Positions 1-64,000 of a DNA stretch of 64,000 nt are shown here, in pieces (positions within the stretch are counted from its first letter, which is position 1; each line of letters begins with the position of its first letter). The stretch is from Candidatus Moraniibacteriota bacterium. GTDB lineage: Bacteria > Patescibacteriota > Minisyncoccia > Moranbacterales > UBA1568. The position numbers and the translations under genes are program-made. The stretch lies in the NCBI GenBank assembly GCA_030648835.1, contig JAUSGT010000003.1, positions 65,307 through 129,306 of the forward strand, written 5' to 3'. A model generated the notes under the pieces. The model was not told the origin of the DNA. It made no database searches and saw only the letters and a list, made by a program, of their open reading frames with translations.

Positions 1-2
1 AT

Positions 3-1217
3 GAGTATCTCATCGGGAGCGGTTTTATCATCCACCCGGATGGCTATATCGTGACCAACGCGCATGTTGTTTCGGAGGAGACAGTCAAGCAACGGTTGGC
101 TTCCGAAAGCGCTCTGGCGGCGCTGTATGCCAGCGCGCTTCTTTTGAGTGATGAGGAGATGCAAAGTTTTCTTGAGACCGAGACGGATAAGAGTTTCAGT
201 AAAGAGGTACTGAACTATGTCATGAGGCAGAGTATTTTCCAGTTACAGAGCAATGTGGCCGTGCTTCGGCATAACTCCGAAAAGAAAACTTTGCCGGAAT
301 TGCTTCTTGAAGGGTTCCCGGCGACCATAGTTTACGAGAACGACAACTTTTTGGAAGATGAGAAAGATGTTGCGTTTCTCAAGATAAGAGAGTCTTCTCT
401 CCCGGCGCTCTCTCTCGGGAATAGCGAAGGGATTGTCGTGGGGACAAAAGCGTTTGTTTTTGGTTTCCCGGCAACAGCACAATTGCGGCAGAACAGTTCG
501 GAGGAAGCGACGTTTACCGGTGGGTTGGTGAGCGCGATCAAGCAGTCCGCGAACAAGAATTTCAAACTTTTTCAAACCGATGCCAAGGTGTCGGAAGGGT
601 CGAGTGGTGGCCCGTTTTTTGATGAGCATGGCGTCGTCGTCGGACTGGTCACTTTTCAGACAGACGAACTCAATCGCACTTCGGGAGATAATTTCGCTTT
701 TGCCCTGCCGATCGAAGTTGTCAAAGCGGCGGCGCTCGCGGCCAAGATTTCTCCCACCGAAGGAAAGTATAGCGAGTATTTCAAGAAAGGATTTTCGGAT
801 TTTTCAGAAAAACGTTGCAGTAAGGCAGAGGAGAATTTTCGTTTGGCGTTGGGGAAAAGCAACAAAGCGTTCATTTCGGAAAAATATCTGGCGTTGTATT
901 TCAAGCAATGTGACGTATTGCAGAAAACAGGGTTAGCTCTCAATACTCGTTTTGATGAATGGAGAGACAGTATACACGCCCTGGGCAATCCACTTTTTTA
1001 TTTTGGCGTAGGATCGATCCTTCTTTTTTCTGTTTTTGGTGGGGCCTTGTTTTTGATTTTGCGTCAGGTACGGCGCGAAGAGCGAGAAATCAAAGCGCTT
1101 GAAACCAGGCTCTACGTTGATGAAGTCCACATCATGGAATATGATGGTGTGGTGCAAGCAAAGACAGATCAATCACACGCAAAGAGCACATCTCAAAAAG
1201 AGAAAAAGGTTATTTGA
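3..1217 (+). CDS. trypsin-like serine protease (S1 family, HtrA/DegP-like catalytic domain, no PDZ seen); 5' end lies outside window; C-terminal hydrophobic anchor
   Basis: Translation in frame 3 from base 3 gives ...GSGFIIHPDGYIVTNAHVV (His box). Later GSSGGPFFDEHGVVVGLV (Ser box). Hydrophobic stretch FYFGVGSILLFSVFGGALFLIL near the C-terminus. Confidence 0.85.
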   Translation, partial: EYLIGSGFIIHPDGYIVTNAHVVSEETVKQRLASESALAALYASALLLSDEEMQSFLETETDKSFSKEVLNYVMRQSIFQLQSNVAVLRHNSEKKTLPELLLEGFPATIVYENDNFLEDEKDVAFLKIRESSLPALSLGNSEGIVVGTKAFVFGFPATAQLRQNSSEEATFTGGLVSAIKQSANKNFKLFQTDAKVSEGSSGGPFFDEHGVVVGLVTFQTDELNRTSGDNFAFALPIEVVKAAALAAKISPTEGKYSEYFKKGFSDFSEKRCSKAEENFRLALGKSNKAFISEKYLALYFKQCDVLQKTGLALNTRFDEWRDSIHALGNPLFYFGVGSILLFSVFGGALFLILRQVRREEREIKALETRLYVDEVHIMEYDGVVQAKTDQSHAKSTSQKEKKVI

Positions 1218-1256
1218 GAACCCGTTTGAGGATCTTTTTCGTTATGAAAACTATCT

Positions 1257-3026
1257 ATGATCAGCATTCTTGACATTCTGCGGAGCAGAGAATTTCATTT
1301 GCCGTTTCTCATTGTTATCTGCATTCTATTGGCTTCCCTTTTGCAGGAGAATGGGGTATATGGACTGGCGATACTTTTGGGTATGGGACAGCTATTTGTC
1401 GAGTCATATCAGCGGATCAGGCTTCGCAAGTGGAATTTGGATTATTTGGCGTTTATTGCTTTGGGGACGGCGTTTGTCCTCAGTTCCTTTTTGGCGGGAG
1501 CGGTGGTGGCTCTTATGGTTACTGTCAGTGCCGCTCTGGAAAAGTATGGCGTGATACGCGCCGAGAAAACACTGCGGGGACTTTTTGAAAATATTCCCAA
1601 AACGGCGCTTATTGTGACCGGGGCGGGAACACATGAGGTAATGCTTCCGGCAATTCAAAAAGGGGATGTGCTCCTGGTTCGGCCAAATGAAATGCTGGCA
1701 TTTGACGGGTATCTCATGTCGGATCGAGCGCTCTTGAGCGAAGCCAATCTGACGGGAGAAATGGAACCTGTGGCATATGTGGAAACGGCCGTGCTCAAAA
1801 GCGGCGCGGTGAATGTCGGTGAGACATTCAGGCTTCGCGTCTTGGGCGACTTCGAACACTCCAGTTACCGAAAGATTTTATCCTTGGTTGAAGAAGGGAA
1901 GTTGCATCCCTCTCCTATCGTCCGTCTCGCGGAGCGCTACAATATTTTTTTTACTTTTTTCTCGCTGGCTCTGGCTTTGGGCGCATATCTCTTTTTTGGT
2001 GATTGGCAGCGTTTTCTTGCTGTTCTCGTCATTGCGACACCGTGCCCACTTCTTATTGCCGCGCCGATCAGTTTCATTGGCGGGTTGAACAAGGCCGCCC
2101 GCAAAAATATCATTATCAAGAGCCCGTTTATTTTGGAACTTCTTGCCAAAACGAAACTATTTTTTTTCGATAAGACCGGGACATTGACACTGGGGCGGCC
2201 GCGTTTGAAAAAGGTAGAGCTTTTCGACCGATCTCTCTCAAAAGAGAAAGCGCTCTCTATCGCCGCCGCTCTCGAATGGCATTCGTTCCATCCGATTGCC
2301 AAAGCTTTGGTACAGGAACATTGTTCTTCCGAAGGGGAACTGTTGACCGCCCAAGATGTGGAAGAAAAAATTGGTGAAGGAATTTTTGGGACGGTGGGAG
2401 GCAAACGTTATGGCATCATACAGGCGAAACAAAACAGAGAGAGTGGCATCGCGGTCGACCTTATTGTCGATGGGGATGCTATCGCGCGCTTTCTCTTCGA
2501 CGATGAATTGAAGCAAGACGTCGGACGCGTATTCGCCTACCTTCGTGGGCGTCAGTACACTTTGGGGATTCTGACAGGGGATAGGAAAAGCAATGCGGAG
2601 CGTCTTTTTGGACAGTTTCAGTTGCCGATTTACGCCGAGTGTCGACCGGAGAAGAAGACAGAGCTCATACAGCGTTATCAGCGTGAAGGAAAGCTTGTCG
2701 GGATGGTCGGCGACGGAATGAATGACGCGCCGGCGTTGGCTCTTGCGGATATCGGTATTGTATTTTCCGGTACGGAAAACAGCGCGTCTATCGAGGCGGC
2801 GGATGTGGCAATTTTCGGGCATGACGCGTGGCTCATTCATGACGCGATCCATATCGGTCGGCGCTCTTACCATGTGGCGTTGCAAAGTATCCTGATCGGT
2901 ATAGGACTTTCCATTGTTGGGATGTTGTTTGCCTTTTTTGGTTTTATCTCACCGCTGTATGGCGCAATTTTTCAAGAAATTATTGATGTTGTGGTGATAT
3001 TAAACGCTCTCCGTTCGACGTATTAG
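1257..3026 (+). CDS. P-type cation-transporting ATPase, P1B-like. The TPCP motif in the membrane helix and absence of an N-terminal metal-binding domain are reminiscent of the P1B-5 subgroup
   Basis: DKTGTLT phosphorylation motif, TGEM actuator motif, GDGMNDAPAL hinge motif, ATPCPLL in TM; 589 aa. Confidence 0.85.
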   Translation: MISILDILRSREFHLPFLIVICILLASLLQENGVYGLAILLGMGQLFVESYQRIRLRKWNLDYLAFIALGTAFVLSSFLAGAVVALMVTVSAALEKYGVIRAEKTLRGLFENIPKTALIVTGAGTHEVMLPAIQKGDVLLVRPNEMLAFDGYLMSDRALLSEANLTGEMEPVAYVETAVLKSGAVNVGETFRLRVLGDFEHSSYRKILSLVEEGKLHPSPIVRLAERYNIFFTFFSLALALGAYLFFGDWQRFLAVLVIATPCPLLIAAPISFIGGLNKAARKNIIIKSPFILELLAKTKLFFFDKTGTLTLGRPRLKKVELFDRSLSKEKALSIAAALEWHSFHPIAKALVQEHCSSEGELLTAQDVEEKIGEGIFGTVGGKRYGIIQAKQNRESGIAVDLIVDGDAIARFLFDDELKQDVGRVFAYLRGRQYTLGILTGDRKSNAERLFGQFQLPIYAECRPEKKTELIQRYQREGKLVGMVGDGMNDAPALALADIGIVFSGTENSASIEAADVAIFGHDAWLIHDAIHIGRRSYHVALQSILIGIGLSIVGMLFAFFGFISPLYGAIFQEIIDVVVILNALRSTY

Positions 3027-3080
3027 GATTGTAAAGAATCTTTCATTCTTTTTTAAAAGGATAGATATAGATGTATATTA

Positions 3081-3108
3081 AAAAAAGCTCGTTTTAACGA
3101 GCTTTTTA
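3081..3108. terminator. bidirectional Rho-independent terminator between convergent ATPase and ABC permease genes
   Basis: aaaaaAGCTCGTTttaaAACGAGCTtttt: perfect 8-bp stem flanked by an A-run and a T-run. Confidence 0.7.
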
Positions 3109-3132
3109 AATTCTTGATTTTTTATCCCTATT

Positions 3133-4329
3133 CTACTTGTAGCGTAAGGCGTCCAGAGTATCGATGTGAGAAGCTTTGCGGGCCGGGAAAACACCGGTTA
3201 AGAAGCCGATAAACGCGCCGAATACGATGACGGTGAAAACGAACCAGAACGGACTGAAGAAAAGACTGACCGATTCTCCACCGAAGCGATTGGCCACAAG
3301 ATTGATGAGGACATTCAATATTTTCCCTTCCAGATATCCCAAGATAACACCGCCGAGAGCTCCCAAGAACCCCATCAGGGTGGACTCCATAATGAACATC
3401 ATTGAGATGTTTGTGCGTGAAGCGCCGATGGCTTTCATAATGCCGATCTCTTCGGTGCGTTCGAGAAGGGCGATAGTCATCGTGTTGAACATGCCGATAG
3501 CGGAAACGATGAGGGCGATCATACCGAATATCATGAGCACAATCTGGATGACACGGAATACCTTATTTGCCTGGCTAATGGTTTCGGAGATGGAGGAGAC
3601 GCCGAATCCTTGACTCTCGATTTCTGCGCGTACCGAGTTGAGTACGTCGGTTGAAAAACATTTCACTTTCAATTCGGTGTAGCTTTCGAAAGAAAAGCCA
3701 GTGAGTGAATCAAGCGAGAGGTACGCGATATTTTCCTCACCCGGGATAATGCCAACAATCGTGTAAGTGTTTTTTGGTTCGAAGGAAGCATTTTTGTTTG
3801 TTTGACCGGAGGCATCTGTTTGGAAAAGAGTCAGTGAGACGGTCTTGCCGAGCATCTCTTCGGGGGGGACGTTGAAAACTTTGGTAATGGCCGAAGTGAT
3901 AACAATATTTTGACTTTCGGTTTCGGTAAAAAGCCGTCCAAAATCGGGTTTCAATCCCTCGTTTTTGAGCAAGGAAACGGTAGAGCTGACAGTACCGATA
4001 TCGAGGGTAATATTGTCAAACTTTCCTTGTCCGGCCAGTTCCAATACCGGGATGACATCGGCGACATTTGGGATGGTTCTCAGTTTTTCAATAGTTGTGT
4101 TGTCGAGTTTTTCCTTGTTGCCCGTTTCTCCAAGCGTCACATCCAATGTCACAAGGGTATCCGCGGTGGTAATTTTCTGAAGCAGTGTCCGTTGCAATCC
4201 ATACCCGAAAGAGACGAGAAAAATAATTGCGGCGATGCCGACACTCATACCGAGAATAGTCAAGAGCGTCCGCATCGTGCGAGCTTTGAACATTCGGAGC
4301 GACAGTTTGAGGAGATCGAAAAAGCGCAT
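3133..4329 (-). CDS. ABC transporter permease, FtsX/MacB family (N-terminal TM, large extracytoplasmic domain, C-terminal 3-TM FtsX domain)
   Basis: Topology and FtsX-like C-terminal block MKAIGASRTNISMMF...; lies directly downstream of an ABC ATPase gene. Confidence 0.8.
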   Translation of the reverse strand: MRFFDLLKLSLRMFKARTMRTLLTILGMSVGIAAIIFLVSFGYGLQRTLLQKITTADTLVTLDVTLGETGNKEKLDNTTIEKLRTIPNVADVIPVLELAGQGKFDNITLDIGTVSSTVSLLKNEGLKPDFGRLFTETESQNIVITSAITKVFNVPPEEMLGKTVSLTLFQTDASGQTNKNASFEPKNTYTIVGIIPGEENIAYLSLDSLTGFSFESYTELKVKCFSTDVLNSVRAEIESQGFGVSSISETISQANKVFRVIQIVLMIFGMIALIVSAIGMFNTMTIALLERTEEIGIMKAIGASRTNISMMFIMESTLMGFLGALGGVILGYLEGKILNVLINLVANRFGGESVSLFFSPFWFVFTVIVFGAFIGFLTGVFPARKASHIDTLDALRYK

Positions 4330-4334
4330 ACAAT

Positions 4335-5681
4335 TTAGGAGTATTTGAGGAGCATAAGAACTTCTATCTCTCTTACTATTTTCTCGGCAGTGGTCTTGTG
4401 GATGCCGACACCATCAGCGGAAACTCGGGTATCGAGGCGTTTCTCAAGCTCGATTTGCCCAATTTGGCTTTCGAGGCGGAGCTTGAGCGTCGCTTGGAAA
4501 CGCAGCTTTTGGGTTTCGGTAAGTTTCAGATGAAAGAGGGTGGTGAGGTATTCGGTGAGTGAAAGAGCGCTTTGTTCCGGAGAATCTTTCAGCCCATTTA
4601 CTTGTTCGATGATGGCTTGCGTGCGTTCGGCAAACGAACGGGCGCGTACCTTATTCCAGCCGGCGCCTCCCTCGTCAAGATCCAAGTCGAGGTGTTCGGC
4701 AAAGGTTTGCATGTCGATATTTTTGAAGAGGAGCTCTTTCATGAAAGCTTCCGCTATGCTTACTTGTTCATCGCTCAGTTCCGAGAGGAGGTGATTGAGG
4801 AGCTGTTTCGCCTTGAATGGAACCAAGAGCACGTCGACTTGTTGGGGGAGGAGGCTCTTGAATGATGACATGAGCATTTTCAACTCGCTGCTTTCCGGAG
4901 ACCTATCGATGGGACCGTACTCCTGCTTGTTCGCAAGTTCTTCCGGCGGGCGTTTTTCTTTGAACACTTCTTCTTTGGTGATGCGACCGTCTTTCATATG
5001 GATGACGCGATCGGCATAAACAAGATGTTCCGGGTTGTGCGTCACGAGAATGATCGTTTTTTTATCGATATCATTGAGTTCTTTCAAGATCTTGAGCACA
5101 TTTTCGGCGCTTTCGCTATCGAGGTTTCCTACCGGCTCATCCGCGAGAATAATTTCCGGGTTGTTGACGAGAGAGCGCGCGATGGCAACGCGTTGTTTTT
5201 GCCCGCCGGAAAGCTGGCTGGGGAATTTATCGGCTTGTTCGACGATACCAAAACGGCGGAGGAGCCTCACTCCTTCTTTTTTGCGATCGCTTGGTTTTTC
5301 ACCGCGGAATACTTTTGGAAGACAGACGTTCTCGAGAATATCCAGCGAAGAAATGAGATAGAAGGCCTGAAAAATCATACCGATACCGGTTTGATGGAGC
5401 CTCAGCTCCTCTTCTTCGGTCATTTTGGAAATGGCCTTGTTTCGGATGTAGACATCACCATACGTGGGGGACTGTAGCCCGGAAATGGAGTATAAAAGCG
5501 TCGATTTTCCGCAGCCGGACGGACCATAAATGATAACGTATTCCTCCGGGTAGATCGAGAGGTTGGTTTCTTCGAGGGCGCGCATCTCATTGGACTTTCC
5601 TTGGTTGTAGATGACGCGCAGTTTATCGACGACGATAATTGGTTTATTCATGTTTTTCGGTTGCCATTTTACCCATATCAT
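4335..5681 (-). CDS. ABC transporter ATP-binding protein (MacB/LolD/FtsE-like NBD) with ~220-aa C-terminal helical extension of unknown function; start may be the internal Met (MNKPIIVVD, ~5651)
   Basis: Walker [10 protein letters not shown], signature [15 protein letters not shown], Walker B ILADEP; NBD ends ~residue 230 and the ORF continues to 448 aa. Confidence 0.85.
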
Positions 5682-5773
5682 AGCATATTTTTCTATCGGG
5701 ACTAAGCCTGCCGAGAGCGTTGCTTGACAGTAGCGATATGCGCTACAATAGAATACGGGAGAAAAACCATTTT

Positions 5774-5857
5774 ATGAAACAACCATTGATCTTCATTGCT
5801 CTCGGCATCGTTGAAATCATCATTTTGACGCTTCTGGGATTATTCTTTTATCGCTGA
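5774..5857 (+). CDS. putative 27-aa hydrophobic small protein/leader peptide (MKQPLIFIALGIVEIIILTLLGLFFYR). Its stop TGA overlaps the ATG of the next gene (TGATG)
   Basis: GGGAGA 8 nt upstream of the ATG; single predicted TM helix; translational coupling to the 5857 ORF. Below the 60-aa cutoff of the ORF track. Confidence 0.35.
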   Translation: MKQPLIFIALGIVEIIILTLLGLFFYR

Positions 5858-6606
5858 TGATGCAAAAATTTTTTCAAAAAATCGATCCGTTCGTTATTTT
5901 CTGCTTTGACGTACATGATCTGGCCAGTGAATATATCGCGAAAAATTTTCTTTTGATAAAGCGAAGTATTCTTATTGTGGCTTATCTAAGCTTGTTTGGG
6001 GTTTTCTTCCCGGATTTACGGAAAGGGTTTGGTTCTTTGGCGGAGTATATGCTTCTTCTCATCCTTTTTCTCAGCCCATTGTCAAAAATTTTTCAGGCGC
6101 GCTTACTGCTCCAAATGATGGGATTGCGTCGAGAGTTCGGCATCTTGATGGGCTGTCTGGCCATCGTTCACGGAGTGACCTACTTTCTTGATCCGGTCAC
6201 ATTTTCTCTCAATATAGAGCCATATTTGAATACACGCTTTTTCTCCATGCCGCCGCTTTTTTACTTTGGCATTCTTTCGCTCATTCTTGTTCTGCCGCTT
6301 CTCCTCACCTCGAATAATTTCAGTCTGCGTTTTTTGGGTGGAGAAAAATGGAAAGCGCTGCATCGGCTTGTGTATGTGATTCTCTTCACCGCGCTTTTGC
6401 ATATTTTCTTTGTCCAGAGTGTGGGAAGGGGCTACAATGCAGTGGAGTTGATTCAACCCGCCGGTATTATTTTTGGCTATGTGTTGCTCAAAGTGCTGGC
6501 GTGGAAAAATTTTATTGCGCCTCTTCGTGATATAATTGTATCCGTAGGTGAGCGGTATGGAAAATATGTCCTTGCGAAGAGGGGAGAGGGCATCCCCAGC
6601 TCTTAA
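5857..6606 (+). CDS. polytopic membrane protein, ferric-reductase-like/MsrQ(YedZ)-like transmembrane domain (tentative)
   Basis: About 6 TM helices with conserved His in TM segments (HGVTYFLD, LHRLVYVILFTALLHIFF) typical of b-heme-binding FRD/MsrQ-type domains; assignment by pattern only. Confidence 0.4.
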   Translation: MMQKFFQKIDPFVIFCFDVHDLASEYIAKNFLLIKRSILIVAYLSLFGVFFPDLRKGFGSLAEYMLLLILFLSPLSKIFQARLLLQMMGLRREFGILMGCLAIVHGVTYFLDPVTFSLNIEPYLNTRFFSMPPLFYFGILSLILVLPLLLTSNNFSLRFLGGEKWKALHRLVYVILFTALLHIFFVQSVGRGYNAVELIQPAGIIFGYVLLKVLAWKNFIAPLRDIIVSVGERYGKYVLAKRGEGIPSS

Positions 6607-6620
6607 TCACGTATCCATTT

Positions 6621-7874
6621 TTGAGTATGAAATTTTTCCGTTTTGTCGCAAGCGTTTTGGTTTTGAGCGGAAGTTTCTTTGTTTTGTCGCTGACCGCTGT
6701 CGCGGTGGGACCAGCCGATACGAATAGCGAGAAAGTGCTGGTTGAGATGTTCGAACGGCAGGACTGCGCTCATTGCCAGGCAGAGAGAGCCTATTTGGAA
6801 GGATTTTCGACGCGCCGCGGCGATGTTGAGGTGCGTTTTATAGATATTGACACTCCTGAAGGAAAGCAGCTTTTTAGCCAATTTACGGAAAAACAGAAGC
6901 TTTCCAAGGCGACTCCCATTACGGTTATCGGCAGCGCGGTGCTTCAGGGCTTTGATTCAGGAGAAACGACGGGCCAGCGTATCGAAAGTTTAATTAACGA
7001 AAATAAAGGGCAGCCGCCGGTTGGCGTGGAGGGGATTTTGGCGGGGAAAGTGGGTGAGATTGAGAAAACGGGTGGAGCGGTCTGCGATAGTACGACGGGC
7101 ATCTGTACTTTGCCGGCGCCGGAACCGGTTTTTGTAAAAATACCGTTTACGGGAAAAACAGTCGATGTGATGCAATATTCTCTGCCGGTGCTGGCGAGCG
7201 TGCTTGGGTTGGTCGATGGGTTCAATCCATGCGCGATGTGGGTCTTGGTGACTTTCCTTATCGTGCTTATACAGATGGGGTCACGCCGGCGGATGTGGGT
7301 AGTGGCTGGGCTCTTCATCATTGCGGAGACTCTGATGTATTATCTGATTCTCAATGTCTGGTTCACGGCTTGGGACTTTGTCGGACTGGATCGTTTTGTT
7401 ACGCCGATCGTGGGAGCAGTGGCTGTCGGAGGGGGGCTGTTTTTTCTTTATGAGTGGTATCATTCCGACGGCACGTGCGAAATTGTTAACCCCGAAGGTC
7501 GGGCGAAAATTTCCAGTCGTATCAAGAGGTTGGCCAGCGAGCCGTTCACGTGGCTGACCGCGGTCGGGGTAATCGCTTTGGCATTTTCGGTGAATGTTAT
7601 CGAATTTGCCTGTTCCATCGGGATCCCGCAGGCTTTTACCAAGATTATCGAGATGAATGATCTGAATTTTTGGCAGACCCAGGGGTATATGTTTGATTAT
7701 ATTTTCTTCTACATGGTAGATGACTTTCTGGTTTTTGGGTTGGCTCTCTGGGGATTTGAAAAGCTTCATCTGACTCAAGTCTATGCCCGCTGGTCCAATC
7801 TCATCGGTGGTATTTTGATGCTCATCTTAGGCTATCTTCTCATTTTTTATCCGGCACTACTCCGGTTTGTGTAG
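6621..7874 (+). CDS. membrane thiol-disulfide oxidoreductase: N-terminal glutaredoxin/thioredoxin-fold CxxC domain fused to a polytopic DsbD/CcdA-like membrane domain (tentative)
   Basis: Signal/TM, then CAHCQ ... TPITVIG (cis-Pro motif); C-terminal half has multiple TM helices with Cys in GFNPCAMW and IEFACSIG. Confidence 0.45.
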   Translation: MSMKFFRFVASVLVLSGSFFVLSLTAVAVGPADTNSEKVLVEMFERQDCAHCQAERAYLEGFSTRRGDVEVRFIDIDTPEGKQLFSQFTEKQKLSKATPITVIGSAVLQGFDSGETTGQRIESLINENKGQPPVGVEGILAGKVGEIEKTGGAVCDSTTGICTLPAPEPVFVKIPFTGKTVDVMQYSLPVLASVLGLVDGFNPCAMWVLVTFLIVLIQMGSRRRMWVVAGLFIIAETLMYYLILNVWFTAWDFVGLDRFVTPIVGAVAVGGGLFFLYEWYHSDGTCEIVNPEGRAKISSRIKRLASEPFTWLTAVGVIALAFSVNVIEFACSIGIPQAFTKIIEMNDLNFWQTQGYMFDYIFFYMVDDFLVFGLALWGFEKLHLTQVYARWSNLIGGILMLILGYLLIFYPALLRFV

Positions 7875-7897
7875 CGATTGAGCGTTGAGGTGGTATC

Positions 7898-7906
7898 TGG
7901 TATACT
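7898..7906 (+). promoter_or_regulatory. extended -10 element TGGTATACT upstream of dsbA-like gene
   Basis: TGn-TATACT; the same TGGTATAMT form recurs upstream of xseA and dus. Confidence 0.4.
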
Positions 7907-7928
7907 AAACAAGTTAAATACTAATTCA

Positions 7929-7980
7929 CCCTGTGAAATCCCGCTTTGCGGGTGCCCGCTGAGCGAGCAATTTCACGGGG
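7929..7980 (+). promoter_or_regulatory. structured 5'-UTR element (nested hairpins) upstream of dsbA-like gene
   Basis: CCCTGTGAAAT ... ATTTCACGGGG outer stem enclosing CCCGCtttGCGGG and CCCGCTGAGCG; lies between the -10 box and the start codon at 7993. Confidence 0.4.
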
Positions 7981-7992
7981 TAAAGAAATACT

Positions 7993-8781
7993 ATGGAAGG
8001 TAATACGGAAAATAGCACAGTGTCTCAAGAGAAAGAAGAAACATTCGGCAAGGACGCTCTTTTGGTGGCTGGAGCCGTGCTTCTTACCGGTTTGATTATT
8101 GCGGGATCTATTGTTTCGGTTACTCAGAAGCTTGCACCCACCACGACTGTCCAATCCGCGGCAAAAGACGCCGCTCTTCAGGCGCCAACTGTGCCAACGG
8201 ATACAACCGCTGTTATTTCACTTGATGATGACCCGATTCTTGGTGACAAAAACAAGGCAAAAATAGCTATCGTGGAATTCAGCGATTACGAATGTCCCTT
8301 CTGCAAGCAGTTTCATGCCAATACGTTCGATACGCTGGTGAAGGATTTTGTGGATACGGGGAAAGCGTTGATTTCTTTCCGTGATTTTCCGCTTTCTTTC
8401 CACGATCCGAATGCCACCATGGAAGCGGCAACGGCCGAATGCGTGCGGAAAGAAAAGGGAGACAAAGCATACTTCGCTTTTGGCAAACTTCTCTATCAGA
8501 ATACTCAAGCCAACGGGAAAGGTTTGGTTGAGGGAAAACTCAATCAGTTGATTGGTCAGGTGGGTGCGAATGTCAAAACTGTGACCGCTTGTGCGGCAAC
8601 CGATGCTGTGAAACAAGAGATTGCCAAAGATATCGCGGATGGAGGAAAGGCCGGCGTCACGGGTACCCCGAGCTTCGTTATTGGTGTTCTCAACGCGGAT
8701 GGCACGGTTACCGGTGAGAGAATCGTTGGCGCCGCGCCGATCGATAATTTTAAGACGGTTATTGATAAATATCTCAAATAG
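7993..8781 (+). CDS. DsbA-family thiol:disulfide oxidoreductase (thioredoxin fold), membrane-anchored
   Basis: N-terminal TM; CPFC active site in DYECPFCKQFH; DsbA-like length and helical insertion. Confidence 0.85.
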   Translation: MEGNTENSTVSQEKEETFGKDALLVAGAVLLTGLIIAGSIVSVTQKLAPTTTVQSAAKDAALQAPTVPTDTTAVISLDDDPILGDKNKAKIAIVEFSDYECPFCKQFHANTFDTLVKDFVDTGKALISFRDFPLSFHDPNATMEAATAECVRKEKGDKAYFAFGKLLYQNTQANGKGLVEGKLNQLIGQVGANVKTVTACAATDAVKQEIAKDIADGGKAGVTGTPSFVIGVLNADGTVTGERIVGAAPIDNFKTVIDKYLK

Positions 8782-8816
8782 TCGAAAAGAAGAGATAACA
8801 CGAAGGATTTCCGGAG

Positions 8817-8850
8817 AAAACTCTGTCGAGAGGCAGAGTTCTTCTTTTTT
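8817..8850 (+). terminator. Rho-independent terminator after dsbA-like gene
   Basis: AACTCTGtcgagaggCAGAGTT followed by CTTCTTTTTT. Confidence 0.75.
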
Positions 8851-8858
8851 GGTATAAT
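8850..8858 (+). promoter_or_regulatory. extended -10 box TGGTATAAT for xseA
   Basis: TGGTATAAT 36 nt upstream of the xseA start. Confidence 0.45.
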
Positions 8859-8893
8859 GAGTTAGATATTAGGTATTAGATATTTCTTATAGT

Positions 8894-10519
8894 ATGTCTC
8901 TATTGAACCAGCTGCGACAGTGGCGGAATAACCAGGCGCGCATCGAGGGCGTAGATACTTTTCGTGTGCTTCCGAATGCCGCTTTGGAGGCGTTGACAGG
9001 AACTTTGCCGAAAAATAAGGAAGAAATGCTTGCCATCAAAGGTATCAAAGAAGCCAAATATCGGAAGTATGGAGTGACTTTGTTGAGTATCATCAAAGAA
9101 CACTCTCACTCTTCTGTCATTCCCGTCCTCCAGTCGGCGGATAAACATCCGGCGGGAATCCAGAAAGAAAAATCCTGGATCCCCGATCAAGTCGGGGATG
9201 ACAAAAATAATTTGGAAGTTCAACTGCCAAATTCTTTGGATGATGAAAAAAAACAAGAAGAAGATCAGACGCTTTCCGTCAGTCAGTTCCTCGATGGCTT
9301 GAACGTAGAGCTCTCAGGGATGGCTTCACGAGTACAGGGTGAAGTATCGAGCGTGGATATCCGTCAGCGAGTGATATATTTCACCATCAAAGACAGTCAG
9401 GACGAAAGTACCCTCAATTGTCTCATCTTTCGTTACCAGTATGATGTTTCCGGGGTAGAGATTGCCCAGGGGGACGAGGTTATTGTGGAAGGCGTTCCGG
9501 AAATTTACAAACCGAGTGGGCGCTTGAGTCTGAAAGTCGGCGTCATCGAACTGTTTGGTGAGGGGGCGCTCAAGAAAGCCTATGAAGCGCTGAAAGCAAG
9601 GTTGGAACAAGCAGGGATGTTTGCCTCGGAACGCAAACGCCCGCTTCCGGAATTTCCCGAGCGTATTGCGCTTATTACTTCAGAGCAGGGCGCGGCTATC
9701 GGAGACTTTACGATGAATTTGGGGAGGCAGGGTTTCAAAGTGGATTTTTATCCGGTCAGCGTCGAAGGGAAAAAAGCGGTGTTTGAAATTATCAAAGCCA
9801 TACGGTATTTTGATCAACACTTCAAAAAATATGATGTGTTGGTAATCGTGCGCGGCGGCGGAAGTTTGGAAAGTCTGCAAGCGTTCAACAATGAAGCTCT
9901 CGTTCGCGAAATAGCCCAGTCGAAGATCCCGACTCTGCTTGGGGTCGGTCACGAAAAAGATGTCACACTGGCCGCGCTCGTCGCCGATATGATGGTGTCG
10001 ACCCCCACGGCGACCGCCAAACAACTGCGTTTGCATTTTGACGAGGCCAGACAACTCCTACGTCACTTCGAAGTCCAGTTGCCGACGTTGTTTCGAGAGA
10101 TGCTGGCGGATGTCGGGAATGTACTGGCGAGAGAGAGCGAGGCGTTACTTGGATATCTGCATGATTTTCGTGAAATAGTAGCGACATTGCGGCAGGATTT
10201 GACCGAGAGACTGTTCCTTATTCGAGCGGCGATAGAGCAGAAAGTCGAGTTGCTCAGGCAAGGAAAGAAAAGTTTGGAAAATGGATTTGGAGCTATTTTG
10301 GAACGGGTCACGGAGCGTATCTTGCACGTGGGCGAACGTTTGGAACAGTATGATCCGAAACAAGTATTGAAGTTGGGGTATAGTCTGGTGCGGAAGGGGA
10401 CAAGGGTGGTAAAGAATATTTCGGATATGCGGATTGGTGATATACTGGACATACAACTGAGTCATGGAAAAATGAATGCGAAGGTGGAAGAGATTTTCGA
10501 CGCTCCCGTGTCGTCCTGA
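8894..10519 (+). CDS. xseA: exodeoxyribonuclease VII large subunit with N-terminal HhH/HRDC-like extension
   Basis: OB-fold VQGEVSSVDIRQRVIYFTIKD, catalytic core IALITSEQGAAIGDF, RGGGSLESLQAFNNE; N-terminal ~60 aa VDTFRVLPNAALEALTGTLPKNKEEMLAIKGI resembles a helix-hairpin-helix module. Confidence 0.9.
   Translation: MSLLNQLRQWRNNQARIEGVDTFRVLPNAALEALTGTLPKNKEEMLAIKGIKEAKYRKYGVTLLSIIKEHSHSSVIPVLQSADKHPAGIQKEKSWIPDQVGDDKNNLEVQLPNSLDDEKKQEEDQTLSVSQFLDGLNVELSGMASRVQGEVSSVDIRQRVIYFTIKDSQDESTLNCLIFRYQYDVSGVEIAQGDEVIVEGVPEIYKPSGRLSLKVGVIELFGEGALKKAYEALKARLEQAGMFASERKRPLPEFPERIALITSEQGAAIGDFTMNLGRQGFKVDFYPVSVEGKKAVFEIIKAIRYFDQHFKKYDVLVIVRGGGSLESLQAFNNEALVREIAQSKIPTLLGVGHEKDVTLAALVADMMVSTPTATAKQLRLHFDEARQLLRHFEVQLPTLFREMLADVGNVLARESEALLGYLHDFREIVATLRQDLTERLFLIRAAIEQKVELLRQGKKSLENGFGAILERVTERILHVGERLEQYDPKQVLKLGYSLVRKGTRVVKNISDMRIGDILDIQLSHGKMNAKVEEIFDAPVSS
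9116..9202 (+). repeat. palindromic insertion element (RPE-like), in-frame within xseA linker
   Basis: GTCATTCCCGTCCTCCAGTCGGCGGATAAACATCCGGCGGGAATCCAGAAAGAAAAATCCTGGATCCCCGATCAAGTCGGGGATGAC; termini are inverted repeats and each half has an internal hairpin; encodes SVIPVLQSADKHPAGIQKEKSWIPDQVGDD. Confidence 0.8.
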
Positions 10520-10660
10520 ACGCAGTGAAGCCTGCCTGCCGGCGGACAGGGATCCCGCTGTACGAGAGGGAAACCCTCTATCTACGAGATTCTTCGTTTC
10601 GCTCAGAATGACAGGTGCTATGAAATGCGTAATTTTTATAATTAAACAGTAATAATTCTT

Positions 10661-10861
10661 ATGCCAAAAGTAAATCTGAGCGATTCTTTGAAAAAAGTGC
10701 AGGAAATCATTCACTGGTTCGATAATCAAGAAGAAGTGGATGTGGAAAAAGGATTGGAAAAAATCAAAGAGGGGACAGTTCTCATCAAAGAGAGCCGGAC
10801 GCGTTTGAAAGAAATCGAAAATGAGTTCGAGGTGGTGAAAAAAGAATTGGAAAAAGAATGA
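10661..10861 (+). CDS. xseB: exodeoxyribonuclease VII small subunit
   Basis: 66 aa; VQEIIHWFDNQEEVDVEKGLEKIKEGTVLIKESRTRLKEIENEFEVV is typical XseB. Confidence 0.85.
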   Translation: MPKVNLSDSLKKVQEIIHWFDNQEEVDVEKGLEKIKEGTVLIKESRTRLKEIENEFEVVKKELEKE

Positions 10862-10990
10862 TTTATGAGTATAGATTTTTGATTTTAGAATCTGTCGCTA
10901 TTCATGAATCTTAAATCCTCTTTCAAATGTGTTGAAGTTTCTAAAAAGAAAATAATGGTTATTTGCCCGATTTTACCGGCACTGCGCTCG

Positions 10991-11014
10991 GAAACGAAAG
11001 TTTACTTTCGTTTC
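10991..11014. promoter_or_regulatory. 24-bp perfect palindrome (candidate operator) upstream of korAB, embedded in a promoter-like motif shared with the 26436 gene
   Basis: GAAACGAAAGTTTACTTTCGTTTC; flanked by CCCGATTTTAC ... CTCACTTCGTTTGGTAATAAA, which recurs at 26346-26385. Confidence 0.5.
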
Positions 11015-11069
11015 GCTCACTTCGTTTGGTAATAAAGAAAAAAGTGTAAAAATAAATAAGGAGGAGGGT

Positions 11070-12776
11070 ATGAAACGTTTTTCAGGAGATATTTCTCTCG
11101 TTTTGGGAGGGGCGGCCGGTATGGGGGTGCAGACCGTCGAAGCTCTTTTGGTCCAAGTACTCAAGCGCGAAGGCTACCATGTTTTTGCGAGCAAAGAGTA
11201 TATGTCGCGCATCCGCGGCGGGAGTAATTCGACGGAAATCAGGCTCACCGACAAGAAAAGGAGTGCGTTTGTCAAACGCATTGATTTTCTCTTTGCGATG
11301 GACAAAGATGTGATACCACATCTCAAGGGGCGGATCTCGAAAGAGACTATCGTTTTAGGCGAACGGGAGAAAGTGTGTGGGGCAGCCCCGGAGTGTCATG
11401 CCATCGATATCCCTTTTACCCGTTTTGCTAACGAACTCGGCAATCCTCTTTACACGAGTACGGTAGCGGTTGGAGTGGCTCTGGGCATTTTGCGCGCCGA
11501 TGAAGGGGTTTTTGAAAACTACTTACGGGAACATTTTGCTCGCAAAGGTGAGGAAGTGGTAAAGAAAAATATTGAAGCGGCAGAGAAAGGCTATGCGTTC
11601 GGCAAACATATCGCATATCATGAAGGGATTGAAGTTCGTCTTACCAAGAGCAAGGCGGTAGAAAGTGAAATTTTGCTCGATGGGACGGAAGCCCTCGGTC
11701 TCGGTGTGTTGGCGGCAGGTTGCAATTATATTTCTTCCTATCCGATGTCACCGGGGACGGGACTACTCACTTTTTTGGCTGAGCACAGTAAAGATTTTGG
11801 CGTGGTCGTCGATCAGGCGGAAGATGAAATCGCCGCCATCAATCAGGGATTGGGGGCATGGTACGCCGGAGCGCGAGCCATTGTTACCACGTCAGGTGGT
11901 GGCTTCGATCTGATGGTGGAGGGAGTCAGTCTCTCAGGGATTATTGAAACACCCATTGTTGTGCACGTGGGTCAGCGTCCCGGACCGGCGACGGGATTGC
12001 CTACTCGCACCGAACAGGCCGACCTCAATCTGGTTTTGTATGCCGGACACGGAGAATTTCCCCGCGCTATTTTTACTCCAGGTACGGGAGAGGAAGCTTT
12101 TCTCATCGCACAGCAAGCATTCTATATCGCTGACAAGTATCAGGTCCCCGTTTTTATTCTGACGGACCAGTATTTTTTGGATTCGGTCCGGAGTTTCAAA
12201 GAAAATGGTTTGCAGAAAATACAGTCAGAGAATTTCATTATTGAAACCAAAGCAGGTTATAAGCGCTATGCCATCACTGCTGATGGAGTTTCTCCGCGCG
12301 GGGTACCGGGGTATGGCGATGGACTGGTCGGTATCGATAGCGATGAACACGATGAGGACGCCCATATCACGGAGAGTGCAAAGATGCGTGTTCTCATGCA
12401 TGAAAAGCGTTGGCGTAAAATGGAGGGCGTTCGTGATGAGGCGTTTCTTCCGACAGAAATCGGGGATGTAGCGCGCGCGGATATTATTATTGTTTCTTGG
12501 GGATCGAACCGAGGCGTCATAGAAGAGGCTCTCGAGATGGTAAAGCGGGATGATGTGGCTGGACTGCATTTCCATCAAGTCTATCCGTTGCCGAAAAAAG
12601 TGAAAAAACTTCTGATGAAGAAAAAGATTGTTGTTTTGGAAAATAATTTTTCCGGGCAATTCACCAATCTTCTGAAACTCGAATACGGAGTCAAAATTAC
12701 GGATACCATTCTCAAGTATGACGGTGACCCATTTTCGGTAGAGGAAGTGGTTGAAAAACTAAAAGCTATAAGCTAA
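11070..12776 (+). CDS. korA: 2-oxoacid:ferredoxin oxidoreductase subunit alpha (fused gamma-alpha domains), KorA/PorA-like
   Basis: N-terminal gamma-like domain (GGAAGMGVQT) followed by the alpha domain; partner beta-subunit gene immediately downstream. Confidence 0.85.
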   Translation: MKRFSGDISLVLGGAAGMGVQTVEALLVQVLKREGYHVFASKEYMSRIRGGSNSTEIRLTDKKRSAFVKRIDFLFAMDKDVIPHLKGRISKETIVLGEREKVCGAAPECHAIDIPFTRFANELGNPLYTSTVAVGVALGILRADEGVFENYLREHFARKGEEVVKKNIEAAEKGYAFGKHIAYHEGIEVRLTKSKAVESEILLDGTEALGLGVLAAGCNYISSYPMSPGTGLLTFLAEHSKDFGVVVDQAEDEIAAINQGLGAWYAGARAIVTTSGGGFDLMVEGVSLSGIIETPIVVHVGQRPGPATGLPTRTEQADLNLVLYAGHGEFPRAIFTPGTGEEAFLIAQQAFYIADKYQVPVFILTDQYFLDSVRSFKENGLQKIQSENFIIETKAGYKRYAITADGVSPRGVPGYGDGLVGIDSDEHDEDAHITESAKMRVLMHEKRWRKMEGVRDEAFLPTEIGDVARADIIIVSWGSNRGVIEEALEMVKRDDVAGLHFHQVYPLPKKVKKLLMKKKIVVLENNFSGQFTNLLKLEYGVKITDTILKYDGDPFSVEEVVEKLKAIS

Positions 12777-12789
12777 CGGCTAAAAGCTG

Positions 12790-13653
12790 ATGAGTATGAT
12801 TGATAAAAAATTATATGATATGCCGCAGGGGACGGATATGGCTTGGTGTCCGGGGTGTGGTAATTTTCCTATTCTCAATATTGTGAAAATGGCATTTGCA
12901 GAACTCGATATCAAGCCACAGGACGCGGTTATTTGTTCCGGTATCGGTCAGGCCGCCAAGACACCGCACTATTTGCGTGTGAACTACTTCAATGGTCTGC
13001 ATGGCAGGGCATTGCCTCCGGCCATCGCCATCAAAGTAACTAATCCCAAGTTGACGGTCATCGCCGAGAGCGGTGATGGGGATACCTATGGTGAGGGGGG
13101 CAATCATTTCATGCATACCATACGACGTAATCCCGATATCACAAACATCGTGCATGACAATATGATTTATGGTTTGACCAAGGGTCAGGCGTCGCCGACG
13201 TCCGAAAAGGGTATGAAAAATCCCATTCAGAAAGAAGGGGTCATTGTGGAGCAGTTCAACCCGCTGGCGGTGGCGTTGTCACTTGACGCGACATTCGTGG
13301 CGCGGGCCTTTACCGGAGATATTCTTCAGACGAAAGATATCATCAAGGCCGCTATTCTCCATAAGGGCTATGCTCTGGTGGACGTGTTCCAGCCGTGCGT
13401 CGTATACAACAAACAAAATACCTATCAATGGTTTAAGGAAAAAGGCTATTATGTGGATGGGAGCCACGATAAGACAGACAAAATGAAGGCAATGGAATTG
13501 GCGTTTGATCTCGAGCGTTTGGCACTCGGTATCATCTATCAGCGCGAAGGCAAGCCGACATACGAAACGCTGGTACGGGAGGGGAGTGAGCCGCTGTATG
13601 AAAAATCTTTTGATAAGGCAGCGCTCGAAAACCTCATCGATACATATAAGTAA
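12790..13653 (+). CDS. korB: 2-oxoacid:ferredoxin oxidoreductase subunit beta (TPP-binding)
   Basis: CPGCGNF, TPP motif IAESGDGDTYGEGGNH. Confidence 0.9.
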   Translation: MSMIDKKLYDMPQGTDMAWCPGCGNFPILNIVKMAFAELDIKPQDAVICSGIGQAAKTPHYLRVNYFNGLHGRALPPAIAIKVTNPKLTVIAESGDGDTYGEGGNHFMHTIRRNPDITNIVHDNMIYGLTKGQASPTSEKGMKNPIQKEGVIVEQFNPLAVALSLDATFVARAFTGDILQTKDIIKAAILHKGYALVDVFQPCVVYNKQNTYQWFKEKGYYVDGSHDKTDKMKAMELAFDLERLALGIIYQREGKPTYETLVREGSEPLYEKSFDKAALENLIDTYK

Positions 13654-13680
13654 AAACCACTCGGAATGAGTGGTTTTTTT
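13653..13680. terminator. bidirectional Rho-independent terminator between korB and convergent suf operon
   Basis: AAAACCACTCggaatGAGTGGTTTTTTT. Confidence 0.8.
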
Positions 13681-13999
13681 AATCAAGGCCGAGTTGAATC
13701 TTAGCTTCCTCGGTCATTTTGTCGATGGTCCAAGGCGGGTCAAAGGTGAGATCAATTTTTACTTCATTGATTTCCGGAATTTCCATCACGCGATCCTCAA
13801 TTTCTTTCTGAATCTGCGCGAAGAGAGGGCAGCCAATCGTGGTCAAGGTCATCGTGATGACGCACACGCCTTCTTTGTTCGTGACGATTTCGTAGATGAG
13901 CCCCAGGTCCAAGATAGACACGCCCAGCTCAGGGTCGAGGACGAGTTTGAGCTTATCTTTGATTTGCTGTTCTAGATTTCCCCCTATTTTCTTTGGCAT
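13679..13999 (-). CDS. DUF59/MIP18-family Fe-S assembly protein (SufT-like); start taken at internal Met MPKKIGG
   Basis: Conserved VLDPELGVSILDLGLIY...TTIGCP motif of DUF59; terminal gene of the suf cluster. Confidence 0.75.
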   Translation of the reverse strand: MPKKIGGNLEQQIKDKLKLVLDPELGVSILDLGLIYEIVTNKEGVCVITMTLTTIGCPLFAQIQKEIEDRVMEIPEINEVKIDLTFDPPWTIDKMTEEAKIQLGLD

Positions 14000-14096
14000 A
14001 TTTTGGAAAGTATATATAAAAAGTAGCAAGGAGTAGGTAGCAAGAAGTAAGGAAAAACCCAGTCCTTGCTGCATTCTGCTTGCTACTCACTGCTTC

Positions 14097-14369
14097 TTAC
14101 TCGGGGAAGATAACTTTCCCCGTTTCATCTTTGATAATGATGGCGGCTACCGGACAGGCTCGGGCAGCGTTCAAGATCGTCTCTTGGTCGTCCTGGTCGA
14201 CCGTGGCGAGGATGGCGGCTTTGCCATCGTCATTCAAACCAAAGGTATTGGGAGCCATAGCGGTACAGGGTGCGGCGCCAATACAGGCGATGTTATCGAC
14301 TTCTACCGTCCAGCCATTCTTCAGTTTTATCGGGCCATGTGGTTTGGCATCGTCTTTCCATTGGGGCAT
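14097..14369 (-). CDS. single-cluster 4Fe-4S ferredoxin
   Basis: Cys residues in CIGAAPC...ACPVAAI; 90 aa. Confidence 0.7.
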   Translation of the reverse strand: MPQWKDDAKPHGPIKLKNGWTVEVDNIACIGAAPCTAMAPNTFGLNDDGKAAILATVDQDDQETILNAARACPVAAIIIKDETGKVIFPE

Positions 14370-14386
14370 AGAGTTTTTGTTACGAT

Positions 14387-14752
14387 TTACCTTTTATGAC
14401 GTAGAGCGCTCTTAAGTGTTTCAAGCGAGAGAAGACCGCATTTCAGCCGATTGGGAGAAAGCCCCATATTCAAAAGCTCGAGAACATCTTTTGGTTCCAT
14501 GGAGAGCGCTTCTTTGATAGGCTTTTTCTTCACTGCTTCAGTAAGGAGTGAAGCGGAAGCCTGGGAAATAGCGCATCCGGAACCGGAAAACTTTACATCC
14601 TTTATGATATCATTTTTGACGATTATGTCCATTTGCAGGGTGTCTCCGCAGAGCGGGTTGCTCCCCGCGGCACGGTGAGTCGCTTTTTTTAGCGTCCCGT
14701 GGTTACGCGGATTGCGATAGTGGTCGAGGATGAGATCTTGATAGAGAGACAT
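14387..14752 (-). CDS. sufU: Fe-S cluster assembly scaffold SufU/IscU-like (NifU N-terminal domain)
   Basis: NPLCGD, GSGCAIS, and C-terminal Cys motifs. Confidence 0.85.
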   Translation of the reverse strand: MSLYQDLILDHYRNPRNHGTLKKATHRAAGSNPLCGDTLQMDIIVKNDIIKDVKFSGSGCAISQASASLLTEAVKKKPIKEALSMEPKDVLELLNMGLSPNRLKCGLLSLETLKSALRHKR

Positions 14753-14760
14753 AGATGAAA

Positions 14761-14870
14761 TTTCTAATTACCAATATCTAATTTCTAATGAAGTACCTAA
14801 TGTCATAATTTTGAAATTTGTCATTGAGATTTTTGTTAGAAATTAGTAATTAGGTATTAGACATTATCTC
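14761..14870. repeat. AT-rich heptamer-periodic repeat block (NTAATNN units, roughly palindromic overall) between sufS and sufU
   Basis: tttctaattaccaatatctaatttctaatg ... cattagaaattagtaattaggtattagacatt. Confidence 0.8.
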
Positions 14871-16133
14871 GCTTATTTCTTCTAGCCTAGCAACTAATTT
14901 ATCTATATCCTTCTCATCATTATAGATTGAGAGGCTTACCCGTGTCGTGGCGTTGAGATGGAACTTCCGGTGCAGCGGAGCGGCACAGTGTTCACCGGCG
15001 CGGACGCAGATGTTTCGTTCGCCCAAGAGCTGTGCGATATCGTGAGGATGAATGTCCTTGAGCGAGAATGCGACAATTCCTCCGCGCTCACTCGCTTCCC
15101 CCGGACCGATAATCCGAATATGTTTGCCAAAGGTCTCTCGCAAACGTTTCAAGGTATATGCTGTCAAAGCCGTTTCATGGACACGAATATTCTCACGGCC
15201 GATATTTTCGATATATTTTATAGCCGCTCCGAGCGCGATCACGCCTCCGATGTTTTGTGTCCCGGCTTCGAAACAGTATGGGCTTTCTCTATAGAGCGTT
15301 TTTTTTGCACAGGCATCGAGCACCATACCTCCGCCAAATATAACCGGGCGGAGTGTTTCGAGCAGGGTTTTCTTCCCATAGAGAATGCCGACCCCGGTTG
15401 TGCCGAACATCTTGTGAGCGGAGAATGCGACAAAATCCGCATTCCACTTGGAAACGTCCATGGGAGCATGGCCTATGGCTTGAGCGGCATCTATGAGAAT
15501 GATAGTTTTCGGATTGATGCTTTTGATCATGGCTACGATTTCGGAAACCGGACTGATGGTTCCCAGTACGTTTGAAACGGCGGAAAAAGCCACCACCCGG
15601 GTGTGGTCATCGATAGAATTTCGGAGTGCCTCAAGATCAATCAGTCCGTCTTCTGTGATAGGGACAACCCGGAAGGTGGCATCTTTCGCGCGGGCGAGCT
15701 CTTTCCATGGAAGGAAATTGGAATGGTGTTCCAACTCCGTCGTGACGATATTTGCTTTTGTCATCCCGGACTTGATCCGGGATCTAGATTCTGGCTCGTC
15801 GGCCGGAATGGCAGAGAAAAGAGATTTTTCAATGAGTTGAGCAACAAGATTGATGGAAGCGGTCGTCCCGGCGGTAAAAACGATTTCTTGGGGGCCTTTG
15901 GCGCCAATGAAGGCAGAAACTTGTTTGCGGACAGCCTCAAATTTTTCCGTAGCTGTTTCCGCCAGCGGATACAGACCACGTCCGACGTTGGAGGAGTACT
16001 GTTCCAGATATTCTTTTTCGGCATCGATCACCGCTTGTGGTTTGAGGGTTGTTGCGGCCGAGTCCAAGTACACCAGATCCGGATGATGGGTGAAAATAGG
16101 AAAATCAAGTTTTATAATTTTTGAGCTGAGCAT
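14850..16133 (-). CDS. sufS: cysteine desulfurase SufS (class V aminotransferase)
   Basis: PLP-Lys block SAHKMFGTTGVGILYGK, catalytic Cys region RAGEHCAAP; carries an in-frame palindromic insert (EPESRSRIKSGMTK). Confidence 0.9.
   Translation of the reverse strand: MLSSKIIKLDFPIFTHHPDLVYLDSAATTLKPQAVIDAEKEYLEQYSSNVGRGLYPLAETATEKFEAVRKQVSAFIGAKGPQEIVFTAGTTASINLVAQLIEKSLFSAIPADEPESRSRIKSGMTKANIVTTELEHHSNFLPWKELARAKDATFRVVPITEDGLIDLEALRNSIDDHTRVVAFSAVSNVLGTISPVSEIVAMIKSINPKTIILIDAAQAIGHAPMDVSKWNADFVAFSAHKMFGTTGVGILYGKKTLLETLRPVIFGGGMVLDACAKKTLYRESPYCFEAGTQNIGGVIALGAAIKYIENIGRENIRVHETALTAYTLKRLRETFGKHIRIIGPGEASERGGIVAFSLKDIHPHDIAQLLGERNICVRAGEHCAAPLHRKFHLNATTRVSLSIYNDEKDIDKLVARLEEISEIMSNT
15760..15814. 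repeat. palindromic insertion element (RPE-like) in-frame within sufS
   Basis: GTCATCCCGGACTTGATCCGGGATCTAGATTCTGGCTCGTCGGCCGGAATGGCAG; its reverse complement aligns with the mutY copy (CCGGAATCTAGATCCCGG core). Confidence 0.8.
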
Positions 16134-16144
16134 AGTCTTGTAAA

Positions 16145-16178
16145 AATTTCTAATTTCTAATACCTAATTCCTAATATC
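16145..16178. repeat. heptamer repeat array at sufD/sufS junction
   Basis: aatttctaatttctaatacctaattcctaatatc. Confidence 0.75.
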
Positions 16179-16744
16179 TTTTTTATCTCTACTATATCAA
16201 CTCCCAATTTCTCCATCTTCTGAAGAGCATCGTTGAAAAAACCATCAATAAGAAGTTTTGTCGCTTGTGTTTTAGAAAGCCCGCGCGACTCTGCGAAAAA
16301 GAGAGACTCCTGACTTATGGGGCCGGCAGTGGCGGCGTGTCGGCAGCGCACATCATTGGCCAGAATTTCCAGCGTCGGTTTCAGAGAGACTTTGGTATTG
16401 GGGGAGAGAAGAATAGCACGGCTTTCTTGTGAAGCATCGCCTTGTATTGCTTGTTTGTTCATAAAGATAGATCCTTCGTAGGCGACTTCGGATTCATCGG
16501 AGAGAACGCTCTTGATGAGCGCGTGAGAAGTAGTTTTTGGCGCGAGGTGTTTTTGAAAAATTTTGAGCGTTGCCTTGTCGGTATTACGCCCAATAAAGAA
16601 AGAGAAAATATGAGCCTCCGCTCCGTGCCCCGCGAGTTCAATCGTGATAACTCCTGTACGATTGAGCATGAAGAACACACGCTTCTCGTTTGTTTTGAGA
16701 CGATAGAGTGGAGTTGCATCTTGTGAGATATCTTTATATTGCAT
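16157..16744 (-). CDS. sufD: short SufD-like Fe-S assembly protein (SufB/SufD C-terminal beta-helix core only)
   Basis: SufBD-family motifs (HGAEAHIFSF..., CRHAATAGPI...); 195 aa. Confidence 0.75.
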   Translation of the reverse strand: MQYKDISQDATPLYRLKTNEKRVFFMLNRTGVITIELAGHGAEAHIFSFFIGRNTDKATLKIFQKHLAPKTTSHALIKSVLSDESEVAYEGSIFMNKQAIQGDASQESRAILLSPNTKVSLKPTLEILANDVRCRHAATAGPISQESLFFAESRGLSKTQATKLLIDGFFNDALQKMEKLGVDIVEIKKILGIRY

Positions 16745-16749
16745 AAGCT

Positions 16750-18156
16750 TTATCCTACGCTTCCTTCCATTTCCATATTAATGAGTCGATTGAGTTCGAT
16801 GGAATATTCGAGAGGAATCTCTTTGACAATCGGATCGATGAAGCCGTTTACCAGGAGCCCCTCCGCGTCTTCTTTCTTGATACCGCGCGAAGTGAGATAG
16901 AAAAGTTTTTCCGCTCCGATTTTTTCCACTGTGGCCTCATGTTCGACGACAGCGCTCGGTTCCTGGATATTCATCGTGGGGTAGGTATCCGAACGGGAAA
17001 GGTCGTCGAGGAGAAGCGCATCGCAGACAACAGAGGCCTTGGCGTTTTTGGCTCCACGCCCAATGTGAATGAGTCCACGATAGGAAGTGCGTCCGCCGTC
17101 TTTGGAGACGGATTTGGAAATGACACGCGAGGTGGTATCCGGTGCGAGATGCACCATTTTGGCGCCGGCATCCTGGTGTTGCCCTTGACCGGCATAGGCG
17201 ATAGAGAGCACTTCTCCGTGAGCCCCGCGCCCCGTCAAGTAGACCGCCGGGTATTTCATAGTGATGCCGGAACCGATGTTGCAGTCCACCCACTCCATTA
17301 TGGCGTTTTCACCGGCCTGGGCTCTCTTGGTGACAAGGTTATAGATATTCTTGCTCCAGTTTTGAACGGTAGTATAGCGAACGCGGGCGTTTTTTTTCAC
17401 GAATATTTCTACGACAGCGGAATGCAACGAATTGGTGGTATAGATCGGCGCAGTGCAGCCCTCGATGTAGTGGACGTAGCTTCCTTCTTCAGCAATGATG
17501 AGCGTTCGTTCGAACTGACCAAAAGCTTCAGCATTGATGCGGAAATAGGCTTGGAGGGGAAGCTTCACGTGGACACCTTTGGGGATGTAGACGAACGAGC
17601 CGCCGGACCAGACGGCCGAGTTGAGAGCGGCGAATTTGTTATCGTGAGGCGGAATAAGCGTACTCATATATTCTTTGACAAGCACGGGATATTTTTTGAC
17701 AGCCGTGTCCATATCGCAGAAAATGACTCCCAGCTTGTTGAGCTCACGGTTAAAACTTTCGTAGACGACCTCGGACTCATACTGGGCCGAGACCCCGGCC
17801 AGGAATTTTTTTTCCGCTTCCGGTACGCCGATGCGGTCATAGGTTTCTTTAATCTCTTTTGGCAGATCATCCCAAGAGCGAGCCTGCTTGTCGGTAGCTT
17901 TGAGGTAATAGGTGATGGCTTCAAAATCGATTGGGGAAAGATCGGCGCCCCAACTTGGCAGAGGCTTTTTTTTGAATGTCTCATACGCGCGCAGGCGAAA
18001 ATCACGCATCCATTTTTGTTCGTTCTTGATAGTGGAGATCTCGGTTACGATCTTGGCAGTGAGACCGAGACCGGTTCTTCGGACGGAGCGCTCTGGCATG
18101 GCAAATCCATACTTATAATCACCGATGTCAACGGTTTTTTTCTTTACATTTTTCAT
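16750..18156 (-). CDS. sufB: Fe-S cluster assembly protein SufB
   Basis: 468 aa, full-length SufB-like; 4-nt overlap with the sufC stop. Confidence 0.9.
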   Translation of the reverse strand: MKNVKKKTVDIGDYKYGFAMPERSVRRTGLGLTAKIVTEISTIKNEQKWMRDFRLRAYETFKKKPLPSWGADLSPIDFEAITYYLKATDKQARSWDDLPKEIKETYDRIGVPEAEKKFLAGVSAQYESEVVYESFNRELNKLGVIFCDMDTAVKKYPVLVKEYMSTLIPPHDNKFAALNSAVWSGGSFVYIPKGVHVKLPLQAYFRINAEAFGQFERTLIIAEEGSYVHYIEGCTAPIYTTNSLHSAVVEIFVKKNARVRYTTVQNWSKNIYNLVTKRAQAGENAIMEWVDCNIGSGITMKYPAVYLTGRGAHGEVLSIAYAGQGQHQDAGAKMVHLAPDTTSRVISKSVSKDGGRTSYRGLIHIGRGAKNAKASVVCDALLLDDLSRSDTYPTMNIQEPSAVVEHEATVEKIGAEKLFYLTSRGIKKEDAEGLLVNGFIDPIVKEIPLEYSIELNRLINMEMEGSVG

Positions 18157-18869
18157 GAGATTTTTTCAAAGCCTTCTCTCTCGATCTTCTTCGCCAGAGC
18201 GCCCTTGCCTGTTTTGACGAGGCGCCCTACCTTCATAATGAGGACTTCTTGTGGTTTGATATAGCGCAAAAGGCGCGTGGAGTGGGTAATGAACACAAGC
18301 GTGGTTTTTTTGGAGAGGTGTTTTTTTAAAAACCGGGAAATCGTTTTCAGAGCGTCCACATCAACGCCGGTGTCGATTTCATCGAACAGAGCGAACTGTG
18401 GTTTTAGGAGAACTGCCTGGAGAGCCTCAAGCTTTTTCTTTTCTCCACCGGAGAATCCGTCATTCAAGGATCGCTTCAGAAGCTCTTCTTTGATGTGAAG
18501 TTCTTTGGCATAGGCTTTCACTCGGCCGTGAAGTGTCACGGGATCAATCTGTTTTTCCAACGCCAGGCGCAGGAGTTCGAAGACGGTCACACCGGGGAGT
18601 GTCATGGGTGTTTGGAAGGAGAGAAATATTCCAAGCTTGGCGCGTTTATCAGGCGAGAGGTTTTTGATATTCTTACCACTGACGAGAATTTTTGATACGC
18701 GCGAGTACGTGATCTGGGGGTGCCCCATGATGGCGGCTGCCAGGGTGGATTTTCCGGATCCATTCGGACCCATAAGGGCGTAGGTTTTTCCTACGTGAAA
18801 ATCAAATGAGATATTGTCTAGAATTTTCTTGTCTTCGATAGAGACGGAAAGGTTTTTGATGTGTAGCAT
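18153..18869 (-). CDS. sufC: Fe-S cluster assembly ATPase SufC; start at internal Met (MLHIKNL) of the longer track ORF
   Basis: Walker A GPNGSGKST, ABC signature FSGGEKKKLEAL, Walker B ALFDEIDTG. Confidence 0.9.
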   Translation of the reverse strand: MLHIKNLSVSIEDKKILDNISFDFHVGKTYALMGPNGSGKSTLAAAIMGHPQITYSRVSKILVSGKNIKNLSPDKRAKLGIFLSFQTPMTLPGVTVFELLRLALEKQIDPVTLHGRVKAYAKELHIKEELLKRSLNDGFSGGEKKKLEALQAVLLKPQFALFDEIDTGVDVDALKTISRFLKKHLSKKTTLVFITHSTRLLRYIKPQEVLIMKVGRLVKTGKGALAKKIEREGFEKIS

Positions 18870-18879
18870 AGTATGGGCT

Positions 18880-19290
18880 TTAGGAAGTAGTATTCTTTGG
18901 AACCAAACTGCCGAGTGATATATTTGAAAGAGTTTCTTTGACTTTATTTTCCAGGGTGCGCCATACTTCATTGGTTTGGCAATGACTGACCTGGAGGCAG
19001 GGGAGAGCCCCCTTGACGGGTGCGGAGAAAGTTTTGATGGGACCGTCGAGCTCACAGAGGATATCCCAGACGCTGATTTCTTTGGCGGGACGGGCCAGGA
19101 CATATCCACCGGTCATACCTTTATGTGCCATAACCAAGTTGGCTCGGCGTAAGGATTGAAGAATCTTCTCGAGATAATCTTCGGGGATATGTTCTGCGTT
19201 TGCAATAGTATGAGTAGACAGCGGTTTGTCACTCTGTGCGAGAGCGAGCACCGCCCGAAGCCCATAATAAGCCTTTTTTGAGATTTTCAT
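18880..19290 (-). CDS. Rrf2-family transcriptional regulator (IscR/SufR-like), first gene of suf operon
   Basis: N-terminal wHTH YGLRAVLALA...; C-terminal Cys ligands (CELDGP...C..SHC). Confidence 0.8.
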   Translation of the reverse strand: MKISKKAYYGLRAVLALAQSDKPLSTHTIANAEHIPEDYLEKILQSLRRANLVMAHKGMTGGYVLARPAKEISVWDILCELDGPIKTFSAPVKGALPCLQVSHCQTNEVWRTLENKVKETLSNISLGSLVPKNTTS

Positions 19291-19325
19291 AAATGTGGAC
19301 TAATATTGTCTGATTTTAGAATAAG

Positions 19326-20408
19326 TTGCTCTCTTTGTCAAATGTCATACGATTTACACCCGGCGTGGTGGTATACTATATGCGCTTTATGAATGATATA
19401 AACAAACCCTTTCTTGGGTTCTGGGAAAAATTGGAGAAGCCATTTTTCGTTCTGGCGCCGCTGGCCAACGTCACGGACGCTGTTTTTCGGCGTGTTATAA
19501 ATAAATATTCCAAGCCGGATGTGATGTGGACAGAGTTTGTTTCGGCGGACGGATTGTGTCACCCGGACGGGAAAACCGCTCTTCTACGAGATCTTTCATA
19601 TACCGAAGGAGAACGGCCGATTGTGGCGCAGCTTTTTACCGCGCATCCAAAAAAAATGTTTGAAGCGGCGAAATTGGTAGCGGAATTGGGTTTCGATGGT
19701 ATCGATATCAATATGGGGTGTCCGGACAAGAACGTGATGAAGCAGGGTGCCGGAGCAAATCTGATGAAAGATCCAAAACTGGCGCAAGAGCTTATCATTG
19801 CTGCGCGCGAGGGTACAATTGCTTGTGGGAGAGAACTCCCTATCTCGGTGAAGACACGTCTCGGTTTCAATGAAGATAATTTGGAAGTTTGGTTGTTAGC
19901 ACTGCTCCAAATGCGACCGGCCGTTATTACGGTACATGCCCGGACGAAGAAAGAAATGTCCAAGGTGCCGGCTCGCTGGGGATCCGTGAAGCGCGCGGTA
20001 GAAATTGCAGCGTGGAGCGGTACGCTCATCATCGGCAATGGCGATGTAAAAGATCTAGAGGACGCGGGGAACAAGATCCGGGAAACCGGAGCCGATGGCG
20101 CAATGCTTGGGCGGGCAATCTTTGGTAACCCGTGGCTATTTGATAGAAATAAAATCGCGGTCACGGTAGAAGAAAAATTGTGTGCAACTGTTTTTCATAC
20201 GCAACTGTTTGAAGAGGTGTGGAAAGATACCAAAAGTTTCGAGCTGATGAAGAAACATTACCAGGCTTACGTCAATCATTTCCCGCAAGCCAAAGAACTG
20301 CGCGCGAAACTGATGGCGTGCCATAGCGCGCAGGATGTAGAAAAAACGATAGAAGAATTTTTGAAAAGCTATCCTGATATTGCAGTTCAGTCTGTAGTAG
20401 TCGCTTGA
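19326..20408 (+). CDS. dus: tRNA-dihydrouridine synthase (true start probably 19380 or 19389)
   Basis: DINMGCP motif, FMN-binding TIM-barrel blocks, C-terminal helical domain. Confidence 0.85.
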   Translation: MLSLSNVIRFTPGVVVYYMRFMNDINKPFLGFWEKLEKPFFVLAPLANVTDAVFRRVINKYSKPDVMWTEFVSADGLCHPDGKTALLRDLSYTEGERPIVAQLFTAHPKKMFEAAKLVAELGFDGIDINMGCPDKNVMKQGAGANLMKDPKLAQELIIAAREGTIACGRELPISVKTRLGFNEDNLEVWLLALLQMRPAVITVHARTKKEMSKVPARWGSVKRAVEIAAWSGTLIIGNGDVKDLEDAGNKIRETGADGAMLGRAIFGNPWLFDRNKIAVTVEEKLCATVFHTQLFEEVWKDTKSFELMKKHYQAYVNHFPQAKELRAKLMACHSAQDVEKTIEEFLKSYPDIAVQSVVVA

Positions 20409-20417
20409 TAAAAAAAT

Positions 20418-20452
20418 TGCCCCCGACGCGTAATGCTATACGCCGGGGGTCT
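20418..20452. terminator. GC-rich hairpin between convergent dus and pyrC
   Basis: GCCCCCGACGCGtaatgctataCGCCGGGGGTC (imperfect stem) preceded by an A-run. Confidence 0.5.
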
Positions 20453-20501
20453 CTGGTTGCACTAAGTTGGGCCTGAAAAGGTGGTGAACAGCGGTCTTGT
20501 A

Positions 20502-21647
20502 CTATGCCGCTTCCCGAAGCTCCAAGTACTCCAGACGCTCAACACGCCATGGGAGCGTTTCGCCGGCGCAGAGGGGCACCACGGTATGTTCGCCGAACGC
20601 GTATTCGGCCGGTACGAGGAGCGGCTTGCGTTCGAGCACAATCTTTGCCGTGTTGCGTGGCAGACCGTAGTGATCAGGACCAAAATGGGATGCGAACCCT
20701 TCAAATTTGTCGAGCGCATCGGCGTCTTCAAACACCTTGGTATAAAGCGACAGGGCGAAAGGTGCTGAGAAACACCCAGCACAACCACAAGTATTTTCTT
20801 TGGTATGCCTGGCATGTGGTGCCGAGTCAGTACCGAGAAAGAACTTGGGATTACCTGAGGTGACGGCTTTAACGAGCTCTTCTCGGTCACAGCGTTTCTT
20901 GAGGATAGGCTTGCAATAGAGATGTGGCTGGATAGAATTTCCCAGCATATCGTTGCGGTCATACATGAGATGTTGTGGAGTGAGGGTAGCCGCTACGGTT
21001 GGCGGCGCTTCGAGAACGACGGCCAGAGCATGAGCCGATGTCAGATGCTCAATCACCATTTTGAGTCCGGAAAATTTCCTGAATGCCCATGGGAGTTCTG
21101 TATCCGCAAAACGTTGTTCGCGGTAAAAGACGTCGGTGTTGGGGTCAGCTACCTCTCCATGGATTTCCAATACCAGACCGTGTTTTTCCATGGCCGCAAG
21201 CACGTGTGGTATCTTCGAGAGACTTGTGAGACCGGCTTCGGAGTTGGTGGTCTGCCCTGCCGGGTAATACTTTGCCCCGATGACAAATCCACTTTTAGCC
21301 GCCTCCTCAATTTCCTGAACAGTTGTTGCTTCTGTCAGGTAAAGTGTCATGAGCGGAAAGCGCTCAGCCACATCAAGGGGGGAGCCATGCTCGATGAGCG
21401 ATTTTACGATGCGGAGGCGATACCCGCGTGCTTGTGCCACAGTCGTTACGGCAGGTTTCAAGTTAGGCATGATTATCGCCCGTCCGAAGACCTTGGCCGA
21501 GAGATAAGCTATGTCATGCATAGCTTCGCCATCGCGCAAATGAAGATGCCAATCGTCTGGCTGTGTCAATTCTAACCGTTCAAGTGGCTTCTTGGCGAAG
21601 CCTCTGACGGGTCTATTCGGGTTTAGCGTAGTTACCTGCATTGACAT
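20502..21647 (-). CDS. pyrC: dihydroorotase, type II (E. coli PyrC-like); GC-rich relative to surroundings
   Basis: DDWHLHLRDG near the N-terminus, AIIMPNLKP, FFLGTDSAPH; alignable to E. coli PyrC along its whole length. Confidence 0.85.
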   Translation of the reverse strand: MSMQVTTLNPNRPVRGFAKKPLERLELTQPDDWHLHLRDGEAMHDIAYLSAKVFGRAIIMPNLKPAVTTVAQARGYRLRIVKSLIEHGSPLDVAERFPLMTLYLTEATTVQEIEEAAKSGFVIGAKYYPAGQTTNSEAGLTSLSKIPHVLAAMEKHGLVLEIHGEVADPNTDVFYREQRFADTELPWAFRKFSGLKMVIEHLTSAHALAVVLEAPPTVAATLTPQHLMYDRNDMLGNSIQPHLYCKPILKKRCDREELVKAVTSGNPKFFLGTDSAPHARHTKENTCGCAGCFSAPFALSLYTKVFEDADALDKFEGFASHFGPDHYGLPRNTAKIVLERKPLLVPAEYAFGEHTVVPLCAGETLPWRVERLEYLELREAA

Positions 21648-21693
21648 GAATCTTCTCCTTCAGTATTTGTGGCCGAACTATGGCCTGGGATTT

Positions 21694-22572
21694 TCAGATA
21701 GGATGTTGTTCGATAATGTCCACGAATTGAGCAAGGGCGTCACCGAAAACGCGAGCGTCTTCAGTGAAATACCAGGCGCTGCCGAATTGTACTTCATTAG
21801 CACCAACTTTCATGAATTCCCACATATCGCGGCCGTTTTTAGCGCCACCGACGCCGATGATGTGATGGTCTGGGAGCATTTTACGCAGCTGCACAATTTG
21901 TCCGAGGACAATTGGTTTGAAGCCACTTCCGCCGTAGCCGCCGAGGTGTTCGCCAAAATCAATGGCTGGGCGAAAATCTTCACGGAACATATAGGCGTTG
22001 CCCGCGGTGTTGCAAGCGACGACGGCTATGTCGTAAGGACGGATCGCGTCAGTCACTTCTGTCGGTACAACTGGTAAGTAAGGCGAAAGTTTGAGACGTA
22101 GTTTGCACGCTTTACCGGCGATGCCGACGAATGTGTGGATGGCGCGTTTCAAATCTTCCGGATAGTAGGAAAGCGGGATCTTTTGCGCGTTGCCGACGAA
22201 GACATGATTACAACCGGCATTGAGTTCAGCTATGGGAACACGCAGTTTCACGCATTCTTCCGCCAGTTTTACCATGTCACCAGGATCAATCGGTGGAACG
22301 CTCAGCGCGAGTGTCTTTCCGCAAGCTTCTGCTTGTGCAATCATTTCCGGTAAGTGCTCCCGGTACCACTCGATCCCGCCATTGGGAAGTCCCAATGAAT
22401 TTACGCTGCCATTATCATCTTGGTACTCGTTGTTTCCGGGATTGGTATCACGTTGCTTTACTGACATAGGCCCGACCGTGATGATATCTGCGGCCGATTT
22501 CAGGAGTTTTTCGAAGAGACTCCGCCGATTACATGTGCCAGCGGCGTTGCCGACTTTCGGAATGTCGTTCAT
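21694..22572 (-). CDS. dihydroorotate dehydrogenase family protein (class 1-like, or dihydropyrimidine dehydrogenase PreA-like)
   Basis: N-terminal GNAAG, GLPNGG, catalytic-loop Cys in ELNAGCNHV, C-terminal GVGG...G. Confidence 0.7.
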   Translation of the reverse strand: MNDIPKVGNAAGTCNRRSLFEKLLKSAADIITVGPMSVKQRDTNPGNNEYQDDNGSVNSLGLPNGGIEWYREHLPEMIAQAEACGKTLALSVPPIDPGDMVKLAEECVKLRVPIAELNAGCNHVFVGNAQKIPLSYYPEDLKRAIHTFVGIAGKACKLRLKLSPYLPVVPTEVTDAIRPYDIAVVACNTAGNAYMFREDFRPAIDFGEHLGGYGGSGFKPIVLGQIVQLRKMLPDHHIIGVGGAKNGRDMWEFMKVGANEVQFGSAWYFTEDARVFGDALAQFVDIIEQHPI

Positions 22573-22703
22573 GGTCTGGTTTTCCTTTCAAAATTCGTTG
22601 ATCAAGTTGTTCAAGGACTGCAAAACCGATGTTTCGGCTTTGGTTCATGATAGGGGAACGAGAGTGGAGAGTCAAGAAGACGTAGCTTGAATTAGCCATT
22701 CTC

Positions 22704-22711
22704 TGTATAAT
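22704..22711 (+). promoter_or_regulatory. extended -10 TGTATAAT upstream of MFS transporter gene
   Basis: TGTATAAT 35 nt upstream of the ATG at 22747. Confidence 0.4.
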
Positions 22712-22746
22712 GAAGAACGTACCAAATAAGTGAAATAAAGCAGTTT

Positions 22747-24027
22747 ATGTCAAAAGTGAAACTCTGGTATCTCTACGACTTCGCCAATTCATTTGCTTCT
22801 TCGGTGGTGATTTTTTATTTTCCGCTTTTATTATTACGAGGCGGTGCCAGCGATACATGGATCGGATTGGCAACGGCCATATCGACCGTCATTTTACTCA
22901 TATTTTACCCTGGTCTCGGACGTAGAGCAGATGAGAGCCAGAAGAGAAGAATGAAGTATATGATATTTTCGTCCGTTTCTATGTTGCTGGCGTTGTATGC
23001 TATGGGCATCATAACGAATGTTTATGCCGAACACTACACTTTTTTTCTCTTGTTTCTGTTGTGTTTGCTTTACATTGTTTTTCAGGTTTCCTTTCAAGGA
23101 TCGTATGTATTCTATACGGCTTTCATGCAAAACTTTAGAGACACCGGCCATAACAAGGACCGAGTCTCTAGCCTCGGCATGGGACTGGGACAGTTGGGTA
23201 ATGCCGTGAGTATCGGTATTATGGGAGCATTCGTGGTAAACAGTTCGCTTATGCTATTTGGGGTGAATGGCAATAGCTTAGCACTCATTCTTGGGGCGAC
23301 GATATTTATCGTTTTAGCCATCCCCTTTCTCATACAGAAGGTGGGAGACGCGGATGTGAGCAGAGTAAAAGAGGCAGAAAAAAGATTCACGTTCGGTGAA
23401 TTTATTAAGAAAGTTTTTAAAAACAAAAAACTATTTTTCTATTTGCTCGGCTATATGTTCGTGGCGGATTCTATCGCGACGCTTCAGATATATATGACGC
23501 TGTACCTCAAAAATGTTTTTGGTTTCACGGAAAGAATGTCGAGTCTTGGTGGTGTTATCAGTCTCTCGATGCTGTTTGTGACATGTATGCTCGTCGGGGG
23601 CTGGGCGCACAAAATTATTGGCAAGAATAGGATGCTCACTCTCGGTGGTACTGTCTATATTTGTGCCTTTATTCTTTTCGGTTTGGCTCCGAATGTTCCG
23701 TTGTATGGCTATTTGAGCCTTTCCTTCGCCGGTATCGCTTACGGTCTCTTTTTCCCATTGGCTCGCTCGTTGTATTCGGATATCGTACCCAAAGAATCTC
23801 AAGCGGAATATTTTAGCTCGTTTGTTATTTTTGAAAGAGCGGCTACTGTCATCGGCCCTGTTGTCTGGGTCACTGTGTTCGAGCTACTCGGTGCCTATCC
23901 GGTAGAATACCGTTATCGGGCGAATGTGATGGCGCTGGCGTTGACGGCTATGCTGGGGCTGTATTTTATCAAAAAGTCTTTTACAATGAAGAATCAGACA
24001 GAAATTCTTCACATACTGAAAACGTGA
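22747..24027 (+). CDS. MFS transporter (12 TM)
   Basis: Hydropathy; conserved MFS loop GRRADESQKRR between TM2 and TM3. Confidence 0.75.
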   Translation: MSKVKLWYLYDFANSFASSVVIFYFPLLLLRGGASDTWIGLATAISTVILLIFYPGLGRRADESQKRRMKYMIFSSVSMLLALYAMGIITNVYAEHYTFFLLFLLCLLYIVFQVSFQGSYVFYTAFMQNFRDTGHNKDRVSSLGMGLGQLGNAVSIGIMGAFVVNSSLMLFGVNGNSLALILGATIFIVLAIPFLIQKVGDADVSRVKEAEKRFTFGEFIKKVFKNKKLFFYLLGYMFVADSIATLQIYMTLYLKNVFGFTERMSSLGGVISLSMLFVTCMLVGGWAHKIIGKNRMLTLGGTVYICAFILFGLAPNVPLYGYLSLSFAGIAYGLFFPLARSLYSDIVPKESQAEYFSSFVIFERAATVIGPVVWVTVFELLGAYPVEYRYRANVMALALTAMLGLYFIKKSFTMKNQTEILHILKT

Positions 24028-24030
24028 GAG

Positions 24031-24074
24031 GGGTACTTTTGTCGCAATCGCGGAAAAAGTACCCTTCTGTTTTG
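24031..24074 (+). terminator. Rho-independent terminator after MFS gene
   Basis: GGGTACTTTTgtcgcaatcgcggaAAAAGTACCC followed by TTCTGTTTTG. Confidence 0.75.
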
Positions 24075-24104
24075 CGGGCCTCAATAATTTTAGACTTTTA
24101 AGCT

Positions 24105-25208
24105 ATGAAAATTGCCGTATTGGTATCAGGAGGAGTGGATAGTTCGGTGGCTTTGCGTCTTTTGAAAGATGAGGGGCATGAACTGACTGCTTTTTATCTC
24201 AAAATCTGGCTGGAGGATGAATTGGCTTTCTTAGGAGAGTGTCCTTGGGAGGATGACTTGTCGTACGTGCGCGCCGTCTGCGAACAAGCCGGTGTGCCGC
24301 TGCAAATTGTGCCGTTTCAGAAAGAATACTGGGAGCGGGTGGTGGCGTACACGATTGATGAGGTGAAGGCCGGACGCACTCCCAATCCGGATATGCTCTG
24401 CAACGCGCGCATTAAATTTGGCGCGTTCTATGATGTCTTTGGAAAGAACTTTGACAAAGTAGCCACGGGACATTATGCGAATGTAGTCGACGGCTACCCT
24501 GAACCCGATTCAGGGTCTGGATTCCGGGTCAAGCCCGGAACGACAAGTCGGTTCTTTTTAAAGAAGACTCCGGATACTATCAAGGACCAGACATATTTTC
24601 TTTCGCAACTCTCGCAGGAGCAACTTTCCAAAGCTTTATTTCCAATCGGCGGATATACAAAAAAAGAAGTGCGTGCATTGGCAGAGAAATTCCAACTCCC
24701 CAATGCCAAACGCAAGGATAGCCAGGGCATCTGTTTTTTGGGGAAGATCCCTTTTGATAAGTTTCTGGAATATCATTTGGGAAAACGTCCGGGAAAGCTT
24801 ATTGAATATGAAACCAAAAAAGTGTTGGGCGAGCATAGCGGCTTCTGGTACTTTACGGTGGGGCAGCGGCGTGGCATCAAGCTATCTGGTGGGCCATGGT
24901 ATGTGGTGAAGAAGGATGCCGAAACGAATGAAATTTTCATCTCGCACGGAGAGCATCACGAAGAATTGGCACGTGGCTCATTCATAGTCGGAGGGCTGAA
25001 TTGGATTTCTGGCGCGCCTTCAAAGAAAACTGAATTTCAGATCAAAGTGCGACATGGCGCTAAAATGTATCCCGCAGTAATCAAGTCTTTAGGAGAAAAT
25101 CAGATAAAAGTCTCATTAAAAAAAGAGACTGACCAGGGCATTGCCGCGGGTCAGTTTGCCGTCTTCTACGACGGTGAAATTTGTCTTGGCGGGGGAACTA
25201 TAGAATAG
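24105..25208 (+). CDS. mnmA: tRNA-specific 2-thiouridylase
   Basis: PP-loop VLVSGGVDSSV, catalytic Cys regions; contains a degenerate in-frame palindromic insert (YPEPDSGSGFRVKPGTTS). Confidence 0.9.
   Translation: MKIAVLVSGGVDSSVALRLLKDEGHELTAFYLKIWLEDELAFLGECPWEDDLSYVRAVCEQAGVPLQIVPFQKEYWERVVAYTIDEVKAGRTPNPDMLCNARIKFGAFYDVFGKNFDKVATGHYANVVDGYPEPDSGSGFRVKPGTTSRFFLKKTPDTIKDQTYFLSQLSQEQLSKALFPIGGYTKKEVRALAEKFQLPNAKRKDSQGICFLGKIPFDKFLEYHLGKRPGKLIEYETKKVLGEHSGFWYFTVGQRRGIKLSGGPWYVVKKDAETNEIFISHGEHHEELARGSFIVGGLNWISGAPSKKTEFQIKVRHGAKMYPAVIKSLGENQIKVSLKKETDQGIAAGQFAVFYDGEICLGGGTIE
24496..24546 (+). repeat. degenerate copy of the palindromic insertion element inside mnmA
   Basis: TACCCTGAACCCGATTCAGGGTCTGGATTCCGGGTCAAGCCCGGAACGACA; the 3' half matches the tatD/xseA copies (CTGGATYCCGGGTCAAGCCCGG). 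Confidence 0.6.
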
Positions 25209-25252
25209 CTTTTAGTTTCTGGCTTTTAGAAAAAAATTAAAACTCTCAGAAG

Positions 25253-26344
25253 ATGTCTATGACTATCAGAAAAGATAAAATAGCTTTTTTTGAAAAGTCG
25301 CTTTTTGATTTCTTCCGCAAAGCGGGGCGGGAGCATTTGCCGTGGCGCAAAAAGAAAATCACGGCCTATGAAGTGTGGGTAGCGGAAGTGATGCTCCAGC
25401 AGACGCAGGTTTCGCGTGTTATCGGTTATTATGAGCGCTTTTTGAAGCAGTTCCCAATCGTTCAGAAACTAGCGCGAGTTTCGTGGGAGGAATTTCTGCC
25501 ATATTACGAGGGGCTGGGTTATTACACGCGTGGCCGCAATATGCTTGAAACGGCGAAAAAAGTGGTGAAGGATTACGGTGGAAAGTTTCCACGGGATAAA
25601 AAACTTTTGGAGACATTGCCAGGTGTCGGTCCCTATACGGCAGCAGCTATCATGAGCTTTGCCTACGGTGATGATCATCTGGCTTGGGATACGAACCTGA
25701 GGCGGGTGATCGGGCGATTTTTTTTCGGAACGAAGAATTTTGCTTCTGTCATTCCGGCCTACGAGCCGGAATCTAGATCCCGGGTTCCTCCGAAGGTGGG
25801 CAGGCAATCCGGGATGACATTAAAAAAGTTAGAGGAACAATTTTCTCTCCCCGCGAAAACACTGAACGCGGCGCTTATGGATTTTGGGAGCGCCTTGTGT
25901 GTCGGTCGGCCCAAGTGCGAGGCCTGCGCTCTGCGGAATCGGTGCGTGTACTATCGAGAGAAGGGGAGACAGGAAACAGTCAGCAGTCAACAGTCAACCC
26001 GCCTGCCGGCGAGGCAGGCAAAAAACAAAGGAGAAGATAAGAAACAAGATTGGAAAAACGCGCAGGTATATGTTTTTTTGCATGAGAATCATCGGAAATA
26101 TTTTTCATCCAGCAAAAGGCAGTTTAGGCCGTTTGTTTTACCTTCTGGTTATAATACACGCTCCGGCATCAAGAAATATTTTCAGGAGAAATATCAATTG
26201 ACACTTTCTGTCCGGCCACCTTATAAGAAAGAGAGTATCAAAGGAAAACAAATATTTTTTGTGAATGCGCAGATTCTTCTCGGGGAGCCGGTTTTTCGGG
26301 TGTTTCCGAAAAAACCCGGAAAAGAGTATAATAACGGGTATTAA
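25253..26344 (+). CDS. mutY: A/G-specific adenine DNA glycosylase MutY-like (HhH-GPD plus 4Fe-4S loop) with C-terminal extension
   Basis: VWVAEVMLQQTQVSRVIGYYERF, HhH GVGPYTAAAIMSFAY, Cys cluster CVGRPKCEACALRNRC; an in-frame palindromic insert encodes EPESRSRVPPKVGRQSGMT. Confidence 0.85.
   Translation: MSMTIRKDKIAFFEKSLFDFFRKAGREHLPWRKKKITAYEVWVAEVMLQQTQVSRVIGYYERFLKQFPIVQKLARVSWEEFLPYYEGLGYYTRGRNMLETAKKVVKDYGGKFPRDKKLLETLPGVGPYTAAAIMSFAYGDDHLAWDTNLRRVIGRFFFGTKNFASVIPAYEPESRSRVPPKVGRQSGMTLKKLEEQFSLPAKTLNAALMDFGSALCVGRPKCEACALRNRCVYYREKGRQETVSSQQSTRLPARQAKNKGEDKKQDWKNAQVYVFLHENHRKYFSSSKRQFRPFVLPSGYNTRSGIKKYFQEKYQLTLSVRPPYKKESIKGKQIFFVNAQILLGEPVFRVFPKKPGKEYNNGY
25748..25818 (+). repeat. palindromic insertion element (RPE-like) in-frame within mutY
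   Basis: GTCATTCCGGCCTACGAGCCGGAATCTAGATCCCGGGTTCCTCCGAAGGTGGGCAGGCAATCCGGGATGAC. Confidence 0.8.
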
Positions 26345-26435
26345 ACCCGATTTTACTAGTACTACACTCACTTCGTTTGGTAATAAAAACCAGGACATTT
26401 TTTGTTCCGAGGGGCATAAATAATAATATAATTGT

Positions 26436-26870
26436 ATGGGAAAGTTTTTAGGGCTATTGGTGGTTCTCGTCGTTCTTGGAGGGGGGTTTCTCATTTTTGG
26501 CAAGGGTGGGCAGAAGGTTGAGGCGCCGGTTATTTCCACACCGACTGCAGAGGTGGGTACACCAGCCGCGCCGGTTGGTACATCAGCCGGGGAGACAAAG
26601 GAAGTGGTTGTGAAGGCGAGCAGCTGGGCGTTTGATCCGGCGGAAATCCGTGTCAAAGAAGGGACAAAGGTAAAAATTACCCTGCAAGGGGTTTCCGGTA
26701 CGCACGCGTTTTCTATCCCCGAATTGGGAGTGAACAGCCAGACGGTGAGCGTGGGGGAAACGGCGACGGTGGAATTTGTAGCCAGTAAGAAAGGAGAATT
26801 CTCCTTTAAATGTTCCGTTTTCTGCGGTGAGGGGCACAGCGGTATGACGGGGAAGCTTATTGTTGAATAA
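26436..26870 (+). CDS. membrane-anchored CuA-type cupredoxin domain protein (cytochrome oxidase subunit II-like copper centre, stand-alone)
   Basis: N-terminal TM; TH(A)FSIPELGV then CSVFCGEGHSGM, matching the CuA ligand pattern H...C-x3-C-G-x2-H-x2-M. Confidence 0.75.
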   Translation: MGKFLGLLVVLVVLGGGFLIFGKGGQKVEAPVISTPTAEVGTPAAPVGTSAGETKEVVVKASSWAFDPAEIRVKEGTKVKITLQGVSGTHAFSIPELGVNSQTVSVGETATVEFVASKKGEFSFKCSVFCGEGHSGMTGKLIVE

Positions 26871-26967
26871 ACGTGGCATTCTTTGCAAAAGCTGTCCTAA
26901 CCTGGTTGGGGCGGCTTTTTTGCACTGGTAAAAAGTCCCAAGAGTGCTATACTGAAGAAAAATATTT

Positions 26968-28026
26968 ATGCAATTGCGCTCATTCAATGTCTATTTCTTT
27001 TTTCTCCTCCTTTTTGGGGTGGGGATAGTGGTGTTTTTTGTTTTTGAGCCGTTCTTGACGGCTGTCGTGGCGGCTGCTATTTTATCGGCTCTTTTCAAAC
27101 ACCCTTACAATACCCTTGAGAAATGGACGAGGGGGAGCAGGGGCTGGAGCGCATTCCTTACCTGTCTTCTGGTGATTTTCATCGTTGTGACGCCGGTTTT
27201 TCTGGTACTGAGTCTCGCTATAGGTGAGGCCAACAATCTGTACCACACTTTGAGCGAGGAATCGGCTCTGGAAAGAATTATCAACAAAAATGTCGAAATA
27301 GCTCACACTGTTCCGTATCTGAATATTTTCTTCGATACGGAGACACTCAATGAAGGGCGGATCTTAAGTGATATCAAAGAGTTCAGCCAGAACGCTCTCG
27401 GTTTGCTCCAGGCCGCGTATCAGGGGATTACCAGTTTTATTTTCTGGGTATTTGTGATGTTCTTTTCACTTTTTTATTTCTTGATCGATGGCAAACGGAT
27501 GCTGGGGCGGCTTATGGGGTTGAGCCCCTTGAGAGATGAACATGACAGACTTCTCATCAAAAAATTTGTTTCCATCAGTCGAGCCACACTCAAGGGGACG
27601 ATTGTCATTTGCATCATCCAGGGTCTTTTGGGAGGGTTTACGTTTTGGGTGGCCGGCATTCCATCGCCGGTTATTTGGGGGCTGGTGATGACGCTCTCTT
27701 CGATTATTCCCATGGTCGGATCGGGACTGGTCTGGCTTCCGGCCGGTATCATTATGCTTTTGCTTGGGAATATTTGGCAGGGAGTTTTCATCCTTGCGGT
27801 GGGGATGGGAATTATTTCGGTGATAGACAATGTCCTTCGCCCAAAATTGGTTGGCAAAGACACGCAGATGCATCCGCTGCTTGTCCTTTTCGCGACTCTG
27901 GGCGGGATATCACTTTTCGGGTTGACGGGTTTTATTATCGGACCAATTGTTGTCTCTCTCTTCTTGGCTTTGGGTGAGATTTACAGCATCGAGTTCCGTG
28001 ATCAGCTCAAAGAATACAACCAATAG
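26968..28026 (+). CDS. AI-2E family transporter (PerM/UPF0118)
   Basis: 8-TM topology; conserved C-terminal block ILAVGMGIISVIDNVLRPKLVGK. Confidence 0.8.
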   Translation: MQLRSFNVYFFFLLLFGVGIVVFFVFEPFLTAVVAAAILSALFKHPYNTLEKWTRGSRGWSAFLTCLLVIFIVVTPVFLVLSLAIGEANNLYHTLSEESALERIINKNVEIAHTVPYLNIFFDTETLNEGRILSDIKEFSQNALGLLQAAYQGITSFIFWVFVMFFSLFYFLIDGKRMLGRLMGLSPLRDEHDRLLIKKFVSISRATLKGTIVICIIQGLLGGFTFWVAGIPSPVIWGLVMTLSSIIPMVGSGLVWLPAGIIMLLLGNIWQGVFILAVGMGIISVIDNVLRPKLVGKDTQMHPLLVLFATLGGISLFGLTGFIIGPIVVSLFLALGEIYSIEFRDQLKEYNQ

Positions 28027-28088
28027 CGAGCTTGTAAGGGGTAGTTTCTTAGCTTTTTAGAAAAATCCTTGTTTAGAATCTACAAGCT

Positions 28089-28946
28089 ATGAATGGGTGG
28101 CAACATCTTCCGGAAACTATAGATCCGATCGCCGGCACGATCGGATTTTTTTCGGTGCATTGGTATGCGGTGTGGTTTCTCATCGGATTTTTTGTGATGT
28201 TTTTTTTCGCGCTTCATCTGACACAGAGAGGTGTTGTGGCGTATCCTCGGGACGCAGTTTTCGATATGTTGGCAGTCCTTTTTTTCGGCGCGCTCATCGG
28301 TGGGCGTATCGGATATGTGCTTTTGTATCATCCGGATGTTTTTCTCGAGAATCCAATTATGATTTTCTCCCCCTATGATTTCGGGCGCGGGGTATGGACG
28401 GGGCTTTCCGGTATGAGCTATTACGGAGGATTGATCGGGGTAACTGTAGCTTTGGTTTGGTTTAGCGCCAGGAAGAAGCTTTCTTTTTGGAAGATGGCTG
28501 ACTTTGCGGCTCTTTTGGCTCCGGTAGCCATATTTTTTGGACGATTGGGGAATTTTTTCAATGTGGAACTCCCGGGGAGAATAACCGCAGTTCCGTGGGG
28601 GATGGTGTTTCCGGGGACTCTGCCGAGAGGAGTCTTGCGTCACCCATCCACTCTGTACGAAGCTTTTTTTGAGGGGGTGGTTCTTCTCGGCATACTGTTG
28701 TTTCTACGACGCCAGGCGCGTTTTGATGGAGCCCTAGCCTGTTTTTTCTTGGCGCTGTATGCCGGCGTTCGTTTTGGCAGTGAATATTTCCGCGAACCGG
28801 ATCCGCAATTGGGGCTTTTTTTCAATCCGCCAACCGGAGGATTTACTCTCGGGCAGATACTCTCTTTTGCGATGTTGTGCATAACAGTGGTGATTTTCGT
28901 GTGGCTCAAACGAAAAAATCGTGTTAAAATAGTACACAACGCCTAA
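28089..28946 (+). CDS. lgt: prolipoprotein diacylglyceryl transferase
   Basis: Lgt signature FGRLGNFFNVELPGR (G-x-R-x-GNF-x-N-x-E); polytopic membrane protein. Confidence 0.9.
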   Translation: MNGWQHLPETIDPIAGTIGFFSVHWYAVWFLIGFFVMFFFALHLTQRGVVAYPRDAVFDMLAVLFFGALIGGRIGYVLLYHPDVFLENPIMIFSPYDFGRGVWTGLSGMSYYGGLIGVTVALVWFSARKKLSFWKMADFAALLAPVAIFFGRLGNFFNVELPGRITAVPWGMVFPGTLPRGVLRHPSTLYEAFFEGVVLLGILLFLRRQARFDGALACFFLALYAGVRFGSEYFREPDPQLGLFFNPPTGGFTLGQILSFAMLCITVVIFVWLKRKNRVKIVHNA

Positions 28947-28965
28947 ACTATTCTTCATTTTTTCT

Positions 28966-29376
28966 ATGTTCGATAAAAAAATAATCACTGTTCTCGTCGG
29001 GGCGCTGGTGCTTGTGACGGGCTTCGTCTATTGGGGCCTCTCGGATGGGGGGCAGACGGTGGTTGATGATGAGACGGCGATTGTTTACTATTGGGGCGAT
29101 GGCTGTCCGCATTGCAAGATAGTCAGTGATTTTCTCGAGGCGAATGATATCGCCAGCAAAGTTTCCTTTGAAAAGAAAGAAGTCTGGAGCAATAAAACGA
29201 ATGCTAGTGAAATGGGGCGCCGGGCAAAGGCATGTGGTGTCAAGCCGGAGGGGATGGGGGTGCCGTTTGTTTATGGTGGGGATGGAAAATGCTATATTGG
29301 TGAAGTGGATGCCGTCAATTTTTTCAAGGTAAAGAGCGGTATGAGTACGGACACTTCTTCTGAAACACAAAGGTAA
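28966..29376 (+). CDS. secreted/anchored glutaredoxin-like (thioredoxin-fold) protein
   Basis: N-terminal TM; WGDGCPHCK active site; VPFVYGG cis-Pro motif as in glutaredoxins. Confidence 0.65.
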   Translation: MFDKKIITVLVGALVLVTGFVYWGLSDGGQTVVDDETAIVYYWGDGCPHCKIVSDFLEANDIASKVSFEKKEVWSNKTNASEMGRRAKACGVKPEGMGVPFVYGGDGKCYIGEVDAVNFFKVKSGMSTDTSSETQR

Positions 29377-29381
29377 TTTTC

Positions 29382-30353
29382 ATGGAACTTTCTTCTTCTT
29401 ACTCAAACGGGCCTCTGTATAGTCCGCAAAAGCGGGCGCTGGATATTGCCGTATCCAAGAAAACCGTTTTGGTTTTGAAGCCACCACGGAATACCCACAT
29501 GCTGCCGGGATGTTTGCCTGAAGTTTCCAAAAAGCGGGGGCTTGACGGAGCGCAGAAGGAAAAGCAGACGCTTCTCATGCAATTACAAGAGCGTTCATTA
29601 GAAGACGTTCTCTGGCGCTTTTTCCGTAAAGGGGAACTTTACTATCGATTGGTGAAACGTATTTTTTTTCGGCTTATTCCGGACATCACCCCTCACAAAA
29701 TGCTCTACGGCTCCTTGGTGGGCGGGGTGGCGTTTGGGATGGTCTCCATGGCCTTTATGGAACACTTTTTCGGGCCAGGCGTTTTCGCCCGTTCCTCGGA
29801 TTCGGCGCAGGAAGTGACAATTTCGCCAACCGGAGTAGCGGCGGTGTCTCAAACGGACGCAGATATAAAACAAACCGGTTACAATAGCGATACGGACATC
29901 TTTTTTGAATATTTCAATGAAGCTTCGGATGTACAATACAAGGAAACAGTCAAAAATATGGTCAAGGGGTATCCGATTGAAGGAATGCTCCCCTATATTT
30001 TTGAGCAAGACCGACTGACATCCGCTTTTTTGATTGGCATTGCCAAGAAGGAAAGCAACTGGGGCAAGCGTATCCCGGTCTTGGATGGGCAGGACTGTTT
30101 CAACTACTGGGGTTATCGGGGGGTGAGGAGGCTCATGGGGACAGGTGGGCACACTTGTTTCAATAGCAGCAAGGATGCCGTGGAAACGGTTGCCAAGCGT
30201 CTCAATACGCTTATCCATTCGGAAAAATTGAATACTCCGGAGAAAATGATTGTTTGGAAATGCGGATTCAGCTGTAGCGGGCATAGTCGTGAAAGTGTGA
30301 AAAAATGGATCAGCGACGTGGATATGTATTTCAAACAGCTGAGCGACGAATAG
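29382..30353 (+). CDS. membrane-anchored divergent GH73-like (glucosaminidase-type) peptidoglycan hydrolase homologue with Cys-rich C-terminus, paralogue 1
   Basis: TM helix; IAKKESNWGK (E-S-x-W-G of GH73/FlgJ-type), FNYWGYRG, VWKCGFSCSGHS; C-terminal ~170 aa clearly paralogous to the next gene. Confidence 0.5.
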   Translation: MELSSSYSNGPLYSPQKRALDIAVSKKTVLVLKPPRNTHMLPGCLPEVSKKRGLDGAQKEKQTLLMQLQERSLEDVLWRFFRKGELYYRLVKRIFFRLIPDITPHKMLYGSLVGGVAFGMVSMAFMEHFFGPGVFARSSDSAQEVTISPTGVAAVSQTDADIKQTGYNSDTDIFFEYFNEASDVQYKETVKNMVKGYPIEGMLPYIFEQDRLTSAFLIGIAKKESNWGKRIPVLDGQDCFNYWGYRGVRRLMGTGGHTCFNSSKDAVETVAKRLNTLIHSEKLNTPEKMIVWKCGFSCSGHSRESVKKWISDVDMYFKQLSDE

Positions 30354-30428
30354 GAAAAGAGAAAACGTGGGAAATCCCTTGTATAAGGGATTTTTTTGTA
30401 TTTATGGGGATAAAATGATTGACGGAAG

Positions 30429-31271
30429 GTGAAAAACTTGGTATTATTAGGCTTGCGTTTCAAAAGAGTTTTTGCTGTTTTAAGCCATTTCTTTGAGAAG
30501 GCAAAAGTTAGTGTGTCTATGAAAAATTTCTGCCAAAAATTGTTTTTTGCCAAAAGCGGCCTGTATTCTTGTTTGGCCTTTTTTTCTTTTGGATTGATGA
30601 GCGTTTTGCCCACAGCGTCTCAGATGATTCCCGATATTTCTCTTTCGGAAGCCAAATCTGTGGGCATGGTCACGACAGAAGAAGCAAACGAAAACGCTGC
30701 CGAACTTTGCCGCCTGCAGTCGGATGTGGCGTTGTTTACGGCTTTGCAGGAGCAAAAGAATGATATCCTTCAAACTGATACTTTGTGTGATAAAAAAACT
30801 CAAACCATGGTTAAGGCGGTAGGAAAAGGGGATGTCCACTTTGATAAGGCCTTGGGTGATACGATTCGAGAAATGACTATTGGTTACCCGATGGAAAAGA
30901 TGGCGCCGATTATCGCCAGATACGATCGGGAAGTTGCGGCGCTCATAGTAGGCATCGCCAAAAAAGAGAGCGATTGGGGAAAGCACAGCCCAAGCGATCA
31001 AAGTGGAGCGGATTGTTTCAATTATTGGGGGTACAAGGGGGCGGGAAGCCGTGGTGTGGCGATGGGGCATGGCTGTTTTGGTAGCCCTGAAGAAGCGGTG
31101 GTAACTGTCGGTGATCGTCTTCGAAAACTCGTTTCCTTGCGTCAGACAAGCGAACCGAAAAATATGGTTGTTTGGAAATGCGGCTCCAGTTGCAAGGGTC
31201 ACAGCCAAGAGAGCGTGAAAAAATGGGTTGCTGACGTTTCTCTTTATTATCAGCGTATAGTGGCGGAATAA
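30429..31271 (+). CDS. membrane-anchored divergent GH73-like protein, paralogue 2
   Basis: IAKKESDWGK, FNYWGYKG, VWKCGSSCKGHS; N-terminal TM. Confidence 0.5.
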   Translation: MKNLVLLGLRFKRVFAVLSHFFEKAKVSVSMKNFCQKLFFAKSGLYSCLAFFSFGLMSVLPTASQMIPDISLSEAKSVGMVTTEEANENAAELCRLQSDVALFTALQEQKNDILQTDTLCDKKTQTMVKAVGKGDVHFDKALGDTIREMTIGYPMEKMAPIIARYDREVAALIVGIAKKESDWGKHSPSDQSGADCFNYWGYKGAGSRGVAMGHGCFGSPEEAVVTVGDRLRKLVSLRQTSEPKNMVVWKCGSSCKGHSQESVKKWVADVSLYYQRIVAE

Positions 31272-31290
31272 TTTCTTTTCGTAATCCCAA

Positions 31291-31328
31291 TCTCTCGATA
31301 GCTATCTCTCGAGAGACTTTTGTTTTTG
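31291..31328 (+). terminator. Rho-independent terminator after GH73-like paralogue 2
   Basis: TCTCTCGATAGCTATCTCTCGAGAGA near-palindrome followed by CTTTTGTTTTTG. Confidence 0.65.
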
Positions 31329-31396
31329 ATTCGTGGTTTTTCAGGTATAATGGTTCTATACCGTAGCGGGGGCAAACTCTTGAGTAAAAACTATTT

Positions 31397-32332
31397 ATGT
31401 CGTGGATTGGAGTAGCACTTTTCGGGTATTTTTTCAATGCCGTGACGGCGATTTTCGATAAGTATCTGCTTGCCGAGCGTATCAAGACGCCGGCGGTGTA
31501 TGCTTTTTTTGTTTCTTTGTTCAGTTTGTTCGTTCTCATATTTATTCCTTTCGGATTTCGGTTTTTCAATTGGCAGACAACGGGGATCTTCCTTTTTTCG
31601 GGGGCTTTGTTTCTTTATGGGTTGGTGGCTCTGTATACTGCCGTGAAAGAAAGTGAAATTTCCCGCATAACGCCCTTGGTTGGAACAGTAGTTTCTCTTG
31701 TTGCTATCGGAGTGGGATTTTTTCCAGGAACTTTTTCAGAAACCGCTTTTTCTTTGTCTCATATAGTGGTGCTTGTTTTATTGATCGGCGGTGGATTGCT
31801 TATTTCTTTCGATTTGCCACTGCGAAAACAGGAGCATATCTCTTCTTCTGTCGTTATTGCGGGTGTGGCTATGGGGGTATCGCTGCTTCTTTTGAAATAC
31901 GGATACGCTGATGCGAATTTTGTCAGCGGTTTGATATGGTCGCGGATAGGAATGTTTTTGGCCGGGCTCTCTCTTTTTTTGGTACCAACGTACCGTGGGC
32001 AGATTCTGAATGAAGTGAGCGCATTTTCCGGAATTTCCCGTTCGGTAGTCCATACGGGAGCGATCTTTGTGATGAATAAGCTCTGTGCCGGAGGAGCGAG
32101 CCTCCTCATTATTTATGCGACCTATCTCGGCCCGGTTTCTTTCGTACAGGCGCTTTCCGGGATGCAGTATGTTTTTCTCCTTCTTTTGGCTTTGCCGCTT
32201 TCTTTGCGTTATCCTCAAGTGTTCGGTGAAAGGCTGTTCTTCTGGGATTGGTTTCAGAAGGCTTGCGCAATCATAATTATCGGGCTTGGTTTGTGGCTCT
32301 CTGCCACGAGTGGAATAAAACTACTTGTCTAA
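31397..32332 (+). CDS. 10-TM membrane protein, possibly DMT/EamA-like superfamily
   Basis: Hydropathy only; two 5-TM halves. Confidence 0.4.
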   Translation: MSWIGVALFGYFFNAVTAIFDKYLLAERIKTPAVYAFFVSLFSLFVLIFIPFGFRFFNWQTTGIFLFSGALFLYGLVALYTAVKESEISRITPLVGTVVSLVAIGVGFFPGTFSETAFSLSHIVVLVLLIGGGLLISFDLPLRKQEHISSSVVIAGVAMGVSLLLLKYGYADANFVSGLIWSRIGMFLAGLSLFLVPTYRGQILNEVSAFSGISRSVVHTGAIFVMNKLCAGGASLLIIYATYLGPVSFVQALSGMQYVFLLLLALPLSLRYPQVFGERLFFWDWFQKACAIIIIGLGLWLSATSGIKLLV

Positions 32333-32334
32333 AT

Positions 32335-32381
32335 TCTTAATACCTAATACATAATACATAATACCTAATACCTAATACCTT
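32335..32381. repeat. heptamer repeat array (TACCTAA / TACATAA units) immediately upstream of start codon
   Basis: ttcttaatacctaatacataatacataatacctaatacctaatacc. Confidence 0.85.
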
Positions 32382-32391
32382 TTTTCATTCT

Positions 32392-33402
32392 ATGCGTCAT
32401 TTGTTGAAAATAATCGGGAGAGTTGTATTGATTATTGTCACATGCACAGCCCTCTTGTTCGGGTATTTCAATCTTCCGGGGCCGGCTCCGCGTGAGGATG
32501 TGCAGTTGGGGATGACGTTTTCGTCACGCTATGCGACAGACCTCGGACTCGATTGGAAACAGACGTATTTGGCGCTTCTTGATGAGATCGGAGTCAAGAA
32601 ATTGCGTCTACCGGTGTATTGGGATCTCGCGGAACCGAAACAGGGCGAGTATGTTTGGGATGATCTTGACTGGCAGCTTAAGGAAGCAGAGAAATATCAG
32701 GTAGAGGTTATTCTCACTATCGGCCAGAAAGTGCCGCGTTGGCCCGAGTGTCATATTCCGGAGTGGGTGGGCGCCGATAGCGAGAAACGACAGACTGCCC
32801 TCTTGTATTTTATGGGTAGGGTGGTGGAGCGTTATAAAAGCAATCAGACTGTAACAATGTGGCAAGTCGAGAACGAACCTTTTTTGGCTTTTGGGATATG
32901 CCCACCACTCGATAAAAATTTTTTGAAGCAAGAAGTAGCTTTCGTAAAAACACTGGATCCAATTCGTAAAGTACTCCTGACGGATAGCGGGGAACTTTCA
33001 TTTTGGTATGGCGCGGCCAGTCTGGGGGATGTTTTCGGTACGACGATGTATCGGCGTATTTGGAGTCCAAAAGTCGGGGGGTATTTTACCTATCCGATTG
33101 GGCCGAATTTTTTCCGGGTCAAAGCGTTCCTCATCAATATCCTCGCGCATCAGTACAACATTATGGTTATCGAATTGCAGGCGGAACCATGGGCATCCGG
33201 CTGGATAGTCGATATTCCGCTTGAAGAGCAGTTTCGTACAATGGATGAGACCAAACTGCGGGAAAATGTAAAATACGCCAAGCAAGTCGGATTTGGGGAA
33301 GTGTATCTATGGGGTGGAGAATGGTGGTATTGGCTCAAAGAAAAAAAGAATTACCCGGCTCTTTGGGAAACGGGAAAGGAACTTTTTCGTGAACAGCGGT
33401 AA
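32392..33402 (+). CDS. membrane-anchored glycoside hydrolase, clan GH-A (GH5-like TIM barrel)
   Basis: N-terminal TM; catalytic acid/base motif WQVENEPF; second Glu in IELQAEPW. Confidence 0.6.
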   Translation: MRHLLKIIGRVVLIIVTCTALLFGYFNLPGPAPREDVQLGMTFSSRYATDLGLDWKQTYLALLDEIGVKKLRLPVYWDLAEPKQGEYVWDDLDWQLKEAEKYQVEVILTIGQKVPRWPECHIPEWVGADSEKRQTALLYFMGRVVERYKSNQTVTMWQVENEPFLAFGICPPLDKNFLKQEVAFVKTLDPIRKVLLTDSGELSFWYGAASLGDVFGTTMYRRIWSPKVGGYFTYPIGPNFFRVKAFLINILAHQYNIMVIELQAEPWASGWIVDIPLEEQFRTMDETKLRENVKYAKQVGFGEVYLWGGEWWYWLKEKKNYPALWETGKELFREQR

Positions 33403-33546
33403 CGTGGGAGTTTAAAAATTATTCTGTAGAAAAGATTTCAAAAGTTTTTAGATGAACCGCGCCAAAGCAATTTTGCCGACATGGTTCCCTAAAAAACATT
33501 TTGAAACCTTTTCTACATTAGCTTTTATATTTTTCATTGATTTCAT

Positions 33547-34044
33547 ATGAAAAGGTTGGTTCTCATCATTCACAATGTTCGCAGTGCCCATAATGTCGGA
33601 TCTTTGTTTCGAACAGCAGACGGGGTTGGGGTACAAGAGGTTTTTCTTACCGGCTATACCCCGGCGCCTCCAAAGAGAGACGCGTTATATCTTACCGATG
33701 CGGAAAAATCTTTCAAGAAAACTGCTTTGGGGGCCGAGAAGTATGTGGTGTGGCAAAAGCAGTCCCCTCTCGGGAAAATTATCACGATGCTCAAAAAACA
33801 AGGCTATAAGATCGTGGCGCTCGAGCAGGCTACGAGAAGTATTGATTATCAAAAGTATGTTCCAGAAGCTCGTGTGGCGCTTATCGTCGGGAATGAAGTT
33901 CACGGCGTAGATGCGAAAATCCTGAAACAATGTGACACAATTATCGAAATCCCGATGTACGGAGAAAAAAATTCGCTCAATGTGTCGGTGGCCGGGGGCA
34001 TTGCTCTCTATCAAATAAAGGGTACAATGAAGAAAAGGGAGTGA
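33547..34044 (+). CDS. SpoU/TrmH-family RNA 2'-O-methyltransferase (SPOUT)
   Basis: HNVGSLFRTADGVGV, IVGNEVHGV, IPMYGEKNSLNVSVAGGIALY. Confidence 0.85.
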   Translation: MKRLVLIIHNVRSAHNVGSLFRTADGVGVQEVFLTGYTPAPPKRDALYLTDAEKSFKKTALGAEKYVVWQKQSPLGKIITMLKKQGYKIVALEQATRSIDYQKYVPEARVALIVGNEVHGVDAKILKQCDTIIEIPMYGEKNSLNVSVAGGIALYQIKGTMKKRE

Positions 34045-34072
34045 ATCCTTAACAGAAAATACACACAAAATT

Positions 34073-35542
34073 ATGTTTCGACGGATCACTTTACCTCTTA
34101 TCATTTTGGCGATTTTTGGAATTTTCATAGCGAGATGGCAAGGAGCTGCTCTTTTTGCGAATCTTGTGTGGGCAGAAGATACTTCTCTTTTCCCCAAGAC
34201 AACATCCTCCCTGTCATTGCCCATCAGCACGCGATCAACAAGGGTTGAAACAGAGACAACCTCCGGGCAATCTGTTCCAGATGTAACGAATACGACGGTT
34301 GCGACACCAACATTCACTATTCCGACCTCGACTACCGCTATGCGATCGACAAACAGCACAACAAGCACAACTTCCGGGCAGACTCCTTCCAGTATTGTGT
34401 CACCAACAACTATTCCAACTACCAATACACAATCGATAAGCAGCGGGACAGGCACAACTTCCGGGCAGACTACTTCCAATACGGTGTCACCAGTAACTGC
34501 CCCGATTACCGCTACGCGAGCGACAAACAGCGGAGCGGGAACATCGTATGTCGCTCCGGTATCAGGCGCGGTGCAAGTGACAACAACAACTCCAAATGCT
34601 GAGCGTGTGGAATACTATGGTCAAAATCAACAGGGGAACACCGAAACATATTTAGGCGCGGCGGAAAATACGTCCTCTGGGACGTGGAGTCTGGATATCA
34701 ATGCGGCGAATCAGTTGCCGAACGGTGTTTATGATGTCTCCGCGAGAGCTGAACAGAGAGACGGAACGGTGGTAGAGAGCCGGCCCGCTCAATTGTATGT
34801 GGCAACTCCCGAAAATCCGATTTCACAAGAGGAAAAAGAGGTGTTTAAGAATTCAGAGAGAGATACGGATGGTGATGGTATTTCCGATAAGGAAGAAATA
34901 CGACTTGGGCTCAATCCAAAATCGGCCGATACCGACAAAGACGGTTTTATTGATGGTGACGAAATCAAAAACGGGTTTGACCCACTGAAGTTTTCGAGCG
35001 GTGATAAGAGTGACAAGATAGTTTTTGAATCGCCAAAAGAGCTTGTAACAAGTACTGGTGGGGGTGAGCCAATCAAGGAGAAAGAGAGTGACAAACGTTT
35101 CAGAGTAGATATGATAGAGCTGGTTGAAGCAGGCAGTGACGGGAAAAAGGCGACAAGATTTTCAGGGAAGGCTTTGCCAAATATGTTTATTACACTTTAT
35201 ATTTACAGCGATCCGATCATTGTGACGGTAAAAACGGACGAGGATGGCAACTGGACGTATGATTTGGACAAGGAATTGCCGGATGGCGATCATGAAATCT
35301 ACGTAGCCGTGACGGATAATGTTGGAAAGATTTCCGCGCAAAGTGAGGCCATCCCTTTCGTAAAGACCGCTCAAGCTGTCGCGATAAAACCGGCGGCTGC
35401 CGCTTCGGCAGAGGCTTTGCAGAACGCTTCGCCACTCGAGCGTTCACGGACAGAGTTTATCATCATAGCCATCATTATAGCCATGAGTTTCTTGGGGATA
35501 GCACTGGTAGTGATCGGCCGCAAGTCATCCATAATTCAATAA
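34073..35542 (+). CDS. cell-surface protein: signal/TM, Thr/Ser-rich ~40-aa repeats, Ig-like domains, thrombospondin type-3-like Ca-binding repeats, C-terminal TM anchor
   Basis: Repeats TTSGQ(S/T)...; DTDGDGISDKEE...DTDKDGFIDGDE; two beta-sandwich-like segments; terminal FIIIAIIIAMSFLGIALVVIG. Confidence 0.7.
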   Translation: MFRRITLPLIILAIFGIFIARWQGAALFANLVWAEDTSLFPKTTSSLSLPISTRSTRVETETTSGQSVPDVTNTTVATPTFTIPTSTTAMRSTNSTTSTTSGQTPSSIVSPTTIPTTNTQSISSGTGTTSGQTTSNTVSPVTAPITATRATNSGAGTSYVAPVSGAVQVTTTTPNAERVEYYGQNQQGNTETYLGAAENTSSGTWSLDINAANQLPNGVYDVSARAEQRDGTVVESRPAQLYVATPENPISQEEKEVFKNSERDTDGDGISDKEEIRLGLNPKSADTDKDGFIDGDEIKNGFDPLKFSSGDKSDKIVFESPKELVTSTGGGEPIKEKESDKRFRVDMIELVEAGSDGKKATRFSGKALPNMFITLYIYSDPIIVTVKTDEDGNWTYDLDKELPDGDHEIYVAVTDNVGKISAQSEAIPFVKTAQAVAIKPAAAASAEALQNASPLERSRTEFIIIAIIIAMSFLGIALVVIGRKSSIIQ

Positions 35543-36916
35543 ATGGCGTTCATGTTGAAAGGATCATTTAAAAAAGGTTTGGATTTTACAAAACGGAACC
35601 CGACAATTCTCTACTCGTTGTTTTTGATCGTTGCCGTGACCGGAACCTTGTTTTTTAACAGTTACTATTCCCTCCAAAAATTTCAGGTGACATCCGACGC
35701 GCTTTTGAAAAGCAAAGCGGTACTGGCGGAAAATATCTTTCGTATTTTGGGGAGCGATATTCTGAAGGACCCCACCCTGTTGCAGAACAAGCTTGATCGG
35801 ATACAAGAAGAGAACAGCGATGTGACGAATGTGGCGGTTTTTACGCGTCCAACCGATGAAGCCCCTTTCTCTGTCGTCGCGTCGACTGATCATGAAATTA
35901 TTGGGACGGTTGTGGAAGAGACGTCACTGCCGTATCTTATCGCATGGCAGGACGCGCGGATCGTTCCGGCATTTCTCACCAATGAGAATGGCAAGCGTTA
36001 CTGGAATGTCATTAAGAAAGTGACCGATACGGATGGTCGCGGATTGGGGCTGGTACTTTTTCAACTCTCACTTGAAGAACACGATGCTTTCGTGCGAAAA
36101 GCGATTTTGCAGGTGTATGGTGTCGCTATTCTTTCACTCATCCTCGTATTGCTTCTTCTTATGAATCATATGCGCTTCTTCCGTTACGCTTTGCGCGTTA
36201 CAAAATTGGAAGAAGTGGATCGGATGAAAGATGACTTCATTTCCATGGCGAGCCACGAGCTGAAGACGCCACTCACGGTGTTGCGCGGGTACATCGATCT
36301 TTTGCGGGATTCCATCGTGAAGCCCAGCGCCCCGGAAACGGAAAAACAGACGACTGAATATTTGGGGAATATGGATACTTCTCTTCTGCGCCTAAACAAT
36401 CTTGTGGAAGATATTTTGAATGTTTCTCGTCTCGAACAAAACCGTCTGCCCATCGGGTTGCAATCTGTCGATATAGGTATTGTGCTAGGTGATTTGGCGA
36501 AAGAATTTTCACTGCTTGCCAAAAATAAAGGACTCGTATTCCAGTACGAACCAGAAGTAATGCCGCCGGTTACCGCTGATCCGGAGCGTATGAAACAGAT
36601 ACTCATCAATCTTTTGGGTAATGCCGTAAAGTACACGGCAGCGGGGAAAGTGGAGCTTTCCGCCAAGGAAGTGGAGGACACCGTTGTCGTGACGGTAGCC
36701 GATACGGGGTTCGGTATTTCTTCTCAATCTCTCGAACACTTGTTTTCGAAATTCTATCGCGTGAAAACCGACCAAACGGCCACAATTTCCGGCAGCGGCC
36801 TCGGTCTCTGGATTTCCCGAGAAATTGCGCGTAAGATGGGGGGGGACCTGACGGTTGAAAGCATCGAGGGTGTCGGATCACACTTCCGTTTGCGTTTGAA
36901 GAAACACTCGAAGTAA
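35543..36916 (+). CDS. sensor histidine kinase (2 TM + periplasmic sensor, HisKA, HATPase_c); no response regulator nearby
   Basis: H-box SHELKTPL, N-box LLGNAVKYT, G-boxes DTGFGI / GSGLGL; start ATG immediately follows the stop of the surface protein (TAAATG). Confidence 0.85.
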   Translation: MAFMLKGSFKKGLDFTKRNPTILYSLFLIVAVTGTLFFNSYYSLQKFQVTSDALLKSKAVLAENIFRILGSDILKDPTLLQNKLDRIQEENSDVTNVAVFTRPTDEAPFSVVASTDHEIIGTVVEETSLPYLIAWQDARIVPAFLTNENGKRYWNVIKKVTDTDGRGLGLVLFQLSLEEHDAFVRKAILQVYGVAILSLILVLLLLMNHMRFFRYALRVTKLEEVDRMKDDFISMASHELKTPLTVLRGYIDLLRDSIVKPSAPETEKQTTEYLGNMDTSLLRLNNLVEDILNVSRLEQNRLPIGLQSVDIGIVLGDLAKEFSLLAKNKGLVFQYEPEVMPPVTADPERMKQILINLLGNAVKYTAAGKVELSAKEVEDTVVVTVADTGFGISSQSLEHLFSKFYRVKTDQTATISGSGLGLWISREIARKMGGDLTVESIEGVGSHFRLRLKKHSK

Positions 36917-37061
36917 TAGATGGTTGTACATGGTATGCCCGGTAGTAGAACTTTGAAAGTAATAGAAATGAGGTTATATCTTTTGGAAAGTACAAATAGA
37001 GTAAAAGATGCTTTTAGATTACGGTAATTTTAAATAGTTATTCAAAGTTTCACTACCGGGT

Positions 37062-37787
37062 ATGAATAACAAGAAAAACAAGATAGCGATTTTTGACATC
37101 GATGGAACGATTTTCCGTAAAAATCTCCATTTCGAGCTGATCAACGAATTGACGTGGATGAAAATTTTTCCCGCTAAAGCACGCAACACGTTGACGGAAA
37201 TTTATACGAACTGGTTGGAACACGAGGGGACGTACGATGACTATCGCCAGGCTCTTGTGAGCCTTTATTCCGAGCACATCAAGGGCTGTTCGCAGGATGA
37301 AGTGCTCAAAGCCAGTCGGGTCATGGTTCCTTTTCATGCCAAGCGCACCTATATTTTTGCGGAAAAACTTATCAAGAAATTGCGTGTCGATGGATATCAC
37401 TTGATTGCGGTTTCCGGTTCACCTGTCGAGGTGGTTGAGGAATATAATCGGAATTATCTCAAATTTGACTACGCGTTTGGGAGTGTCTACGCCATGGATG
37501 ACGAAAAGCGCTATACGGGCAAAGCGGAGTTCGAACCTTCCAAAAACAAGGGGCATGTGGTAGAACAATATATGTATGAGCATAAACTCACCTTTGAAGG
37601 TTCCTATGGTGTGGGTGATACGGAATCAGATATCAGCTTTCTCAAACTTGTGGAAAACCCGATTGCTTTCAATCCCAATCAGAATTTGAAAGCGGTGGCA
37701 GAAAAAGAACAGTGGAAAATAGTCGTGGAGAAAAAGGATGTCGTTTATGAAATAGAGCCAGGATGCTCTCATAGTCCAAACATATGA
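37062..37787 (+). CDS. HAD-superfamily hydrolase (phosphoserine phosphatase-like subfamily IB)
   Basis: Motif I IAIFDIDGTI, motif II SGS, C-terminal GDTESD. Confidence 0.75.
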   Translation: MNNKKNKIAIFDIDGTIFRKNLHFELINELTWMKIFPAKARNTLTEIYTNWLEHEGTYDDYRQALVSLYSEHIKGCSQDEVLKASRVMVPFHAKRTYIFAEKLIKKLRVDGYHLIAVSGSPVEVVEEYNRNYLKFDYAFGSVYAMDDEKRYTGKAEFEPSKNKGHVVEQYMYEHKLTFEGSYGVGDTESDISFLKLVENPIAFNPNQNLKAVAEKEQWKIVVEKKDVVYEIEPGCSHSPNI

Positions 37788-37900
37788 ATATCAATAAAGA
37801 CCTCGATAAGTTCATGCTCGCGACGTTGTGGCTATGGTTGCCATTCCATGCTTTCTTTGCTCTTATCAAGGAGCTTATGGAACGTTTTGATAAAAAATAA
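37784..37900 (+). CDS. putative 38-aa hydrophobic small protein, ATGA-overlap coupled to the HAD gene
   Basis: MNINKDLDKFMLATLWLWLPFHAFFALIKELMERFDKK; start overlaps the HAD stop; ends 6 nt before the VanZ start. Confidence 0.3.
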   Translation: MNINKDLDKFMLATLWLWLPFHAFFALIKELMERFDKK

Positions 37901-37906
37901 CCTGGT

Positions 37907-38332
37907 ATGGCGACTCTCACCAGGCTTTCTCCTATTTTCTTACGAGGATTACCGCTTTTGATGTGGATGGGAGTAATTTTCTTTTTTTCTTCTCTCCCCG
38001 GGAGCGAACATCCTTACCAAGTAACGCTTTCATACTATGTGGAACGCAAGGGAGCGCATGTTGTTGAATATGCGGTACTTATGTTTCTCTCGCTGCGTTT
38101 TTTACTGGTCACTTTCCCTCGAGAAACATTTAAAAAGATTTTTCTTCTGGCGGTGGTTTTCTCGATCGCGTATGGAGCAACAGATGAACTACATCAATTT
38201 TTTGTGCTCTATCGGGGGGCCAAGGTAAGTGATGTTTTGGTGGATGGTTTTGGTGTTCTTCTGATGGGGGCGTTTATCTGGTTCATTATGGGGATGCGGC
38301 GTAAAAAGGGAATGACAGTGGATCGCAGGTGA
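37907..38332 (+). CDS. VanZ-like family membrane protein
   Basis: 4-TM VanZ-like pattern (GVIFFFSSLPGS..., RKGAHVVEYAVLMFL). Confidence 0.6.
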   Translation: MATLTRLSPIFLRGLPLLMWMGVIFFFSSLPGSEHPYQVTLSYYVERKGAHVVEYAVLMFLSLRFLLVTFPRETFKKIFLLAVVFSIAYGATDELHQFFVLYRGAKVSDVLVDGFGVLLMGAFIWFIMGMRRKKGMTVDRR

Positions 38333-38409
38333 AGTTCATTTGGGAATAGACTTTTTGTAGAATAAAAAAACTCCTGTCTTTGTGACAGGAGTTTTTATGT
38401 GAGAGAAGT

Positions 38410-38754
38410 TTACTTCACTGATTCGACAAATTTTTTGAAAATGTCAGGATTTTCAACTGCGAGCTCCGAAAGCACTTTGCGGTCGAGGGCGATGTTTTTG
38501 GTCTTCGCGATGGCGATGAACTGGCGATACATTATGCCATGTAAGCGGAGGGCTGTGTTGAGGCGGGTAATCCAGAGACTGCGAAAACTGCGCTTTTTGG
38601 AGCGGCGGTCACGCCGAGCGTACTTTCCGGCTTTGATGACAGCTTCTTTGGCTTTGGTGAAGAGGTTCTTGCGTCCCCAACGGAAACCTTTGGCAGCTTT
38701 CAAAACATTCTTGTGGCGTTTCTTGGTCATGACGCCTCTTTTGATCCTGGTCAT
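38410..38754 (-). CDS. rplT: 50S ribosomal protein L20
   Basis: MTRIKRGVMTKKRHKNVLKAAKGFRWGRKN... Confidence 0.95.
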   Translation of the reverse strand: MTRIKRGVMTKKRHKNVLKAAKGFRWGRKNLFTKAKEAVIKAGKYARRDRRSKKRSFRSLWITRLNTALRLHGIMYRQFIAIAKTKNIALDRKVLSELAVENPDIFKKFVESVK

Positions 38755-38755
38755 A

Positions 38756-38845
38756 TGGAGAAAAACGAATTATGAATTAGGAATTGTGAATCTTGAGCGG
38801 AAAGAAATTTTTTGATTCCTTATTCCTGATTCTTGATTCATCTGG
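38756..38845. repeat. heptamer repeat block (TAATTCN / GAATCTT units) between rpmI and rplT
   Basis: attatgaattaggaattgtgaatcttgagcgg...ttgattccttattcctgattcttgattcatctgg. Confidence 0.75.
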
Positions 38846-39046
38846 TTAAAACGAATAGGGGAGGGAATTCTTGATGTTCTTGGCGACTGCCGGGTAGACG
38901 CTGTTGTCTTGGCGCTTGGCTCGCGACTGTTTGCCGCTGTCGCGGGAATTGTGATGATTCTGGCCGGTGGCGCGAGTCTTCAATTTTCCGCTGCCGGTAA
39001 TTTTCACTTTTTTGCTGACTGATTTTCTGGTTTTGAGTTTTGGCAT
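38846..39046 (-). CDS. rpmI: 50S ribosomal protein L35 (start at MPKLKTRK)
   Basis: MPKLKTRKSVSKKVKITGSGKLK... Confidence 0.9.
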   Translation of the reverse strand: MPKLKTRKSVSKKVKITGSGKLKTRATGQNHHNSRDSGKQSRAKRQDNSVYPAVAKNIKNSLPYSF

Positions 39047-39125
39047 AACTTTGAAAATTTCCAATTCCTAATGTCTTATCAGGATTCTTATTAGAAATTA
39101 GATATTAGGTATTAGATATTTTGTC
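39047..39125. repeat. heptamer repeat block between infC and rpmI
   Basis: aaaatttccaattcctaatgtcttatcaggattcttattagaaattagatattaggtattagatatttt. Confidence 0.8.
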
Positions 39126-39131
39126 AACTTA

Positions 39132-39680
39132 TTATTCCGTTACGATGAGAGCGGTAAACCCCATCGGACCACGTTTCACTTCTTCTTCGAAACGGTGTGG
39201 GATGGCGATACTTTTGAGGAATCCGGTGAGATTTCCTTTGGCTTTCTCATACATCGCTTTTTCCCGACCGCGGAGCACTATTTCGACACGCACCTTATTT
39301 CCTTTGGTGAGGAATTTTTCCGCTTGCGTTTTTTTAAAAAGAAGATCATGTGTGTCGGTGCGGAAGCCGATGCGGATGCCTTTGGTCTCGACTTTTTTCT
39401 GTTTTGATTTGGCTTGCTGCTCCTGCTTGGCTTGACGATACTGGAGTTTGCCGAAATCGGTCACTTTGCACACCGGAGGGACTGCCAGGGGAGACACTTC
39501 GACGAGGTCCGCTTCTTGTTCCCGTGCCAATTGTAGCGCGGCCGCAATATCCATGGTGCCATGATTGATACCGGCGATATCGATAACCACTACCTGCGGG
39601 GCAAGAATCAGTTCATTCACGCGCGAACGAATCTTCAACTGCATTTTCGGTTTCGGTCGATTGTGACGTCTTCGTCTCAC
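39132..39680 (-). CDS. infC: translation initiation factor IF-3 (start uncertain; non-AUG start possible)
   Basis: N-domain RSRVNELILAPQVVVID, C-domain KTQAEKFL...; classic infC-rpmI-rplT order. Confidence 0.9.
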   Translation of the reverse strand: MRRRRHNRPKPKMQLKIRSRVNELILAPQVVVIDIAGINHGTMDIAAALQLAREQEADLVEVSPLAVPPVCKVTDFGKLQYRQAKQEQQAKSKQKKVETKGIRIGFRTDTHDLLFKKTQAEKFLTKGNKVRVEIVLRGREKAMYEKAKGNLTGFLKSIAIPHRFEEEVKRGPMGFTALIVTE

Positions 39681-39702
39681 TTTATTTTTTTCAAAAATTG
39701 TG

Positions 39703-40102
39703 TGGAGTTGATGGGAATTGCACCCATGTCCAGAAACATTTTCCCAAAATATTCTACAAGCTTAGAGTGCTTTGTGTAATGAAAGAAGTAAAAAGCAGAC
39801 AAAATCTCCATTCATTTTTTTCTTTCGCAATACGGCTGAGAAGAAGAAAGAAAAAGAAACTCTTCGGCCGTCTCGATTATATGACACCAGAGATTCCTTA
39901 CCGAGAATCGGGATTCTGATGGCTCCGCGCTAAAATTTAGGCGAGAGCAAGAGCGAAAGTTGGTGCGAACGCTTGCGCGATCGCATTCTTTGCTTTTGTG
40001 ATGAAGTTTGCATTTATCATCGTGAGAACGATTTTTACGATCATGTTCTCAAGATCGGCTTGCCTATTTTGAAAGTACGCCCTGTCGAGTCTAAACAACC
40101 CC
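39703..40102 (-). ncRNA. ssrA: tmRNA (ssrA), predicted; tag reading frame ANFITKAKNAIAQAFAPTFALALA-stop
   Basis: 5' end GGGGUUGUUUAGACUCGACAGGG matches the tmRNA 5' consensus GGGGnUGAUUnnGGnUUCGACGGG. 3' end GGACAUGGGUGCAAUUCCCAUCAACUCCA gives a T-arm plus an acceptor strand pairing with the 5' GGGGUUG (CCA not encoded). Internal ORF GCA AAC ... GCU CUU GCU CUC GCC UAA ends ALALA. Sits immediately downstream of smpB on the same strand. Confidence 0.7.
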
Positions 40103-40169
40103 GCACTACTTGCTTCGCAAGAAGTGCGGGGCAGGCCCTTTTTCTTGCAAACAAGGATTGCGCAATTGT

Positions 40170-40613
40170 CTACGATCTCATTGCCCGATTTATCCTTCTT
40201 TTGGCGTCGCGTTTACCAATATCTGAGCGCTTGTCGTAGGACTTTTTTCCTTTTCCAACAGCAAACTCCAACTTGACAAGTTGTTTCCTAGTATACAGGC
40301 GGATAGGCACGAGTGTCAAGCCTTCGGTGCGGTATTTCCCGATAAGAGAGCGAATTTCCCGTTTACGGAGGAGGAGTTTACGGGGGCGACCGGGTTCGTG
40401 TGTCGTATCACGATGGGCATGGGCATAACGGGGGATGAGAGCGTTCGTCAGGTACAATTCGTCCCCTTTGACCGTCACGAAGCTGCCTTTGAGGCTGGCG
40501 TGGCCTGTTTTGACCGACTTTACCTCCGATCCGGTCAACACCAAACCAGCCTCGAAGTGTCCTTCGAGGGCATAGTCGAACCCGGCTCGTTTGTTGGTGG
40601 CGATGACTGTCAT
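40170..40613 (-). CDS. smpB: SsrA-binding protein
   Basis: GFDYALEGHFEAGLVLTGSEVKS...GLTLVPIRLY; 147 aa. Confidence 0.9.
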   Translation of the reverse strand: MTVIATNKRAGFDYALEGHFEAGLVLTGSEVKSVKTGHASLKGSFVTVKGDELYLTNALIPRYAHAHRDTTHEPGRPRKLLLRKREIRSLIGKYRTEGLTLVPIRLYTRKQLVKLEFAVGKGKKSYDKRSDIGKRDAKRRINRAMRS

Positions 40614-40750
40614 AAGCGTGTACCTGTACTGTAGCGAAAGAAGGTGCTTATGGCAATGACAAATTTCTATTGAGTGATAAAAAAACAGCTCGTCTTGTGG
40701 ATGTGAGGTCTACAAGTTGAGCTGGGTATCCGGCGTAGCGGAAGTATTTT

Positions 40751-41995
40751 TCAGCGGTTGATATTGTCTGTGCGGTCCGGCCCGGTACCGACTTGGGTGA
40801 TGGGGACGCCGATACGCTGTTCGATGAATCGCACGTAGTTCTGGGCGGCTTGAGGCAGGTCTTCGAATTTATGAGTTCCTCGAATTTCCTGTTCCCACCC
40901 CTGTACGGTCACGTAGCTTGGAGTAACGGTTTCCAAACAGTTGATGACACCGGATGCCTTTGCGCAGAATCCGTCAGCGAAATATTCCGTGCACACCTGG
41001 ATTTCCGATAGCGTGTCGAGGATATCGAGTTTGGTAAGCCAAGCTTCCGTGAGGCCGTTCACTTTGACGGCGTATTTGATGGCAGGCAGATCGAGCCAGC
41101 CGCAGCGCCGATCGCGTCCGGTCGTGGCGCCGCGTTCATCACCGCGTTTTTGCAACAAAGCTCCGGTTTCATCGAGCAGTTCCGTGGGGAATGGACCATT
41201 GCCGACTCGTGTCGTATAAGCTTTGATGATGCCGATGACACGGGTGATGGCTCGGGCCGGGATGCCGAGACCGGTACACGCTCCGCCGATCGTGGTGTTG
41301 GATGAAGTGACAAACGGGTAGGTGCCGTGGTCGATATCGAGCAAGGTTCCTTGAGCGCCTTCCGCCAGGACGAGCTTGTTGTCAGCGAGCGCCGAGTGAA
41401 TGAGATCCACCGTGTCGCTTACAAATGGCCGGAGATCCTCGCAGGCCGAGAAGAATTCCGCGAGAACCAAAGCATCCTCTTTTTCATCGATACTTTTGAG
41501 GTAGTCATCAACGCGCAGTCGCGTCTTTTGTTTGAAGAGGGGTGAAAGTATGTCGCCCGCGCGAAAGCCCAAACGGCTTATTTTGTCGGTGTAGGCCGGG
41601 CCAATTCCGCGCCCCGTCGTCCCGATAGCATGTGATTTTTCCATCCTGGCATCGCGATCACGGTGGAGCGGCAAGATGAGGTGGGCATTGCGCGCAATGT
41701 GGAGACGTCCGCGAATGTTTTGGACGCCTTGTTTATCGAGGGCGGCAATCTCTTGGCAGAGCGTGATCGGGTTGATCACCATACCGCCTCCGAGTATGCA
41801 GAGCGGTCTCGGTTGCAGAATGCCGGAGGGGACTTGATGGAGGACCGTTTTCTGACCATCGATAATGATGGTATGGCCGGCATTCGGTCCGCCTTGGAAG
41901 CGGGCGACAATGTCGGCATTTTCAGCCAGAAAATCGGCGCCTTTACCTTTTCCTTCATCGCCCCATTGAGTACCTAAAATCACGGTGACTGGCAT
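40751..41995 (-). CDS. purA: adenylosuccinate synthetase (start at MPVTVILGTQWGDEGKGK)
   Basis: GTQWGDEGKGK P-loop, GPNAGHT, TTGRGIGPAY. Confidence 0.9.
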   Translation of the reverse strand: MPVTVILGTQWGDEGKGKGADFLAENADIVARFQGGPNAGHTIIIDGQKTVLHQVPSGILQPRPLCILGGGMVINPITLCQEIAALDKQGVQNIRGRLHIARNAHLILPLHRDRDARMEKSHAIGTTGRGIGPAYTDKISRLGFRAGDILSPLFKQKTRLRVDDYLKSIDEKEDALVLAEFFSACEDLRPFVSDTVDLIHSALADNKLVLAEGAQGTLLDIDHGTYPFVTSSNTTIGGACTGLGIPARAITRVIGIIKAYTTRVGNGPFPTELLDETGALLQKRGDERGATTGRDRRCGWLDLPAIKYAVKVNGLTEAWLTKLDILDTLSEIQVCTEYFADGFCAKASGVINCLETVTPSYVTVQGWEQEIRGTHKFEDLPQAAQNYVRFIEQRIGVPITQVGTGPDRTDNINR

Positions 41996-42169
41996 GTTGT
42001 GCTCCTTCGTTATCAGGAAAACGCCGTTAAAAAATTGGGAAAAAACCTTTCGTATCATACTCTCATCGCTTATTCTGTCAATTTCATTTCATATATAATT
42101 GAGACAAAAAAAGAACGGCGCCAAGAGTAGCACGCCGCCTTGTTTCGCAAAGCTTTGCGATAAAATTTG

Positions 42170-43684
42170 TCAGCTCGTTGTGACACGTACGGCCATTTGT
42201 TGTTGACCGGCTCCCGAAAAGCGGAGCCATGTGTACGGGTCATCACCACGCTTATGCAGCTCGGTGATGTTTTTCACTCCGAGGTGGCCGAAGCCTCCGC
42301 GCATGAGCTCATCGTCCTTGTCCCACCAGTCGAGCAACGGTCCGCGATTACGTACCCAACCATCCACACCTTCCGGTGCCGACTTGGTAATGCCATAGCG
42401 ATCCGAACTCCGATCGTTGATAGCGCCGACACTGGCCATCCCACGGTAGCGATTTTCCATGAAACCGTTGATCTCTCTTCTGAGGTTTTTGATCTCAGGC
42501 GATCCGGACTCGTTTGCTGCCGCCAGCCACTCTCCGGCCATGACTGTATGGGCGCCGGCGAGCAACGCGCGCACTGCAAACCCAGGACCGGAAATGCCTC
42601 CATCGGCGATAATATCCGGAGCATGAAGCCCTTTGGCCTTGAGGTATTTCTGAGCAAAGCGCAGTTCACGAATCAGCGTCCACATGGGAACGCCTACACC
42701 GGTTACTTGGCTCGTCGTGCATATGGAACCCGAACCGATACCGGCTTTGACGGCATGCACACCGGTTTCGGCCAAGCGCACATAACTGTCTACGCTTGCG
42801 ACGTTGCCGGCGATGACTGCTCCACGATCGGCGACAAGTTTCACTACACGTTTGGCTTGTTTGATGACGGGGGAACAATTTCCATGCGAGCTGTCGATGA
42901 CATAGATCGCTACGCCAAGTTGGAGTCCGCGCTTTACGCGCAAGATATCCCTGTTATGAACGCCGATGGCCATGCCGACGAGAGGCTTGCCGTTATGCCA
43001 AGCAGGATTTGCATGGCGTACGTCTTTGACAAAATACATGCCGTGGAAAATACCATTTTTATCCATTACCGGCAAGACACGGCAGTTCTTTTCGTTTAAT
43101 AGCCGATGTCGGATAGTCTCAAAGGGGGTTTCTGGAGACACCGTTTTCAAGTGCTTCAGTGGTTTCATCCACTTTGCAACAGAGTGTTCCTCTTTCCCTT
43201 CCCATGAGATGTCACGGGCGAATATCATCCCCACCAATTTTTTCCCTTCAAGAACGGGATATGTCGAGTGGTGGGTGCGTTTGTATGTTTCCTCCACTTT
43301 ACGAATCCGATCATTCATCCGCAGGCATATCGGCTTGGCTTTCAGAAACGGTTTCGTATTGACGGCTTCCTTGGCCCAGGCCAGCTGTGTTTTTGCAAGA
43401 CGATGACGAAATATAACCGCAGCGCCACCGATTTTTGACATAGCTTGAGCCATTGGTGTGCCGGACACCGTGTCCATAGCGGCTGCCAAAACAGGCGTGT
43501 TCATGGTAACCGGACCAATACGCGTTTCGAGAGACGCCGCTTTTGGGTCAGTCTCGGTGTAGAATTCACGGTAGGAAGCTTCATACAACGTGTACCCCGG
43601 CGTGATGTTGACGGCAGCGTTTTCATCGAGATTCGGGTACAGTGCCGCATAAATCATTTGTGCCACAGGGTGCATGGGGTGCAT
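42170..43684 (-). CDS. guaB: IMP dehydrogenase (with CBS pair)
   Basis: Catalytic loop GIGSGSICTT, AAAMDTVSG, CBS region; 504 aa. Confidence 0.85.
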   Translation of the reverse strand: MHPMHPVAQMIYAALYPNLDENAAVNITPGYTLYEASYREFYTETDPKAASLETRIGPVTMNTPVLAAAMDTVSGTPMAQAMSKIGGAAVIFRHRLAKTQLAWAKEAVNTKPFLKAKPICLRMNDRIRKVEETYKRTHHSTYPVLEGKKLVGMIFARDISWEGKEEHSVAKWMKPLKHLKTVSPETPFETIRHRLLNEKNCRVLPVMDKNGIFHGMYFVKDVRHANPAWHNGKPLVGMAIGVHNRDILRVKRGLQLGVAIYVIDSSHGNCSPVIKQAKRVVKLVADRGAVIAGNVASVDSYVRLAETGVHAVKAGIGSGSICTTSQVTGVGVPMWTLIRELRFAQKYLKAKGLHAPDIIADGGISGPGFAVRALLAGAHTVMAGEWLAAANESGSPEIKNLRREINGFMENRYRGMASVGAINDRSSDRYGITKSAPEGVDGWVRNRGPLLDWWDKDDELMRGGFGHLGVKNITELHKRGDDPYTWLRFSGAGQQQMAVRVTTS

Positions 43685-43825
43685 GGATTTGCTCCTTGGT
43701 GAGGGTTGATCGAGATGCCAAATGTTAAAATAACTATACAGACGATGATACAGGATAGAGGGTGCGGAGTCAACTTTGAACTCTTCCCTTTTTGGCTTTT
43801 ATACGCTACGATAAGGAGTATGAAA

Positions 43826-45451
43826 ATGATTTTGGAACGGGAAATTCGGACTGTTTTGGAAGCGTTGCAAAAAGCGGGAGCTCTGCCTCCTTTTCCGTTG
43901 CCGGAAATTCTGGTGGAGCGGCCCAAAGAAGATCAATTCGGGGAGTACAGTTCGAATGTGGCTCTCATGCTTGCCAAACAGGCGAAGAAAAATCCGATGG
44001 AATTGGCGCAGATAATAGAATCTGGAATCTTGAATCTGGAATCTGGAAACAAGAATGAAATTATAGAGAAGATTGAGGTGGCAAGTCCCGGGTATATTAA
44101 TTTTTATCTTTCCCAGAAAGCTTTGGGGGCCGTTGTGGAAGAAGTGCTGGTAAAAAAGGATCGGTACGGGGCCGGTGAAATTGGCAAAGGAGTGAAAGTA
44201 AATAATGAATTCATTTCTGCCAACCCGACCGGGCCGCTGCATCTTGGCAACGGACGGGGTGGATTCTATGCCGACGTATTGTCACGCGTACTGCGTAAAG
44301 TTGGTTATGATGTGGTTAACGAATACTATGTGAATGATGCCGGGGAGCAGATTCTCAAATTGGGGCACAGCGTTCTCAAGGATAGTGAAGTGGTGTATGA
44401 GGGGAATTATGTTGATGCGTTGCATCAACGAATCATGAATCATGAATCAGGGATCACGGAAGAAAGTGATTCTAAAGAAGCAGGAGCATGGGCAGCGCAG
44501 GAGATTTTGGAAAACATGATCAAAAAAACAGTCGAGCAAGCGATGCATATTTCGTTTGATGTTTGGACTTCCGAACGGAAGCTTTTCGAGGATGGCTTGG
44601 TTGATGAAGCAATCGAAAAACTGAAATCTGCAGGAATGACTTTCGAAAATGAAGGGGCCCTTTGGCTGAAAACTTCCGAACAGGGCGATGACAAGGATCG
44701 TGTGCTTATCAAAGCAGACGGCAAAAAAACATATTTGGCATCCGATGCGGGTCATATCCTGAGTTATCTCAAGAGCAAGGTTGATACTATTTTAGAAACT
44801 TTTGGTGCCGATCATCATGGGTATACGAAACGTTTTGAAATTGTTGCTCGGGCGCTTGGTTTCACGGGTGAGATTCATTTTACGTTGGTGCAGCTGGTCA
44901 AGGTAGTGAAAGACGGCGAGGAAGTCCGCATGAGCAAGCGGGCGGGGAATGTCATCACCATCGACGAGCTGATTGAGAAAGTAGGACACGATGTGGCGCG
45001 CTTCTTTTTCCTTCTGTACGCGCCGGAAACCCAAATGAACTTTGATCTTGGGTTGGCCGAAGAACATTCGGAGAAGAACCCGGTTTTTTACGTCCAGTAT
45101 GCTCACGCGCGGCTTGCCAGTATTTTGCGAAAAGCTGAGGAGGAGGGTTTCACAAAAAATGGCGGTGATCTCAATCTTCTCGTCCATCCGAAAGAGCGGG
45201 GACTGATTCGCGAGCTTATGTTCTTTCCGGAACTGATTGAAACGATTGCCCGAGATTTCTCCGTGCACAGACTGCCGCAGTATGCCATCCGTTTGGCCGA
45301 TAAACTCCATTCTTTTTATGCTGACTGTCGCGTGCTGGATGAAGAGGATAAGCCGCTCACATACGCCCGTTTGGAGCTTATCTCGGCGGTGAAAATCGTT
45401 TTGGCAGAGACGCTCCACGTGATGGGAATCACGGCACCGGAAAAAATGTAA
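43826..45451 (+). CDS. argS: arginyl-tRNA synthetase (start at second ATG, 7 nt after AAGGAG)
   Basis: Class I HIGH-like PTGPLHLGNGRG; ArgS-specific C-terminal anticodon-binding domain; in-frame heptamer-repeat insertion LESGILNLESGNKN. Confidence 0.9.
   Translation: MILEREIRTVLEALQKAGALPPFPLPEILVERPKEDQFGEYSSNVALMLAKQAKKNPMELAQIIESGILNLESGNKNEIIEKIEVASPGYINFYLSQKALGAVVEEVLVKKDRYGAGEIGKGVKVNNEFISANPTGPLHLGNGRGGFYADVLSRVLRKVGYDVVNEYYVNDAGEQILKLGHSVLKDSEVVYEGNYVDALHQRIMNHESGITEESDSKEAGAWAAQEILENMIKKTVEQAMHISFDVWTSERKLFEDGLVDEAIEKLKSAGMTFENEGALWLKTSEQGDDKDRVLIKADGKKTYLASDAGHILSYLKSKVDTILETFGADHHGYTKRFEIVARALGFTGEIHFTLVQLVKVVKDGEEVRMSKRAGNVITIDELIEKVGHDVARFFFLLYAPETQMNFDLGLAEEHSEKNPVFYVQYAHARLASILRKAEEEGFTKNGGDLNLLVHPKERGLIRELMFFPELIETIARDFSVHRLPQYAIRLADKLHSFYADCRVLDEEDKPLTYARLELISAVKIVLAETLHVMGITAPEKM
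44020..44053 (+). repeat. GAATCTG heptamer tandem repeat (x4) in-frame inside argS
   Basis: gaatctggaatcttgaatctggaatctggaaac. Confidence 0.8.
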
Positions 45452-45470
45452 TCCCGTTGAAACGGGATTA
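45449..45470 (+). terminator. hairpin immediately after argS stop
   Basis: TAATCCCGTTgaaAACGGGATTA, perfect 10-bp stem; no strong T-run, so function uncertain. Confidence 0.45.
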
Positions 45471-45697
45471 CCCTGAGCGGAGCATCGCTAAAGGCGAGCG
45501 GAGTCGAATGGTCTTTATTATCGAATGATCAGATATAAAAAATGCTCAAGAGATACAAACAAAGAAAGAAGTACAAAAGGGCGCTCAACTTTGATGAGAA
45601 AGCCCTTCATTTTATGGTCAAGGTTTTTGGTTCGGCAGCTCTCTTTTTTATTGCCGCCATCGGTATGGATGCGTATCATATATTTCATTAAACCAGT

Positions 45698-46270
45698 ATG
45701 TCTTTTCGTATCACTTTCTACCTCGTTCGCCATGGCGAATCGGAAAACAACGTGAGCAATATCGCCAACTCTCTGCCGGAAGAGATACAATATCACCTTA
45801 CCAAAAAGGGGCGAGAACAGGTCGAGGAAACGGCCATGCTGTTGGCGAAGAATGGGGCGACCGCGATTTTTGCCTCACCGCTTCTCCGGACCCGTGAAAC
45901 GGCAGAAATTATTTCCGAAAAAACCGGTTTGCCGATCGTATTTGATGAGCGCTTATGCGAACTGGGCAATGGTATATTCAACAATCGTCCAATACGGGAA
46001 TTTTTGGAGAAATACCCCGATCCGCATATGCGTGTCAGTCCTGATCCGGCAGATGGCGTAGAAAGTTTGATAGACATGCGTGGACGGCTCGAAAGCTTTC
46101 TCCGCGATGTGGAGAAGCGTTATCCGGAGGGGAAAATAATAGTTGTTTCTCATGGTGATCCGTTGGAGCAATTTCATGGTATCCTTACCAATGAAAGCCC
46201 CGGTCAGTCGGCTTCCGGTTGGATGCCCGAAAACGCTTCGCATATGGAAGTAAAGTGGGAAGCGAAATGA
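45698..46270 (+). CDS. histidine phosphatase family protein (phosphoglycerate mutase-like)
   Basis: LVRHGESENN catalytic motif, second His in VSHGDPL. Confidence 0.8.
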   Translation: MSFRITFYLVRHGESENNVSNIANSLPEEIQYHLTKKGREQVEETAMLLAKNGATAIFASPLLRTRETAEIISEKTGLPIVFDERLCELGNGIFNNRPIREFLEKYPDPHMRVSPDPADGVESLIDMRGRLESFLRDVEKRYPEGKIIVVSHGDPLEQFHGILTNESPGQSASGWMPENASHMEVKWEAK

Positions 46271-46283
46271 GAGGGGGGCAGAC

Positions 46284-46760
46284 TTGCTAAATAGTGAGAC
46301 AAATAAAATGCTGTATTCGGAATATCTTGTTCGGTCGGCGGAAGATGTTTGTCATTTTTGTAACCCGCGTGATCGGAAGTTTATCGAAAACGAGGGAGCT
46401 TTTCTCACGTATGGCATTGCCCCCTATCATAAACATCATTTATTGGTTATACCGAAGAGGCACGTGCAGTCTTTTATGGAACTTGCCCGAGATGAAGCAG
46501 AACAGATATGGGATATCATCCGCAAGGCGAGCGCTATCTTGCTTGAACTGGGATACGAAAGCTATACTGTGGTCGTTCGGGAAGGGAAGAATGATGCCAA
46601 GAGTATGAAACATCTGCACTATCATATTATTCCGGAAGAGCACATCGGCGATTTGGATCACGAGGGGAATAAACGCGTTGTGATGAGCGAAAAAGAAATC
46701 CAAGCCGTTTCCCAAGACATTCAAAAAGCGATGCAAAAGCTAACGTTTACCGGGTTGTAA
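46284..46760 (+). CDS. HIT-family protein
   Basis: Histidine triad HLHYHIIP. Confidence 0.8.
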   Translation: MLNSETNKMLYSEYLVRSAEDVCHFCNPRDRKFIENEGAFLTYGIAPYHKHHLLVIPKRHVQSFMELARDEAEQIWDIIRKASAILLELGYESYTVVVREGKNDAKSMKHLHYHIIPEEHIGDLDHEGNKRVVMSEKEIQAVSQDIQKAMQKLTFTGL

Positions 46761-46768
46761 GCGAATAT

Positions 46769-49654
46769 ATGTTTAAAAAAGTGGACGCCAATGTAAATTT
46801 TCCGAAGATGGAAGAAGCCATCCTTCAGTTTTGGGATGCCGAAAAAATATTTGAAAAATCGATACGTCAGCGAGAAGGCAAGGCAGGCTATAGCTTCTAT
46901 GATGGACCGCCGTTTGCGACGGGGACACCGCATTACGGGCATATCGTGGCGAGCGCCATCAAAGACACCGTACCGCGCTACTTCACGATGAAAGGTTTTC
47001 AAGTCGAACGCAAATGGGGTTGGGATTGTCATGGCCTGCCGATCGAAAATATCGCGGAAAAGGAATTGGGCATCACGCACAAGAAAGAAATTGTGGCGTT
47101 GGGCGTAGAGAAGTTCAACGAGATCTGCCGCTCCAAAGTCCTGGAATACGTAGCGGAATGGAAAAAAGTGATCCGCCGTTTCGGCCGCTTTGCCGATATG
47201 GAGAACGCTTACAAGACGATGGACCTCGACTATATGGAATCCATCTGGTGGGTGTTCAAAGAATTGTGGGACAAAGGACTCATCTATGAAAGTTACCGGA
47301 CGATGCATATCTGCCCGCGCTGTGAGACGACCTTGTCGCAATCGGAAGTAGCGGAAGGCTATAAAGATGTGAAAGACTTGGCCGTTACGGCAAAGTTCGA
47401 GCTGGTTGACGAGCCGGGAACTTTTGTTTTGGCTTGGACAACAACACCGTGGACGCTTCCGGGGAATGTAGCACTGGCTGTAGGCAAGAGTATCAGGTAT
47501 CAAGTAGTACGTATTAAGGGAGAAAAAGAAAAGTACATTGTGGCAGAAGATAGGGCAGAGGGCCTGTTTAAAGACAGGGAATATGAAATTATTGAAGAAT
47601 TCAAAGGAGAAGAACTCGTGGGTAAATCCTACAAGCCGTTGTTTGATTATTATACTCAAGATAAAAAACTGGAAAACCGTGAAAATGGCTGGAAGATTTA
47701 TCACGCGGATTTCGTAACGACGGAAGTGGGGACAGGGATCGCCCATGAAGCGCCGGCCTTCGGTGAAGAAGATATGGAGTTGGGGAAAAAAGAAAAATTA
47801 CCTTTCGTTCAGCACGTGAAGATGGATGGGACGATGAAAGATGAAGTAACAGACTTTGCGGGAATGTCGGTGAAGCCCAAAGAAAATCCGCAGGCTATGG
47901 ATGTGGAAATTATAAAATATCTAGCTCATACAGGGCTGCTTTTTGTCAAAGAGAAATATGAGCACAGCTATCCGCATTGCTGGCGTTGCGATACGCCGCT
48001 TCTCAACTACGCGACCTCTTCATGGTTCGTCAGTGTGACGAAAGTGAAGGGGCGGGCTTTGGAATTAGCGGAAAGTATCCATTGGTCACCGGAACATATT
48101 AAAGTTGGGCGTTTCGGCAAGTGGTTGGAAGGGGCGCGTGACTGGTCTATCAGTCGGCAGCGTTATTGGGCCTCTGTTATGCCACTTTGGAAATGTGATT
48201 GCGGAGAGATGAAAGTGTTTGGTTCGGTAGCAGAACTTGAAAAGGCGAGCGGGAAAAAAGTTGCGGATCTTCACAAGCATATCGTTGATGAAATCACATT
48301 CCCCTGTGAAAAGTGTGGGGAAATGATGAAGCGTATCCCAGACGTTTTGGACACGTGGTTCGATAGCGGTTCGATGCCATACGCGCAGGCCCACTATCCG
48401 TTTGCGGACAAGGAAAAATTCGAGAAGAGTTTTCCGGCGCAGTTCATTGCTGAGGGCATCGATCAAACGCGGGCCTGGTTTTACTATCTTCATATCATTG
48501 CCACGAGCATCAAAGACAAGGGTGCCTTTCAGAATGTCGTTGTCAACGGTATCGTGCTTGCTGAAGATGGCAAGAAAATGTCGAAAAAATTGCAGAACTA
48601 TCCGGATCCGATGACCATACTGGATAAATACGGCGCGGATGTGTTGCGTTTTTATCTTCTTTCTTCACCGGTGGTGGCTGCGGAGAATCTCAATTTTTCC
48701 GAGCGTGATCTGAACGACGTCAGTCGCAATGTTTTCCGCATGTTGTGGAATTCGTACTCGTTTTTTACCACATATGCTTCCATAGATAATTGGGAACCCA
48801 AGAAAGGCGCGAAACCTTCGGAAAGTATTTTGGATAAATGGATTCTTTCGGAATTACAGCTTCTGATTCAGGAAGTGGAAAGCGCCATGGAAAAATACGA
48901 ACTTTCCAAAGCGACGCGCCTGTTCACACCGTTTATCGACAACCTTTCCAATTGGTACATCCGCCGCAGCCGCAAGCGCTTCTGGAAAAGTGAAGACGAC
49001 AACGACAAAGAAAATGCTTATCAGACTCTGTATGATGTCTTGGTGACGCTTGTAAAAGTGATGGCGCCCTTCACGCCTTTTCTCTCTGAGGAAATATTTA
49101 AAAATTTGGCTGAGGAAGAATCCGTACATTTAGCAGATTGGCCAATCGTAAAGAAAGAACTGATTGATGAGAAGTTGAATGAAGAAATGAGAACTGCGCG
49201 TGACCTCGTGACAGAAGGATTGAAACTTCGTTCCGATGCAAAAATCAAGGTGAGACAGCCACTAGGTGTATCAGGTATCAGGTATCAGGTATCAGGCGAG
49301 ATGCAGGAAATTCTCAAAGAAGAATTGAATGTGAAAAATATTGTCGTTGATGAAAAACAAATTGGAAATATCACTCTCAATACTGAAATTACTGAAGAAC
49401 TCAAACTCGAAGGGGCAGCGCGGGAAATCATTCGAGCTATCCAGGAAGGGCGCAAGAAAGCCAAATTTAATGTTGAAGACAGAGTTATTCTTGGCTATCA
49501 GGGCAAAGAAAATGTTTTTGCGAAATTTGAAAATGAGATTGCCAAAGAAGTGCTCGCGACATCTGTACAAAGAGGCAACCTTGCCGATGCCGAATACAAT
49601 GAAACTGTTGAACTGGATGGCGAACAGTTCAGTTTTTCGTTGAAAAGAGTGTAA
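46769..49654 (+). CDS. ileS: isoleucyl-tRNA synthetase
   Basis: PPFATGTPHYGHI (HIGH), GWDCHGLPIE, WTTTPWTLPGN, KMSKKLQNYP (KMSKS); in-frame GTATCAG heptamer insert near the C-terminus. Confidence 0.9.
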   Translation: MFKKVDANVNFPKMEEAILQFWDAEKIFEKSIRQREGKAGYSFYDGPPFATGTPHYGHIVASAIKDTVPRYFTMKGFQVERKWGWDCHGLPIENIAEKELGITHKKEIVALGVEKFNEICRSKVLEYVAEWKKVIRRFGRFADMENAYKTMDLDYMESIWWVFKELWDKGLIYESYRTMHICPRCETTLSQSEVAEGYKDVKDLAVTAKFELVDEPGTFVLAWTTTPWTLPGNVALAVGKSIRYQVVRIKGEKEKYIVAEDRAEGLFKDREYEIIEEFKGEELVGKSYKPLFDYYTQDKKLENRENGWKIYHADFVTTEVGTGIAHEAPAFGEEDMELGKKEKLPFVQHVKMDGTMKDEVTDFAGMSVKPKENPQAMDVEIIKYLAHTGLLFVKEKYEHSYPHCWRCDTPLLNYATSSWFVSVTKVKGRALELAESIHWSPEHIKVGRFGKWLEGARDWSISRQRYWASVMPLWKCDCGEMKVFGSVAELEKASGKKVADLHKHIVDEITFPCEKCGEMMKRIPDVLDTWFDSGSMPYAQAHYPFADKEKFEKSFPAQFIAEGIDQTRAWFYYLHIIATSIKDKGAFQNVVVNGIVLAEDGKKMSKKLQNYPDPMTILDKYGADVLRFYLLSSPVVAAENLNFSERDLNDVSRNVFRMLWNSYSFFTTYASIDNWEPKKGAKPSESILDKWILSELQLLIQEVESAMEKYELSKATRLFTPFIDNLSNWYIRRSRKRFWKSEDDNDKENAYQTLYDVLVTLVKVMAPFTPFLSEEIFKNLAEEESVHLADWPIVKKELIDEKLNEEMRTARDLVTEGLKLRSDAKIKVRQPLGVSGIRYQVSGEMQEILKEELNVKNIVVDEKQIGNITLNTEITEELKLEGAAREIIRAIQEGRKKAKFNVEDRVILGYQGKENVFAKFENEIAKEVLATSVQRGNLADAEYNETVELDGEQFSFSLKRV
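49267..49296 (+). repeat. GTATCAG heptamer tandem repeat (x4) in-frame inside ileS (encodes GVSGIRYQVSG)
   Basis: gtatcaggtatcaggtatcaggtatcagg. Confidence 0.85.
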
Positions 49655-49831
49655 GTTGAAACACTTGTGGCAAGAATCTTCCAGAGAGGCTTGAAATTTT
49701 TTCGATCCATCGTTACGATGGCACCGTGCTCGAAAAAATTTCAGAAGTGAGTGAACCGCTGGGTGAATGAGTGTCTCTCGGGAAGATTGCTTGCCATCAA
49801 ATGTTTTTGAATTACATTTTTACTTTACAAC

Positions 49832-50551
49832 ATGGAACTGCGTTACAACGCCATCGTGCTGAAGAAAAAAGAGGTGGGAGAAACCGACCGTTTGTATATG
49901 CTATATACATTGGAGCAGGGCAAGATCCAGCTGGTGGCCAAGGGAGTGCGCAAGTCGGAAGCCAAGCTGGCAGGTCAGTTGGAAACGCTTATGCAGGGGC
50001 TCGTTATCGTGGTGAAGGGGAGAGGCACGGGGAAAATAGCCGGAGCGGTGGCGGAAAAGAATTTTCCCCATCTGCGTACCGACGTGGATGTCTTGAAGCG
50101 GGTGCTCGAAACAGTCAATATTTTCAACCGGTTGGTGGATTTCGACGAGCCGGATAAAGAACTCTTTCAGTTGCTTTCGATGTATCTGACACTGGCCAAT
50201 GATTTGGCGAAAGAGAAAAAAGAGAAAGTGCTTCTCCTCACGGAAGGATTCCTTTTCCAGCTCTTCGCGCACCTCGGATATAGGATCGAAACCGGTGTTT
50301 GCGCCGTATCGGGGGAAAAATTGCATTCCGGTGAGCAGCATTTTTTTAGCCCGAGTGCGGGAGGGATGCTTATGGGGGAACATTCGTACGATACCAAAAA
50401 CGCTTTTCCTGTGAGCGAAAACACGATCAAGTTGCTCCGCCTCTTTCTCGGTAATCGTTTGGAATCTTTGTCTCGTGTCCAGGTGGACTCCAGAGAATTG
50501 CGTGAAGTGGAGCAGGTCGCCACGCGGTTTTATCAGTGGATAGAGAGGTAA
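49832..50551 (+). CDS. recO: DNA repair protein RecO
   Basis: N-terminal OB-fold pattern AIVLKKKEVGETDRLYMLYT..., C-terminal Cys/His region; 239 aa. Confidence 0.75.
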   Translation: MELRYNAIVLKKKEVGETDRLYMLYTLEQGKIQLVAKGVRKSEAKLAGQLETLMQGLVIVVKGRGTGKIAGAVAEKNFPHLRTDVDVLKRVLETVNIFNRLVDFDEPDKELFQLLSMYLTLANDLAKEKKEKVLLLTEGFLFQLFAHLGYRIETGVCAVSGEKLHSGEQHFFSPSAGGMLMGEHSYDTKNAFPVSENTIKLLRLFLGNRLESLSRVQVDSRELREVEQVATRFYQWIER

Positions 50552-50552
50552 A

Positions 50553-50720
50553 GAATATCTAATTCCTAATATCTAATACCAAATCAATAACCAAATACAA
50601 AAAATATCAAAATAGATAATAAAGAATCGGTATCGCGATCGCTTTGCGCGGTTTGGTATTGAGGCATTAAGCATTCATTAGATATTAGAAATTAGGTATT
50701 AGATATTGGACGGCTAGCGT
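50553..50720. repeat. heptamer repeat blocks flanking a short unique spacer (recO/DUF11 intergenic)
   Basis: aagaatatctaattcctaatatctaataccaaatcaataaccaaatac ... cattagatattagaaattaggtattagatattgg (inverted relative orientation). Confidence 0.8.
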
Positions 50721-50787
50721 TGTGAATAAAGCTCACATTTGATAAGATAGACATATTGGAAAATCAACACACAGCATCTCTAAACTT

Positions 50788-52728
50788 ATGGCTCTTGAAG
50801 AATTGAACGAAAAATTGCACGGGCGCGATATTCATCTTGATCGAGCTCGGCCCCATACGGCTTTTGACCCCGGACAGATAGTGGTTGATCCACATGTTTC
50901 GGCCCAGTTCAAAAAAACGGAAGAGTGGCAGGCACCGGTGGCGGAAGAATCACTATCGACAGCAGAGCTGGCGGTAGTGGCCACTCGGGAACATCGGTGG
51001 CGGAAGTGGGTGGCTATCGGATTCGGGGGTATTGCTCTTCTCGCGTTTGCTTTGGGAATCGTTTACAAGATACACGCGATGCTTTTTGACGAAACGCGTG
51101 TTGTAATATCCATCACCGGGCCGAAAGATGTCGCCAGCGTCGAAGAAACTACTTTTACTGTCGCATATTCCAATAAAAATTGGGCCGGACTTGCCAATGC
51201 CACACTGGTTTTTTCCTATCCGGATTCATTTCATTTACAGGCCGGGAATTCAGCGCAGATAAAGGGTTCCTTGGCGGAAATTCCTCTTGGGGAAATCAAG
51301 GCGAATACGGAGGGAAAGATCCTTGTCACGGGAAAATTTTATGGATCCAAAGGTGACCTGGTACCCCTCAAGGCAACCCTGCGTTATTCGCCGAAGAATG
51401 TCGCTACTGTTTTTGAAAAGACCGCGCAATTTGTCGTCAATGTAGGGTCTTCTCCACTCTCGTTTGAGATTACGGCGCCACTTGAGCTGGCTACGGGTCA
51501 GGATGTGGTATACGTCGTTGATTACGCCAATAAAAGTGATGTATCATTTCCCAATCTGCGGGTGAAAATGGAATACCCCGATGGGTTCCAATTTGTCAGT
51601 TCGGAGCCGAAACCTTCCGAGGGGCAGTCTGTCTGGTATGTAGGTAACTTTGACGCGCAGGCCAACGGAAAAATTACTATCCGTGGCGTGCTTTCCGGCG
51701 CGCGCGAAGAGCACAAGAGCGTGCAAGGGATGATCGGGTTTTTTCAGGGTGAAGGAAAGTTTGTCGCGTACGCGGAAAATGAGCGGCAGACACGGATTAT
51801 CGCGTCTCCGCTTTCCATTTCCCAAACAGTCAACGGGTTGACGGATATCGCTGTCAATCAAGGAAACACTTTGCGGTATGTGATTCGCTTCAGAAACGAC
51901 GGCGATGTTGGCGTACGCGATGCCATTGTCACCGTAGATATCGATCCAACCATGCTCGATATGAGTCGGTTAACACCGGGAAACGGCGCTTATGACGCGG
52001 CGCGCAAAGTTATTATTTGGAAAGCCTCGGGTGTTTCAAGTCTCGGGAAACTTGAACCGGGGGCGGAAGGCGAAGTATCCTTCTCTGTTCCTGTGGCGGA
52101 AAAAATTGTTGTAACCGGTGAAAAAAATATTTCCGTCAAAACCGTTGCCAGGATTGATAGTCTTGATATACCGACGCCGATAGGATCGAATAAGATTATT
52201 AGCAGCAATACGCTCTATGTGAAACTGAAATCCGCTGTGGGTATAAGCACGGCAGTTTTGTATACCGATACCCTTTTCCCCAATAGTGGTCCGGTCCCGC
52301 CGAAAGTCGGAGAGTTAACGAGTTACACAATACACTTGAGTGTAACCAATTCTCTGAATGACCTCAGACAAACACGCATTTCGGCTATTCTCCCAACCGG
52401 CGTTCATTACAGTGGAAAGTATGCCAAGACAGAAGAAACGGTCACTTTCAATGAACGTAGTAATGAGCTTGTCTGGGAATTGGGGACATTTGCTGCGACA
52501 GAGGGGAAGCCGCGTGAAATTGTTTTTCAGGTGTCTGTTACCCCGAGTCCGGACCAGGTCGGAGAAAGACTGGTTCTGGTGAGTAATATGGTTTTTACTG
52601 CTCAAGACACATTTACCAATCAGGAGATTCGTATCGAAAAGGATAAACAGGATAATTTTCTCAGTGGCGACACCGTATACAACTCTTCTTTTAATGGGAA
52701 TGTGAGTGTAGTGCAAAGAGCCGATTAA
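50788..52728 (+). CDS. membrane-anchored surface protein with ~4 DUF11-type (conserved repeat) beta-sandwich domains
   Basis: Single TM at ~residues 70-95; repeated pattern L-Y-I-x-NxG-x-A-x-V-x-V-D-x-P-x-G ... W-x-G (e.g. TLRYVIRFRNDGDVGVRDAIVTVDIDP). Confidence 0.6.
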   Translation: MALEELNEKLHGRDIHLDRARPHTAFDPGQIVVDPHVSAQFKKTEEWQAPVAEESLSTAELAVVATREHRWRKWVAIGFGGIALLAFALGIVYKIHAMLFDETRVVISITGPKDVASVEETTFTVAYSNKNWAGLANATLVFSYPDSFHLQAGNSAQIKGSLAEIPLGEIKANTEGKILVTGKFYGSKGDLVPLKATLRYSPKNVATVFEKTAQFVVNVGSSPLSFEITAPLELATGQDVVYVVDYANKSDVSFPNLRVKMEYPDGFQFVSSEPKPSEGQSVWYVGNFDAQANGKITIRGVLSGAREEHKSVQGMIGFFQGEGKFVAYAENERQTRIIASPLSISQTVNGLTDIAVNQGNTLRYVIRFRNDGDVGVRDAIVTVDIDPTMLDMSRLTPGNGAYDAARKVIIWKASGVSSLGKLEPGAEGEVSFSVPVAEKIVVTGEKNISVKTVARIDSLDIPTPIGSNKIISSNTLYVKLKSAVGISTAVLYTDTLFPNSGPVPPKVGELTSYTIHLSVTNSLNDLRQTRISAILPTGVHYSGKYAKTEETVTFNERSNELVWELGTFAATEGKPREIVFQVSVTPSPDQVGERLVLVSNMVFTAQDTFTNQEIRIEKDKQDNFLSGDTVYNSSFNGNVSVVQRAD

Positions 52729-52732
52729 ACAG

Positions 52733-53911
52733 ATGTGCGATGGGAAAAATATGTTGGTATGGCAACAACAAAAAAATAGCGGTGGGCGACGCGTCGGAAT
52801 GCTCACTACGAAATCCGGAGTGTTGCAAACTCCGTTTTTTATGCCAGACGCGACGCGCGCGACGGTGCGGGGAGTGACTTCGGATGAATTGAAAATGAGC
52901 GGCACCATGGCGCTCGTTGTGAATACGTACCATCTGATGCTTCAGCCGGGGGAAAGCCTTGTGAGGCGCGCCGGCGGTGTACATACGTTTATGCATTGGG
53001 ACAGGCCGATTCTCTCCGACTCGGGAGGTTATCAGGTATACTCGCTTATTCACAAGAATCCACAGATGGGGCGGATCACGGAGGAAGGCGCGGAATTCCG
53101 TTCGGTTCTTGATGGAACCAAACATTTGCTCACGCCGGAGCGGGCCATCCAAATCCAGTTCGATCTCGATGTCGATATGATGGTGGTTCTCGACGATCCG
53201 CGGCCCAATAGCGCTCCGGAAACAGAAGTAAGAGAGGCGGTAAAGCGGACTTTGCGTTGGGCACAGCGCTCCAAAACAGAGTATGAAAAACAAGTTGCCC
53301 TTCGCGGGTTAACGGGGGAAATACGTCCGCTGCTCTTTGGAGTGGTGCAGGGTGGCATGTTTCGGGAAGAACGCAAACGCTGTGTGGAAGGATTGGTCGA
53401 AATCAATTTCGATGGCTATGGTTTTGGAGGGCGGCACATCGATATGGAGGGAAATTTTTTGGAAGATATCCTCTTGTATACCGCTTCGCTCATTCCGGAG
53501 GACAGCCTGCGTTTTGCGCTCGGTGTCGGAACGCCGGAGGATATCGCTCGGTGTCATGCGCTCGGTTGGGATATGTTCGACTGCGTGATACCGACGCGCG
53601 AAGGGAGACATGGCCGTTTGTTCGTTTGGAAAAGTGAAGTCATTCCGAGCGTGAGCGAGGAATCTCGAGATTCTTCAGCTGCGCCTCAGAATGACAGAAA
53701 TTTTTACACGACAATAAATATCTCAAATGCGCAGTATGAAGAAGATTTTTCTCCGGTCGATCCGACATGCGATTGCGAACTGTGTACGAAATACACGCGC
53801 GCCTATCTGAAACATCTTTTCAAGGTTGGTGAACCATTGGCTGCGCGGCTTGCCTCGCTGCATAATCTTCGCTTCTACGCGAAGCTGATGGATCTCCTAC
53901 AAAAAGGATAA
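52733..53911 (+). CDS. tgt: queuine tRNA-ribosyltransferase (start possibly 52751)
   Basis: TPFFMPDATRATVRGV, LSDSGGYQVYS, zinc site CDCELCTKYTRAYLKHL; contains a ~45-aa low-complexity insertion. Confidence 0.9.
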   Translation: MCDGKNMLVWQQQKNSGGRRVGMLTTKSGVLQTPFFMPDATRATVRGVTSDELKMSGTMALVVNTYHLMLQPGESLVRRAGGVHTFMHWDRPILSDSGGYQVYSLIHKNPQMGRITEEGAEFRSVLDGTKHLLTPERAIQIQFDLDVDMMVVLDDPRPNSAPETEVREAVKRTLRWAQRSKTEYEKQVALRGLTGEIRPLLFGVVQGGMFREERKRCVEGLVEINFDGYGFGGRHIDMEGNFLEDILLYTASLIPEDSLRFALGVGTPEDIARCHALGWDMFDCVIPTREGRHGRLFVWKSEVIPSVSEESRDSSAAPQNDRNFYTTINISNAQYEEDFSPVDPTCDCELCTKYTRAYLKHLFKVGEPLAARLASLHNLRFYAKLMDLLQKG

Positions 53912-54215
53912 AAGCGCTCTCATTTTTGAGTAGCGCTTCAGAGCGTTGGGAATTGCCTCCTGTGGGTGGGGAACCGGTAGGGCGGATAAACCCTTCAAAC
54001 AGTTTTAGCAGTCGGATATTTTCCGGGTGCGGATAATAGTGTACGAACTCCCGTTGCAAGTCGATGCACTTTTGTAATAAACGCTTTCCCTCCGCATCGA
54101 GCATGACGTATCCGGCACCAATCTGGTCGTGGTGGGCGAATGCTTTCCACAAAGCGCCGATACGCCGGATGTATTTGGTAACACGTTTTCTGCGGATGCT
54201 CTTTTCCGTTTTCAT
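53820..54215 (-). CDS. hypothetical basic protein (start at MKTEKS; ATGA-coupled to upstream small membrane protein); 3' end overlaps tgt convergently
   Basis: ORF only; the translational-coupling geometry is supportive, the 90-nt convergent overlap is suspicious. Confidence 0.25.
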   Translation of the reverse strand: MKTEKSIRRKRVTKYIRRIGALWKAFAHHDQIGAGYVMLDAEGKRLLQKCIDLQREFVHYYPHPENIRLLKLFEGFIRPTGSPPTGGNSQRSEALLKNESAFILFVGDPSASRRSEDYAARQAAQPMVHQP

Positions 54216-54409
54216 TCGACCTCCGGAGGGGTAGGTTGTCTTTCTTGCGGGAAGAGTAAGGGCCACACTAGTACAGCCGTGAATACATACGCGGACAGGA
54301 TGATGGCAGGGAGGTCTTGCATCGCAATTTTTACAAAACCGAGAAGATGAGCAAGCAAGAGCCCCGAAAGACAGACAAGACCGAGACCGCCAATAATTGT
54401 TTTGATCAT
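54212..54409 (-). CDS. hypothetical 65-aa 2-TM membrane protein (start at MIKTIIGG)
   Basis: AGAGGA located 5 nt upstream of ATG; two hydrophobic helices. Confidence 0.4.
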   Translation of the reverse strand: MIKTIIGGLGLVCLSGLLLAHLLGFVKIAMQDLPAIILSAYVFTAVLVWPLLFPQERQPTPPEVE

Positions 54410-54520
54410 GAGTTCCTCTGTCGGTAGGTGTGGGTTGAAAAAACAGGGGTTTCCCTGTACTATGAACTTGTTAAAGAATGATGCAAATGTACAGAAAATA
54501 AGCCTTTTTGTCAAAAAAGT

Positions 54521-55861
54521 ATGGCAGAAGAAAAAAACGATTTAATGGAGAAAATTGTGTCGCTGTGCAAGCGCCGGGGTTTTGTATTTTCGGGGAGTGA
54601 TATTTATGGCGGTCTGGCTAATTCTTGGGACTTTGGGCCGTATGGCGCCCAGCTCAAGAAAAATATCAAAGATCATTGGTGGAAATTCTTTGTAGAAAGT
54701 CGTGATGATATGGTAGGTCTGGATGCTGCTGTTATTATGAATCCCAAAGTGTGGGAAGCCAGCGGTCATACAGGAAATTTTTCCGATCCACTTACTGAGT
54801 GCGGTAGTTGTCATACACGTTTTCGGGCCGATCAGATTGATATGAGTCAGCCCTGTACGCATTGTGGCAAGGGAAAGTTGGTAGAGCCGAAAAATTTCAA
54901 CCTCATGCTGAAGACATTCCTCGGACCGACAGAAGAGACGGCTGATGTGGCTTATCTCCGACCTGAAACGGCACAGGCCATGTTTATAGATTTTGTGACG
55001 GTGCAACAAACCAGTCGCAAAAGGTTGCCTTTCGGGATAGCGCAGATGGGCAAGGCTTTTCGTAATGAAATCACACCCGGCAATTTTATTTTCCGGACGC
55101 GTGAATTTGATCTTATGGAATTTGAGTATTTTTTCAATCCCAAGAAAAGTAATTGGGAAGATCTTTTCGAAAATTGGAAACAAGCCATAGAAGAATGGAT
55201 GAAAGCGGTGGGTATTGATATGGAGCGGGTGAAAGCGGTGGAAATCCCCGATGGTGAGCGAGCACACTACTCCAAGCGCACGATTGATTTTGAGTTTTTG
55301 TATCCGTTTGGTCAGAAAGAACTTTTTGGTCTGGCGTATCGGACGGATTATGATCTCGCTCAGCACGAAAAAGCCAGTGGCCAGGAACTCCGTTATCTGG
55401 ATCCGGAAACCAACGAGAAAGTTCTCCCACATGTCATTGAACCGGCATTTGGCGCCGATCGAGCGATGCTGGCTATCCTCCTTTCTTCCTACGTGGAAGA
55501 AAAAGGCGACGAAGAGATTCGAGTAGTGCTGAAACTGCCGAAGAAACTCGCGCCGGTGAAGGTGGCGGTGTTTCCACTTATGAAAAACAAACCGGAACTG
55601 GTGGCCAAGGCCAAGGAAATATTTGACACTCTCAAAGGAGATTTCACTTGCGAATTTGATGATAATGGCAATGTGGGCAAGCGCTACCGTCGCCAGGACG
55701 AGATCGGTACGCCGTACTGTGTGACGGTGGACTTTGATACGATCGGAGCAGGGGAAGACAAATCGCTCGAAGGCACCGTCACTGTTCGTGACCGCGATAC
55801 GATGCAGCAGGAACGCGTCCCAATAGAGCGTCTCAAAGGGTTCTTTGCGGAAAAGTTTTAG
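54521..55861 (+). CDS. glyQS: glycyl-tRNA synthetase (alpha2 dimeric type)
   Basis: GFVFSGSDIYGGLANSWDFGPYGAQLKKNIKDHWW; class II motifs; 446 aa. Confidence 0.9.
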   Translation: MAEEKNDLMEKIVSLCKRRGFVFSGSDIYGGLANSWDFGPYGAQLKKNIKDHWWKFFVESRDDMVGLDAAVIMNPKVWEASGHTGNFSDPLTECGSCHTRFRADQIDMSQPCTHCGKGKLVEPKNFNLMLKTFLGPTEETADVAYLRPETAQAMFIDFVTVQQTSRKRLPFGIAQMGKAFRNEITPGNFIFRTREFDLMEFEYFFNPKKSNWEDLFENWKQAIEEWMKAVGIDMERVKAVEIPDGERAHYSKRTIDFEFLYPFGQKELFGLAYRTDYDLAQHEKASGQELRYLDPETNEKVLPHVIEPAFGADRAMLAILLSSYVEEKGDEEIRVVLKLPKKLAPVKVAVFPLMKNKPELVAKAKEIFDTLKGDFTCEFDDNGNVGKRYRRQDEIGTPYCVTVDFDTIGAGEDKSLEGTVTVRDRDTMQQERVPIERLKGFFAEKF

Positions 55862-55876
55862 CTTGATTCGTAATTC

Positions 55877-57166
55877 TTGACTCTCTTTGAAATGAAATAT
55901 CAGAAATACACGCTTTCGAACGGCCTTCGGATAGTACTCTCGCCGATGCGGGATACGGAAACGGCGACAGTTATCGTGATGACTGGCGTGGGGTCGCGCT
56001 ATGAGACGGAAAAGGAAAATGGCTTGGCGCATTTTCTCGAGCACATGTTTTTCAAGGGTACCAAGAAGCGGCCCGATACCCATACGATCAGCAAAGAGCT
56101 GGATGCTATCGGTGCGGAATACAACGCCTATACCGCCAAGGATCACACGGCGTATTATGCCAAGGTGGAGGCGCATCACTGGGACACAGCGCTCGATGTG
56201 GTGAGCGATCTGTTCCTTAACGCCAAGTTGGAACAAGAAGAGATCGATCGTGAGCGCGGTACCATCCTTCAGGAAATCAATATGTACGAGGATATGCCGG
56301 CGCGGCGTGTCGGGGAGCACTTTGAAAGAATGCTCTATGGAACCCACCCACTCGGGCGGGAAATTCTTGGGCCGAAAGAAAACATCAAATCTTTCACACG
56401 CAAAGACTTCATCAAATATTTGAATCGCGGGTATACGGCAGAGAACGTTGTGATTGGCGTGGCTGGGAAAATCAGTCCGAGAAAAGTAAAGAGGGAAATC
56501 GAAAAACATTTTGCCCATATCCGTGTAGGCTCGAGACCGGCGTTCAAAAAAATCAAGGAACAGCAAAGTGCTCCGGTAATCTCCCTCCATCACAAGAAAA
56601 CGGATCAGACACACCTCATCGTGGGAGTGCGGGCCTATGATATGTTTCATAAAGATCGGTTTGCCCTCGCGGTACTGTCTGTCGTTCTTGGCGGCGGGAT
56701 GTCATCTAGATTGTGGATAGAAGTCCGCGAGCGGCGTGGGCTGGCCTACAATGTTTCGACCGGCGTGGATACCTACCATGATGCCGGTTATCTCGCGACG
56801 CAGTGCGGTGTCGAACACGCGAATGTGGAAAAGACGGTAGCCGTGATTCTCGAGCAGTACAGAAAGATCAGAGCGGAGCTTGTTTCCGATGAAGAACTGC
56901 GGAAAGCCAAAGAGTATATGAAGGGGCACTTCGCCCTCGGTATGGAAGGTTCGGACGATGTGGTCGGCTATCTCGTTACCCAAGAAGTCTTGCGTCACGA
57001 GGTGATGCTCCCCAAGGAGCGTATCAAGATGATTGATCGTGTCACGGCTTATGATATCCGGCGTGTCGCCAGAGATATTTTCCAGAATAAGAAACTGAAT
57101 TTGGCGGTTATCGGACCGCACACGTCGGAAGCGAAACTTTCGAGAGTATTGAGGTTGGGATTCTGA
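55877..57166 (+). CDS. M16-family zinc metallopeptidase (insulinase-like)
   Basis: HFLEHMFFKGT (HxxEH inverted zincin motif); downstream Glu. Confidence 0.85.
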   Translation: MTLFEMKYQKYTLSNGLRIVLSPMRDTETATVIVMTGVGSRYETEKENGLAHFLEHMFFKGTKKRPDTHTISKELDAIGAEYNAYTAKDHTAYYAKVEAHHWDTALDVVSDLFLNAKLEQEEIDRERGTILQEINMYEDMPARRVGEHFERMLYGTHPLGREILGPKENIKSFTRKDFIKYLNRGYTAENVVIGVAGKISPRKVKREIEKHFAHIRVGSRPAFKKIKEQQSAPVISLHHKKTDQTHLIVGVRAYDMFHKDRFALAVLSVVLGGGMSSRLWIEVRERRGLAYNVSTGVDTYHDAGYLATQCGVEHANVEKTVAVILEQYRKIRAELVSDEELRKAKEYMKGHFALGMEGSDDVVGYLVTQEVLRHEVMLPKERIKMIDRVTAYDIRRVARDIFQNKKLNLAVIGPHTSEAKLSRVLRLGF

Positions 57167-57206
57167 ATCTTGGCATGATGGAAGAAAGGGTGTAAGCTAT
57201 GAAGTC

Positions 57207-57236
57207 TTAATACCTGATACATAATACGTAATACTT
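57207..57236. repeat. heptamer repeat array directly upstream of AI-2E gene start
   Basis: taatacctgatacataatacgtaatac. Confidence 0.8.
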
Positions 57237-57244
57237 CCCGCACT

Positions 57245-58267
57245 ATGTCAGACGAACGCGTCGCTATCGGAACAAATATCGCTGTGCGGCTGGCTTTGGT
57301 TGTTTTGGCGGCATACTTCCTTTACTTTGTCCGAGATGTGGTTTTGGTTGTGTTGTTCGCGATCTTGACCGCGGCAGCGCTTTCACCTGCCATCAATAAA
57401 TTGCGGGAGTGGCATCTTTCTCGGGCGGCCGCCGTCATTATCGTGTATGCGGTTTTGTTTTTGGGCGGCGTGGCGCTGCTCGTGATATTGCTCCCGTTGT
57501 TTTTTTCGGAAGTGAAAGAATTCCTCGAGAACTGGCCGGAATATGTCAAACGTTTGGATTCATTTCTTTCCAATCTTCAGGTATATCTGAGCACACTCGG
57601 AATCGATTTTCAGAAAGATCAGTTTTTTCAGGACATCGAAGGGAATGTCGCCGGATGGCTTTCTCACATTTTCTCCACGACGCTTGGGTTGTTTCAGAGT
57701 TTTATCCATCTGATAGGATTCTTTTTCCTTGCGCTGTATCTTTCCTTGGAGGAAAGGGGAATTGAGAAATTCTTTCTCCTGTTGACGCCAAAAGAGTATC
57801 ACACGCAGGCGTTCTCGATCGCCTCTCGGATGCAGGGCAAGGTCAGTCAGTGGCTGGTAGGCCAGGCGCTTCTTATGCTCATCGCGTTTGTTATGTACTA
57901 TATCGGACTGACTGTGCTCCACGTCCCGTATGCCCTGGCGATCGCCTTTTTCGGCGGGATAATGGAGATTTTACCGTATATCGGGCCGGTGATCGCGGCT
58001 ATCCCGGCCATTATGATCGGATTTTTGGTTTCCCCCGTGCTTGGCGCTTCGGCTTTGATTTTTTACATCATCGCCCATCAGGTAGAAGCGCATATTATCG
58101 CTCCGCAAGTTATGAAACATTCAGCGGGACTCAATCCGGTTGCCCTCATTATCGCTATTTTGATCGGCGCGGAGCTGGCCGGTCCGCTCGGTATCATTCT
58201 GTCCGTACCGATCACGATGATGCTCTCCGTTTTTGTGGATGATATTTTGGAGAAGAGACAGGAATAA
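57245..58267 (+). CDS. AI-2E family transporter (second paralogue)
   Basis: IIAPQVMKHSAGLNPVALIIAILIGAELAGPLGIILSVPI conserved C-terminal block; 8 TM. Confidence 0.8.
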   Translation: MSDERVAIGTNIAVRLALVVLAAYFLYFVRDVVLVVLFAILTAAALSPAINKLREWHLSRAAAVIIVYAVLFLGGVALLVILLPLFFSEVKEFLENWPEYVKRLDSFLSNLQVYLSTLGIDFQKDQFFQDIEGNVAGWLSHIFSTTLGLFQSFIHLIGFFFLALYLSLEERGIEKFFLLLTPKEYHTQAFSIASRMQGKVSQWLVGQALLMLIAFVMYYIGLTVLHVPYALAIAFFGGIMEILPYIGPVIAAIPAIMIGFLVSPVLGASALIFYIIAHQVEAHIIAPQVMKHSAGLNPVALIIAILIGAELAGPLGIILSVPITMMLSVFVDDILEKRQE

Positions 58268-58275
58268 AAAAAGTA

Positions 58276-58365
58276 TAATGTAGCAGGTATCACGTATTAT
58301 GTATAATGTGGATACTGAAGTTTTCATATCTCATACCTGATACATAATACCTGATACGAGATACA
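58276..58365. repeat. heptamer repeat block with inverted halves upstream of rsmI
   Basis: gtagcaggtatcacgtattatgtataatgtgg...catacctgatacataatacctgatacgagatac. Confidence 0.8.
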
Positions 58366-58368
58366 ACT

Positions 58369-59037
58369 ATGGCTGGGATTCTCTACATTGTCGCTACTCC
58401 GATCGGAAACCTCTCCGACATCACGCTCCGCGCTCTTGAAACACTGAAAACAGTGGACGCGATTTTATGCGAGGACACACGAGTGACAGGAAAGCTTCTG
58501 TCACATTATGAAATCAAAAAGTCGCTTCTCTCGTGTCATGAGCACACGGATGAACGCAAGCTTGGGCAGATCATCGAACGATTGCGAAAAGGCGAGAACC
58601 TGGCTTTCGTATCCGATGCCGGAACGCCGGGGCTTTCCGACCCGGGCAATCGTTTGGTGGAGTTGGCGCTCGCGGCAGAAATTTCCGTGGTACCGCTCCC
58701 GGGGGTCTCGGCGCTCGCTACCATTGTTTCGGTGGCCGGTATCAGTATGCAAGAGTTTCTTTTCAGAGGATTTCCGCCGCATAAAAAAGGCCGAGAAACT
58801 TTTTTCAAGGCTGTGGCGGCAAGCGAGGTGCCGGTCGTGTATTATGAATCTCCCCATCGTGTGATGAAGAATTTGGAACTTTTACAAAAATTCGCACCGG
58901 ATGTAAAGATAATTATCGGGCGAGAGCTGACGAAAATGTTTGAAGAAGTTGTGCGGGGGAGTATTGAGGAAGGGCTCCGGTACTTTGCAGAGCATCCGGA
59001 GAAAGTGAAGGGGGAGTTTACTATCATTGTCTATTGA
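58369..59037 (+). CDS. rsmI: 16S rRNA (cytidine1402-2'-O)-methyltransferase
   Basis: GILYIVATPIGNLSDITLRALETLKTVDAILCEDTR. Confidence 0.9.
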   Translation: MAGILYIVATPIGNLSDITLRALETLKTVDAILCEDTRVTGKLLSHYEIKKSLLSCHEHTDERKLGQIIERLRKGENLAFVSDAGTPGLSDPGNRLVELALAAEISVVPLPGVSALATIVSVAGISMQEFLFRGFPPHKKGRETFFKAVAASEVPVVYYESPHRVMKNLELLQKFAPDVKIIIGRELTKMFEEVVRGSIEEGLRYFAEHPEKVKGEFTIIVY

Positions 59038-59079
59038 TGAGGTATAATGATGAGAAGAGAGTTGAGGCTTAAAAAGTTT

Positions 59080-59116
59080 TGAAGCCCGACAGTCGTGATA
59101 GACATATCGGGCTTCG
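59080..59116. terminator. bidirectional terminator hairpin (serves the minus-strand small ORF; T-run on minus strand)
   Basis: GAAGCCCGAcagtcgtgatagacatatCGGGCTTC; the minus strand continues AAAACTTTTT. Confidence 0.65.
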
Positions 59117-59143
59117 GTTGGAGAGAGATGAGGTTACTGGGGA

Positions 59144-59413
59144 TTACTGGTTACTGGCGACGTCCACGTTGCTTACGTGGGTGGCGATCCAGTTGAACCA
59201 GGCGCCGTTGGCGAAAGTGCAGTCACCACCGGTGTCACAGTCGGCTGACAGGTTGGTATAAACCAATCCGCCTATCAAGAGTACGACACCGAAACGGGCC
59301 AGCATTTTGAGCAGAAACTTCCTTCTTTTCTCTTTCTGCTCTTGCCGGCGTACGGTGCGCTCTATTATGGCGAGCTGAGACCTATTATAGGCATTCATTA
59401 TGACTTTTCTCCT
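59144..59413 (-). CDS. hypothetical small secreted/membrane protein with Cys-rich tail (ADCDTGGDCTFANGAWFNW)
   Basis: ORF with its own downstream terminator; one TM; its 3' end contains a TTACTGG x3 heptamer repeat (59134-59157). Confidence 0.4.
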   Translation of the reverse strand, partial: RRKVIMNAYNRSQLAIIERTVRRQEQKEKRRKFLLKMLARFGVVLLIGGLVYTNLSADCDTGGDCTFANGAWFNWIATHVSNVDVASNQ

Positions 59414-59514
59414 TTGGTTGGCGTTCAGTGATAAAATCACTCAGCAAAAATTGTTTATGAACTATTACAATTGTCCATTATACACTAAAAAACTGTTTGC
59501 GTCAAGTATATTAT

Positions 59515-60945
59515 ATGAGTAATGCCTCAAACAAGCCATTTTTTATCACTACACCGGTCTATTATGTGAATGGTAAGCCTCACATCGGACATGCCTATAC
59601 GACAATAGCTGCCGATGTGGTTGCCCGTTTTCAAAAAGGAAGTGGCAGAGAGATCTTTTTCTCTGTGGGAACCGATGAACACGGCGCGAAAATTGCCGCC
59701 AAGGCAAAAGAGAGCGAGAAAGACCCACAAGTTTTTGTTGATGAAATAAGCGAAGAATTCAAGAAACTTTGGGGGAAACTTCATATTCAGTACTCGAGTT
59801 TTATTCGAACAACAAATCCGAAGCATATTGCCGCTGTGCAAAAAGTTTTGCAAACTCTCTCTGACACAGGAGCTATTTACAAGGGTTTCTATGAAGGCCT
59901 CTATTGCGTTGGTTGTGAACAGTTTAAAACGGCAGATGATCTCGTGGATGGCAAGTGTCCGGATCACAATAGCGTGCCGGAGCTCATGAAGGAAGAAAGT
60001 TACCTTATGAAGATGACTGAGCTTCAACCTGAACTGACAAAAAAAATTAAAAACGATGAACTGGCGGTACGACCAGAACGTTATAAAAAAGAAATACTTT
60101 CTTTTTTGGAAGGCGAGAAACTTGAGGACATTTCTATTTCAAGAAAAAATGTTTCCTGGGGGATCCCGCTTCCGTTTGATAAGACGCATACGACATACGT
60201 CTGGGTAGATGCCTTTTTGAATTATTTGACTGTCTTCGGGTGGGACGGTGATGAAAAGAATGTTCCCAAGGAATGGCCGGCTGATGTTCAATTCATCGGG
60301 AAAGACATTCTTCGGGTACACGCTACGATTTGGCCGGTGATACTTATGCATCTTGGAATCCCGGTTCAGAAGACTCTCTTTACCCATGGGCATATTCTTT
60401 CCGGAGGGAAAAAAATGAGCAAGACTCTCGGTAATGTCATCGCCATTGATGATCTTTTGGAGCGTTTTGGTGTGGATGGGACGCGTTATCTTCTTCTTTC
60501 GGCCGGTCCGTTCGGGGAGGATGTTGATGTTACCGTAGAGCGGCTTACGGAAAAGTATAATGCCGACCTGGCGAATGGTTTAGGGAATTTGGTTTCGCGG
60601 GTGGTGAAGCTCGCCTCAAACTTACAATCAACAACTTACCGCCAACAACAGGGGGGGGAGGAATACCCTGAAGATTTAAAAAAACTTCTGAGTGGATACA
60701 AACTTTCCGAGGCGCTCCAGTATATTTGGAAAAAAGTGGCTGAGGCGAACAGATATATCGATGAAACGAAGCCGTGGGAATTGGTGACAACGAATCAGGC
60801 CGAGTTTGAAACAGTTATGCAAAAGCTTCTGGGCGATATTGCTTTTATAGCGTCTTGGATAGAACCATTCATGCCGGAAACAGCGGAGAAAATAAAGCAG
60901 GCGTTACAAGAAAGGAAAACAGTACCGCTTTTTGAACGAATCTGA
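59515..60945 (+). CDS. metG: methionyl-tRNA synthetase (short form; ATG at 59515 preferred over the TTG of the track ORF)
   Basis: PVYYVNGKPHIGHAYT (HIGH), KMSKTLGNV (KMSKS); Cys knuckles CVGCEQF...CPDHN. Confidence 0.9.
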   Translation: MSNASNKPFFITTPVYYVNGKPHIGHAYTTIAADVVARFQKGSGREIFFSVGTDEHGAKIAAKAKESEKDPQVFVDEISEEFKKLWGKLHIQYSSFIRTTNPKHIAAVQKVLQTLSDTGAIYKGFYEGLYCVGCEQFKTADDLVDGKCPDHNSVPELMKEESYLMKMTELQPELTKKIKNDELAVRPERYKKEILSFLEGEKLEDISISRKNVSWGIPLPFDKTHTTYVWVDAFLNYLTVFGWDGDEKNVPKEWPADVQFIGKDILRVHATIWPVILMHLGIPVQKTLFTHGHILSGGKKMSKTLGNVIAIDDLLERFGVDGTRYLLLSAGPFGEDVDVTVERLTEKYNADLANGLGNLVSRVVKLASNLQSTTYRQQQGGEEYPEDLKKLLSGYKLSEALQYIWKKVAEANRYIDETKPWELVTTNQAEFETVMQKLLGDIAFIASWIEPFMPETAEKIKQALQERKTVPLFERI

Positions 60946-60950
60946 TTTTT

Positions 60951-61040
60951 GTATCAGGTAGCATGTATCAGGTATTAGGCGATGTCTTGTTAGATTCTGC
61001 AAAAATACATGATACATAATACACGATACATTATACCTCT
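60951..61040. repeat. heptamer repeat block with inverted halves upstream of tatD
   Basis: gtatcaggtagcatgtatcaggtattagg...catgatacataatacacgatacattatacc. Confidence 0.8.
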
Positions 61041-61043
61041 GGT

Positions 61044-61958
61044 ATGCTTGATATTCACGCCCATTTGTTTTGGAAATCGTATGATACGGATCGTGACGTT
61101 GTGATTGAACGCGCTCGGGCAGCGGGGGTGACGAAGATGATCTGCGTTGGCACCGAGCCGGAGGATAATCCTCTCGCTATAAAAATGGCCGAAAAATATG
61201 AGGGCGTTTTTGCTGCGGTAGGGATACACCCACACTTTTTCAATAAGAATATTTTTTTGTGTCATTCCCGCGAAGGCGGGAATCCAGGAAACAAAGAAAA
61301 TTCTGGATCCCGGGTCAAGCCCGGGATGACAGTCCTTGAGGGTTTGGTAAATGATTTAAAAAAACTGGCGAAACATGCGAGAGTTGTAGCTATCGGGGAG
61401 TGTGGCTTGGATTACTATTCGCATGACAAGACAAAAGTCATCACGGATGAGCAGAAAGCGTTACAAAAAGAGGGGTTTCTTGCGCAAATTGAGATTGCCC
61501 AAGAGCTTGGTTTGCCACTTATTGTGCATACCCGCCCATCTGTTGGGAGCATGGATGCCTACGCAGATGTCTTAAAAATTTTGCGTGATACAAAATACAT
61601 GATACATAATACGGTTTTGCATTGTTATCAGGGTGATACGGAAATAACCAAAAAATTTCTTGAACTCGAAAACGTTTATTTCTCCTTTGCTGGCAACATC
61701 ACTTATCCGGTGAAAGGGTCGTTTGTGGGAACGAAAAATGATGCGACTGAAACCGTGAAACTGGTGCTGCTGGAGAGGCTGTTTGTCGAGACGGACTGCC
61801 CATTTCTTGCACCGCAGAGCAAGCGTGGTCAACGTAATGAACCGGCATTTGTTATGGAAACGGCCGAGAAAATTGCTTCTCTCAAGGGGGTATCTGTTGG
61901 GGAGCTCAATCAAAGAGTGATTGAAAACAGCGAGCGAGTGTTTCGGGAAAATTGCTAG
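61044..61958 (+). CDS. tatD: TatD-family metal-dependent deoxyribonuclease carrying two in-frame repeat insertions
   Basis: MLDIHAHL, ...GECGLDY..., final DxP/ETD motifs; inserts are CHSREGGNPGNKENSGSRVKPGMT (palindromic element) and RDTKYMIHNT (heptamer repeat). Confidence 0.85.
   Translation: MLDIHAHLFWKSYDTDRDVVIERARAAGVTKMICVGTEPEDNPLAIKMAEKYEGVFAAVGIHPHFFNKNIFLCHSREGGNPGNKENSGSRVKPGMTVLEGLVNDLKKLAKHARVVAIGECGLDYYSHDKTKVITDEQKALQKEGFLAQIEIAQELGLPLIVHTRPSVGSMDAYADVLKILRDTKYMIHNTVLHCYQGDTEITKKFLELENVYFSFAGNITYPVKGSFVGTKNDATETVKLVLLERLFVETDCPFLAPQSKRGQRNEPAFVMETAEKIASLKGVSVGELNQRVIENSERVFRENC
61261..61330 (+). repeat. palindromic insertion element (RPE-like) in-frame within tatD
   Basis: GTCATTCCCGCGAAGGCGGGAATCCAGGAAACAAAGAAAATTCTGGATCCCGGGTCAAGCCCGGGATGAC. 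Confidence 0.85.
61586..61613 (+). repeat. heptamer repeat in-frame inside tatD
   Basis: gatacaaaatacatgatacataatacg, the same family as the intergenic arrays at 57207, 58330 and 61000. Confidence 0.75.
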
Positions 61959-62014
61959 ATTATATGGACTGGGCTATATTTGAGGTATTGAGGCGTAACA
62001 AATGATGCAAGAGT

Positions 62015-62386
62015 ATGGATTTTGATTCACCAGAGGCTGTAGCGACATCAGCGGCAGAACAGCAGGCGCAGGAAGAAGCGGCGCAAAAAGCAGCAGCTCG
62101 GAGAGAGCGGGGGGAGGCTAAGGGGGCTGATGGCGGTATGTATGAAAGCGTGGAAGATGAAGAGGTAGCTTCCGCGGAAAAAGCACGCGAGGAGAAAGTG
62201 GCGCGCAACAAAGAGATCGCAGCGAGTCTAGCCAAGCTTGAAACACAGAGAAAAAAAGCCGAAGAGGTTTCTGCCAAACTTGCCGTGGATGATCCGATGG
62301 TGCGTGTTTATAAAGAGATACTGGTGTCGATGCAGAAAGAGAAGGACGAATTGCTCGCGGAGTTTGATGGAGAGCCGAAGCAGTAA
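62015..62386 (+). CDS. hypothetical acidic Ala/Glu/Lys-rich coiled-coil protein
   Basis: ORF only; low-complexity; locally GC-rich. Confidence 0.35.
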   Translation: MDFDSPEAVATSAAEQQAQEEAAQKAAARRERGEAKGADGGMYESVEDEEVASAEKAREEKVARNKEIAASLAKLETQRKKAEEVSAKLAVDDPMVRVYKEILVSMQKEKDELLAEFDGEPKQ

Positions 62387-62491
62387 ATCCTTTTTGGTTG
62401 ACGTATAGGCATTTCGCTGATACAATAGAAGCGCTTTTGTGTTTACTCAAGCGCTTTTTCTTATATAATTTCTTTGTTGTAAGTCAGTCAC

Positions 62492-63244
62492 ATGGAAATA
62501 TCCATCGCCGCAGAAAAACTTTTCAGCATCGGGGGGCTCCCGGTGACCAATGCTTTTCTCATTGGTTTTTTGGTAAGTGTTTTTTTGATTCTTCTCACGC
62601 AAATTGTTGTGAAGAAGATGGCGCTCATCCCTCGCGGAGCTCAAAATGTTCTTGAAGTTATTTTTGAAGGGTTGCTTTCATTCATTGAAAGTGTTCTCGG
62701 AGACAAAGCTCAGGCGCGAAGATTTTTTCCGCTCATCACGACTATTTTTCTTTTCATCCTCGTTTCCAATTGGATCGGACTTCTGCCCGGCGCGGGGACT
62801 ATCGGTCTCACGCATCTGAAGGATGGACAGGCTACCATTGTTCCCTTTTTGCGCAGTACATCGGCAGATCTCAATTTTACCATCGCGCTTTCGATTATCG
62901 TTGTCCTGACCATCCAAGTGAGCGGCATTATGGCTTTGGGCATCGTGAAATACGGGAAGAAGTTTTTTGTCAGTCCTTTTCATAAACCGTATGGTTTGGG
63001 TACCATTATGGGGCTTTTGGAATTGGTGAGTGAGTTTGCCAAACTGCTTTCTTTTTCCTTCCGTCTTTTTGGGAACATTTTTGCCGGAGAGATTCTTCTC
63101 ATCGTGATGCTTCATCTGGTACCGTATTTCATCCCTTTGCCGTTCCTGTTTCTCGAGGTGTTTGTGGGGTTCATTCAGGCAGCGGTCTTTGCCATGCTGA
63201 CCTTGGTATTCCTCAAGATGGCGATGATGGAAGGGGCTCACTGA
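62492..63244 (+). CDS. atpB: F0F1 ATP synthase subunit a
   Basis: FRLFGNIFAGEILL (conserved Arg-containing helix), 5-6 TM. Confidence 0.9.
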   Translation: MEISIAAEKLFSIGGLPVTNAFLIGFLVSVFLILLTQIVVKKMALIPRGAQNVLEVIFEGLLSFIESVLGDKAQARRFFPLITTIFLFILVSNWIGLLPGAGTIGLTHLKDGQATIVPFLRSTSADLNFTIALSIIVVLTIQVSGIMALGIVKYGKKFFVSPFHKPYGLGTIMGLLELVSEFAKLLSFSFRLFGNIFAGEILLIVMLHLVPYFIPLPFLFLEVFVGFIQAAVFAMLTLVFLKMAMMEGAH

Positions 63245-63374
63245 TTCCACTTTGGTGGAATCACCATGAGCCTGTCGAAGGGTAAATCCTTCGGTTTCGC
63301 TCCGGATGGACAGATATGGAAAATAGCTATATAATGACTCAATTGTTAATATTATAAATAATTTAATTAAGTAA

Positions 63375-63608
<234 letters not shown>

Positions 63609-63610
63609 AA

Positions 63611-63713
63611 AATTCACTCACAACTTACAACCTACAACTCACGACGAAGAAGGCATTTTCATATATTGGATGACATAGTTGTCAGTCGTTGGTAGTCAGT
63701 CGTAAGTCCGTAA
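63611..63713. repeat. heptamer-periodic repeats between atpE and atpF
   Basis: cacaacttacaacctacaactcacgacg ... gtcagtcgttggtagtcagtcgtaagtccgtaac. Confidence 0.7.
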
Positions 63714-63715
63714 CT

Positions 63716-64000
63716 ATGGAAGCTTTAGCGAATTTGGGTGTTAATTGGAAACTTTTTTTGGCGCAAGCAGTGAATTTTTTGATCCTGCTTTTTATTCTGC
63801 GTCGTTTTGCGTATCGCCCGATGCTCGACTTTCTGGAGAAGCGCAGTGAGCGTATCGAAAAGGGGCTGCAAGATGCTGAAGCGGCCACCAAGAAACTTTC
63901 TGAGATGGAAGAAAAGGAGAAGAAAGTGCTCACGGCGGCGCGGAGCGAAGCCAAAACCCTCATAGAAGCTGCCGAAACAGCCGCCAAGAAACGCGATGCC
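63716..64000 (+). CDS. atpF: F0F1 ATP synthase subunit b (3' end outside window; not in ORF track because unterminated)
   Basis: Manual translation MEALANLGVNWKLFLAQAVNFLILLFILRRFAYRPMLDFLEKRSERIEKGLQDAEAATKK...: N-terminal TM helix plus long charged helix. Confidence 0.8.
   Translation, partial: MEALANLGVNWKLFLAQAVNFLILLFILRRFAYRPMLDFLEKRSERIEKGLQDAEAATKKLSEMEEKEKKVLTAARSEAKTLIEAAETAAKKRDA

Follow-up and report, generated by a model that had tools for sequence, protein, structure and literature searches.

What are the short palindromic segments that lie within five conserved genes of a Candidatus Moranbacteria genome, and how did they come to be there? The genes (xseA, sufS, mnmA, mutY, and tatD; Table 1) each carry one hairpin-pair repeat, and all lie in a 64-kb stretch of DNA (the window, meaning the whole stretch that was analysed) from a MAG of this uncultured member of the CPR/Patescibacteria (GC 47%). 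We are highly confident that the five segments belong to a pan-bacterial repeat family and are inserted in frame in conserved genes. The full explanation, in which SRM/CGTC-REP dimers are inserted in frame and an Ssn-like GIY-YIG nuclease serves as the mobiliser, is in our view probable.

Table 1 Host genes and in-frame elements in the window.
Feature	Position	Strand	Basis
xseA host gene (exonuclease VII large subunit, N-terminal HRDC domain)	8894..10519	+	Pfam
xseA element, TGTCAT...ATGACA	9115..9203	+	SRM pattern, hairpin folding
sufS host gene (cysteine desulfurase, class-V aminotransferase, suf operon)	14850..16133	-	Pfam
sufS element	15759..15815	- (= sense strand of sufS)	SRM pattern, hairpin folding
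mnmA host gene (tRNA 2-thiouridylase)	24105..25208	+	Pfam
mnmA element, degenerate	24496..24546	+	hairpin folding, nhmmer
mutY host gene (adenine DNA glycosylase, HhH-GPD)	25253..26344	+	Pfam
mutY element	25747..25819	+	hairpin folding, ortholog comparison
tatD host gene (TatD-family hydrolase)	61044..61958	+	Pfam
tatD element, best preserved of five, 72 nt	61260..61331	+	SRM pattern, hairpin folding z = -5.3

The first-pass annotation had placed related copies in these five genes, and all of them were found where it had located them. The termini that it described as shared are present, but the conserved ends, TGTCAT...ATGACA, extend one base further than claimed, and the core said to be common to the mutY and sufS copies is near-identical, with one base different (CCGG vs CCAG). 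The sufS copy, which had been called opposite, appears reversed solely because its gene is on the minus strand; relative to the host gene, the orientation is one and the same for all five. Every copy is in frame and stop-free, the peptides quoted earlier are correct, and the numbers of residues added (xseA 29, sufS 18, mnmA 16, mutY 24, and tatD 24) fall within the 15-30 that had been proposed. The motif GTCATYCCSG was observed 8 times vs 0.55 expected from shuffles (0/100 shuffles reached 8), and element ends account for seven of the eight matches. The published SRM pattern had 4 matches in the window vs 0.23 expected, with a maximum of 2 in 100 shuffles. Single-sequence nhmmer linked all five copies to one another and detected no sixth copy in the window. 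The eighth GTCATYCCSG match (4047-4056) is isolated and has no hairpin.

In every element two TGTC-tagged hairpins are paired head to head, with the heads outward; the 64 kb contain five such dimers of 51-89 bp. Behind the TGTC tag comes a stem of 8-9 bp that opens with AT; the typical loop has 4-5 nt, and the tail is typically CCA. The tag precedes 7 intact arms in the window, and among 124 copies of the family 97% have C or T at position -1. Stems of 8-9 bp that start with A-T include ATTCCCGC/GCGGGAAT, ATCCCGGG/CCCGGGAT, ATCCCCGA/TCGGGGAT, and ATCCCGGA/TCCGGGAT. Loops of 4-5 nt occur in five arms, two of them in tatD and one each, the right arm, in xseA, sufS, and mnmA. In mutY the loop spans 6 nt on the left and 21-25 nt on the right, and the xseA left arm has one of 23 nt; these longer loops look like nested insertions. 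Arms of the tatD and xseA copies carry a CCA tail, and those of mutY and sufS have CTA there. What is conserved is the hairpin: at least 10 distinct right-arm stems stay perfectly paired across 132 copies.

The left arm of the tatD copy reads TGTC-ATTCCCGC-GAAG-GCGGGAAT-CCA and its right arm, on the other strand, TGTC-ATCCCGGG-CTTGA-CCCGGGAT-CCA, with a central stem CCAGGA...TTCTGG between them. Nothing equivalent to its peptide, CHSREGGNPGNKENSGSRVKPGMT, is seen in two solved TatD structures (1j6o and 2gzx); some TatD orthologues have the insert and others do not, and the relatives nearest to P0008 and P0016 lack it. In xseA, the left arm (9115-9162) pairs ATTCCCG...CGGGAAT with a small hairpin nested in its loop, and is followed by a CCAGA...TCCTGG stem and by the right arm (9176-9203; TGTC-ATCCCCGA-TCAAG-TCGGGGAT). 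The encoded peptide VIPVLQSADKHPAGIQKEKSWIPDQVGDD lies in the HRDC/OB-fold linker and is missing in 8/8 XseA relatives (51-77% identity). The sufS copy has a slightly decayed left arm (ATTCCGGCC/GACGAG/GCCAGAAT), a central stem collapsed to TCTAGA, and a right arm TGTC-ATCCCGGA-TCAAG-TCCGGGAT. At its peptide, (S)AIPADEPESRSRIKSGMT, the window SufS exceeds both the B. subtilis enzyme (5xt5) and 60/60 representative SufS sequences by ~18 residues.

The mnmA copy retains a left hairpin (ACCCTGAA/CCCGA/TTCAGGGT), and its right arm (ATTCCGGG/TCAAG/CCCGGAAC) has lost the ATGAC end, with ACGAC in its place. The resulting 16-residue segment (roughly GYPEPDSGSGFRVKPGTT) is absent in E. coli MnmA (2der) and in the orthologue from the syntenic relative L122. 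In mutY, the left arm begins TGTC-ATTCCGGCC-TACGAG, the centre is TCTAGA, and the right arm is ATCCCGG...CCGGGAT; the net insert of 72 nt encodes VIPAYEPESRSRVPPKVGRQSGMT. Empty mutY sites are seen in the closest relatives (L121 and L122), and of 120 orthologues about 100 are likewise without an insert there. The segments had been suggested to be lineage-specific, and alignment of the host proteins bears this out, with close orthologues that do not have them. These alignments also argue against the same peptide segments being ordinary conserved sequence in distant orthologues.

The repeat family itself is already described and has been named twice, as CGTC REPs in 2013 (PMC3733652) and as NTS/SRM in 2025 (PMC11893778). 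It includes some Rickettsia palindromic elements (RPEs) and Neisseria dRS3/NTS, so that the novelty here is the host group and not the kind of element. The CGTC-tagged REP superfamily (Di Nocera, De Gregorio & Rocco 2013, BMC Genomics 14:522; PMC3733652) shares with our elements an unpaired (C/T)GTC tag, an 8-9 bp AT stem, a CCA tail, and a predominance of head-to-head dimers, whose spacer varies; its 4-5 nt loop recurs in five of our arms. With an 8 bp stem and a 4 nt loop, the tatD left arm agrees with family CGTC-1, and the right arms agree with an 8 bp stem and a 5 nt loop. That survey reported CGTC REPs from five phyla, none of them CPR, and found no associated enzyme (PMC3733652). Its copies were mostly intergenic, whereas all five window copies are intragenic in a CPR host, two arms here have apparent nested loop insertions, and sister genomes show a flanked GIY-YIG gene. 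With regard to NTS/SRM, the tatD left arm is one base off the NTS consensus CGTCATTCCCGCGMAVGCGGGAATCYRG, four arms match the SRM pattern, and sister Moranbacteria have the motif–GIY-YIG–motif layout. Unlike in the published systems, the window has no ssn-like gene, and in-frame copies are unmentioned in the main text of PMC11893778, where the proposed role of NTS in Neisseria is the trimming of transforming DNA.

The occurrence of these repeats in CPR bacteria appears to be undescribed: no CPR/Patescibacteria host is mentioned in PMC3733652 or in the main text of PMC11893778, and literature searches likewise found none. Three further observations go beyond both papers, namely the repeated independent insertions at one mutY codon in three phases, the patchy tatD copy at ~93% identity, and the constant in-gene orientation. 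The first-pass annotation did not know such elements to have been described in this kind of genome; the family is neither confined to Rickettsia nor special to this genome. A strict 27-base pattern searched against 596 Gb recovered the same element in at least 120 DNA stretches from many phyla, including three copies in a Rickettsiaceae MAG (L074).

Rickettsia palindromic elements were reportedly described by Ogata et al. in 2000 and are reviewed in PMC10969869. Like the segments described here, they are in-frame palindromes in unrelated conserved genes, translated and tolerated in loops. The 2013 survey equates CGTC-tagged REPs with dRS3 of Neisseria and, in R. conorii, CGTC-4 with RPE-4 and CGTC-1 with RPE-6 (PMC3733652). 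The probable kinship with RPEs, which would be more than an analogy, is drawn from this equation and from L074. RPEs as first described differ in size (~150 bp vs 51-89 bp; PMC10969869), and the Moranbacteria host has no known intracellular link. In-frame palindromic inserts are not a Rickettsia curiosity; the same hairpin family produces them in CPR bacteria.

In-gene copies are filtered by frame and stops. In a mostly intergenic sample of the family, element length modulo 3 was uniform (37/46/44) and ~54% of frames were open; therefore about 0.18 of random insertions would leave a gene intact, and five out of five intact by chance would have a probability of ~2e-4. All in-gene heterodimers have one sense-strand orientation, though both orientations give open frames about equally often. 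Placement in loops, which had been expected, agrees with the predicted structures for TatD and MutY, where the inserts form low-confidence, predictedly disordered loops: residues 72-95 are the only segment with pLDDT <50 in the TatD AlphaFold2 model, and residues 168-182, within the insert, have pLDDT <50 in that of MutY. For xseA, sufS, and mnmA, the basis for loop placement is alignment gaps vs solved structures only. Two sites were struck repeatedly in separate Moranbacteria lineages, one a tatD loop and the other a single mutY codon, with three reading phases within 3 nt.

It is possible, but we think unlikely, that in-gene copies are kept for a function, either as cut sites of an Ssn-like nuclease that limit recombination of incoming ssDNA in core genes, on the model of NTS in Neisseria, or through hairpins in the RNA that adjust mRNA stability or translation. 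This would be in line with the tatD copy, which is ~93% identical between the window and L124 despite TatD proteins that are only 59% identical and flanks that have diverged; recent independent insertion from similar master copies, however, explains the high identity equally well. Perfect stem pairing kept through compensatory changes and the single sense-strand orientation would also suit a function, as would the fact that three of the five hosts (xseA, mutY, and tatD) handle DNA, which echoes a remark on replication and repair genes in PMC3733652. Nonetheless, the inserts are patchy among orthologues, most of which have none, the mnmA and sufS copies are decaying, and the syntenic relative L122 has none of the five.

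As to what moved the elements, the earlier statement that the window has no transposase or integrase holds for the 55 ORFs scanned with Pfam. Neither two tblastn searches with GIY-YIG queries nor the Pfam scan detected a GIY-YIG gene in the 64 kb. The first-pass description of RPE-like, non-autonomous, in-frame palindromic elements is upheld in each part by the orthologues, the predicted disordered loops, and a window free of any mobiliser gene. In a sister Moranbacteria contig (L125), an SRM (9969-9996), a GIY-YIG gene (10001-10291), and a second SRM (10294-10322) form a compact unit. The same layout was found in L127 and L128, and in L123, where the unit lies between atpA and atpG (L123 and window TatD are 78% identical over conserved columns); in L129 the SRM is solely downstream of the gene. 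One arm of a sister-genome unit, TGTCATCCCGGGCTTGACCCGGGATCCA, matches the window tatD copy's right arm at every base. The Moranbacteria GIY-YIG proteins match only PF01541 in Pfam, match the UPF0213 structure 1zg2 weakly, and had no match among NCBIfam models. Homologues at 68-72% identity occur in Nitrospirae and Omnitrophica MAGs, and both this and the presence of the element in many phyla fit horizontal spread.

SsnA is a GIY-YIG single-strand nuclease, and ssnA has a motif–gene–motif layout (Nat Commun 2025;16:2388; PMC11893778). Site-specific cleavage of ssDNA and an effect on transformation are all that is shown for Ssn (PMC11893778). Because sister Moranbacteria carry SRM–GIY-YIG–SRM units with an identical arm, the best mobiliser candidate is a trans-acting Ssn-like nuclease, a proposal to which we give about even credence. 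To our knowledge, movement of DNA by Ssn has been demonstrated by no one. On this proposal, the elements would be the non-autonomous, gene-less form of the hairpin–GIY-YIG nuclease gene–hairpin unit, and an Ssn-like nuclease encoded elsewhere in the genome would recognise the folded hairpins on single-stranded DNA and mobilise them. Copies that landed in genes survived only where the net length is a multiple of three, the host frame acquires no stop, and the loop tolerates 16-29 residues; the survivors are therefore expected to be transcribed and translated, giving disordered loops at the protein surface. The recurrence of insertions at one codon in mutY and in tatD would reflect target preference and not selection alone. 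No target-site duplication or excision footprint was seen, and no direct repeat flanks any of the five copies. SRMs are sparse in related Moranbacteria DNA, so their activity may be infrequent or over, and decay has already set in at the mnmA copy.

Pairs of inverted hairpins without target-site duplication also recall REPINs, which Bertels & Rainey (2011) reportedly found to be mobilised by RAYT transposases. In both cases two inverted REP hairpins make one non-autonomous unit, and a flanked single-copy gene is the presumed driver. An IS200/IS605-type tyrosine (Y1/HUH) transposase could mobilise the hairpin pairs as RAYTs do REPINs, with no part for the GIY-YIG protein, and L125 does encode a Y1_Tnp (PF01797) ~9 kb from its GIY-YIG unit. 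We regard this as improbable. The L125 Y1_Tnp gene has no SRM nearby, whereas the GIY-YIG genes of L125 and L127/L128 are flanked by SRMs a few to ~40 bases away; the Pfam scan found no Y1_Tnp in the window; and REPs associated with RAYTs have a GTAG tag where these have TGTC/CGTC. Y1 transposase genes were sought beside CGTC repeats in the 2013 survey, and none flanked them (PMC3733652). A REPIN/RAYT system proper was rejected on the same tag and gene evidence. A classical MITE was rejected as well: the arms are inverted repeats, but there is no flanking direct repeat and no linked IS-type transposase.

An associated enzyme eluded the 2013 survey, and the tight hairpin–GIY-YIG–hairpin units now offer a concrete candidate for it that can be tested. 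More speculatively, and with considerable doubt, a GIY-YIG (Ssn-like) nuclease might be the missing mobiliser of CGTC REPs and RPE-type elements at large, inserting them through single-stranded DNA with marked target preference. This would explain the repeated targeting of mutY and tatD, the three mutY phases within 3 nt, and the constant in-gene orientation, and if true it would mean that reduced genomes have their housekeeping proteins routinely remodelled by a new mode of transposition, one driven by GIY-YIG enzymes. CPR genomes are ~90% coding, and therefore most landings of the element are expected inside genes, which makes CPR metagenomes a large natural experiment on insertion-tolerant protein loops. 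Such inserts inflate and diversify 'conserved' MAG marker proteins, so that alignments, annotations, and phylogenies can be misled by them.

Each of the five sites is a variable loop in which other lineages have unrelated inserts, but that the segments are merely fast-evolving loops or assembly artefacts, alike by chance or composition, is ruled out by motif counts far above the shuffled controls, by a 28-nt arm that recurs in unrelated genes and beside GIY-YIG genes, by the same elements in independent assemblies from JGI, NCBI, and Logan, and by the strict-pattern matches, for which we estimate a chance expectation well below one in the 596 Gb. Among the further CPR loci analysed, in-gene copies were also present in GatB and ValRS of Roizmanbacteria and in a membrane protein of Gottesmanbacteria.

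All five segments that the first-pass annotation had placed in xseA, sufS, mnmA, mutY, and tatD were present at those sites, were linked to one another by single-sequence nhmmer searches, and were inserted in frame without stop codons (5/5), encoding the peptides that it had quoted. The hosts were assigned by Pfam to XseA (with an HRDC domain ahead), a SufS-type cysteine desulfurase, MnmA, a MutY-type glycosylase, and TatD. The terminal motif GTCATYCCSG occurred eight times in the window (47% GC, ~90% coding), compared with 0.55 expected from dinucleotide-preserving shuffles, and seven of the eight matches were element ends. The eighth, GTCATCCCGG at 4047-4056, was isolated, without a surrounding hairpin, and was rejected as an element. 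No sixth copy was found in the window by single-sequence nhmmer from the copies, and Rfam at gathering thresholds reported only tmRNA there, with no match at the elements. The sufS copy had been described as opposite; it is reversed in the window because sufS lies on the minus strand, but relative to its gene it is oriented as the other four are. Orientation relative to the host gene is identical in all five copies and, since GC skew is positive throughout the window, tracks transcription (5/5) and not replication (4/5).

Each element consists of two tagged hairpins with heads outward and a variable spacer between them, best seen in the tatD copy (see table). The spacer is reduced to TCTAGA in the mutY and sufS copies, nested pieces of 20-25 nt occupy the loops of two arms (left in xseA, right in mutY), and the mnmA copy is decayed. 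Stem sequence varies among copies with pairing kept (GGG/CCC, CGA/TCG, GGA/TCC), and at least 10 distinct right-arm stems were perfectly paired among 132 family members. Folding energies of the copies were 2.8 to 5.3 standard deviations below those of shuffles.

Positions of hairpin pairs, in-frame cases, GIY-YIG unit features, and 7-nt tandem arrays
Feature	Source	Position	Description
xseA copy	window	9115-9203	
sufS copy	window	15759-15815	minus strand
mnmA copy	window	24496-24546	
mutY copy	window	25747-25819	
tatD copy	window	61260-61331	whole element
tatD copy, left arm	window		TGTC / ATTCCCGC / GAAG / GCGGGAAT / CCA
tatD copy, centre	window		short stem CCAGGA...TTCTGG
tatD copy, right arm	window		opposite strand, TGTC / ATCCCGGG / CTTGA / CCCGGGAT / CCA
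In-frame case, GatB	Roizmanbacteria, L078		
In-frame case, ValRS	Roizmanbacteria, L117		
In-frame case, MobA-like protein	Omnitrophota, L018		
In-frame case, membrane protein	Gottesmanbacteria, L105		
GIY-YIG gene	sister Moranbacteria, L125	10001-10291	96 residues
SRMs flanking GIY-YIG gene	sister Moranbacteria, L125	9969-9996 and 10294-10322	heads outward
7-nt arrays, intergenic	window	8862-8884, 14759-14866, 16145-16179, 32338-32380, 38813-38839, 39089-39120, 50554-50707, 57208-57234, 58273-58365, 61004-61036	
7-nt arrays, in genes	window	44018-44048, 44430-44456, 49268-49296, 61586-61612	

Alignment with orthologues, run for all five hosts, confirmed the segments as lineage-specific inserts. 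For mutY, ~100 of 120 Moranbacteria-type orthologues were empty at the insert site, including the two closest (69% identity), and the DNA of two empty sites gave a net insert of 72 nt. The 16 residues inserted in MnmA were missing from the orthologue of the syntenic relative L122 (74% identical overall, 50 gap positions) and likewise from E. coli MnmA. All 60 representative SufS sequences, and B. subtilis SufS, were ~18 residues shorter at the insert, and eight XseA relatives (51-77% identity) kept the HRDC–linker–OB layout without the two hairpin-encoded stretches. The window's TatD has ~30 residues where solved structures have ~3. The L122 MnmA orthologue (8333-9484) carries two lineage-specific inserts of its own, SSPERPQGVEGSIMSIGT and GTVPLSLEDSTAPLGKGS, so that the loops decorated in this enzyme differ from lineage to lineage. 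XseA residues 3-67 (window 8894-9100) form an N-terminal HRDC domain before the OB fold of this exonuclease VII large subunit, a fusion conserved in 8/8 relatives fetched.

In a family sample made up mostly of intergenic copies, element length modulo 3 was uniform (37/46/44) and ~54% of frames were open. A fraction of ~0.18 of random landings would be expected to keep a gene intact, and 5/5 intact would arise by chance with a probability of ~2e-4. Removal of the inserts from RNA would impose no filter on frame or stops; the filter seen here suggests that the inserts, whose peptides include GNPGNKENSGSR and VPPKVGR, are translated, and AlphaFold2 models agree. Placement in surface loops, as had been anticipated, is also what the models predict. 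For TatD (mean pLDDT 88.5), the insert at residues 72-95 was the sole segment below 50, and the MutY insert (residues 164-187) was modeled as coil, with pLDDT below 50 at 168-182.

A full-text literature query with the arm sequence led to two published descriptions of the hairpin family (PMC3733652, PMC11893778). Di Nocera et al. 2013 defined CGTC-tagged REPs, which have loops of 4 or 5 nt and a tail that is mainly CCA, occur chiefly as head-to-head dimers, and include Neisseria CGTC-1 (= dRS3) as well as R. conorii CGTC-1 (= RPE-6) and CGTC-4 (= RPE-4); these authors found no dedicated transposase (PMC3733652). A 2025 study of Ssn defined the NTS of Neisseria, CGTCATTCCCGCGMAVGCGGGAATCYRG, together with a less strict Ssn-related motif (SRM) that is numerous in Rickettsia, Wolbachia, and Sphingomonas. 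It reported that SsnA, a small GIY-YIG protein, cleaves the NTS motif as single-stranded DNA, and it described an NTS–ssnA–NTS gene layout (PMC11893778). The NTS consensus differs by one base from the left arm of our tatD copy, and the SRM pattern matched four arms in the window vs. 0.23 expected. The RPE-like reading is therefore correct beyond analogy, the elements belonging to the same superfamily; the finding is real and its first interpretation was right. The element family, its RPE kinship, its intragenic habit, and its link to a GIY-YIG nuclease are already published. What is new is the CPR as a host group and the tight link there of in-frame copies to flanked GIY-YIG units; our literature search on CPR/Patescibacteria found no relevant account of palindromic elements or MITEs. 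Two Coxiella elements were set aside as different families, namely QMITE1 (~400 bp, with terminal inverted repeats of 21-28 nt) and QMITE2 (which bears a GTAG REP).

A strict pattern for the whole pair (~27 specified bases) matched at least 120 stretches of DNA in a collection of one genome per species. Hosts among the listed matches included Proteobacteria (several classes), Nitrospirae, Planctomycetota, Omnitrophota, Gemmatimonas, Elusimicrobia, a Nocardia, and a Rickettsiaceae MAG, and within the CPR, Uhr-, Wolfe-, Roizman-, Nomura-, and Gottesmanbacteria and Saccharimonadales. Among these listed matches, the majority of copies were not within a long ORF. Spurious long ORFs are common in high-GC genomes and make a census of spanning ORFs unreliable there, so only low-GC cases were used, and in-frame cases outside the window were recognised by reading translations. 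In a Proteobacteria MAG (L081), a 627-codon spanning ORF encodes SSSPRRRGSSGLKDLDSRFRGNDG, a hairpin-pair peptide oriented the other way round, with a partial copy at the equivalent place in the first half of the ORF; its sequence repeats suggest that the product may be a type I restriction specificity subunit.

Hot-spot, phase, and orientation patterns, which are also new, hint at targeted insertion. Across the 120 mutY orthologues, hairpin-type insert peptides were confined to one of the variable sites, where at least 10 sequences carried inserts of several subtypes. In the DNA of three of them, different subtypes entered at position 2 of codon 11 and at positions 1 and 2 of codon 12, which makes three phases within 3 nt. 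The mutY empty sites showed neither a target-site duplication nor a common target motif. Read along the sense strand, in-gene heterodimers had the ATTCC arm 5' in all scorable cases, comprising 4/4 window copies (decay of its left arm left the mnmA copy unscored) and 6/6 low-GC loci, among them L016, where only 16 codons separate the element from the ORF start. Stop codons were rejected as the cause of this bias, since the two orientations had nearly equal numbers of open frames (1.61 vs. 1.49 of 3). The sole flank signal was a G-poor tract of ~10 nt before each head, and position -1 was a pyrimidine in 97% of copies.

Besides the window's clade, the tatD copy occurs in two distant sequences (P0008 and P0016) whose nearest relatives do not have it. 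Its DNA was ~93% identical between the window and a comparison locus (L124), whereas the TatD proteins were 59% identical and the flanks had diverged. The pattern is most simply read as recent independent insertion at a single site; less simply, the element could have been kept for long by constraint at the DNA level, or its copies could have been homogenised. None of the window's copies occurs in L122, and SRMs are few in related Moranbacteria DNA outside tatD and GIY-YIG units, so in-gene copies seem to have entered the window's lineage recently, in a burst.

The earlier statement that the window holds no transposase or integrase was borne out by a Pfam scan of 55 ORFs, which likewise yielded no Y1 transposase and no GIY-YIG gene; tblastn with two GIY-YIG queries was also empty, and regular-expression candidates for such ORFs were only noise. 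The SRM–GIY-YIG–SRM layout of L125 was repeated in two other sister loci (L127 and L128), and in a third (L129) the gene has a single SRM, on its downstream side. The L123 locus, with a TatD of 78% identity over conserved columns, has the unit between atpA and atpG, where the GIY-YIG gene is disrupted by an additional nested palindromic insert. This insert (7172-7270, ~100 nt, CCAGCACCTTC...GAAGGTGCTGG) is of another type, with two inner hairpins. The shortened product of the split gene, 76-79 residues long, is recorded in clusters P0258, P0259, P0261, and P0262, each with 5 to 37 contigs. One arm flanking the GIY-YIG gene, TGTCATCCCGGGCTTGACCCGGGATCCA, has exactly the sequence of the tatD right arm in the window. 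The candidate GIY-YIG protein may thus move the hairpins; we know of no published demonstration of transposition by Ssn. In three relatives tatD is followed by the atp operon and, further downstream, by leuS, with the unit directly behind leuS; the equivalent position in this genome is expected ~10-12 kb past the window end, and a 6.9 kb Logan contig (L131) matched through AtpB stops short of it. Full-length homologues had 82-94% identity in related metagenomes and 68-72% in Nitrospirae and Omnitrophica MAGs, values that fit spread of the unit and hairpins by horizontal transfer. The Moranbacteria proteins matched PF01541 as their sole Pfam family and no NCBIfam model, and a PDB search gave only a weak UPF0213 match.

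Tandem arrays of 7-nt units (TAATACC, TTAGATA, AATTTCT, GTATCAG, GAATCTG, ATACATG) form a second repeat class that occupies most intergenic spacers of the window. In-frame arrays encode ESGILNLESG and RIMNHESGIT in ArgRS, GVSGIRYQVSG in IleRS, and DTKYMIHNT in TatD. To the best of our knowledge, this in-frame and intergenic class has no description. TatD orthologues have related AT-rich inserts (e.g., NSKSQVPNKSQI..KIQ) in the loop that takes the hairpin pair. On a Moranbacteria-type contig (L143, 843-2218), mutY is immediately preceded by genes for an RVT_1 reverse transcriptase and a bAvd-like protein, the gene pair typical of diversity-generating retroelements. A 93-nt tRNA-Gln reported by ARAGORN at 1456-1548, inside a P-type ATPase ORF (1257-3026), is probably a false call because Rfam gives it no support. 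The 195-residue SufD-like ORF at 16157-16744 matches the C-terminal half only of the SufBD core profile (positions 96-232) and represents a short form or else a truncated gene. Adjacent ORFs at 29382-30353 and 30429-31271, without Pfam matches, look like paralogues because of a common 94-nt stretch (71% identity), and a third ORF without a Pfam match is next in line (31397-32332). An 87-nt unit is repeated 2.4 times at 34325-34534, within a Big_13/TSP3 surface protein.

Follow-up and report, generated by a model that had tools for sequence, protein, structure and literature searches.

A conserved pyrD-like–pyrC gene pair in a Moraniibacteriota genome, with a dihydroorotase gene probably replaced in place

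Organisation of the Locus

The window, i.e., the whole 64-kb stretch of DNA analysed here, comes from a metagenome-assembled Moraniibacteriota genome and carries a pyrD-like gene of the dihydroorotate dehydrogenase (DHODH) family with, directly downstream, a pyrC gene for a type II dihydroorotase (DHOase). Both open reading frames were found where an initial annotation, made from the letters alone, had drawn them. The features of the locus are collected in Table 1. As judged from its signals, the pair appears to be a two-gene operon with a promoter-like site, ribosome binding site (RBS) and terminator of its own. The promoter-like site is located ~75 nt 5′ of the start of the pyrD-like gene, inside the divergent spacer shared with the transporter gene, and falls within a stretch that is 81.7% identical to the genome of the closest relative used for comparison (the sister genome, see below). 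The terminator hairpin that had been proposed downstream of pyrC was confirmed by folding: its 10-bp stem lies at 20420–20449 (ΔG −19.9 kcal/mol; z −2.66) and is followed by the U7 tract at 20410–20416. A simple pattern scan misses this hairpin, which was recovered by folding.

Table 1. Features of the pyrD-like–pyrC locus (window coordinates).
Feature	Coordinates	Strand	Description	Assignment
pyrD-like gene	21694–22572	minus	292 aa, upstream member of the pair	DHODH family
pyrC	20502–21647	minus	381 aa, downstream of the pyrD-like gene	type II (E. coli-type) dihydroorotase
Intergenic spacer pyrD-like/pyrC	21648–21693	minus	46 nt, conserved with the sister genome	
RBS of pyrC	21655–21661	minus	GAAGGAG, within the 46-nt spacer	
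Promoter-like site	22647–22675	minus	TTGACT–17 nt–TATCAT; 10/12 consensus match, by pattern only	
Intrinsic terminator of the pair	20410–20449	minus	10-bp GC-rich stem and U7	
Dus	19326–20408	plus	convergent with pyrC; native flank, 81–83% aa identity to sister	tRNA-dihydrouridine synthase
MFS/ATG22-like gene	22747–24027	plus	transcribed away from the pyrD-like gene; native flank, 80% identical (aa) to sister	transporter
Putative replaced (xenologous) block	20369–21637	minus	no detectable nucleotide homology to the syntenic sister genome	

The absence of pyrB, pyrE and pyrF from the neighbourhood, claimed at the outset, is borne out: neither these genes nor carAB occur among the 50 of the 59 window ORFs of at least 90 aa that were scanned with Pfam (the remaining ORFs are all smaller than 500 aa).

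The Dihydroorotase

The pyrC product matches TIGR00856 (“pyrC_dimer”) over its full length with 399 bits (cut-off 293), which upholds its identification as a full-length type II dihydroorotase, and it aligns over about its whole length with structurally solved enzymes (PDB 4lfy, 369 bits; E. coli 1j79, 330 bits). The motifs DDWHLH, MPN, KYYPAGQTTNS, HGE, EHLT and GTDSAPH are present; in the alignment with the E. coli and Burkholderia enzymes, the matching segments read DDWH34LH36LR38, MPN62, AKYYPAGQTTNS, IHGE, IEHLT and GTDSAPH. In this alignment, the ligands of the binuclear zinc centre (HxH, the carboxylated Lys, His, His, Asp) are kept, as are the substrate ligands Arg, Asn and His and the flexible TT loop, with roles assigned after the structural literature on E. 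coli DHOase. By its motifs, pyrC would thus encode a canonical DHOase, predicted to catalyse the interconversion of carbamoyl-aspartate and dihydroorotate. The segment DDWHLHLRDG, first described as the beginning of the protein, does exist, albeit at residues 31–40, after an N-terminal extension of about 18–20 aa.

The DHODH-Family Protein

The class 1 DHODH-family assignment of the upstream gene stands (PF01180 DHO_dh, 80 bits), with class 1A as the closest class. Its best NCBIfam match is to the class 1A model PRK02506 (NF002702), at 103 bits against a cut-off of 301, and the protein scores far under the cut-off of every NCBIfam DHODH model. The AF2 model (pLDDT 86) superposes with a TM score of 0.82 on the fumarate-dependent class 1A enzymes of L. 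lactis and trypanosomatids, and the best 50 PDB matches are all class 1A (TM 0.75–0.83). Like class 1A DHODH (PyrDa), it has its catalytic Cys in an ELNxxC motif and comes without a PyrK partner or a membrane domain; it keeps Cys121, Lys161, Asn58, Asn118 and Asn188, and with them the equivalents of class 1A Lys164, Asn67, Asn127 and Asn193. Sequence identity to class 1A DHODH is ~25%, and the N-terminal hairpin is shorter. No PyrK (FAD/2Fe-2S) domain, as expected for class 1B, occurs in the 50 of 59 Pfam-scanned window ORFs or beside the gene in related loci. Features of the membrane-bound, quinone-dependent class 2 are likewise absent: the protein has Cys, not Ser, as catalytic base, no more than 8 residues stand before the NAAG motif, too few for an N-terminal membrane/quinone-binding extension, and class 2 models score at most 30 bits.

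Residue conservation was assessed in 167 relatives of the pyrD-like protein. The catalytic base Cys121 (equivalent to L. lactis Cys130) is conserved in 166 of them. Of the orotate- and FMN-binding residues Lys43 and Asn132 of L. lactis, the first corresponds to Val33/Gly34 in the window protein, a position that Gly occupies in 165 of the 167 family members; the family has, in its place, a Lys three residues past the AAG motif, a layout resembling that of class 2, as in the E. coli and human sequences. The clade of the window protein has lost this alternative Lys too: position 15 is Lys or Arg in 159 of 167 relatives and Asn in the window protein. Position 123 is Asn in 163 of 167 and His in the window protein, where the CPN motif has become CNH, with His at the position of Asn132 in class 1A. 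Activity on dihydroorotate is therefore not assured, given the score of 103 against 301 and the missing Lys/Arg15 and Asn123. A family member encoded in a pyrimidine operon of Patulibacter likewise fails PRK02506 (155 versus 301). From its sequence and modelled fold, we infer a class-1A-like, DHODH-family FMN TIM-barrel protein with predicted enzymatic activity.

Base Composition and Codon Usage

The pair had been taken for a horizontal acquisition on account of a visibly higher GC content of pyrC. The GC-rich run quoted to illustrate this exists; read in reverse complement, its codons spell VVPLCAG. At 53.0% GC, pyrC stands 1.7 standard deviations above the per-gene mean (48.3%, sd 2.7) and ranks 4th of 59; the pyrD-like gene ranks 9th (z = 1.2). 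The excess in pyrC resides in codon positions 1 and 2 (GC1 0.62; GC2 0.42) and so reflects amino-acid composition, while its GC3 (0.545) barely departs from the mean of 0.529 (z = 0.33); for the pyrD-like gene, the GC3 z-score is 0.07. The conserved enzymes purA, guaB and SufB equal or exceed pyrC in GC. In codon-usage deviation, pyrC and the pyrD-like gene rank 10th and 8th among 52 genes, a ranking that amounts to a strand effect because minus-strand genes dominate its top. With GC3 and codon usage typical, the modest GC deviation does not amount to a foreign signal, and neither gene shows the atypical composition by which recent horizontal transfer is recognised.

Comparison with the Sister Genome

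The sister genome (L001; GCA_030699645.1) was the reference for synteny and identity. The two copies of the pyrD-like gene are 86% identical at the amino acid level and 81.7% at the nucleotide level (dN 0.08; dS 0.68; dN/dS ~0.12), and the 20 syntenic flanking genes are between 48 and 92% identical, with a single one below 61% (median ~80%). The two pyrC genes share 43% identity, the lowest value among all syntenic genes. Nucleotide homology detectable with blastn is confined to 22675–21638 (81.7%) and 20368–19405 (76.7%). Both genomes have the RBS and the opening 10 nt of pyrC in common, the similarity stops after the third codon, and homology resumes inside Dus. The stretch in between takes in pyrC from codon 4 to the stop codon, the spacer with the terminator and ~13 codons at the end of Dus.

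One could suppose that the two pyrC genes are true orthologues that diverged in place by extreme acceleration or relaxed constraint: they occupy the same position, have the first three codons in common and share an EYxEL(K/R) motif at the C-terminus, and the pyrC slot is labile in the group (in L002 and L013, see below). The C-terminal motif also occurs in the pyrC of locus P0147, and in none of 236 proteobacterial-type sequences. Identity at four-fold degenerate sites is 0.29 for pyrC (26/91), against 0.53 for the pooled flanks (Fisher p = 7e-6); the individual flanking genes keep 0.43–0.63, whereas pyrC is close to the random expectation of 0.26, its dS being saturated. Faster protein evolution cannot erase the synonymous signal, and divergence without transfer is therefore strongly disfavoured; we consider it very improbable. 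In addition, the catalytic residues are complete in both proteins, and the two bear the signatures of different subtypes. In distance trees (NJ, the one method used), window and sister pyrC were never grouped (0 of 300 bootstraps).

We also looked for a native 3′ tail in the window pyrC, which would have made the gene a mosaic at both ends; the last 12 codons do not show elevated DNA or third-position identity, and this candidate was dismissed.

Since the genome is a metagenome assembly and the nearest relatives of its pyrC are proteobacterial-type, a proteobacterial fragment could have been mis-joined to a Moranbacteria contig during assembly or binning. This is the least credible of the explanations weighed here: an independent Logan assembly (SRR13727527) is 100% identical across 16,813 bp spanning both junctions, the 5′ junction is an in-frame fusion past codon 3, the GC3 of pyrC matches that of the host, and matches to pyrC in the database reach 60% identity at most.

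From these comparisons, the pyrD-like gene is native to the genome and pyrC alone appears to be xenologous, discordant with its sister by both synteny and phylogeny. The original proposal of horizontal transfer thus holds for pyrC, which does have a history of transfer, and not for the pair as a unit.

The Gene Pair in Other Patescibacteria

The arrangement of a pyrD-like gene followed by pyrC recurs in at least six other Patescibacteria lineages. The pyrC gene lies directly 3′ of the pyrD-like gene in L001, L002-4/L011, L005/6, L007/8, L012 and L009/10, and the gene order is reversed in Saccharibacteria (L021). Scores of the partner gene with TIGR00856 are 468 (L005), 385 (L001), 300 (L002), 263 (L021) and 177 (L009). 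The MFS gene adjoins the pair only in the window genome and its sister, being absent beside the pair in L005, L007 and L009. In L002, of the Minisyncoccia relatives, the partner DHOase lacks the metal ligands, and another Moraniibacteriota genome (L013) has the pyrD-like gene without any DHOase. The ORFs downstream of the latter gene were considered as degenerate DHOases and discarded: they have no similarity, and one is likely an antisense artefact of Dus. Across the group, the pyrC slot is clearly labile in evolution, being replaced, occupied by a ligand-less homologue or taken by an unrelated gene.

A word-index search with the pyrD-like gene returned 25 relatives only, the named ones all from Patescibacteria. 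Homologues in Solirubrobacterales were added by a profile scan of genome contigs with the 12 closest sequences as the query, and the family as found spans these two groups. The homologue in Patulibacter lies inside a pyrC(type I)-carA-carB-pyrD-gmk operon, and a homologue in Kaiserbacteria is followed by a true aspartate carbamoyltransferase gene (pyrB; TIGR00670, 309 bits). In six related loci, no other pyr genes occur within 6–10 kb of the pair.

These distributions bear on the view that the whole pair was recently acquired from Proteobacteria, as marked by its GC content. Such an import would fit the GC ranks given above and the identity of 50–65%, a high value between phyla, that all pyrC products of the cassette show to enzymes of Beta- and Gammaproteobacteria. 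Against it stand the typical GC3 and codon usage, the syntenic, highly similar pyrD-like gene of the sister genome, the relatives retrieved for this gene, which come from Patescibacteria (the named ones of the 25) and Solirubrobacterales, and the occurrence of the cassette in many Patescibacteria; we regard a recent joint import as highly unlikely. The pair is best explained as an old, vertically inherited cassette of Patescibacteria related to Moranbacteria and Paceibacteria, not imported jointly, and the 50–65% identity hints at an old proteobacterial origin of its DHOase half.

Subtype of pyrC and Direction of the Replacement

The best database match of the window pyrC is 60% identical. Taxonomy of the matches comes from the few that are named: Betaproteobacteria, Burkholderiales, Gallionella, Sulfuricella, Nitrosovibrio, Methylotenera and one Levyibacteriota. 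The nearest relatives are Burkholderiales-type and not, as had been proposed, enterobacterial. Nesting within Proteobacteria had been anticipated for a transferred pyrC; the gene does not nest inside the Burkholderiales-type sequences (set A), being 58% identical to them, while they are 74% identical amongst themselves. It carries the set-A motifs TPQHL and KEN and, at the six columns that discriminate types A and B, has the A state in four and the B state in none. The five other cassette pyrCs are all B-type (TAHHL, KEA/KES). The window pyrC groups with set A in 59% of NJ bootstraps, and a four-point check on mean identities favours the topology ((WIN,A),(L001,B)), where WIN is the window pyrC.

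The direction of the exchange could be reversed, with the window pyrC native and the gene replaced in the sister genome, or in both. The L001 pyrC is itself an orphan on a long branch, and its best non-self match (P0147, 66%) is paired with a different DHO_dh family, an unrelated 339-aa protein, suggesting a mobile type of pyrC. Moreover, the window pyrC is 47–51% identical to those of L005, L012 and L007, a level near that which vertical descent would give, the pyrD-like genes being 46–54% identical, and the bootstrap for the grouping with set A is modest. We consider this reversal unlikely, since L001 shares TAHHL/KEA and four of the six columns with every other cassette pyrC while the window alone is A-type, and since the extra 18-aa stretch of the window protein begins right past the three shared codons, as expected of a recombinant. 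The sequence comparisons hence point to the window lineage as the recipient. With a best match of only 60%, no donor can be named; it was presumably an unsampled organism with a base composition similar to that of the host.

Proposed History and Function

Our preferred reading, to which we assign a probability of roughly 60%, is that a vertically inherited pyrD–pyrC cassette for steps 3 and 4 of UMP synthesis had its pyrC replaced in the lineage of the window. The pair would most likely convert carbamoyl-aspartate to dihydroorotate and further to orotate, and its products would feed PyrE and PyrF, supposedly encoded elsewhere if the pathway is complete, as we assume. After the split from the sister lineage, pyrC from codon 4 onward may have been replaced in place by a distant type II dihydroorotase of a Burkholderiales-like subtype, and the replaced block may include the terminator and the 3′ end of Dus. 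The retention of the native RBS and first three codons accounts for the in-frame N-terminal extension. The immediate donor would have had a base composition near that of the host and be absent from public data. The Patulibacter pyr operon and the pyrB neighbour in Kaiserbacterium favour a canonical role.

As an alternative, the pair of the Moranbacteria clade may be a self-contained dihydroorotate/orotate module outside de novo UMP synthesis, one without pyrB, pyrE and pyrF that converts host-derived carbamoyl-aspartate or dihydroorotate to orotate. It could also run backwards, much as when clostridia ferment orotate, so that orotate takes up electrons and supplies aspartate; the changes in the DHODH active site would then reflect a non-canonical role. 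The isolation of the pair from other pyr genes, in the window as in the six related loci, fits this alternative, as does the MFS transporter that divergently adjoins it. As a rule, CPR bacteria do not synthesise nucleotides de novo (PMC8407418). Lys15 and Asn123, nearly invariant in the family, have also been lost from the clade, whose protein is still under purifying selection (dN/dS ~0.12), and this loss suggests that the acceptor or the handling of the substrate may differ, or that the enzyme may run in reverse. The DHOase partner seems to be interchangeable, being replaced here, ligand-less in the Minisyncoccia relatives and absent from another Moraniibacteriota genome. Several observations argue to the contrary: the window pyrC is fully canonical by its motifs, the family has members inside and beside true pyr genes in Patulibacter and Kaiserbacterium, the MFS gene is not a constant neighbour of the pair, and dispersed pyr genes are common in bacteria. 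Furthermore, at least one Parcubacterium has been reported with a near-complete de novo pyrimidine pathway (PMC5220378). We found nothing specific in the literature on DHODH or DHOase in CPR/Patescibacteria. On balance, a self-contained module seems doubtful, though somewhat more plausible than a replacement in the reverse direction; if true, it would let an episymbiont process pyrimidine intermediates of its host or dispose of electrons on orotate.

Significance

The usual picture of Patescibacteria is one of bacteria that cannot make nucleotides, and a conserved but isolated pyrD–pyrC cassette in several of their lineages refines this metabolic description. The cassette has homologues linked to real pyr operons in other organisms and offers a concrete marker for scoring metabolic reconstructions. 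On the preferred reading of an in-place exchange, the locus would be a clean case of single-gene metabolic replacement at near-codon resolution in an ultra-reduced genome; genomes of this kind would then not have ceased to exchange genes of core metabolism, and a sister genome can expose a replacement that leaves no mark in base composition. The DHODH subfamily is also biochemically inviting, as it falls outside all curated models and includes a clade without two near-invariant active-site residues. Known biology is not overturned, and the public record already annotates the two genes as DHOase and DHODH.

Comparison with Known Systems

Relative to type II DHOases (TIGR00856; 1J79; 4LFY), the window pyrC adds the N-terminal extension of ~18 aa, a 10-aa insertion (…EHGSPLDVAERF…) and an 11-aa C-terminal tail; the Asp of the DRE motif is changed to Tyr, and the protein stands alone on a long branch, no sampled sequence being more than 60% identical to it.

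Clostridium oroticum degrades orotate reductively, via dihydroorotate, to carbamoyl-aspartate. The same pair of enzymes, DHODH and DHOase, operates there outside biosynthesis. The clostridial system differs in its NADH-linked, class 1B-type enzyme with an Fe-S/FAD subunit and in its ureidosuccinase; neither this subunit nor ureidosuccinase was found in the window.

The putative exchange of pyrC resembles the xenologous displacement known from mosaic operons, in which one gene is swapped in situ by a distant homologue and its neighbours stay vertical, a concept that reportedly goes back to Koonin, Makarova, Aravind and Omelchenko. It differs from the described instances in that the 5′ junction is resolved here to near-codon precision, and in that it concerns the ultra-small genome of a Patescibacterium, with the same slot degenerate or filled by an unrelated gene in relatives.

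The pyrD-like/pyrC pair and its flanks

The pyrD-like gene, of the dihydroorotate dehydrogenase (DHODH) family, and pyrC, for a type II dihydroorotase (DHOase), are co-directional on the minus strand. Each belongs to a known enzyme family, under which it is already annotated. The anatomy given in the initial annotation is correct in its ORF calls, gene identities, terminator hairpin and the lack of neighbouring pyr genes in the scanned ORFs: Pfam scans of 50 of the 59 called ORFs of the window found no pyrB, pyrE, pyrF, carA, carB or pyrK, leaving purA and guaB as the sole other genes of nucleotide metabolism. That observation is thus largely confirmed, except for the significance of the GC content.

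Features of the pair and its surroundings (window positions)
Feature	Position	Strand	Remarks
2-oxoacid:ferredoxin oxidoreductase pair	11070-13653		syntenic in the sister genome L001 and in L005, like the Suf cluster
Suf cluster	13679-19290		complete Fe-S assembly cluster with Rrf2 regulator; neighbours the pair, together with the oxidoreductase genes
mechanical ORF	18153-19109		over-extends SufC, annotated with 238 aa at locus L024
Dus (tRNA-dihydrouridine synthase) gene	19326-20408	+	convergent with the pair
hairpin, strong, with U7 run	20449-20420	-	downstream of the pair; dG -19.9, z -2.7
pyrC, 381 aa	21647-20502	-	TIGR00856 'pyrC_dimer', 399 bits (cut-off 293)
intergenic spacer, 46 nt, pyrD-like/pyrC		-	contains RBS GAAGGAG
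pyrD-like gene, 292 aa	22572-21694	-	PF01180 DHO_dh, 80 bits
promoter-like site TTGACT-17-TATCAT	22675-22647	-	upstream of the pair
MFS transporter gene	22747-24027	+	divergent from the pair
cupredoxin/COX2-like ORF, 144 aa	26436-26870	+	between a MutY-like gene and an AI-2E transporter gene
purA (adenylosuccinate synthetase) adjoining guaB (IMP dehydrogenase)	40751-43684	-	purine interconversion genes in a reduced genome

The GC-richness of pyrC, which had been read as a mark of horizontal transfer, fails as such. Its GC content of 53.0% compares with 48.3% for the average gene (sd 2.7; z = 1.7, rank 4 of 59), and the excess comes from the first and second codon positions. At third positions, pyrC (GC3 0.545) is close to the mean of 0.529 (z = 0.33; 0.07 for the pyrD-like gene). 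As rich or richer are purA (55.0%, the richest gene of the window), guaB (53.3%) and the small cupredoxin-like ORF (53.1%, rank 3 of 59), and purA and guaB show that conserved enzymes are GC-rich here through their amino-acid composition. In synonymous-codon deviation, pyrC ranks 10th and the pyrD-like gene 8th of 52. This ranking is a strand effect, since minus-strand genes occupy most of the highest ranks and the GC skew is positive throughout, its cumulative curve climbing monotonically over positions 1-64000. Per-gene z-scores of GC and codon usage therefore carry no transfer signal for either gene. Most window genes are on the plus strand, those on the minus strand being systematically deviant in codon usage, and the whole window falls inside one replichore.

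A conserved cassette in Patescibacteria

A word-index search of 5.8 billion proteins returned only 25 relatives of the pyrD-like protein, the named ones all from Patescibacteria. A type II DHOase homologue lies directly 3′ of the pyrD-like gene in L001 (GCA_030699645; pyrD-like protein 86% identical to that of the window), L002-L004/L011 (Minisyncoccia, 60%), L005/L006 (Moraniibacteriota, 54%), L012 (51%), L007/L008 (46%) and L009/L010 (Paceibacterota, 36%); in the Saccharibacteria genome L021, the order of the two genes is reversed. At the related cassette loci examined, no further pyr genes occur within 6-10 kb of the pair. L001 is the sister genome of the window: 20 genes around the pair are syntenic, with 48-92% amino acid identity (median ~80%; at least 61% for all but one). 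The cupredoxin/COX2-like ORF has no counterpart in this otherwise syntenic genome and is therefore a lineage-specific insertion or loss.

The pair is thus a conserved native cassette and not a recent import; its joint acquisition, as initially proposed, is not borne out by a cassette that recurs in Patescibacteria, with a pyrD-like gene that is 86% identical and syntenic in L001. This conserved but isolated pyrD-like/pyrC cassette in Patescibacteria is one of the new points.

Probable in-place replacement of pyrC

At 43% identity, pyrC is the lowest of all the genes syntenic with L001. Homology between the two genomes (BLASTN, word size 7) extends over 22675-21638 (81.7%) and 20368-19405 (76.7%), while none was detected by this search between 21638 and 20368. 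At the left boundary the break is abrupt: both genomes have the spacer, the RBS and the opening ten nucleotides of pyrC (ATG-xCA-ATG-C), past which the similarity falls to background, and the window pyrC has 18 additional residues between the shared start and the conserved core. Where both genes encode the same four-fold-degenerate residue, third-base identity is 0.29 (26/91) in pyrC, where 0.26 is expected at random, against 0.43-0.63 (pooled 0.53) in eleven flanking genes (Fisher p = 7e-6). By the Nei-Gojobori method, dS reaches saturation in pyrC and in one of the eleven flanking genes; the others mostly give 0.7-1.8. Because acceleration of protein evolution cannot erase synonymous similarity, the two pyrCs are not related by descent since the split of the genomes. 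An assembly chimera is excluded, since the Logan assembly of SRR13727527, made independently, matches the window at 100% identity over 16.8 kb that include both junctions. Of the proposed horizontal transfer, then, the part concerning pyrC stands, by discordance with the sister genome and not by composition, and the part concerning the pair does not; the initial interpretation is partly supported, on evidence other than that proposed. The displacement of pyrC in place, resolved with this precision, is new.

The window pyrC, the sister pyrC and P0147, a database protein, share a C-terminal motif, [EQ]Y.EL[KR], found in none of the 236 proteins of sets A and B (the best matches to the window and the sister pyrC, respectively). 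DNA similarity between window and sister is not raised over the last 12 codons (53% of nucleotides; third position, 0.25). An unsampled donor of CPR type may have brought the tail along, or the tail may be selected, e.g., for docking to the DHODH partner.

Direction of the replacement and its donor

Set A comprises 119 proteins, the named ones from Betaproteobacteria/Burkholderiales plus one from Levyibacteriota; they carry T(I/V/L)TPQHL and mostly KENACG. In set B (named: Gallionella, Sulfuricella, Nitrosovibrio, Methylotenera, Competibacteraceae), most have TxTAHHL and KEAACG. The window pyrC is of A type and the other cassette pyrCs of B type (5/5); at six columns discriminating A from B at ≥80%, the former has four A states and no B state, the latter 0-2 and 4-6, respectively. 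Neighbour-joining bootstraps never joined the window and L001 pyrCs (0/100 and 0/200); the window pyrC grouped with set A in 59% of them, and that of L001 paired with P0147 in 100%. The four-point condition on mean distances, calculated from identities, favours ((window,A),(L001,B)). On these sequence signatures, bootstraps and distances, we consider, with moderate confidence, that it was the window's lineage that underwent the replacement.

The nearest relatives of the window pyrC are those of set A, in which it is not nested (58% identity to set A, against 74% among its members). No database protein exceeds 60% identity to it, and its GC3 is already host-like in spite of a recent split (flanks ~80% identical in nucleotides to the sister), which makes an unsampled lineage of comparable base composition, and not a high-GC proteobacterium, the probable immediate donor. 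All cassette pyrCs are 50-65% identical to beta-/gammaproteobacterial enzymes, a closeness that equals the one between sets A and B (65%); the sequences suggest an older proteobacterial origin for the DHOase half of the cassette and not for the DHODH half. P0095, a set-A DHOase 58% identical to the window pyrC, comes from a 20-kb contig labelled Candidatus Levyibacteriota. Either the Burkholderiales-type enzyme was acquired a further time in CPR bacteria, or the contig is mis-binned.

Instability of the pyrC slot

What occupies the pyrC slot is not stable within the group. The slot is intact and typical in L005, L007 and L012, divergent and catalytically intact in the sister, and replaced in the window. 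In Minisyncoccia (L002-L004 and L011; three assemblies and one read set), it holds an intact, identical ORF (L002:10930-11997; 355 aa; TIGR00856, 300 bits) that lacks three His metal ligands, the HxH among them, and other key residues, with DAGLSL, FNATT and APQ there; judged by these residues, the DHODH-like protein has a candidate pseudoenzyme as its partner. In the syntenic Moraniibacteriota locus L013 (MutY ... AI-2E ... pyrD-like ... Dus), an unrelated ORF of 331 aa that contains hydrophobic stretches (L013:6837-7832) fills the slot, and there is no adjacent DHOase.

At L025:357-2574 lies P0147, to which alone the sister pyrC is closely related (66%), paired with a different DHO_dh-family protein of 339 aa. 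This partner has ~24% identity to P0011, which belongs to the pyrD-like family and has 46% identity to the window protein, and it matches the window protein itself over ~60 residues only. DHOase and DHODH partners appear to have been shuffled among CPR lineages.

Predicted function and the DHODH-like family

The window DHOase is canonical at every checkable residue, and its partner has a DHODH fold and the DHODH catalytic base. Most economically, the pair is predicted to convert carbamoyl-aspartate to dihydroorotate and this to orotate. Given the change in the DHODH active site and a labile DHOase partner, the pair could also be a module that stands alone or acts in reverse, which we consider unlikely. 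Nucleotide synthesis is generally described as lacking in CPR bacteria (PMC8407418); a near-complete pathway for de novo pyrimidine synthesis has been reported in at least one Parcubacterium (PMC5220378).

The wider family around the pyrD-like protein has the look of true DHODHs. Among 1.84 billion cluster representatives, searched exhaustively with phmmer, 72 clusters lie at E < 1e-30. Homologues in Patulibacter (cultured Actinomycetota; 34-40% identity) lie within a classical pyrC(type I)-carA-carB-pyrD-gmk operon, and one in a Kaiserbacteria MAG is followed by a true aspartate carbamoyltransferase (TIGR00670, 309 bits; cut-off 237). The top 50 PDB matches of the AlphaFold model (pLDDT 86, pTM 0.87) are all class 1A DHODHs (TM ~0.82). 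None of the curated NCBIfam DHODH models accepts the family (window 103 bits, Patulibacter PyrD 155-162, cut-offs 269-301). The pyrD-like gene is under purifying selection (dN 0.08, dS 0.68 against L001).

The catalytic Cys121, Lys161, Asn58, Asn118 and Asn188 are essentially invariant among 167 relatives, and the window protein retains them all. A new point is the DHODH clade of the window, whose active site is atypical. In window and sister, CNH replaces CPN, with His at the position of Asn132 of Lactococcus lactis (Asn in 163 of the 167). Across the family, the position of Lys43 in L. lactis PyrDa is Gly in 165 of 167 members, and 159 instead carry a Lys or Arg three residues past the AAG motif, as in the class 2 enzymes of E. 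coli and human; in the window protein and the three relatives closest to it, this residue is Asn.

Follow-up and report, generated by a model that had tools for sequence, protein, structure and literature searches.

A stand-alone cupredoxin with a predicted binuclear CuA site in a Moranbacteria genome belongs to a large family mainly from CPR bacteria and DPANN archaea

The window, i.e., the whole stretch of 64,000 nucleotides of Moranbacteria DNA analyzed here, encodes a small stand-alone cupredoxin that is predicted from its ligands and fold to bind a binuclear CuA center with two copper ions (Table 1). The gene is vertically conserved in Moranbacteria, and its family, which is very large, is known chiefly from CPR bacteria and DPANN archaea. 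The CuA-type members are stand-alone and uncharacterized; single-domain cupredoxins of CPR bacteria have already been noted in the literature. With a probability of roughly 0.55, the protein acts as a membrane-tethered extracytoplasmic CuA one-electron carrier outside any oxidase or N2O reductase, in a redox or oxidative-stress pathway.

The 144-aa open reading frame contains the peptides THAFSIPELG and CSVFCGEGHSGM exactly as quoted in the initial annotation, and an identical protein is called in the Logan contig SRR13727527_18884. Sequence comparison shows a genuine gene kept by selection, with 43 homologues at 40–89% identity and conserved ligands. The architecture consists, in order, of an N-terminal membrane anchor, a disordered linker of 30 residues and the cupredoxin domain. 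The N-terminal segment has no lipobox cysteine and probably represents an uncleaved anchor which would place the cupredoxin domain outside the cell.

Table 1. Features of the cupredoxin gene and its surroundings, in coordinates of the window.
Feature	Position	Strand	Remark
Stand-alone CuA-type cupredoxin gene	26436..26870	+	144 aa; stop codon included
N-terminal hydrophobic signal-anchor, residues 4-22, FLGLLVVLVVLGGGFLIFG	26445..26501	+	AF2 helix 6-15
P/T/A/G/V-rich low-complexity linker, residues 23-52	26502..26591	+	predicted disordered, pLDDT 45-55 (AF2)
Cupredoxin beta-sandwich domain, residues 53-144	26592..26867	+	AF2 pLDDT 90-98
His90 codon, N-terminal CuA ligand	26703..26705	+	invariant in an alignment of the family
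CuA ligand loop C126-S-V-F-C130-G-E-G-H134-S-G-M137	26811..26846	+	
C126 codon	26811-26813	+	read from DNA
C130 codon	26823-26825	+	read from DNA
H134 codon	26835-26837	+	read from DNA
M137 codon	26844-26846	+	read from DNA
Composite upstream element	26335..26387	+	hairpin, then CCCGATTTTAC, then CTCACTTCGTTTGGTAATAAA
MsrQ/ferric-reductase-type haem-b membrane protein	5857..6606	+	Pfam Ferric_reduct 2.3e-11
Trx-fused membrane protein	6621-7874		after the 5857-6606 gene
DsbA-like protein	7993-8781		after the Trx-fused gene
Membrane-anchored thioredoxin/glutaredoxin-like protein, CPHC motif	28966..29376	+	2.1 kb downstream of the cupredoxin gene

The ligand codons, read straight from the DNA, spell the motif H90-x35-C126-x3-C130-x3-H134-x2-M137, and the canonical CuA motif is Hx34Cx3Cx3Hx2M (PMC6189053). 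Of the family members, 113 have a spacing of x34 between the first histidine and the cysteine, and 31 have x35. Among 38 aligned homologues, C126 and M137 never vary, and H90, C130, G131, G133, and H134 are kept in at least 90% of them. The C-x3-C-x3-H-x2-M loop is present in 174 of the 187 related proteins gathered. The backbone carbonyl of V128 is expected to serve as a further CuA ligand.

The protein passes the Pfam models Cupredoxin_1 (PF13473; 44.7 bits against a gathering score of 27) and COX2 periplasmic domain (PF00116; 28.4 against 22), and marginally Copper-bind, the model for type-1 blue copper (PF00127; 23.9 against 21.2). A type-1 blue copper identity of the plastocyanin/azurin kind (mononuclear His-Cys-His-Met with a C-x2-4-H-x2-4-M loop) was rejected, since the ligand loop holds two cysteines at CuA spacing. 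The best solved relatives by sequence are the CuA domains of Thermus ba3 subunit II (E 6e-11 to 2e-9). Here, every ligand is aligned, His90 falling on His114 of ba3 subunit II. Foldseek searches with the AF2 model likewise returned the Thermus ba3 CuA structures 2cua and 2qpe as top matches (rmsd 1.4–1.5 Å over 91 residues; 2cua at 1.4 Å over 91 residues with probability 1.00), in keeping with a Greek-key cupredoxin fold, and the CuA domain of N2OR is also among the best matches (rmsd about 1.5 Å). The Bacillus anthracis Cupredoxin_1 structure 4hcf was matched in fold, and the sequence search from the CuA family did not detect it. Motif, Pfam matches and the ligand alignment to ba3 subunit II confirm the claim of the initial annotation that this TM-anchored protein carries a full CuA ligand set. 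The top NCBIfam match is L-NosZ (clade III lactonase-type; E 3.6e-13), over its last 107 residues; the NosZ models TIGR04244/04246 and NF052460 failed, with 34–49 bits against cut-offs of 625–700. Relatives are labeled “cupredoxin domain-containing protein” by NCBI.

The family comprises 1375 clusters at 50% identity (E<=1e-30). Most members are 130–200 aa long with a membrane or lipoprotein anchor; 144 of the 148 small members have a hydrophobic N-terminal segment, and 62 carry a lipobox instead. The linker is E/T/P/A/S-rich and varies between 7 and 113 aa (median 46). Among genomes sampled by a sequence pattern, members occur chiefly in CPR bacteria and DPANN archaea. Because the pattern used (TVEFVADKKG) matches both CuA-type and type-1 (T1-type) proteins, all six frames were searched for the CuA loop to set the CuA-type loci apart for the analysis of neighbors. 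A scan of viral contigs gave no relatives. In Moranbacteria, the gene order is always MnmA – MutY-like – cupredoxin – (AI-2E, Lgt), and this position is fixed in genomes diverged to about 46–60% identity. The conserved synteny contains no redox partner and reflects genome collinearity. The description of the gene as an orphan therefore stands as far as the lack of a nearby oxidase is concerned, but it is a conserved Moranbacteria gene from a family of 1375 clusters and not an isolated oddity of one genome.

A Pfam survey of all long open reading frames in the window detected no COX1, NosZ, NirK, multicopper oxidase or c-type cytochrome, in agreement with the earlier statement that cox1, nosZ and cytochrome genes are missing there; pmo/amo genes were not found in the window either. 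CxxCH occurs only as single incidental instances, one of them inside a tRNA synthetase. The genes identified by Pfam include KorAB/POR, the Suf system, aminoacyl-tRNA synthetases and ATP synthase subunit b, and Rfam matched only tmRNA over the whole window. An Rrf2 regulator is encoded on the minus strand at about 18880–19290. The host is a fermentative-type Moranbacteria/Patescibacteria (CPR) bacterium (PMC10811913), as the initial annotation had surmised from its gene content. The only P1B ATPase in the window (1257–3026) failed the copper-subfamily model (271 against a cut-off of 397), and the window has no copper island. An MsrQ-like protein, which remains under the cut-off of the NCBIfam MsrQ model (53.9 bits against 130), is possibly an electron-input partner and the sole visible candidate in the window. 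This link is drawn by analogy, because a Ferric_reduct-FAD-NAD protein abuts the cupredoxin at other loci. The genes for a Trx-fused membrane protein and a DsbA-like protein follow it. Downstream of the cupredoxin, the thioredoxin/glutaredoxin-like protein could serve as a thiol-redox or maturation helper.

The promoter-like motif that the initial annotation described as shared with korAB is indeed an exact 21-nt repeat, CTCACTTCGTTTGGTAATAAA; one copy lies upstream of korA at 11016 and the other upstream of the cupredoxin gene at 26367–26387, with none expected by chance. It closes a composite element which opens with the hairpin CGGGTATTAAACCCG, overlapping the stop codon of the MutY-like gene, and continues with CCCGATTTTAC (at 10966 and 26346–26356); the korA-side copy spans 10966–11036. 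The supposed conservation did not hold, as the element is not conserved upstream of orthologues in other Moranbacteria. Since a further copy lies upstream of an Rrf2-suf operon (locus L015), the element resembles a regulatory or repeat sequence peculiar to the genome more than a promoter dedicated to the cupredoxin. Rfam gave no family match at the element, and a sigma-70 promoter/terminator scan of 26200–27100 gave no promoter match upstream of the cupredoxin gene. TATAAT at 26427–26432 lies 3 nt before the ATG, too close for usual use with that start codon, at which no Shine-Dalgarno sequence is present.

Because the Moranbacteria neighbors MnmA, MutY-like, AI-2E, and Lgt are uninformative on redox function, possible partners were sought by reference to distant lineages. 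Recurrent neighbors of the family are Fe/Mn-SOD, DoxX, NOX/ferric-reductase-like flavocytochromes, thioredoxin-like, DsbA, VKOR or CcdA proteins, Cu-ATPases and multicopper oxidases (MCOs). Trx-like genes abut the CuA gene in four loci (L031, L054, L037, and L067), CcdA lies 3 bp away in L067, and CopA is found near it at 40 bp in L060, at 34 bp in L072, and in others. CopA, Trx-like and CcdA neighbors are consistent with CuA maturation. The SOD linkage occurs mostly within Microgenomates, and several of the associations may be shared synteny rather than independent events. Furthermore, CuA domains are fused to a three-domain multicopper oxidase inside a copper island (L048), to a NapH/NosR-like Fe-S membrane domain (P0066) and to three Trx-like domains (P0105), and one protein combines two CuA domains with a cytochrome-d1-type propeller (P0060). 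Such fusions to redox modules support an interpretation as an electron carrier.

Further support comes from a sister clade with the type-1 loop CSVGxHRxxGM. H90, C126, and M137 are common to both clades, which differ in the ligand loop only (CSVFCGxGHxxM versus CSV-GxHRxxGM), and T1-type proteins are found in operon slots that CuA-type proteins fill at other loci. The slot TrmD-cupredoxin-SOD-GltX holds the CuA type in L018/19/20/23/24/27/69 and the T1 type in L058/65/77, and a cupredoxin gene followed by that of a Ferric_reduct+FAD+NAD protein is of the CuA type in L064 (11-nt overlap) and L046 and of the T1 type in L043/81/93. Electron transfer is the main function common to T1 and CuA sites; the sharing of operon slots therefore argues for an electron-transfer role. 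In the neighbor-joining tree of both clades, which carries no support values, either loop may be ancestral.

In the proposed mechanism, the tethered “purple” cupredoxin with its binuclear CuA would be a small protein carrying single electrons at the cell surface. Copper would be supplied by a P1B ATPase exporting it, and membrane thioredoxin-like or CcdA-type proteins would keep the two cysteines reduced for CuA assembly. Possible sources of electrons are a ferric-reductase/NOX/MsrQ-type transmembrane haem-b protein or some further membrane redox protein (DoxX, VKOR or NapH-like). The electrons could leave to a copper enzyme (a multicopper oxidase or a NirK-like protein) or to an oxidative-stress/thiol-redox module of the SOD-DoxX-rhodanese type. 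As a result, reducing equivalents would be disposed of, or O2, ROS or nitrite detoxified, outside the cell without a respiratory chain. Haem synthesis is usually absent from CPR bacteria, and a haem-b donor would therefore need scavenged haem.

The protein could instead belong to a conventional O2-scavenging terminal oxidase, as subunit II of a B-type (ba3-like) haem-copper enzyme with its subunit I gene in another part of the genome. One TM helix and a CuA domain in about 150 aa resemble Thermus ba3 subunit II, the best match in sequence and structure; two homologues are named “cytochrome c oxidase subunit 2” by JGI, and the cytochrome o quinol oxidase of some CPR bacteria (Saccharibacteria) provides a precedent (PMC9530719; PMC9938205). 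However, the CoxB equivalog model failed (TIGR02866; 46.7 bits against a cut-off of 147.7), as did the actinobacterial CtaC, CyoA, and SoxA models, and COX1 is absent within ±10 kb at 62 CuA-type loci as well as from the 64-kb window. The genes for oxidase subunits I and II normally lie side by side. Neither a COX1 signature nor a multihaem open reading frame was found in 1.41 Mb covering the window and related loci, using a CuB signature modeled on PROSITE PS00077 alongside CxxCH counts. None of the 17 polytopic neighbor open reading frames with at least nine predicted TM segments is COX1: of the 10 annotated by Pfam, nine are transporters or a glycosyltransferase/polysaccharide-synthesis fusion and one has no Pfam match, and several of the remainder were separately identified as MFS, Nramp or P-type ATPases. 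The disordered linker of variable length and the many lipoprotein anchors are ill-suited to rigid docking on subunit I, the T1-type sister clade takes the place of the CuA protein in the same gene contexts, and terminal reductases are reported to be missing from Moranbacteria (PMC10811913). Given the Pfam survey of the window, the signature search and the polytopic proteins, which proved to be transporters and similar, the oxidase subunit was rejected at the family level and is very improbable for the protein itself. Judged at the family level, a cox1 or nosZ gene elsewhere that continues the cupredoxin operon is unlikely, with COX1 at 0 of the 62 CuA-type loci and the CoxB and NosZ models failed. 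The lack of a visible partner and the reduced host genome might also suggest a relic, in decay or devoid of copper, or else a surface protein with a structural role that keeps the cupredoxin fold. Such an outcome is extremely improbable, as the ligands are (nearly) invariant across homologues of 40–89% identity, the position is held in strongly diverged Moranbacteria and the family is of great size.

Two further explanations stay closer to copper biology. The protein may be an extracytoplasmic copper binder or sequesterer, or a helper of a copper-oxidizing MCO in a CopI/CueO-type resistance system. Cu-exporting P1B ATPases adjoin CuA-type members in L060, L072, L031, L061, L073, L038, and L046, MCO genes lie nearby in L038 and L012, the MCO-CuA fusion is part of the L048 copper island, and DUF302, SHOCT, and HMA-DsbD_2-cupredoxin genes occur nearby. 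In Desulfobacterota, Omnitrophota, and a single Moranbacteria locus (L038), the Cu-ATPase/DUF302/SHOCT/MCO surroundings have the appearance of copper-resistance islands, which suit a copper-handling role equally well. Nevertheless, the match to the CopI copper-resistance model (NF051440) is weak and failed (24.1 bits against 280), the window has neither a copper island nor a P1B ATPase above the copper cut-off, and most CPR/DPANN members adjoin SOD, DoxX, NOX-like or Trx genes and not copper-resistance genes. A CuA center is a redox site that is buried and saturated in its coordination, in contrast to a labile transfer site, and a neighboring CopA would be equally expected if it merely supplied copper for metallation; a role in copper homeostasis is thus judged unlikely. 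A special case of the electron carrier, with the acceptor defined, would be a donor specifically to a NirK encoded elsewhere in the genome. Each NirK-containing CPR bin has a cupredoxin which was proposed as the NirK donor (PMC5581439), a proposal also made elsewhere (PMC12931201); in L012, a NirK-like two-domain MCO and a CuA-type member are separated by 590 bp, and the d1-propeller fusion P0060 hints at N-oxide chemistry. Conversely, the L012 MCO scores just 98 bits where the NirK model requires 296, and no NirK was seen within ±10 kb at the other loci. NirK is patchy in CPR bacteria (4 of 34 genomes, PMC5581439; 11 genomes, PMC9938205), where it has been reported for Kaiser-, Harrison-, and Nomurabacteria and not for Moranbacteria, and the cupredoxin family is far more widespread. 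A dedicated NirK donor is accordingly doubtful.

The electron carrier proposed here can be compared with several known systems. Like the cupredoxin, Thermus thermophilus ba3 subunit II (CbaB; PDB 2cua, 1ehk) has one N-terminal TM helix, a cupredoxin domain and the ligand set H, C-x3-C-x3-H-x2-M, at 27–30% identity. In contrast to CbaB, the cupredoxin has no nearby subunit I gene, either in the window or at the 62 CuA-type loci, it contains the 30-aa disordered linker and fails the CoxB cut-off, and many of its relatives are lipoproteins. The C-terminal CuA domain of NosZ (including L-NosZ) has the same fold and ligand loop, whereas the 144-aa protein consists of the CuA domain only, without the catalytic beta-propeller or CuZ domain. 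In engineered “purple” CuA azurin and amicyanin and in CuA/T1 loop-swap chimeras (PDB 1cc3, 5u7n; PMC6115626), the C-terminal ligand loop alone sets the T1 or CuA type. The natural sister clades are set apart by that loop alone; unlike the laboratory constructs, the family is natural and widespread. PmoD of methane and ammonia oxidizers, encoded in pmo/amo operons, is likewise a small membrane-anchored cupredoxin with a CuA-like center outside COX/N2OR, but its CuA spans a homodimer with non-canonical ligands and without Hx34Cx3Cx3Hx2M, while the canonical motif is found here in one chain (PMC6189053). The single-domain cupredoxins of CPR bacteria (pseudoazurin, halocyanin, “plastocyanin”) are also small extracytoplasmic copper carriers in hosts without a respiratory chain (PMC5581439; PMC12931201). 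Those proposed as NirK donors are, however, described as type-1, while the protein in question has the binuclear CuA ligand set and no NirK in the window. Finally, the DoxX, Fe/Mn-SOD, rhodanese, and P1B ATPase families that recur beside the CuA cupredoxin in CPR/DPANN recall the membrane-associated oxidoreductase complex DoxX-SodA-SseA of Mycobacterium tuberculosis, which is genetically linked to the P-type ATPase CtpC (PMC6930017). The resemblance concerns gene neighborhood only. We know of no cupredoxin in the mycobacterial complex.

Textbooks treat CuA as a cofactor of cytochrome c oxidase and N2O reductase. Elsewhere it is known only from a quinol/CuA NO reductase, the dimeric PmoD site and engineered proteins. 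The initial annotation had called a CuA domain in such an organism unexpected, a description that holds only in part: single-domain cupredoxins from CPR bacteria had been noted before, under the names cupredoxin or plastocyanin and not as CuA (PMC5581439; PMC12931201). These studies probably saw the T1-type sister clade. A literature search for CuA together with CPR/DPANN found no paper combining both and no mention of a CuA nature of CPR cupredoxins.

For bioinorganic chemistry, a natural family of stand-alone CuA proteins with the site in a single chain would offer a new minimal system, and its type-1 sister clade reproduces the classic loop-swap experiments in nature. For metabolic reconstructions, the label “cytochrome c oxidase subunit 2” can wrongly imply aerobic respiration, and “plastocyanin” is equally misleading for CuA-type genes. 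A bolder and rather unlikely extension is that the stand-alone surface CuA represents an unrecognized class of carriers in CPR/DPANN, on a minimal non-respiratory route from cytoplasmic NAD(P)H or thiols via ferric-reductase/NOX-type haem-b (or DoxX/VKOR/NapH-like) membrane proteins to the tethered CuA as its outlet, and onward to an MCO, NirK, O2, ROS or redox proteins displayed by the host cell on which these episymbionts sit. If true, “obligate fermenters” would gain an extracellular electron sink, and CuA would be a free-standing redox cofactor that was toggled with type-1 copper in evolution. For the biology of both CPR bacteria and DPANN archaea, the family points to an overlooked extracytoplasmic redox module, tied by gene neighborhood to SOD, DoxX, NOX-like and thiol-disulfide proteins and copper oxidases, which could explain O2 tolerance, the disposal of reducing equivalents or electron exchange with the host without respiratory chains.

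The open reading frame at 26436–26870 on the forward strand encodes, as the initial annotation described, a 144-aa protein with the full CuA ligand set, read from the DNA as H90, C126, C130, H134 and M137 (H-x35-C-x3-C-x3-H-x2-M). The spacing between the histidine and the first cysteine is one residue longer than in the canonical motif Hx34Cx3Cx3Hx2M (PMC6189053). The C-terminal domain exceeds the gathering scores of Pfam Cupredoxin_1 (44.7 bits), COX2 (28.4) and Copper-bind (23.9), and among solved proteins its nearest matches are in Thermus thermophilus, the CuA domains of the ba3 oxidase subunit II (E 6e-11 to 2e-9), with N2O reductases next; all ligands align with those of solved CuA proteins. 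In an AlphaFold2 model with 38 homologues as input, residues 53–144 have a pLDDT of 90–98 and the stretch joining anchor and domain is predicted to be disordered (Table). Foldseek superposes this model on 2cua/2qpe and on N2O reductase CuA domains with an rmsd of 1.4–1.6 Å over 90–95 residues. A perfect TATAAT (26427–26432) lies merely 3 nt 5′ of the ATG, and no Shine-Dalgarno sequence was found before the ATG (26427–26435); expression may rely on read-through from the MutY-like gene or on an unusual leader.

The gene had been called an orphan, which holds in that it stands alone with no COX1 in its neighbourhood, but it is no isolated oddity. A word-indexed search returned 43 cupredoxin relatives of 120–212 aa, whose alignment shows no variation at C126 and M137 and keeps H90, C130, G131, G133 and H134 in at least 90%. 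Searching 1.84 billion cluster representatives with a profile yielded 22,677 proteins at E≤1e-3, of which 1,375 reached E≤1e-30; the top 150 are mainly single-domain proteins of 130–200 aa. The pattern C-x3-C-x3-H-x2-M occurs in 174 of the 187 family proteins examined. Small members with a single CuA domain nearly always carry a hydrophobic N-terminal segment (144 of 148, 62 of these with a lipobox-like motif), joined to the domain by 7–113 residues (median 46) rich in E/T/P/A/S; their His–Cys spacing is 34 in 113 proteins and 35 in 31. The protein is a conserved, exported or anchored single chain with a complete CuA ligand set, the CuA-domain fold and a flexible tether, independent of COX1 and NosZ, and its conservation rules out a relic. 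Public databases name the relatives “cupredoxin domain-containing protein” or, wrongly, “cytochrome c oxidase subunit 2,” and full-text literature searches found no paper combining CuA with CPR or DPANN terms. Judged by sequence, they would form a natural stand-alone CuA cupredoxin family, CPR cupredoxins having already been discussed as NirK donors (PMC5581439, PMC12931201).

Scanning one genome for each GTDB species gave 80 loci; the scan is pattern-limited, which skews the distribution toward close relatives, and its pattern matches both CuA-type and type-1-like (T1-type) proteins. The loci belong mainly to CPR bacteria (Moran-, Roizman-, Davies-, Magasanik-, Azam-, Falkow-, Wolfe-, Staskawicz-, Kaiser-, Gracili-, Peregrini- and Saccharibacteria; Microgenomates), many to DPANN archaea (Woese-, Pace-, Aenigm- and Nanoarchaeota, AR10, Altiarchaeota) and a few to other lineages (one Paenibacillus, several Desulfobacterota, one Omnitrophota). 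The Desulfobacterota proteins (L056, L061, L063, L072, L073, L075) are about 120 aa long with a divergent loop, CTKFCGW[GK]HFxM, and their operons also encode SHOCT-domain proteins, DUF302, a PLP enzyme and Cu-ATPases; their role probably differs from that of the CPR/DPANN proteins and is related to copper.

Counting loci collected before the scan, 62 carry the CuA-type loop CSVFCGxGHxxM, and about 24 encode small anchored cupredoxins with a single-cysteine, type-1-like loop (CSV-GxHRxxGM). H90, C126 and M137 are invariant across a joint alignment of both types. In a neighbour-joining tree computed with the ligand loop masked and without support values, the T1-type proteins form one clade nested within the CuA type, CPR and DPANN sequences are mixed and the branch to Thermus COX2 is long, which is suggestive of a monophyletic T1-type clade placed among the CuA-type sequences. 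T1-type genes also occupy two slots of the CuA type, namely TrmD–cupredoxin–SOD–GltX (L058/65/77) and cupredoxin followed by a NOX-like protein (L043/81/93). The two natural loop types parallel engineered swaps in which a blue cupredoxin is made purple (1cc3, 5u7n; PMC6115626).

Moranbacteria keep the gene order MnmA–MutY-like–cupredoxin–AI-2E transporter–Lgt down to about 46% protein identity, and in one relative (L005) the stop codon of the MutY-like gene overlaps the start of the cupredoxin gene. Such conservation is collinearity, and it points to no redox partner. In both Moranbacteria and a DPANN archaeon the gene immediately 5′ of the CuA gene encodes an HhH-GPD [4Fe-4S] DNA glycosylase of the Nth/MutY family, an adjacency that could be coincidence or reflect a common oxidative-damage regulon. 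ORFs from all loci were clustered by all-against-all BLASTP, centred on explicit CuA-loop ORFs, and representatives were assigned by Pfam/NCBIfam; the recurrent tight neighbours in the Table are those of CuA-type genes outside Moranbacteria. The thioredoxin-like, CcdA and CopA neighbours fit bacterial CuA assembly, in which CoxB is reduced and metallated by TlpA/Sco-type thioredoxin-fold proteins and copper comes from P1B ATPases. The SOD, DoxX, rhodanese and P-type ATPase neighbours recall the M. tuberculosis DoxX–SodA–SseA oxidoreductase complex with its genetic link to CtpC (PMC6930017).

Features of the window and of relatives' loci (L numbers, up to ±10 kb around the family gene) and fused family proteins (P numbers)
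Feature	Location	Strand	Details
Hydrophobic segment	cupredoxin residues 4–22		N-terminal
P/T/A/G-rich stretch	cupredoxin residues 23–52		
P1B heavy-metal ATPase	window 1257–3026	+	short, 589 aa; no N-terminal metal-binding domain
MsrQ/ferric-reductase-type haem-b membrane protein	window 5857–6606	+	249 aa
Trx-fused membrane protein	after MsrQ-type gene	+	417 aa; N-terminal glutaredoxin-like CAHC domain
DsbA-like thioredoxin	third gene of cluster 5857–8781	+	
CPHC Trx-like membrane protein	28966–29376		2.1 kb downstream of cupredoxin gene
tmRNA	window 39700–40102	-	112.9 bits; adjoins SmpB
SmpB	window 40170–40613	-	next to tmRNA
Class II aminoacyl-tRNA synthetase	54521–55861	+	real gene opposite 702-aa antisense ORF
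M16 peptidase	55877–57166	+	real gene opposite antisense ORF
Composite intergenic element	window 10966–11036; 26335–26387		5′ of korA; 5′ of cupredoxin gene
Composite element	L015:4536–4625	-	5′ of Rrf2-suf operon, another Moranbacteria genome
Glycosylase–cupredoxin pairs	window 25253–26870; L028:9120–10294		L028, archaeon GW2011_AR10
T1-type loci	L033, L036, L043, L050, L055, L057–L059, L062, L065, L066, L068, L074, L076, L079–L083, L087–L090		
Fe/Mn superoxide dismutase	seven Microgenomates/Roizmanbacteria-type loci	same as CuA gene	21–67 bp downstream
Fe/Mn superoxide dismutase	one Woesearchaeon		1.6 kb from CuA gene
DoxX	seven loci		adjoining; one Magasanikbacteria, five Woesearchaeota, one Pacearchaeota
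NOX/FRE-like protein	L064; L046		432 aa, Ferric_reduct + FAD_binding_8 + NAD_binding_1; 11-nt overlap; nearby
Membrane thioredoxin-like proteins	L031, L054, L037, L067		directly upstream
CcdA/DsbD_TM	L067		3 bp downstream
VKOR	L078		DsbA-like proteins likewise recurrent
Thioredoxin reductase	L039		138 bp; glutaredoxin likewise a neighbour
Rhodanese	L046		18 bp
MsrP/SorA-like molybdoenzymes	L042, L051		nearby
CopA-type Cu-ATPases	L060, L072; L031, L061, L073, L038, L046		40 bp, 34 bp; nearby
Multicopper oxidases	L012, L038		nearby
Three-domain multicopper oxidase + C-terminal CuA	L048:8330–10270	+	C-terminal loop CPTYCGEGHDGM
Lipoprotein fusion	P0060		two tandem CuA domains, then cytochrome-d1-type beta-propeller; no haem-c motif
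Fe-S membrane fusion	P0066		T1 + CuA + NapH/NosR-like domain
Thioredoxin-like fusion	P0105		three thioredoxin-like domains + CuA
Further CuA fusions			DUF7282, DUF5667

The CuA-domain fusions are those expected of an electron-transfer module, and the multicopper oxidase, P0060, P0066 and P0105 could each be an undescribed enzyme type. We propose that the cupredoxin would bind two coppers and shuttle electrons one at a time along the membrane's outer face. Membership in an oxidase whose COX1 is encoded far away is very improbable given a large, mostly single-domain family and COX1 found at none of the loci; a PROSITE-style pattern for COX1 had no match in 1.41 Mb of window and loci. Among 17 nearby ORFs with at least nine predicted transmembrane segments, Pfam was run on ten: nine are transporters (MFS, amino-acid, TRAP, AcrB, Na/H or TctA) or a glycosyltransferase fusion, and the tenth gave no match; several of the other seven are transporters or P-type ATPases by previous annotation.

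A role in copper homeostasis, to which the Desulfobacterota subgroup and the copper islands in L038 and L048 would point, is unlikely for the family: T1 interchangeability, fusion to redox enzymes and close association with transmembrane electron-input proteins (NOX/FRE-like, NapH-like) together favour electron transfer over copper trafficking. The published idea of a dedicated NirK donor is similarly doubtful, as NirK is far patchier than the cupredoxins and none is visible here; the L012 multicopper oxidase is a NirK-like two-domain protein that scores 98 bits (cut-off 296).

For the tethered electron carrier, the sole partner candidate in the window is the MsrQ-type protein, whose His105, His169 and His182 lie, by eye, in the expected helices. 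The 417-aa protein encoded after it has a Cys-containing polytopic membrane domain with no Pfam match. The cluster 5857–8781 (+) amounts to an extracytoplasmic thiol-redox set plus a haem protein, in a host expected to lack quinones and haem synthesis. The P1B ATPase has the membrane motif ATPCPLL rather than CPC and passes heavy-metal and Cd-family models while failing the copper-subfamily cut-off (271 vs 397).

Because the cupredoxin homologues carry the names Moranbacteria, Moraniibacteriota or Patescibacteria, the host is a CPR bacterium; its fermentative appearance agrees with the description of Moranbacteria as probable obligate fermenters lacking terminal reductases (PMC10811913). Pfam searches of all long ORFs in the window found no COX1, NosZ, NirK, multicopper oxidase or c-type cytochrome, bearing out the earlier reading of the gene content, and identified KorAB/POR (11070–13653), the Suf system with an Rrf2 regulator, many tRNA synthetases and tRNA-modification genes, tmRNA with SmpB and, at the end, ATP synthase subunit b. 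Two ORFs were rejected as spurious: a 74-aa ORF (39698–39919, +) overlapping the tmRNA, and a 702-aa ORF (54542–56650, -) with no family match, antisense to two real genes, which a naive ORF caller would choose; 56702–57121 (-) was grouped with the latter.

The motif reported upstream of both korAB and the cupredoxin gene was recovered as a 21-nt exact repeat plus an 11-nt block. The element consists of a hairpin CGGGT..ACCCG, ATTTTAC, an optional CGGCACTGCGCTCGG with a variable hairpin, and then CTCACTTCGTTTGGTAATAAA; the korA copy has an extra hairpin between the two blocks. It has no Rfam match and was not found 5′ of the cupredoxin orthologues in L002, L005, L007 and L014–L016. The family as a whole is of interest for both bioinorganic chemistry and CPR/DPANN physiology. 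The element could be a small repeat or serve as an operator, possibly that of Rrf2; in the latter case it would tie the cupredoxin to an Fe-S/redox regulon.
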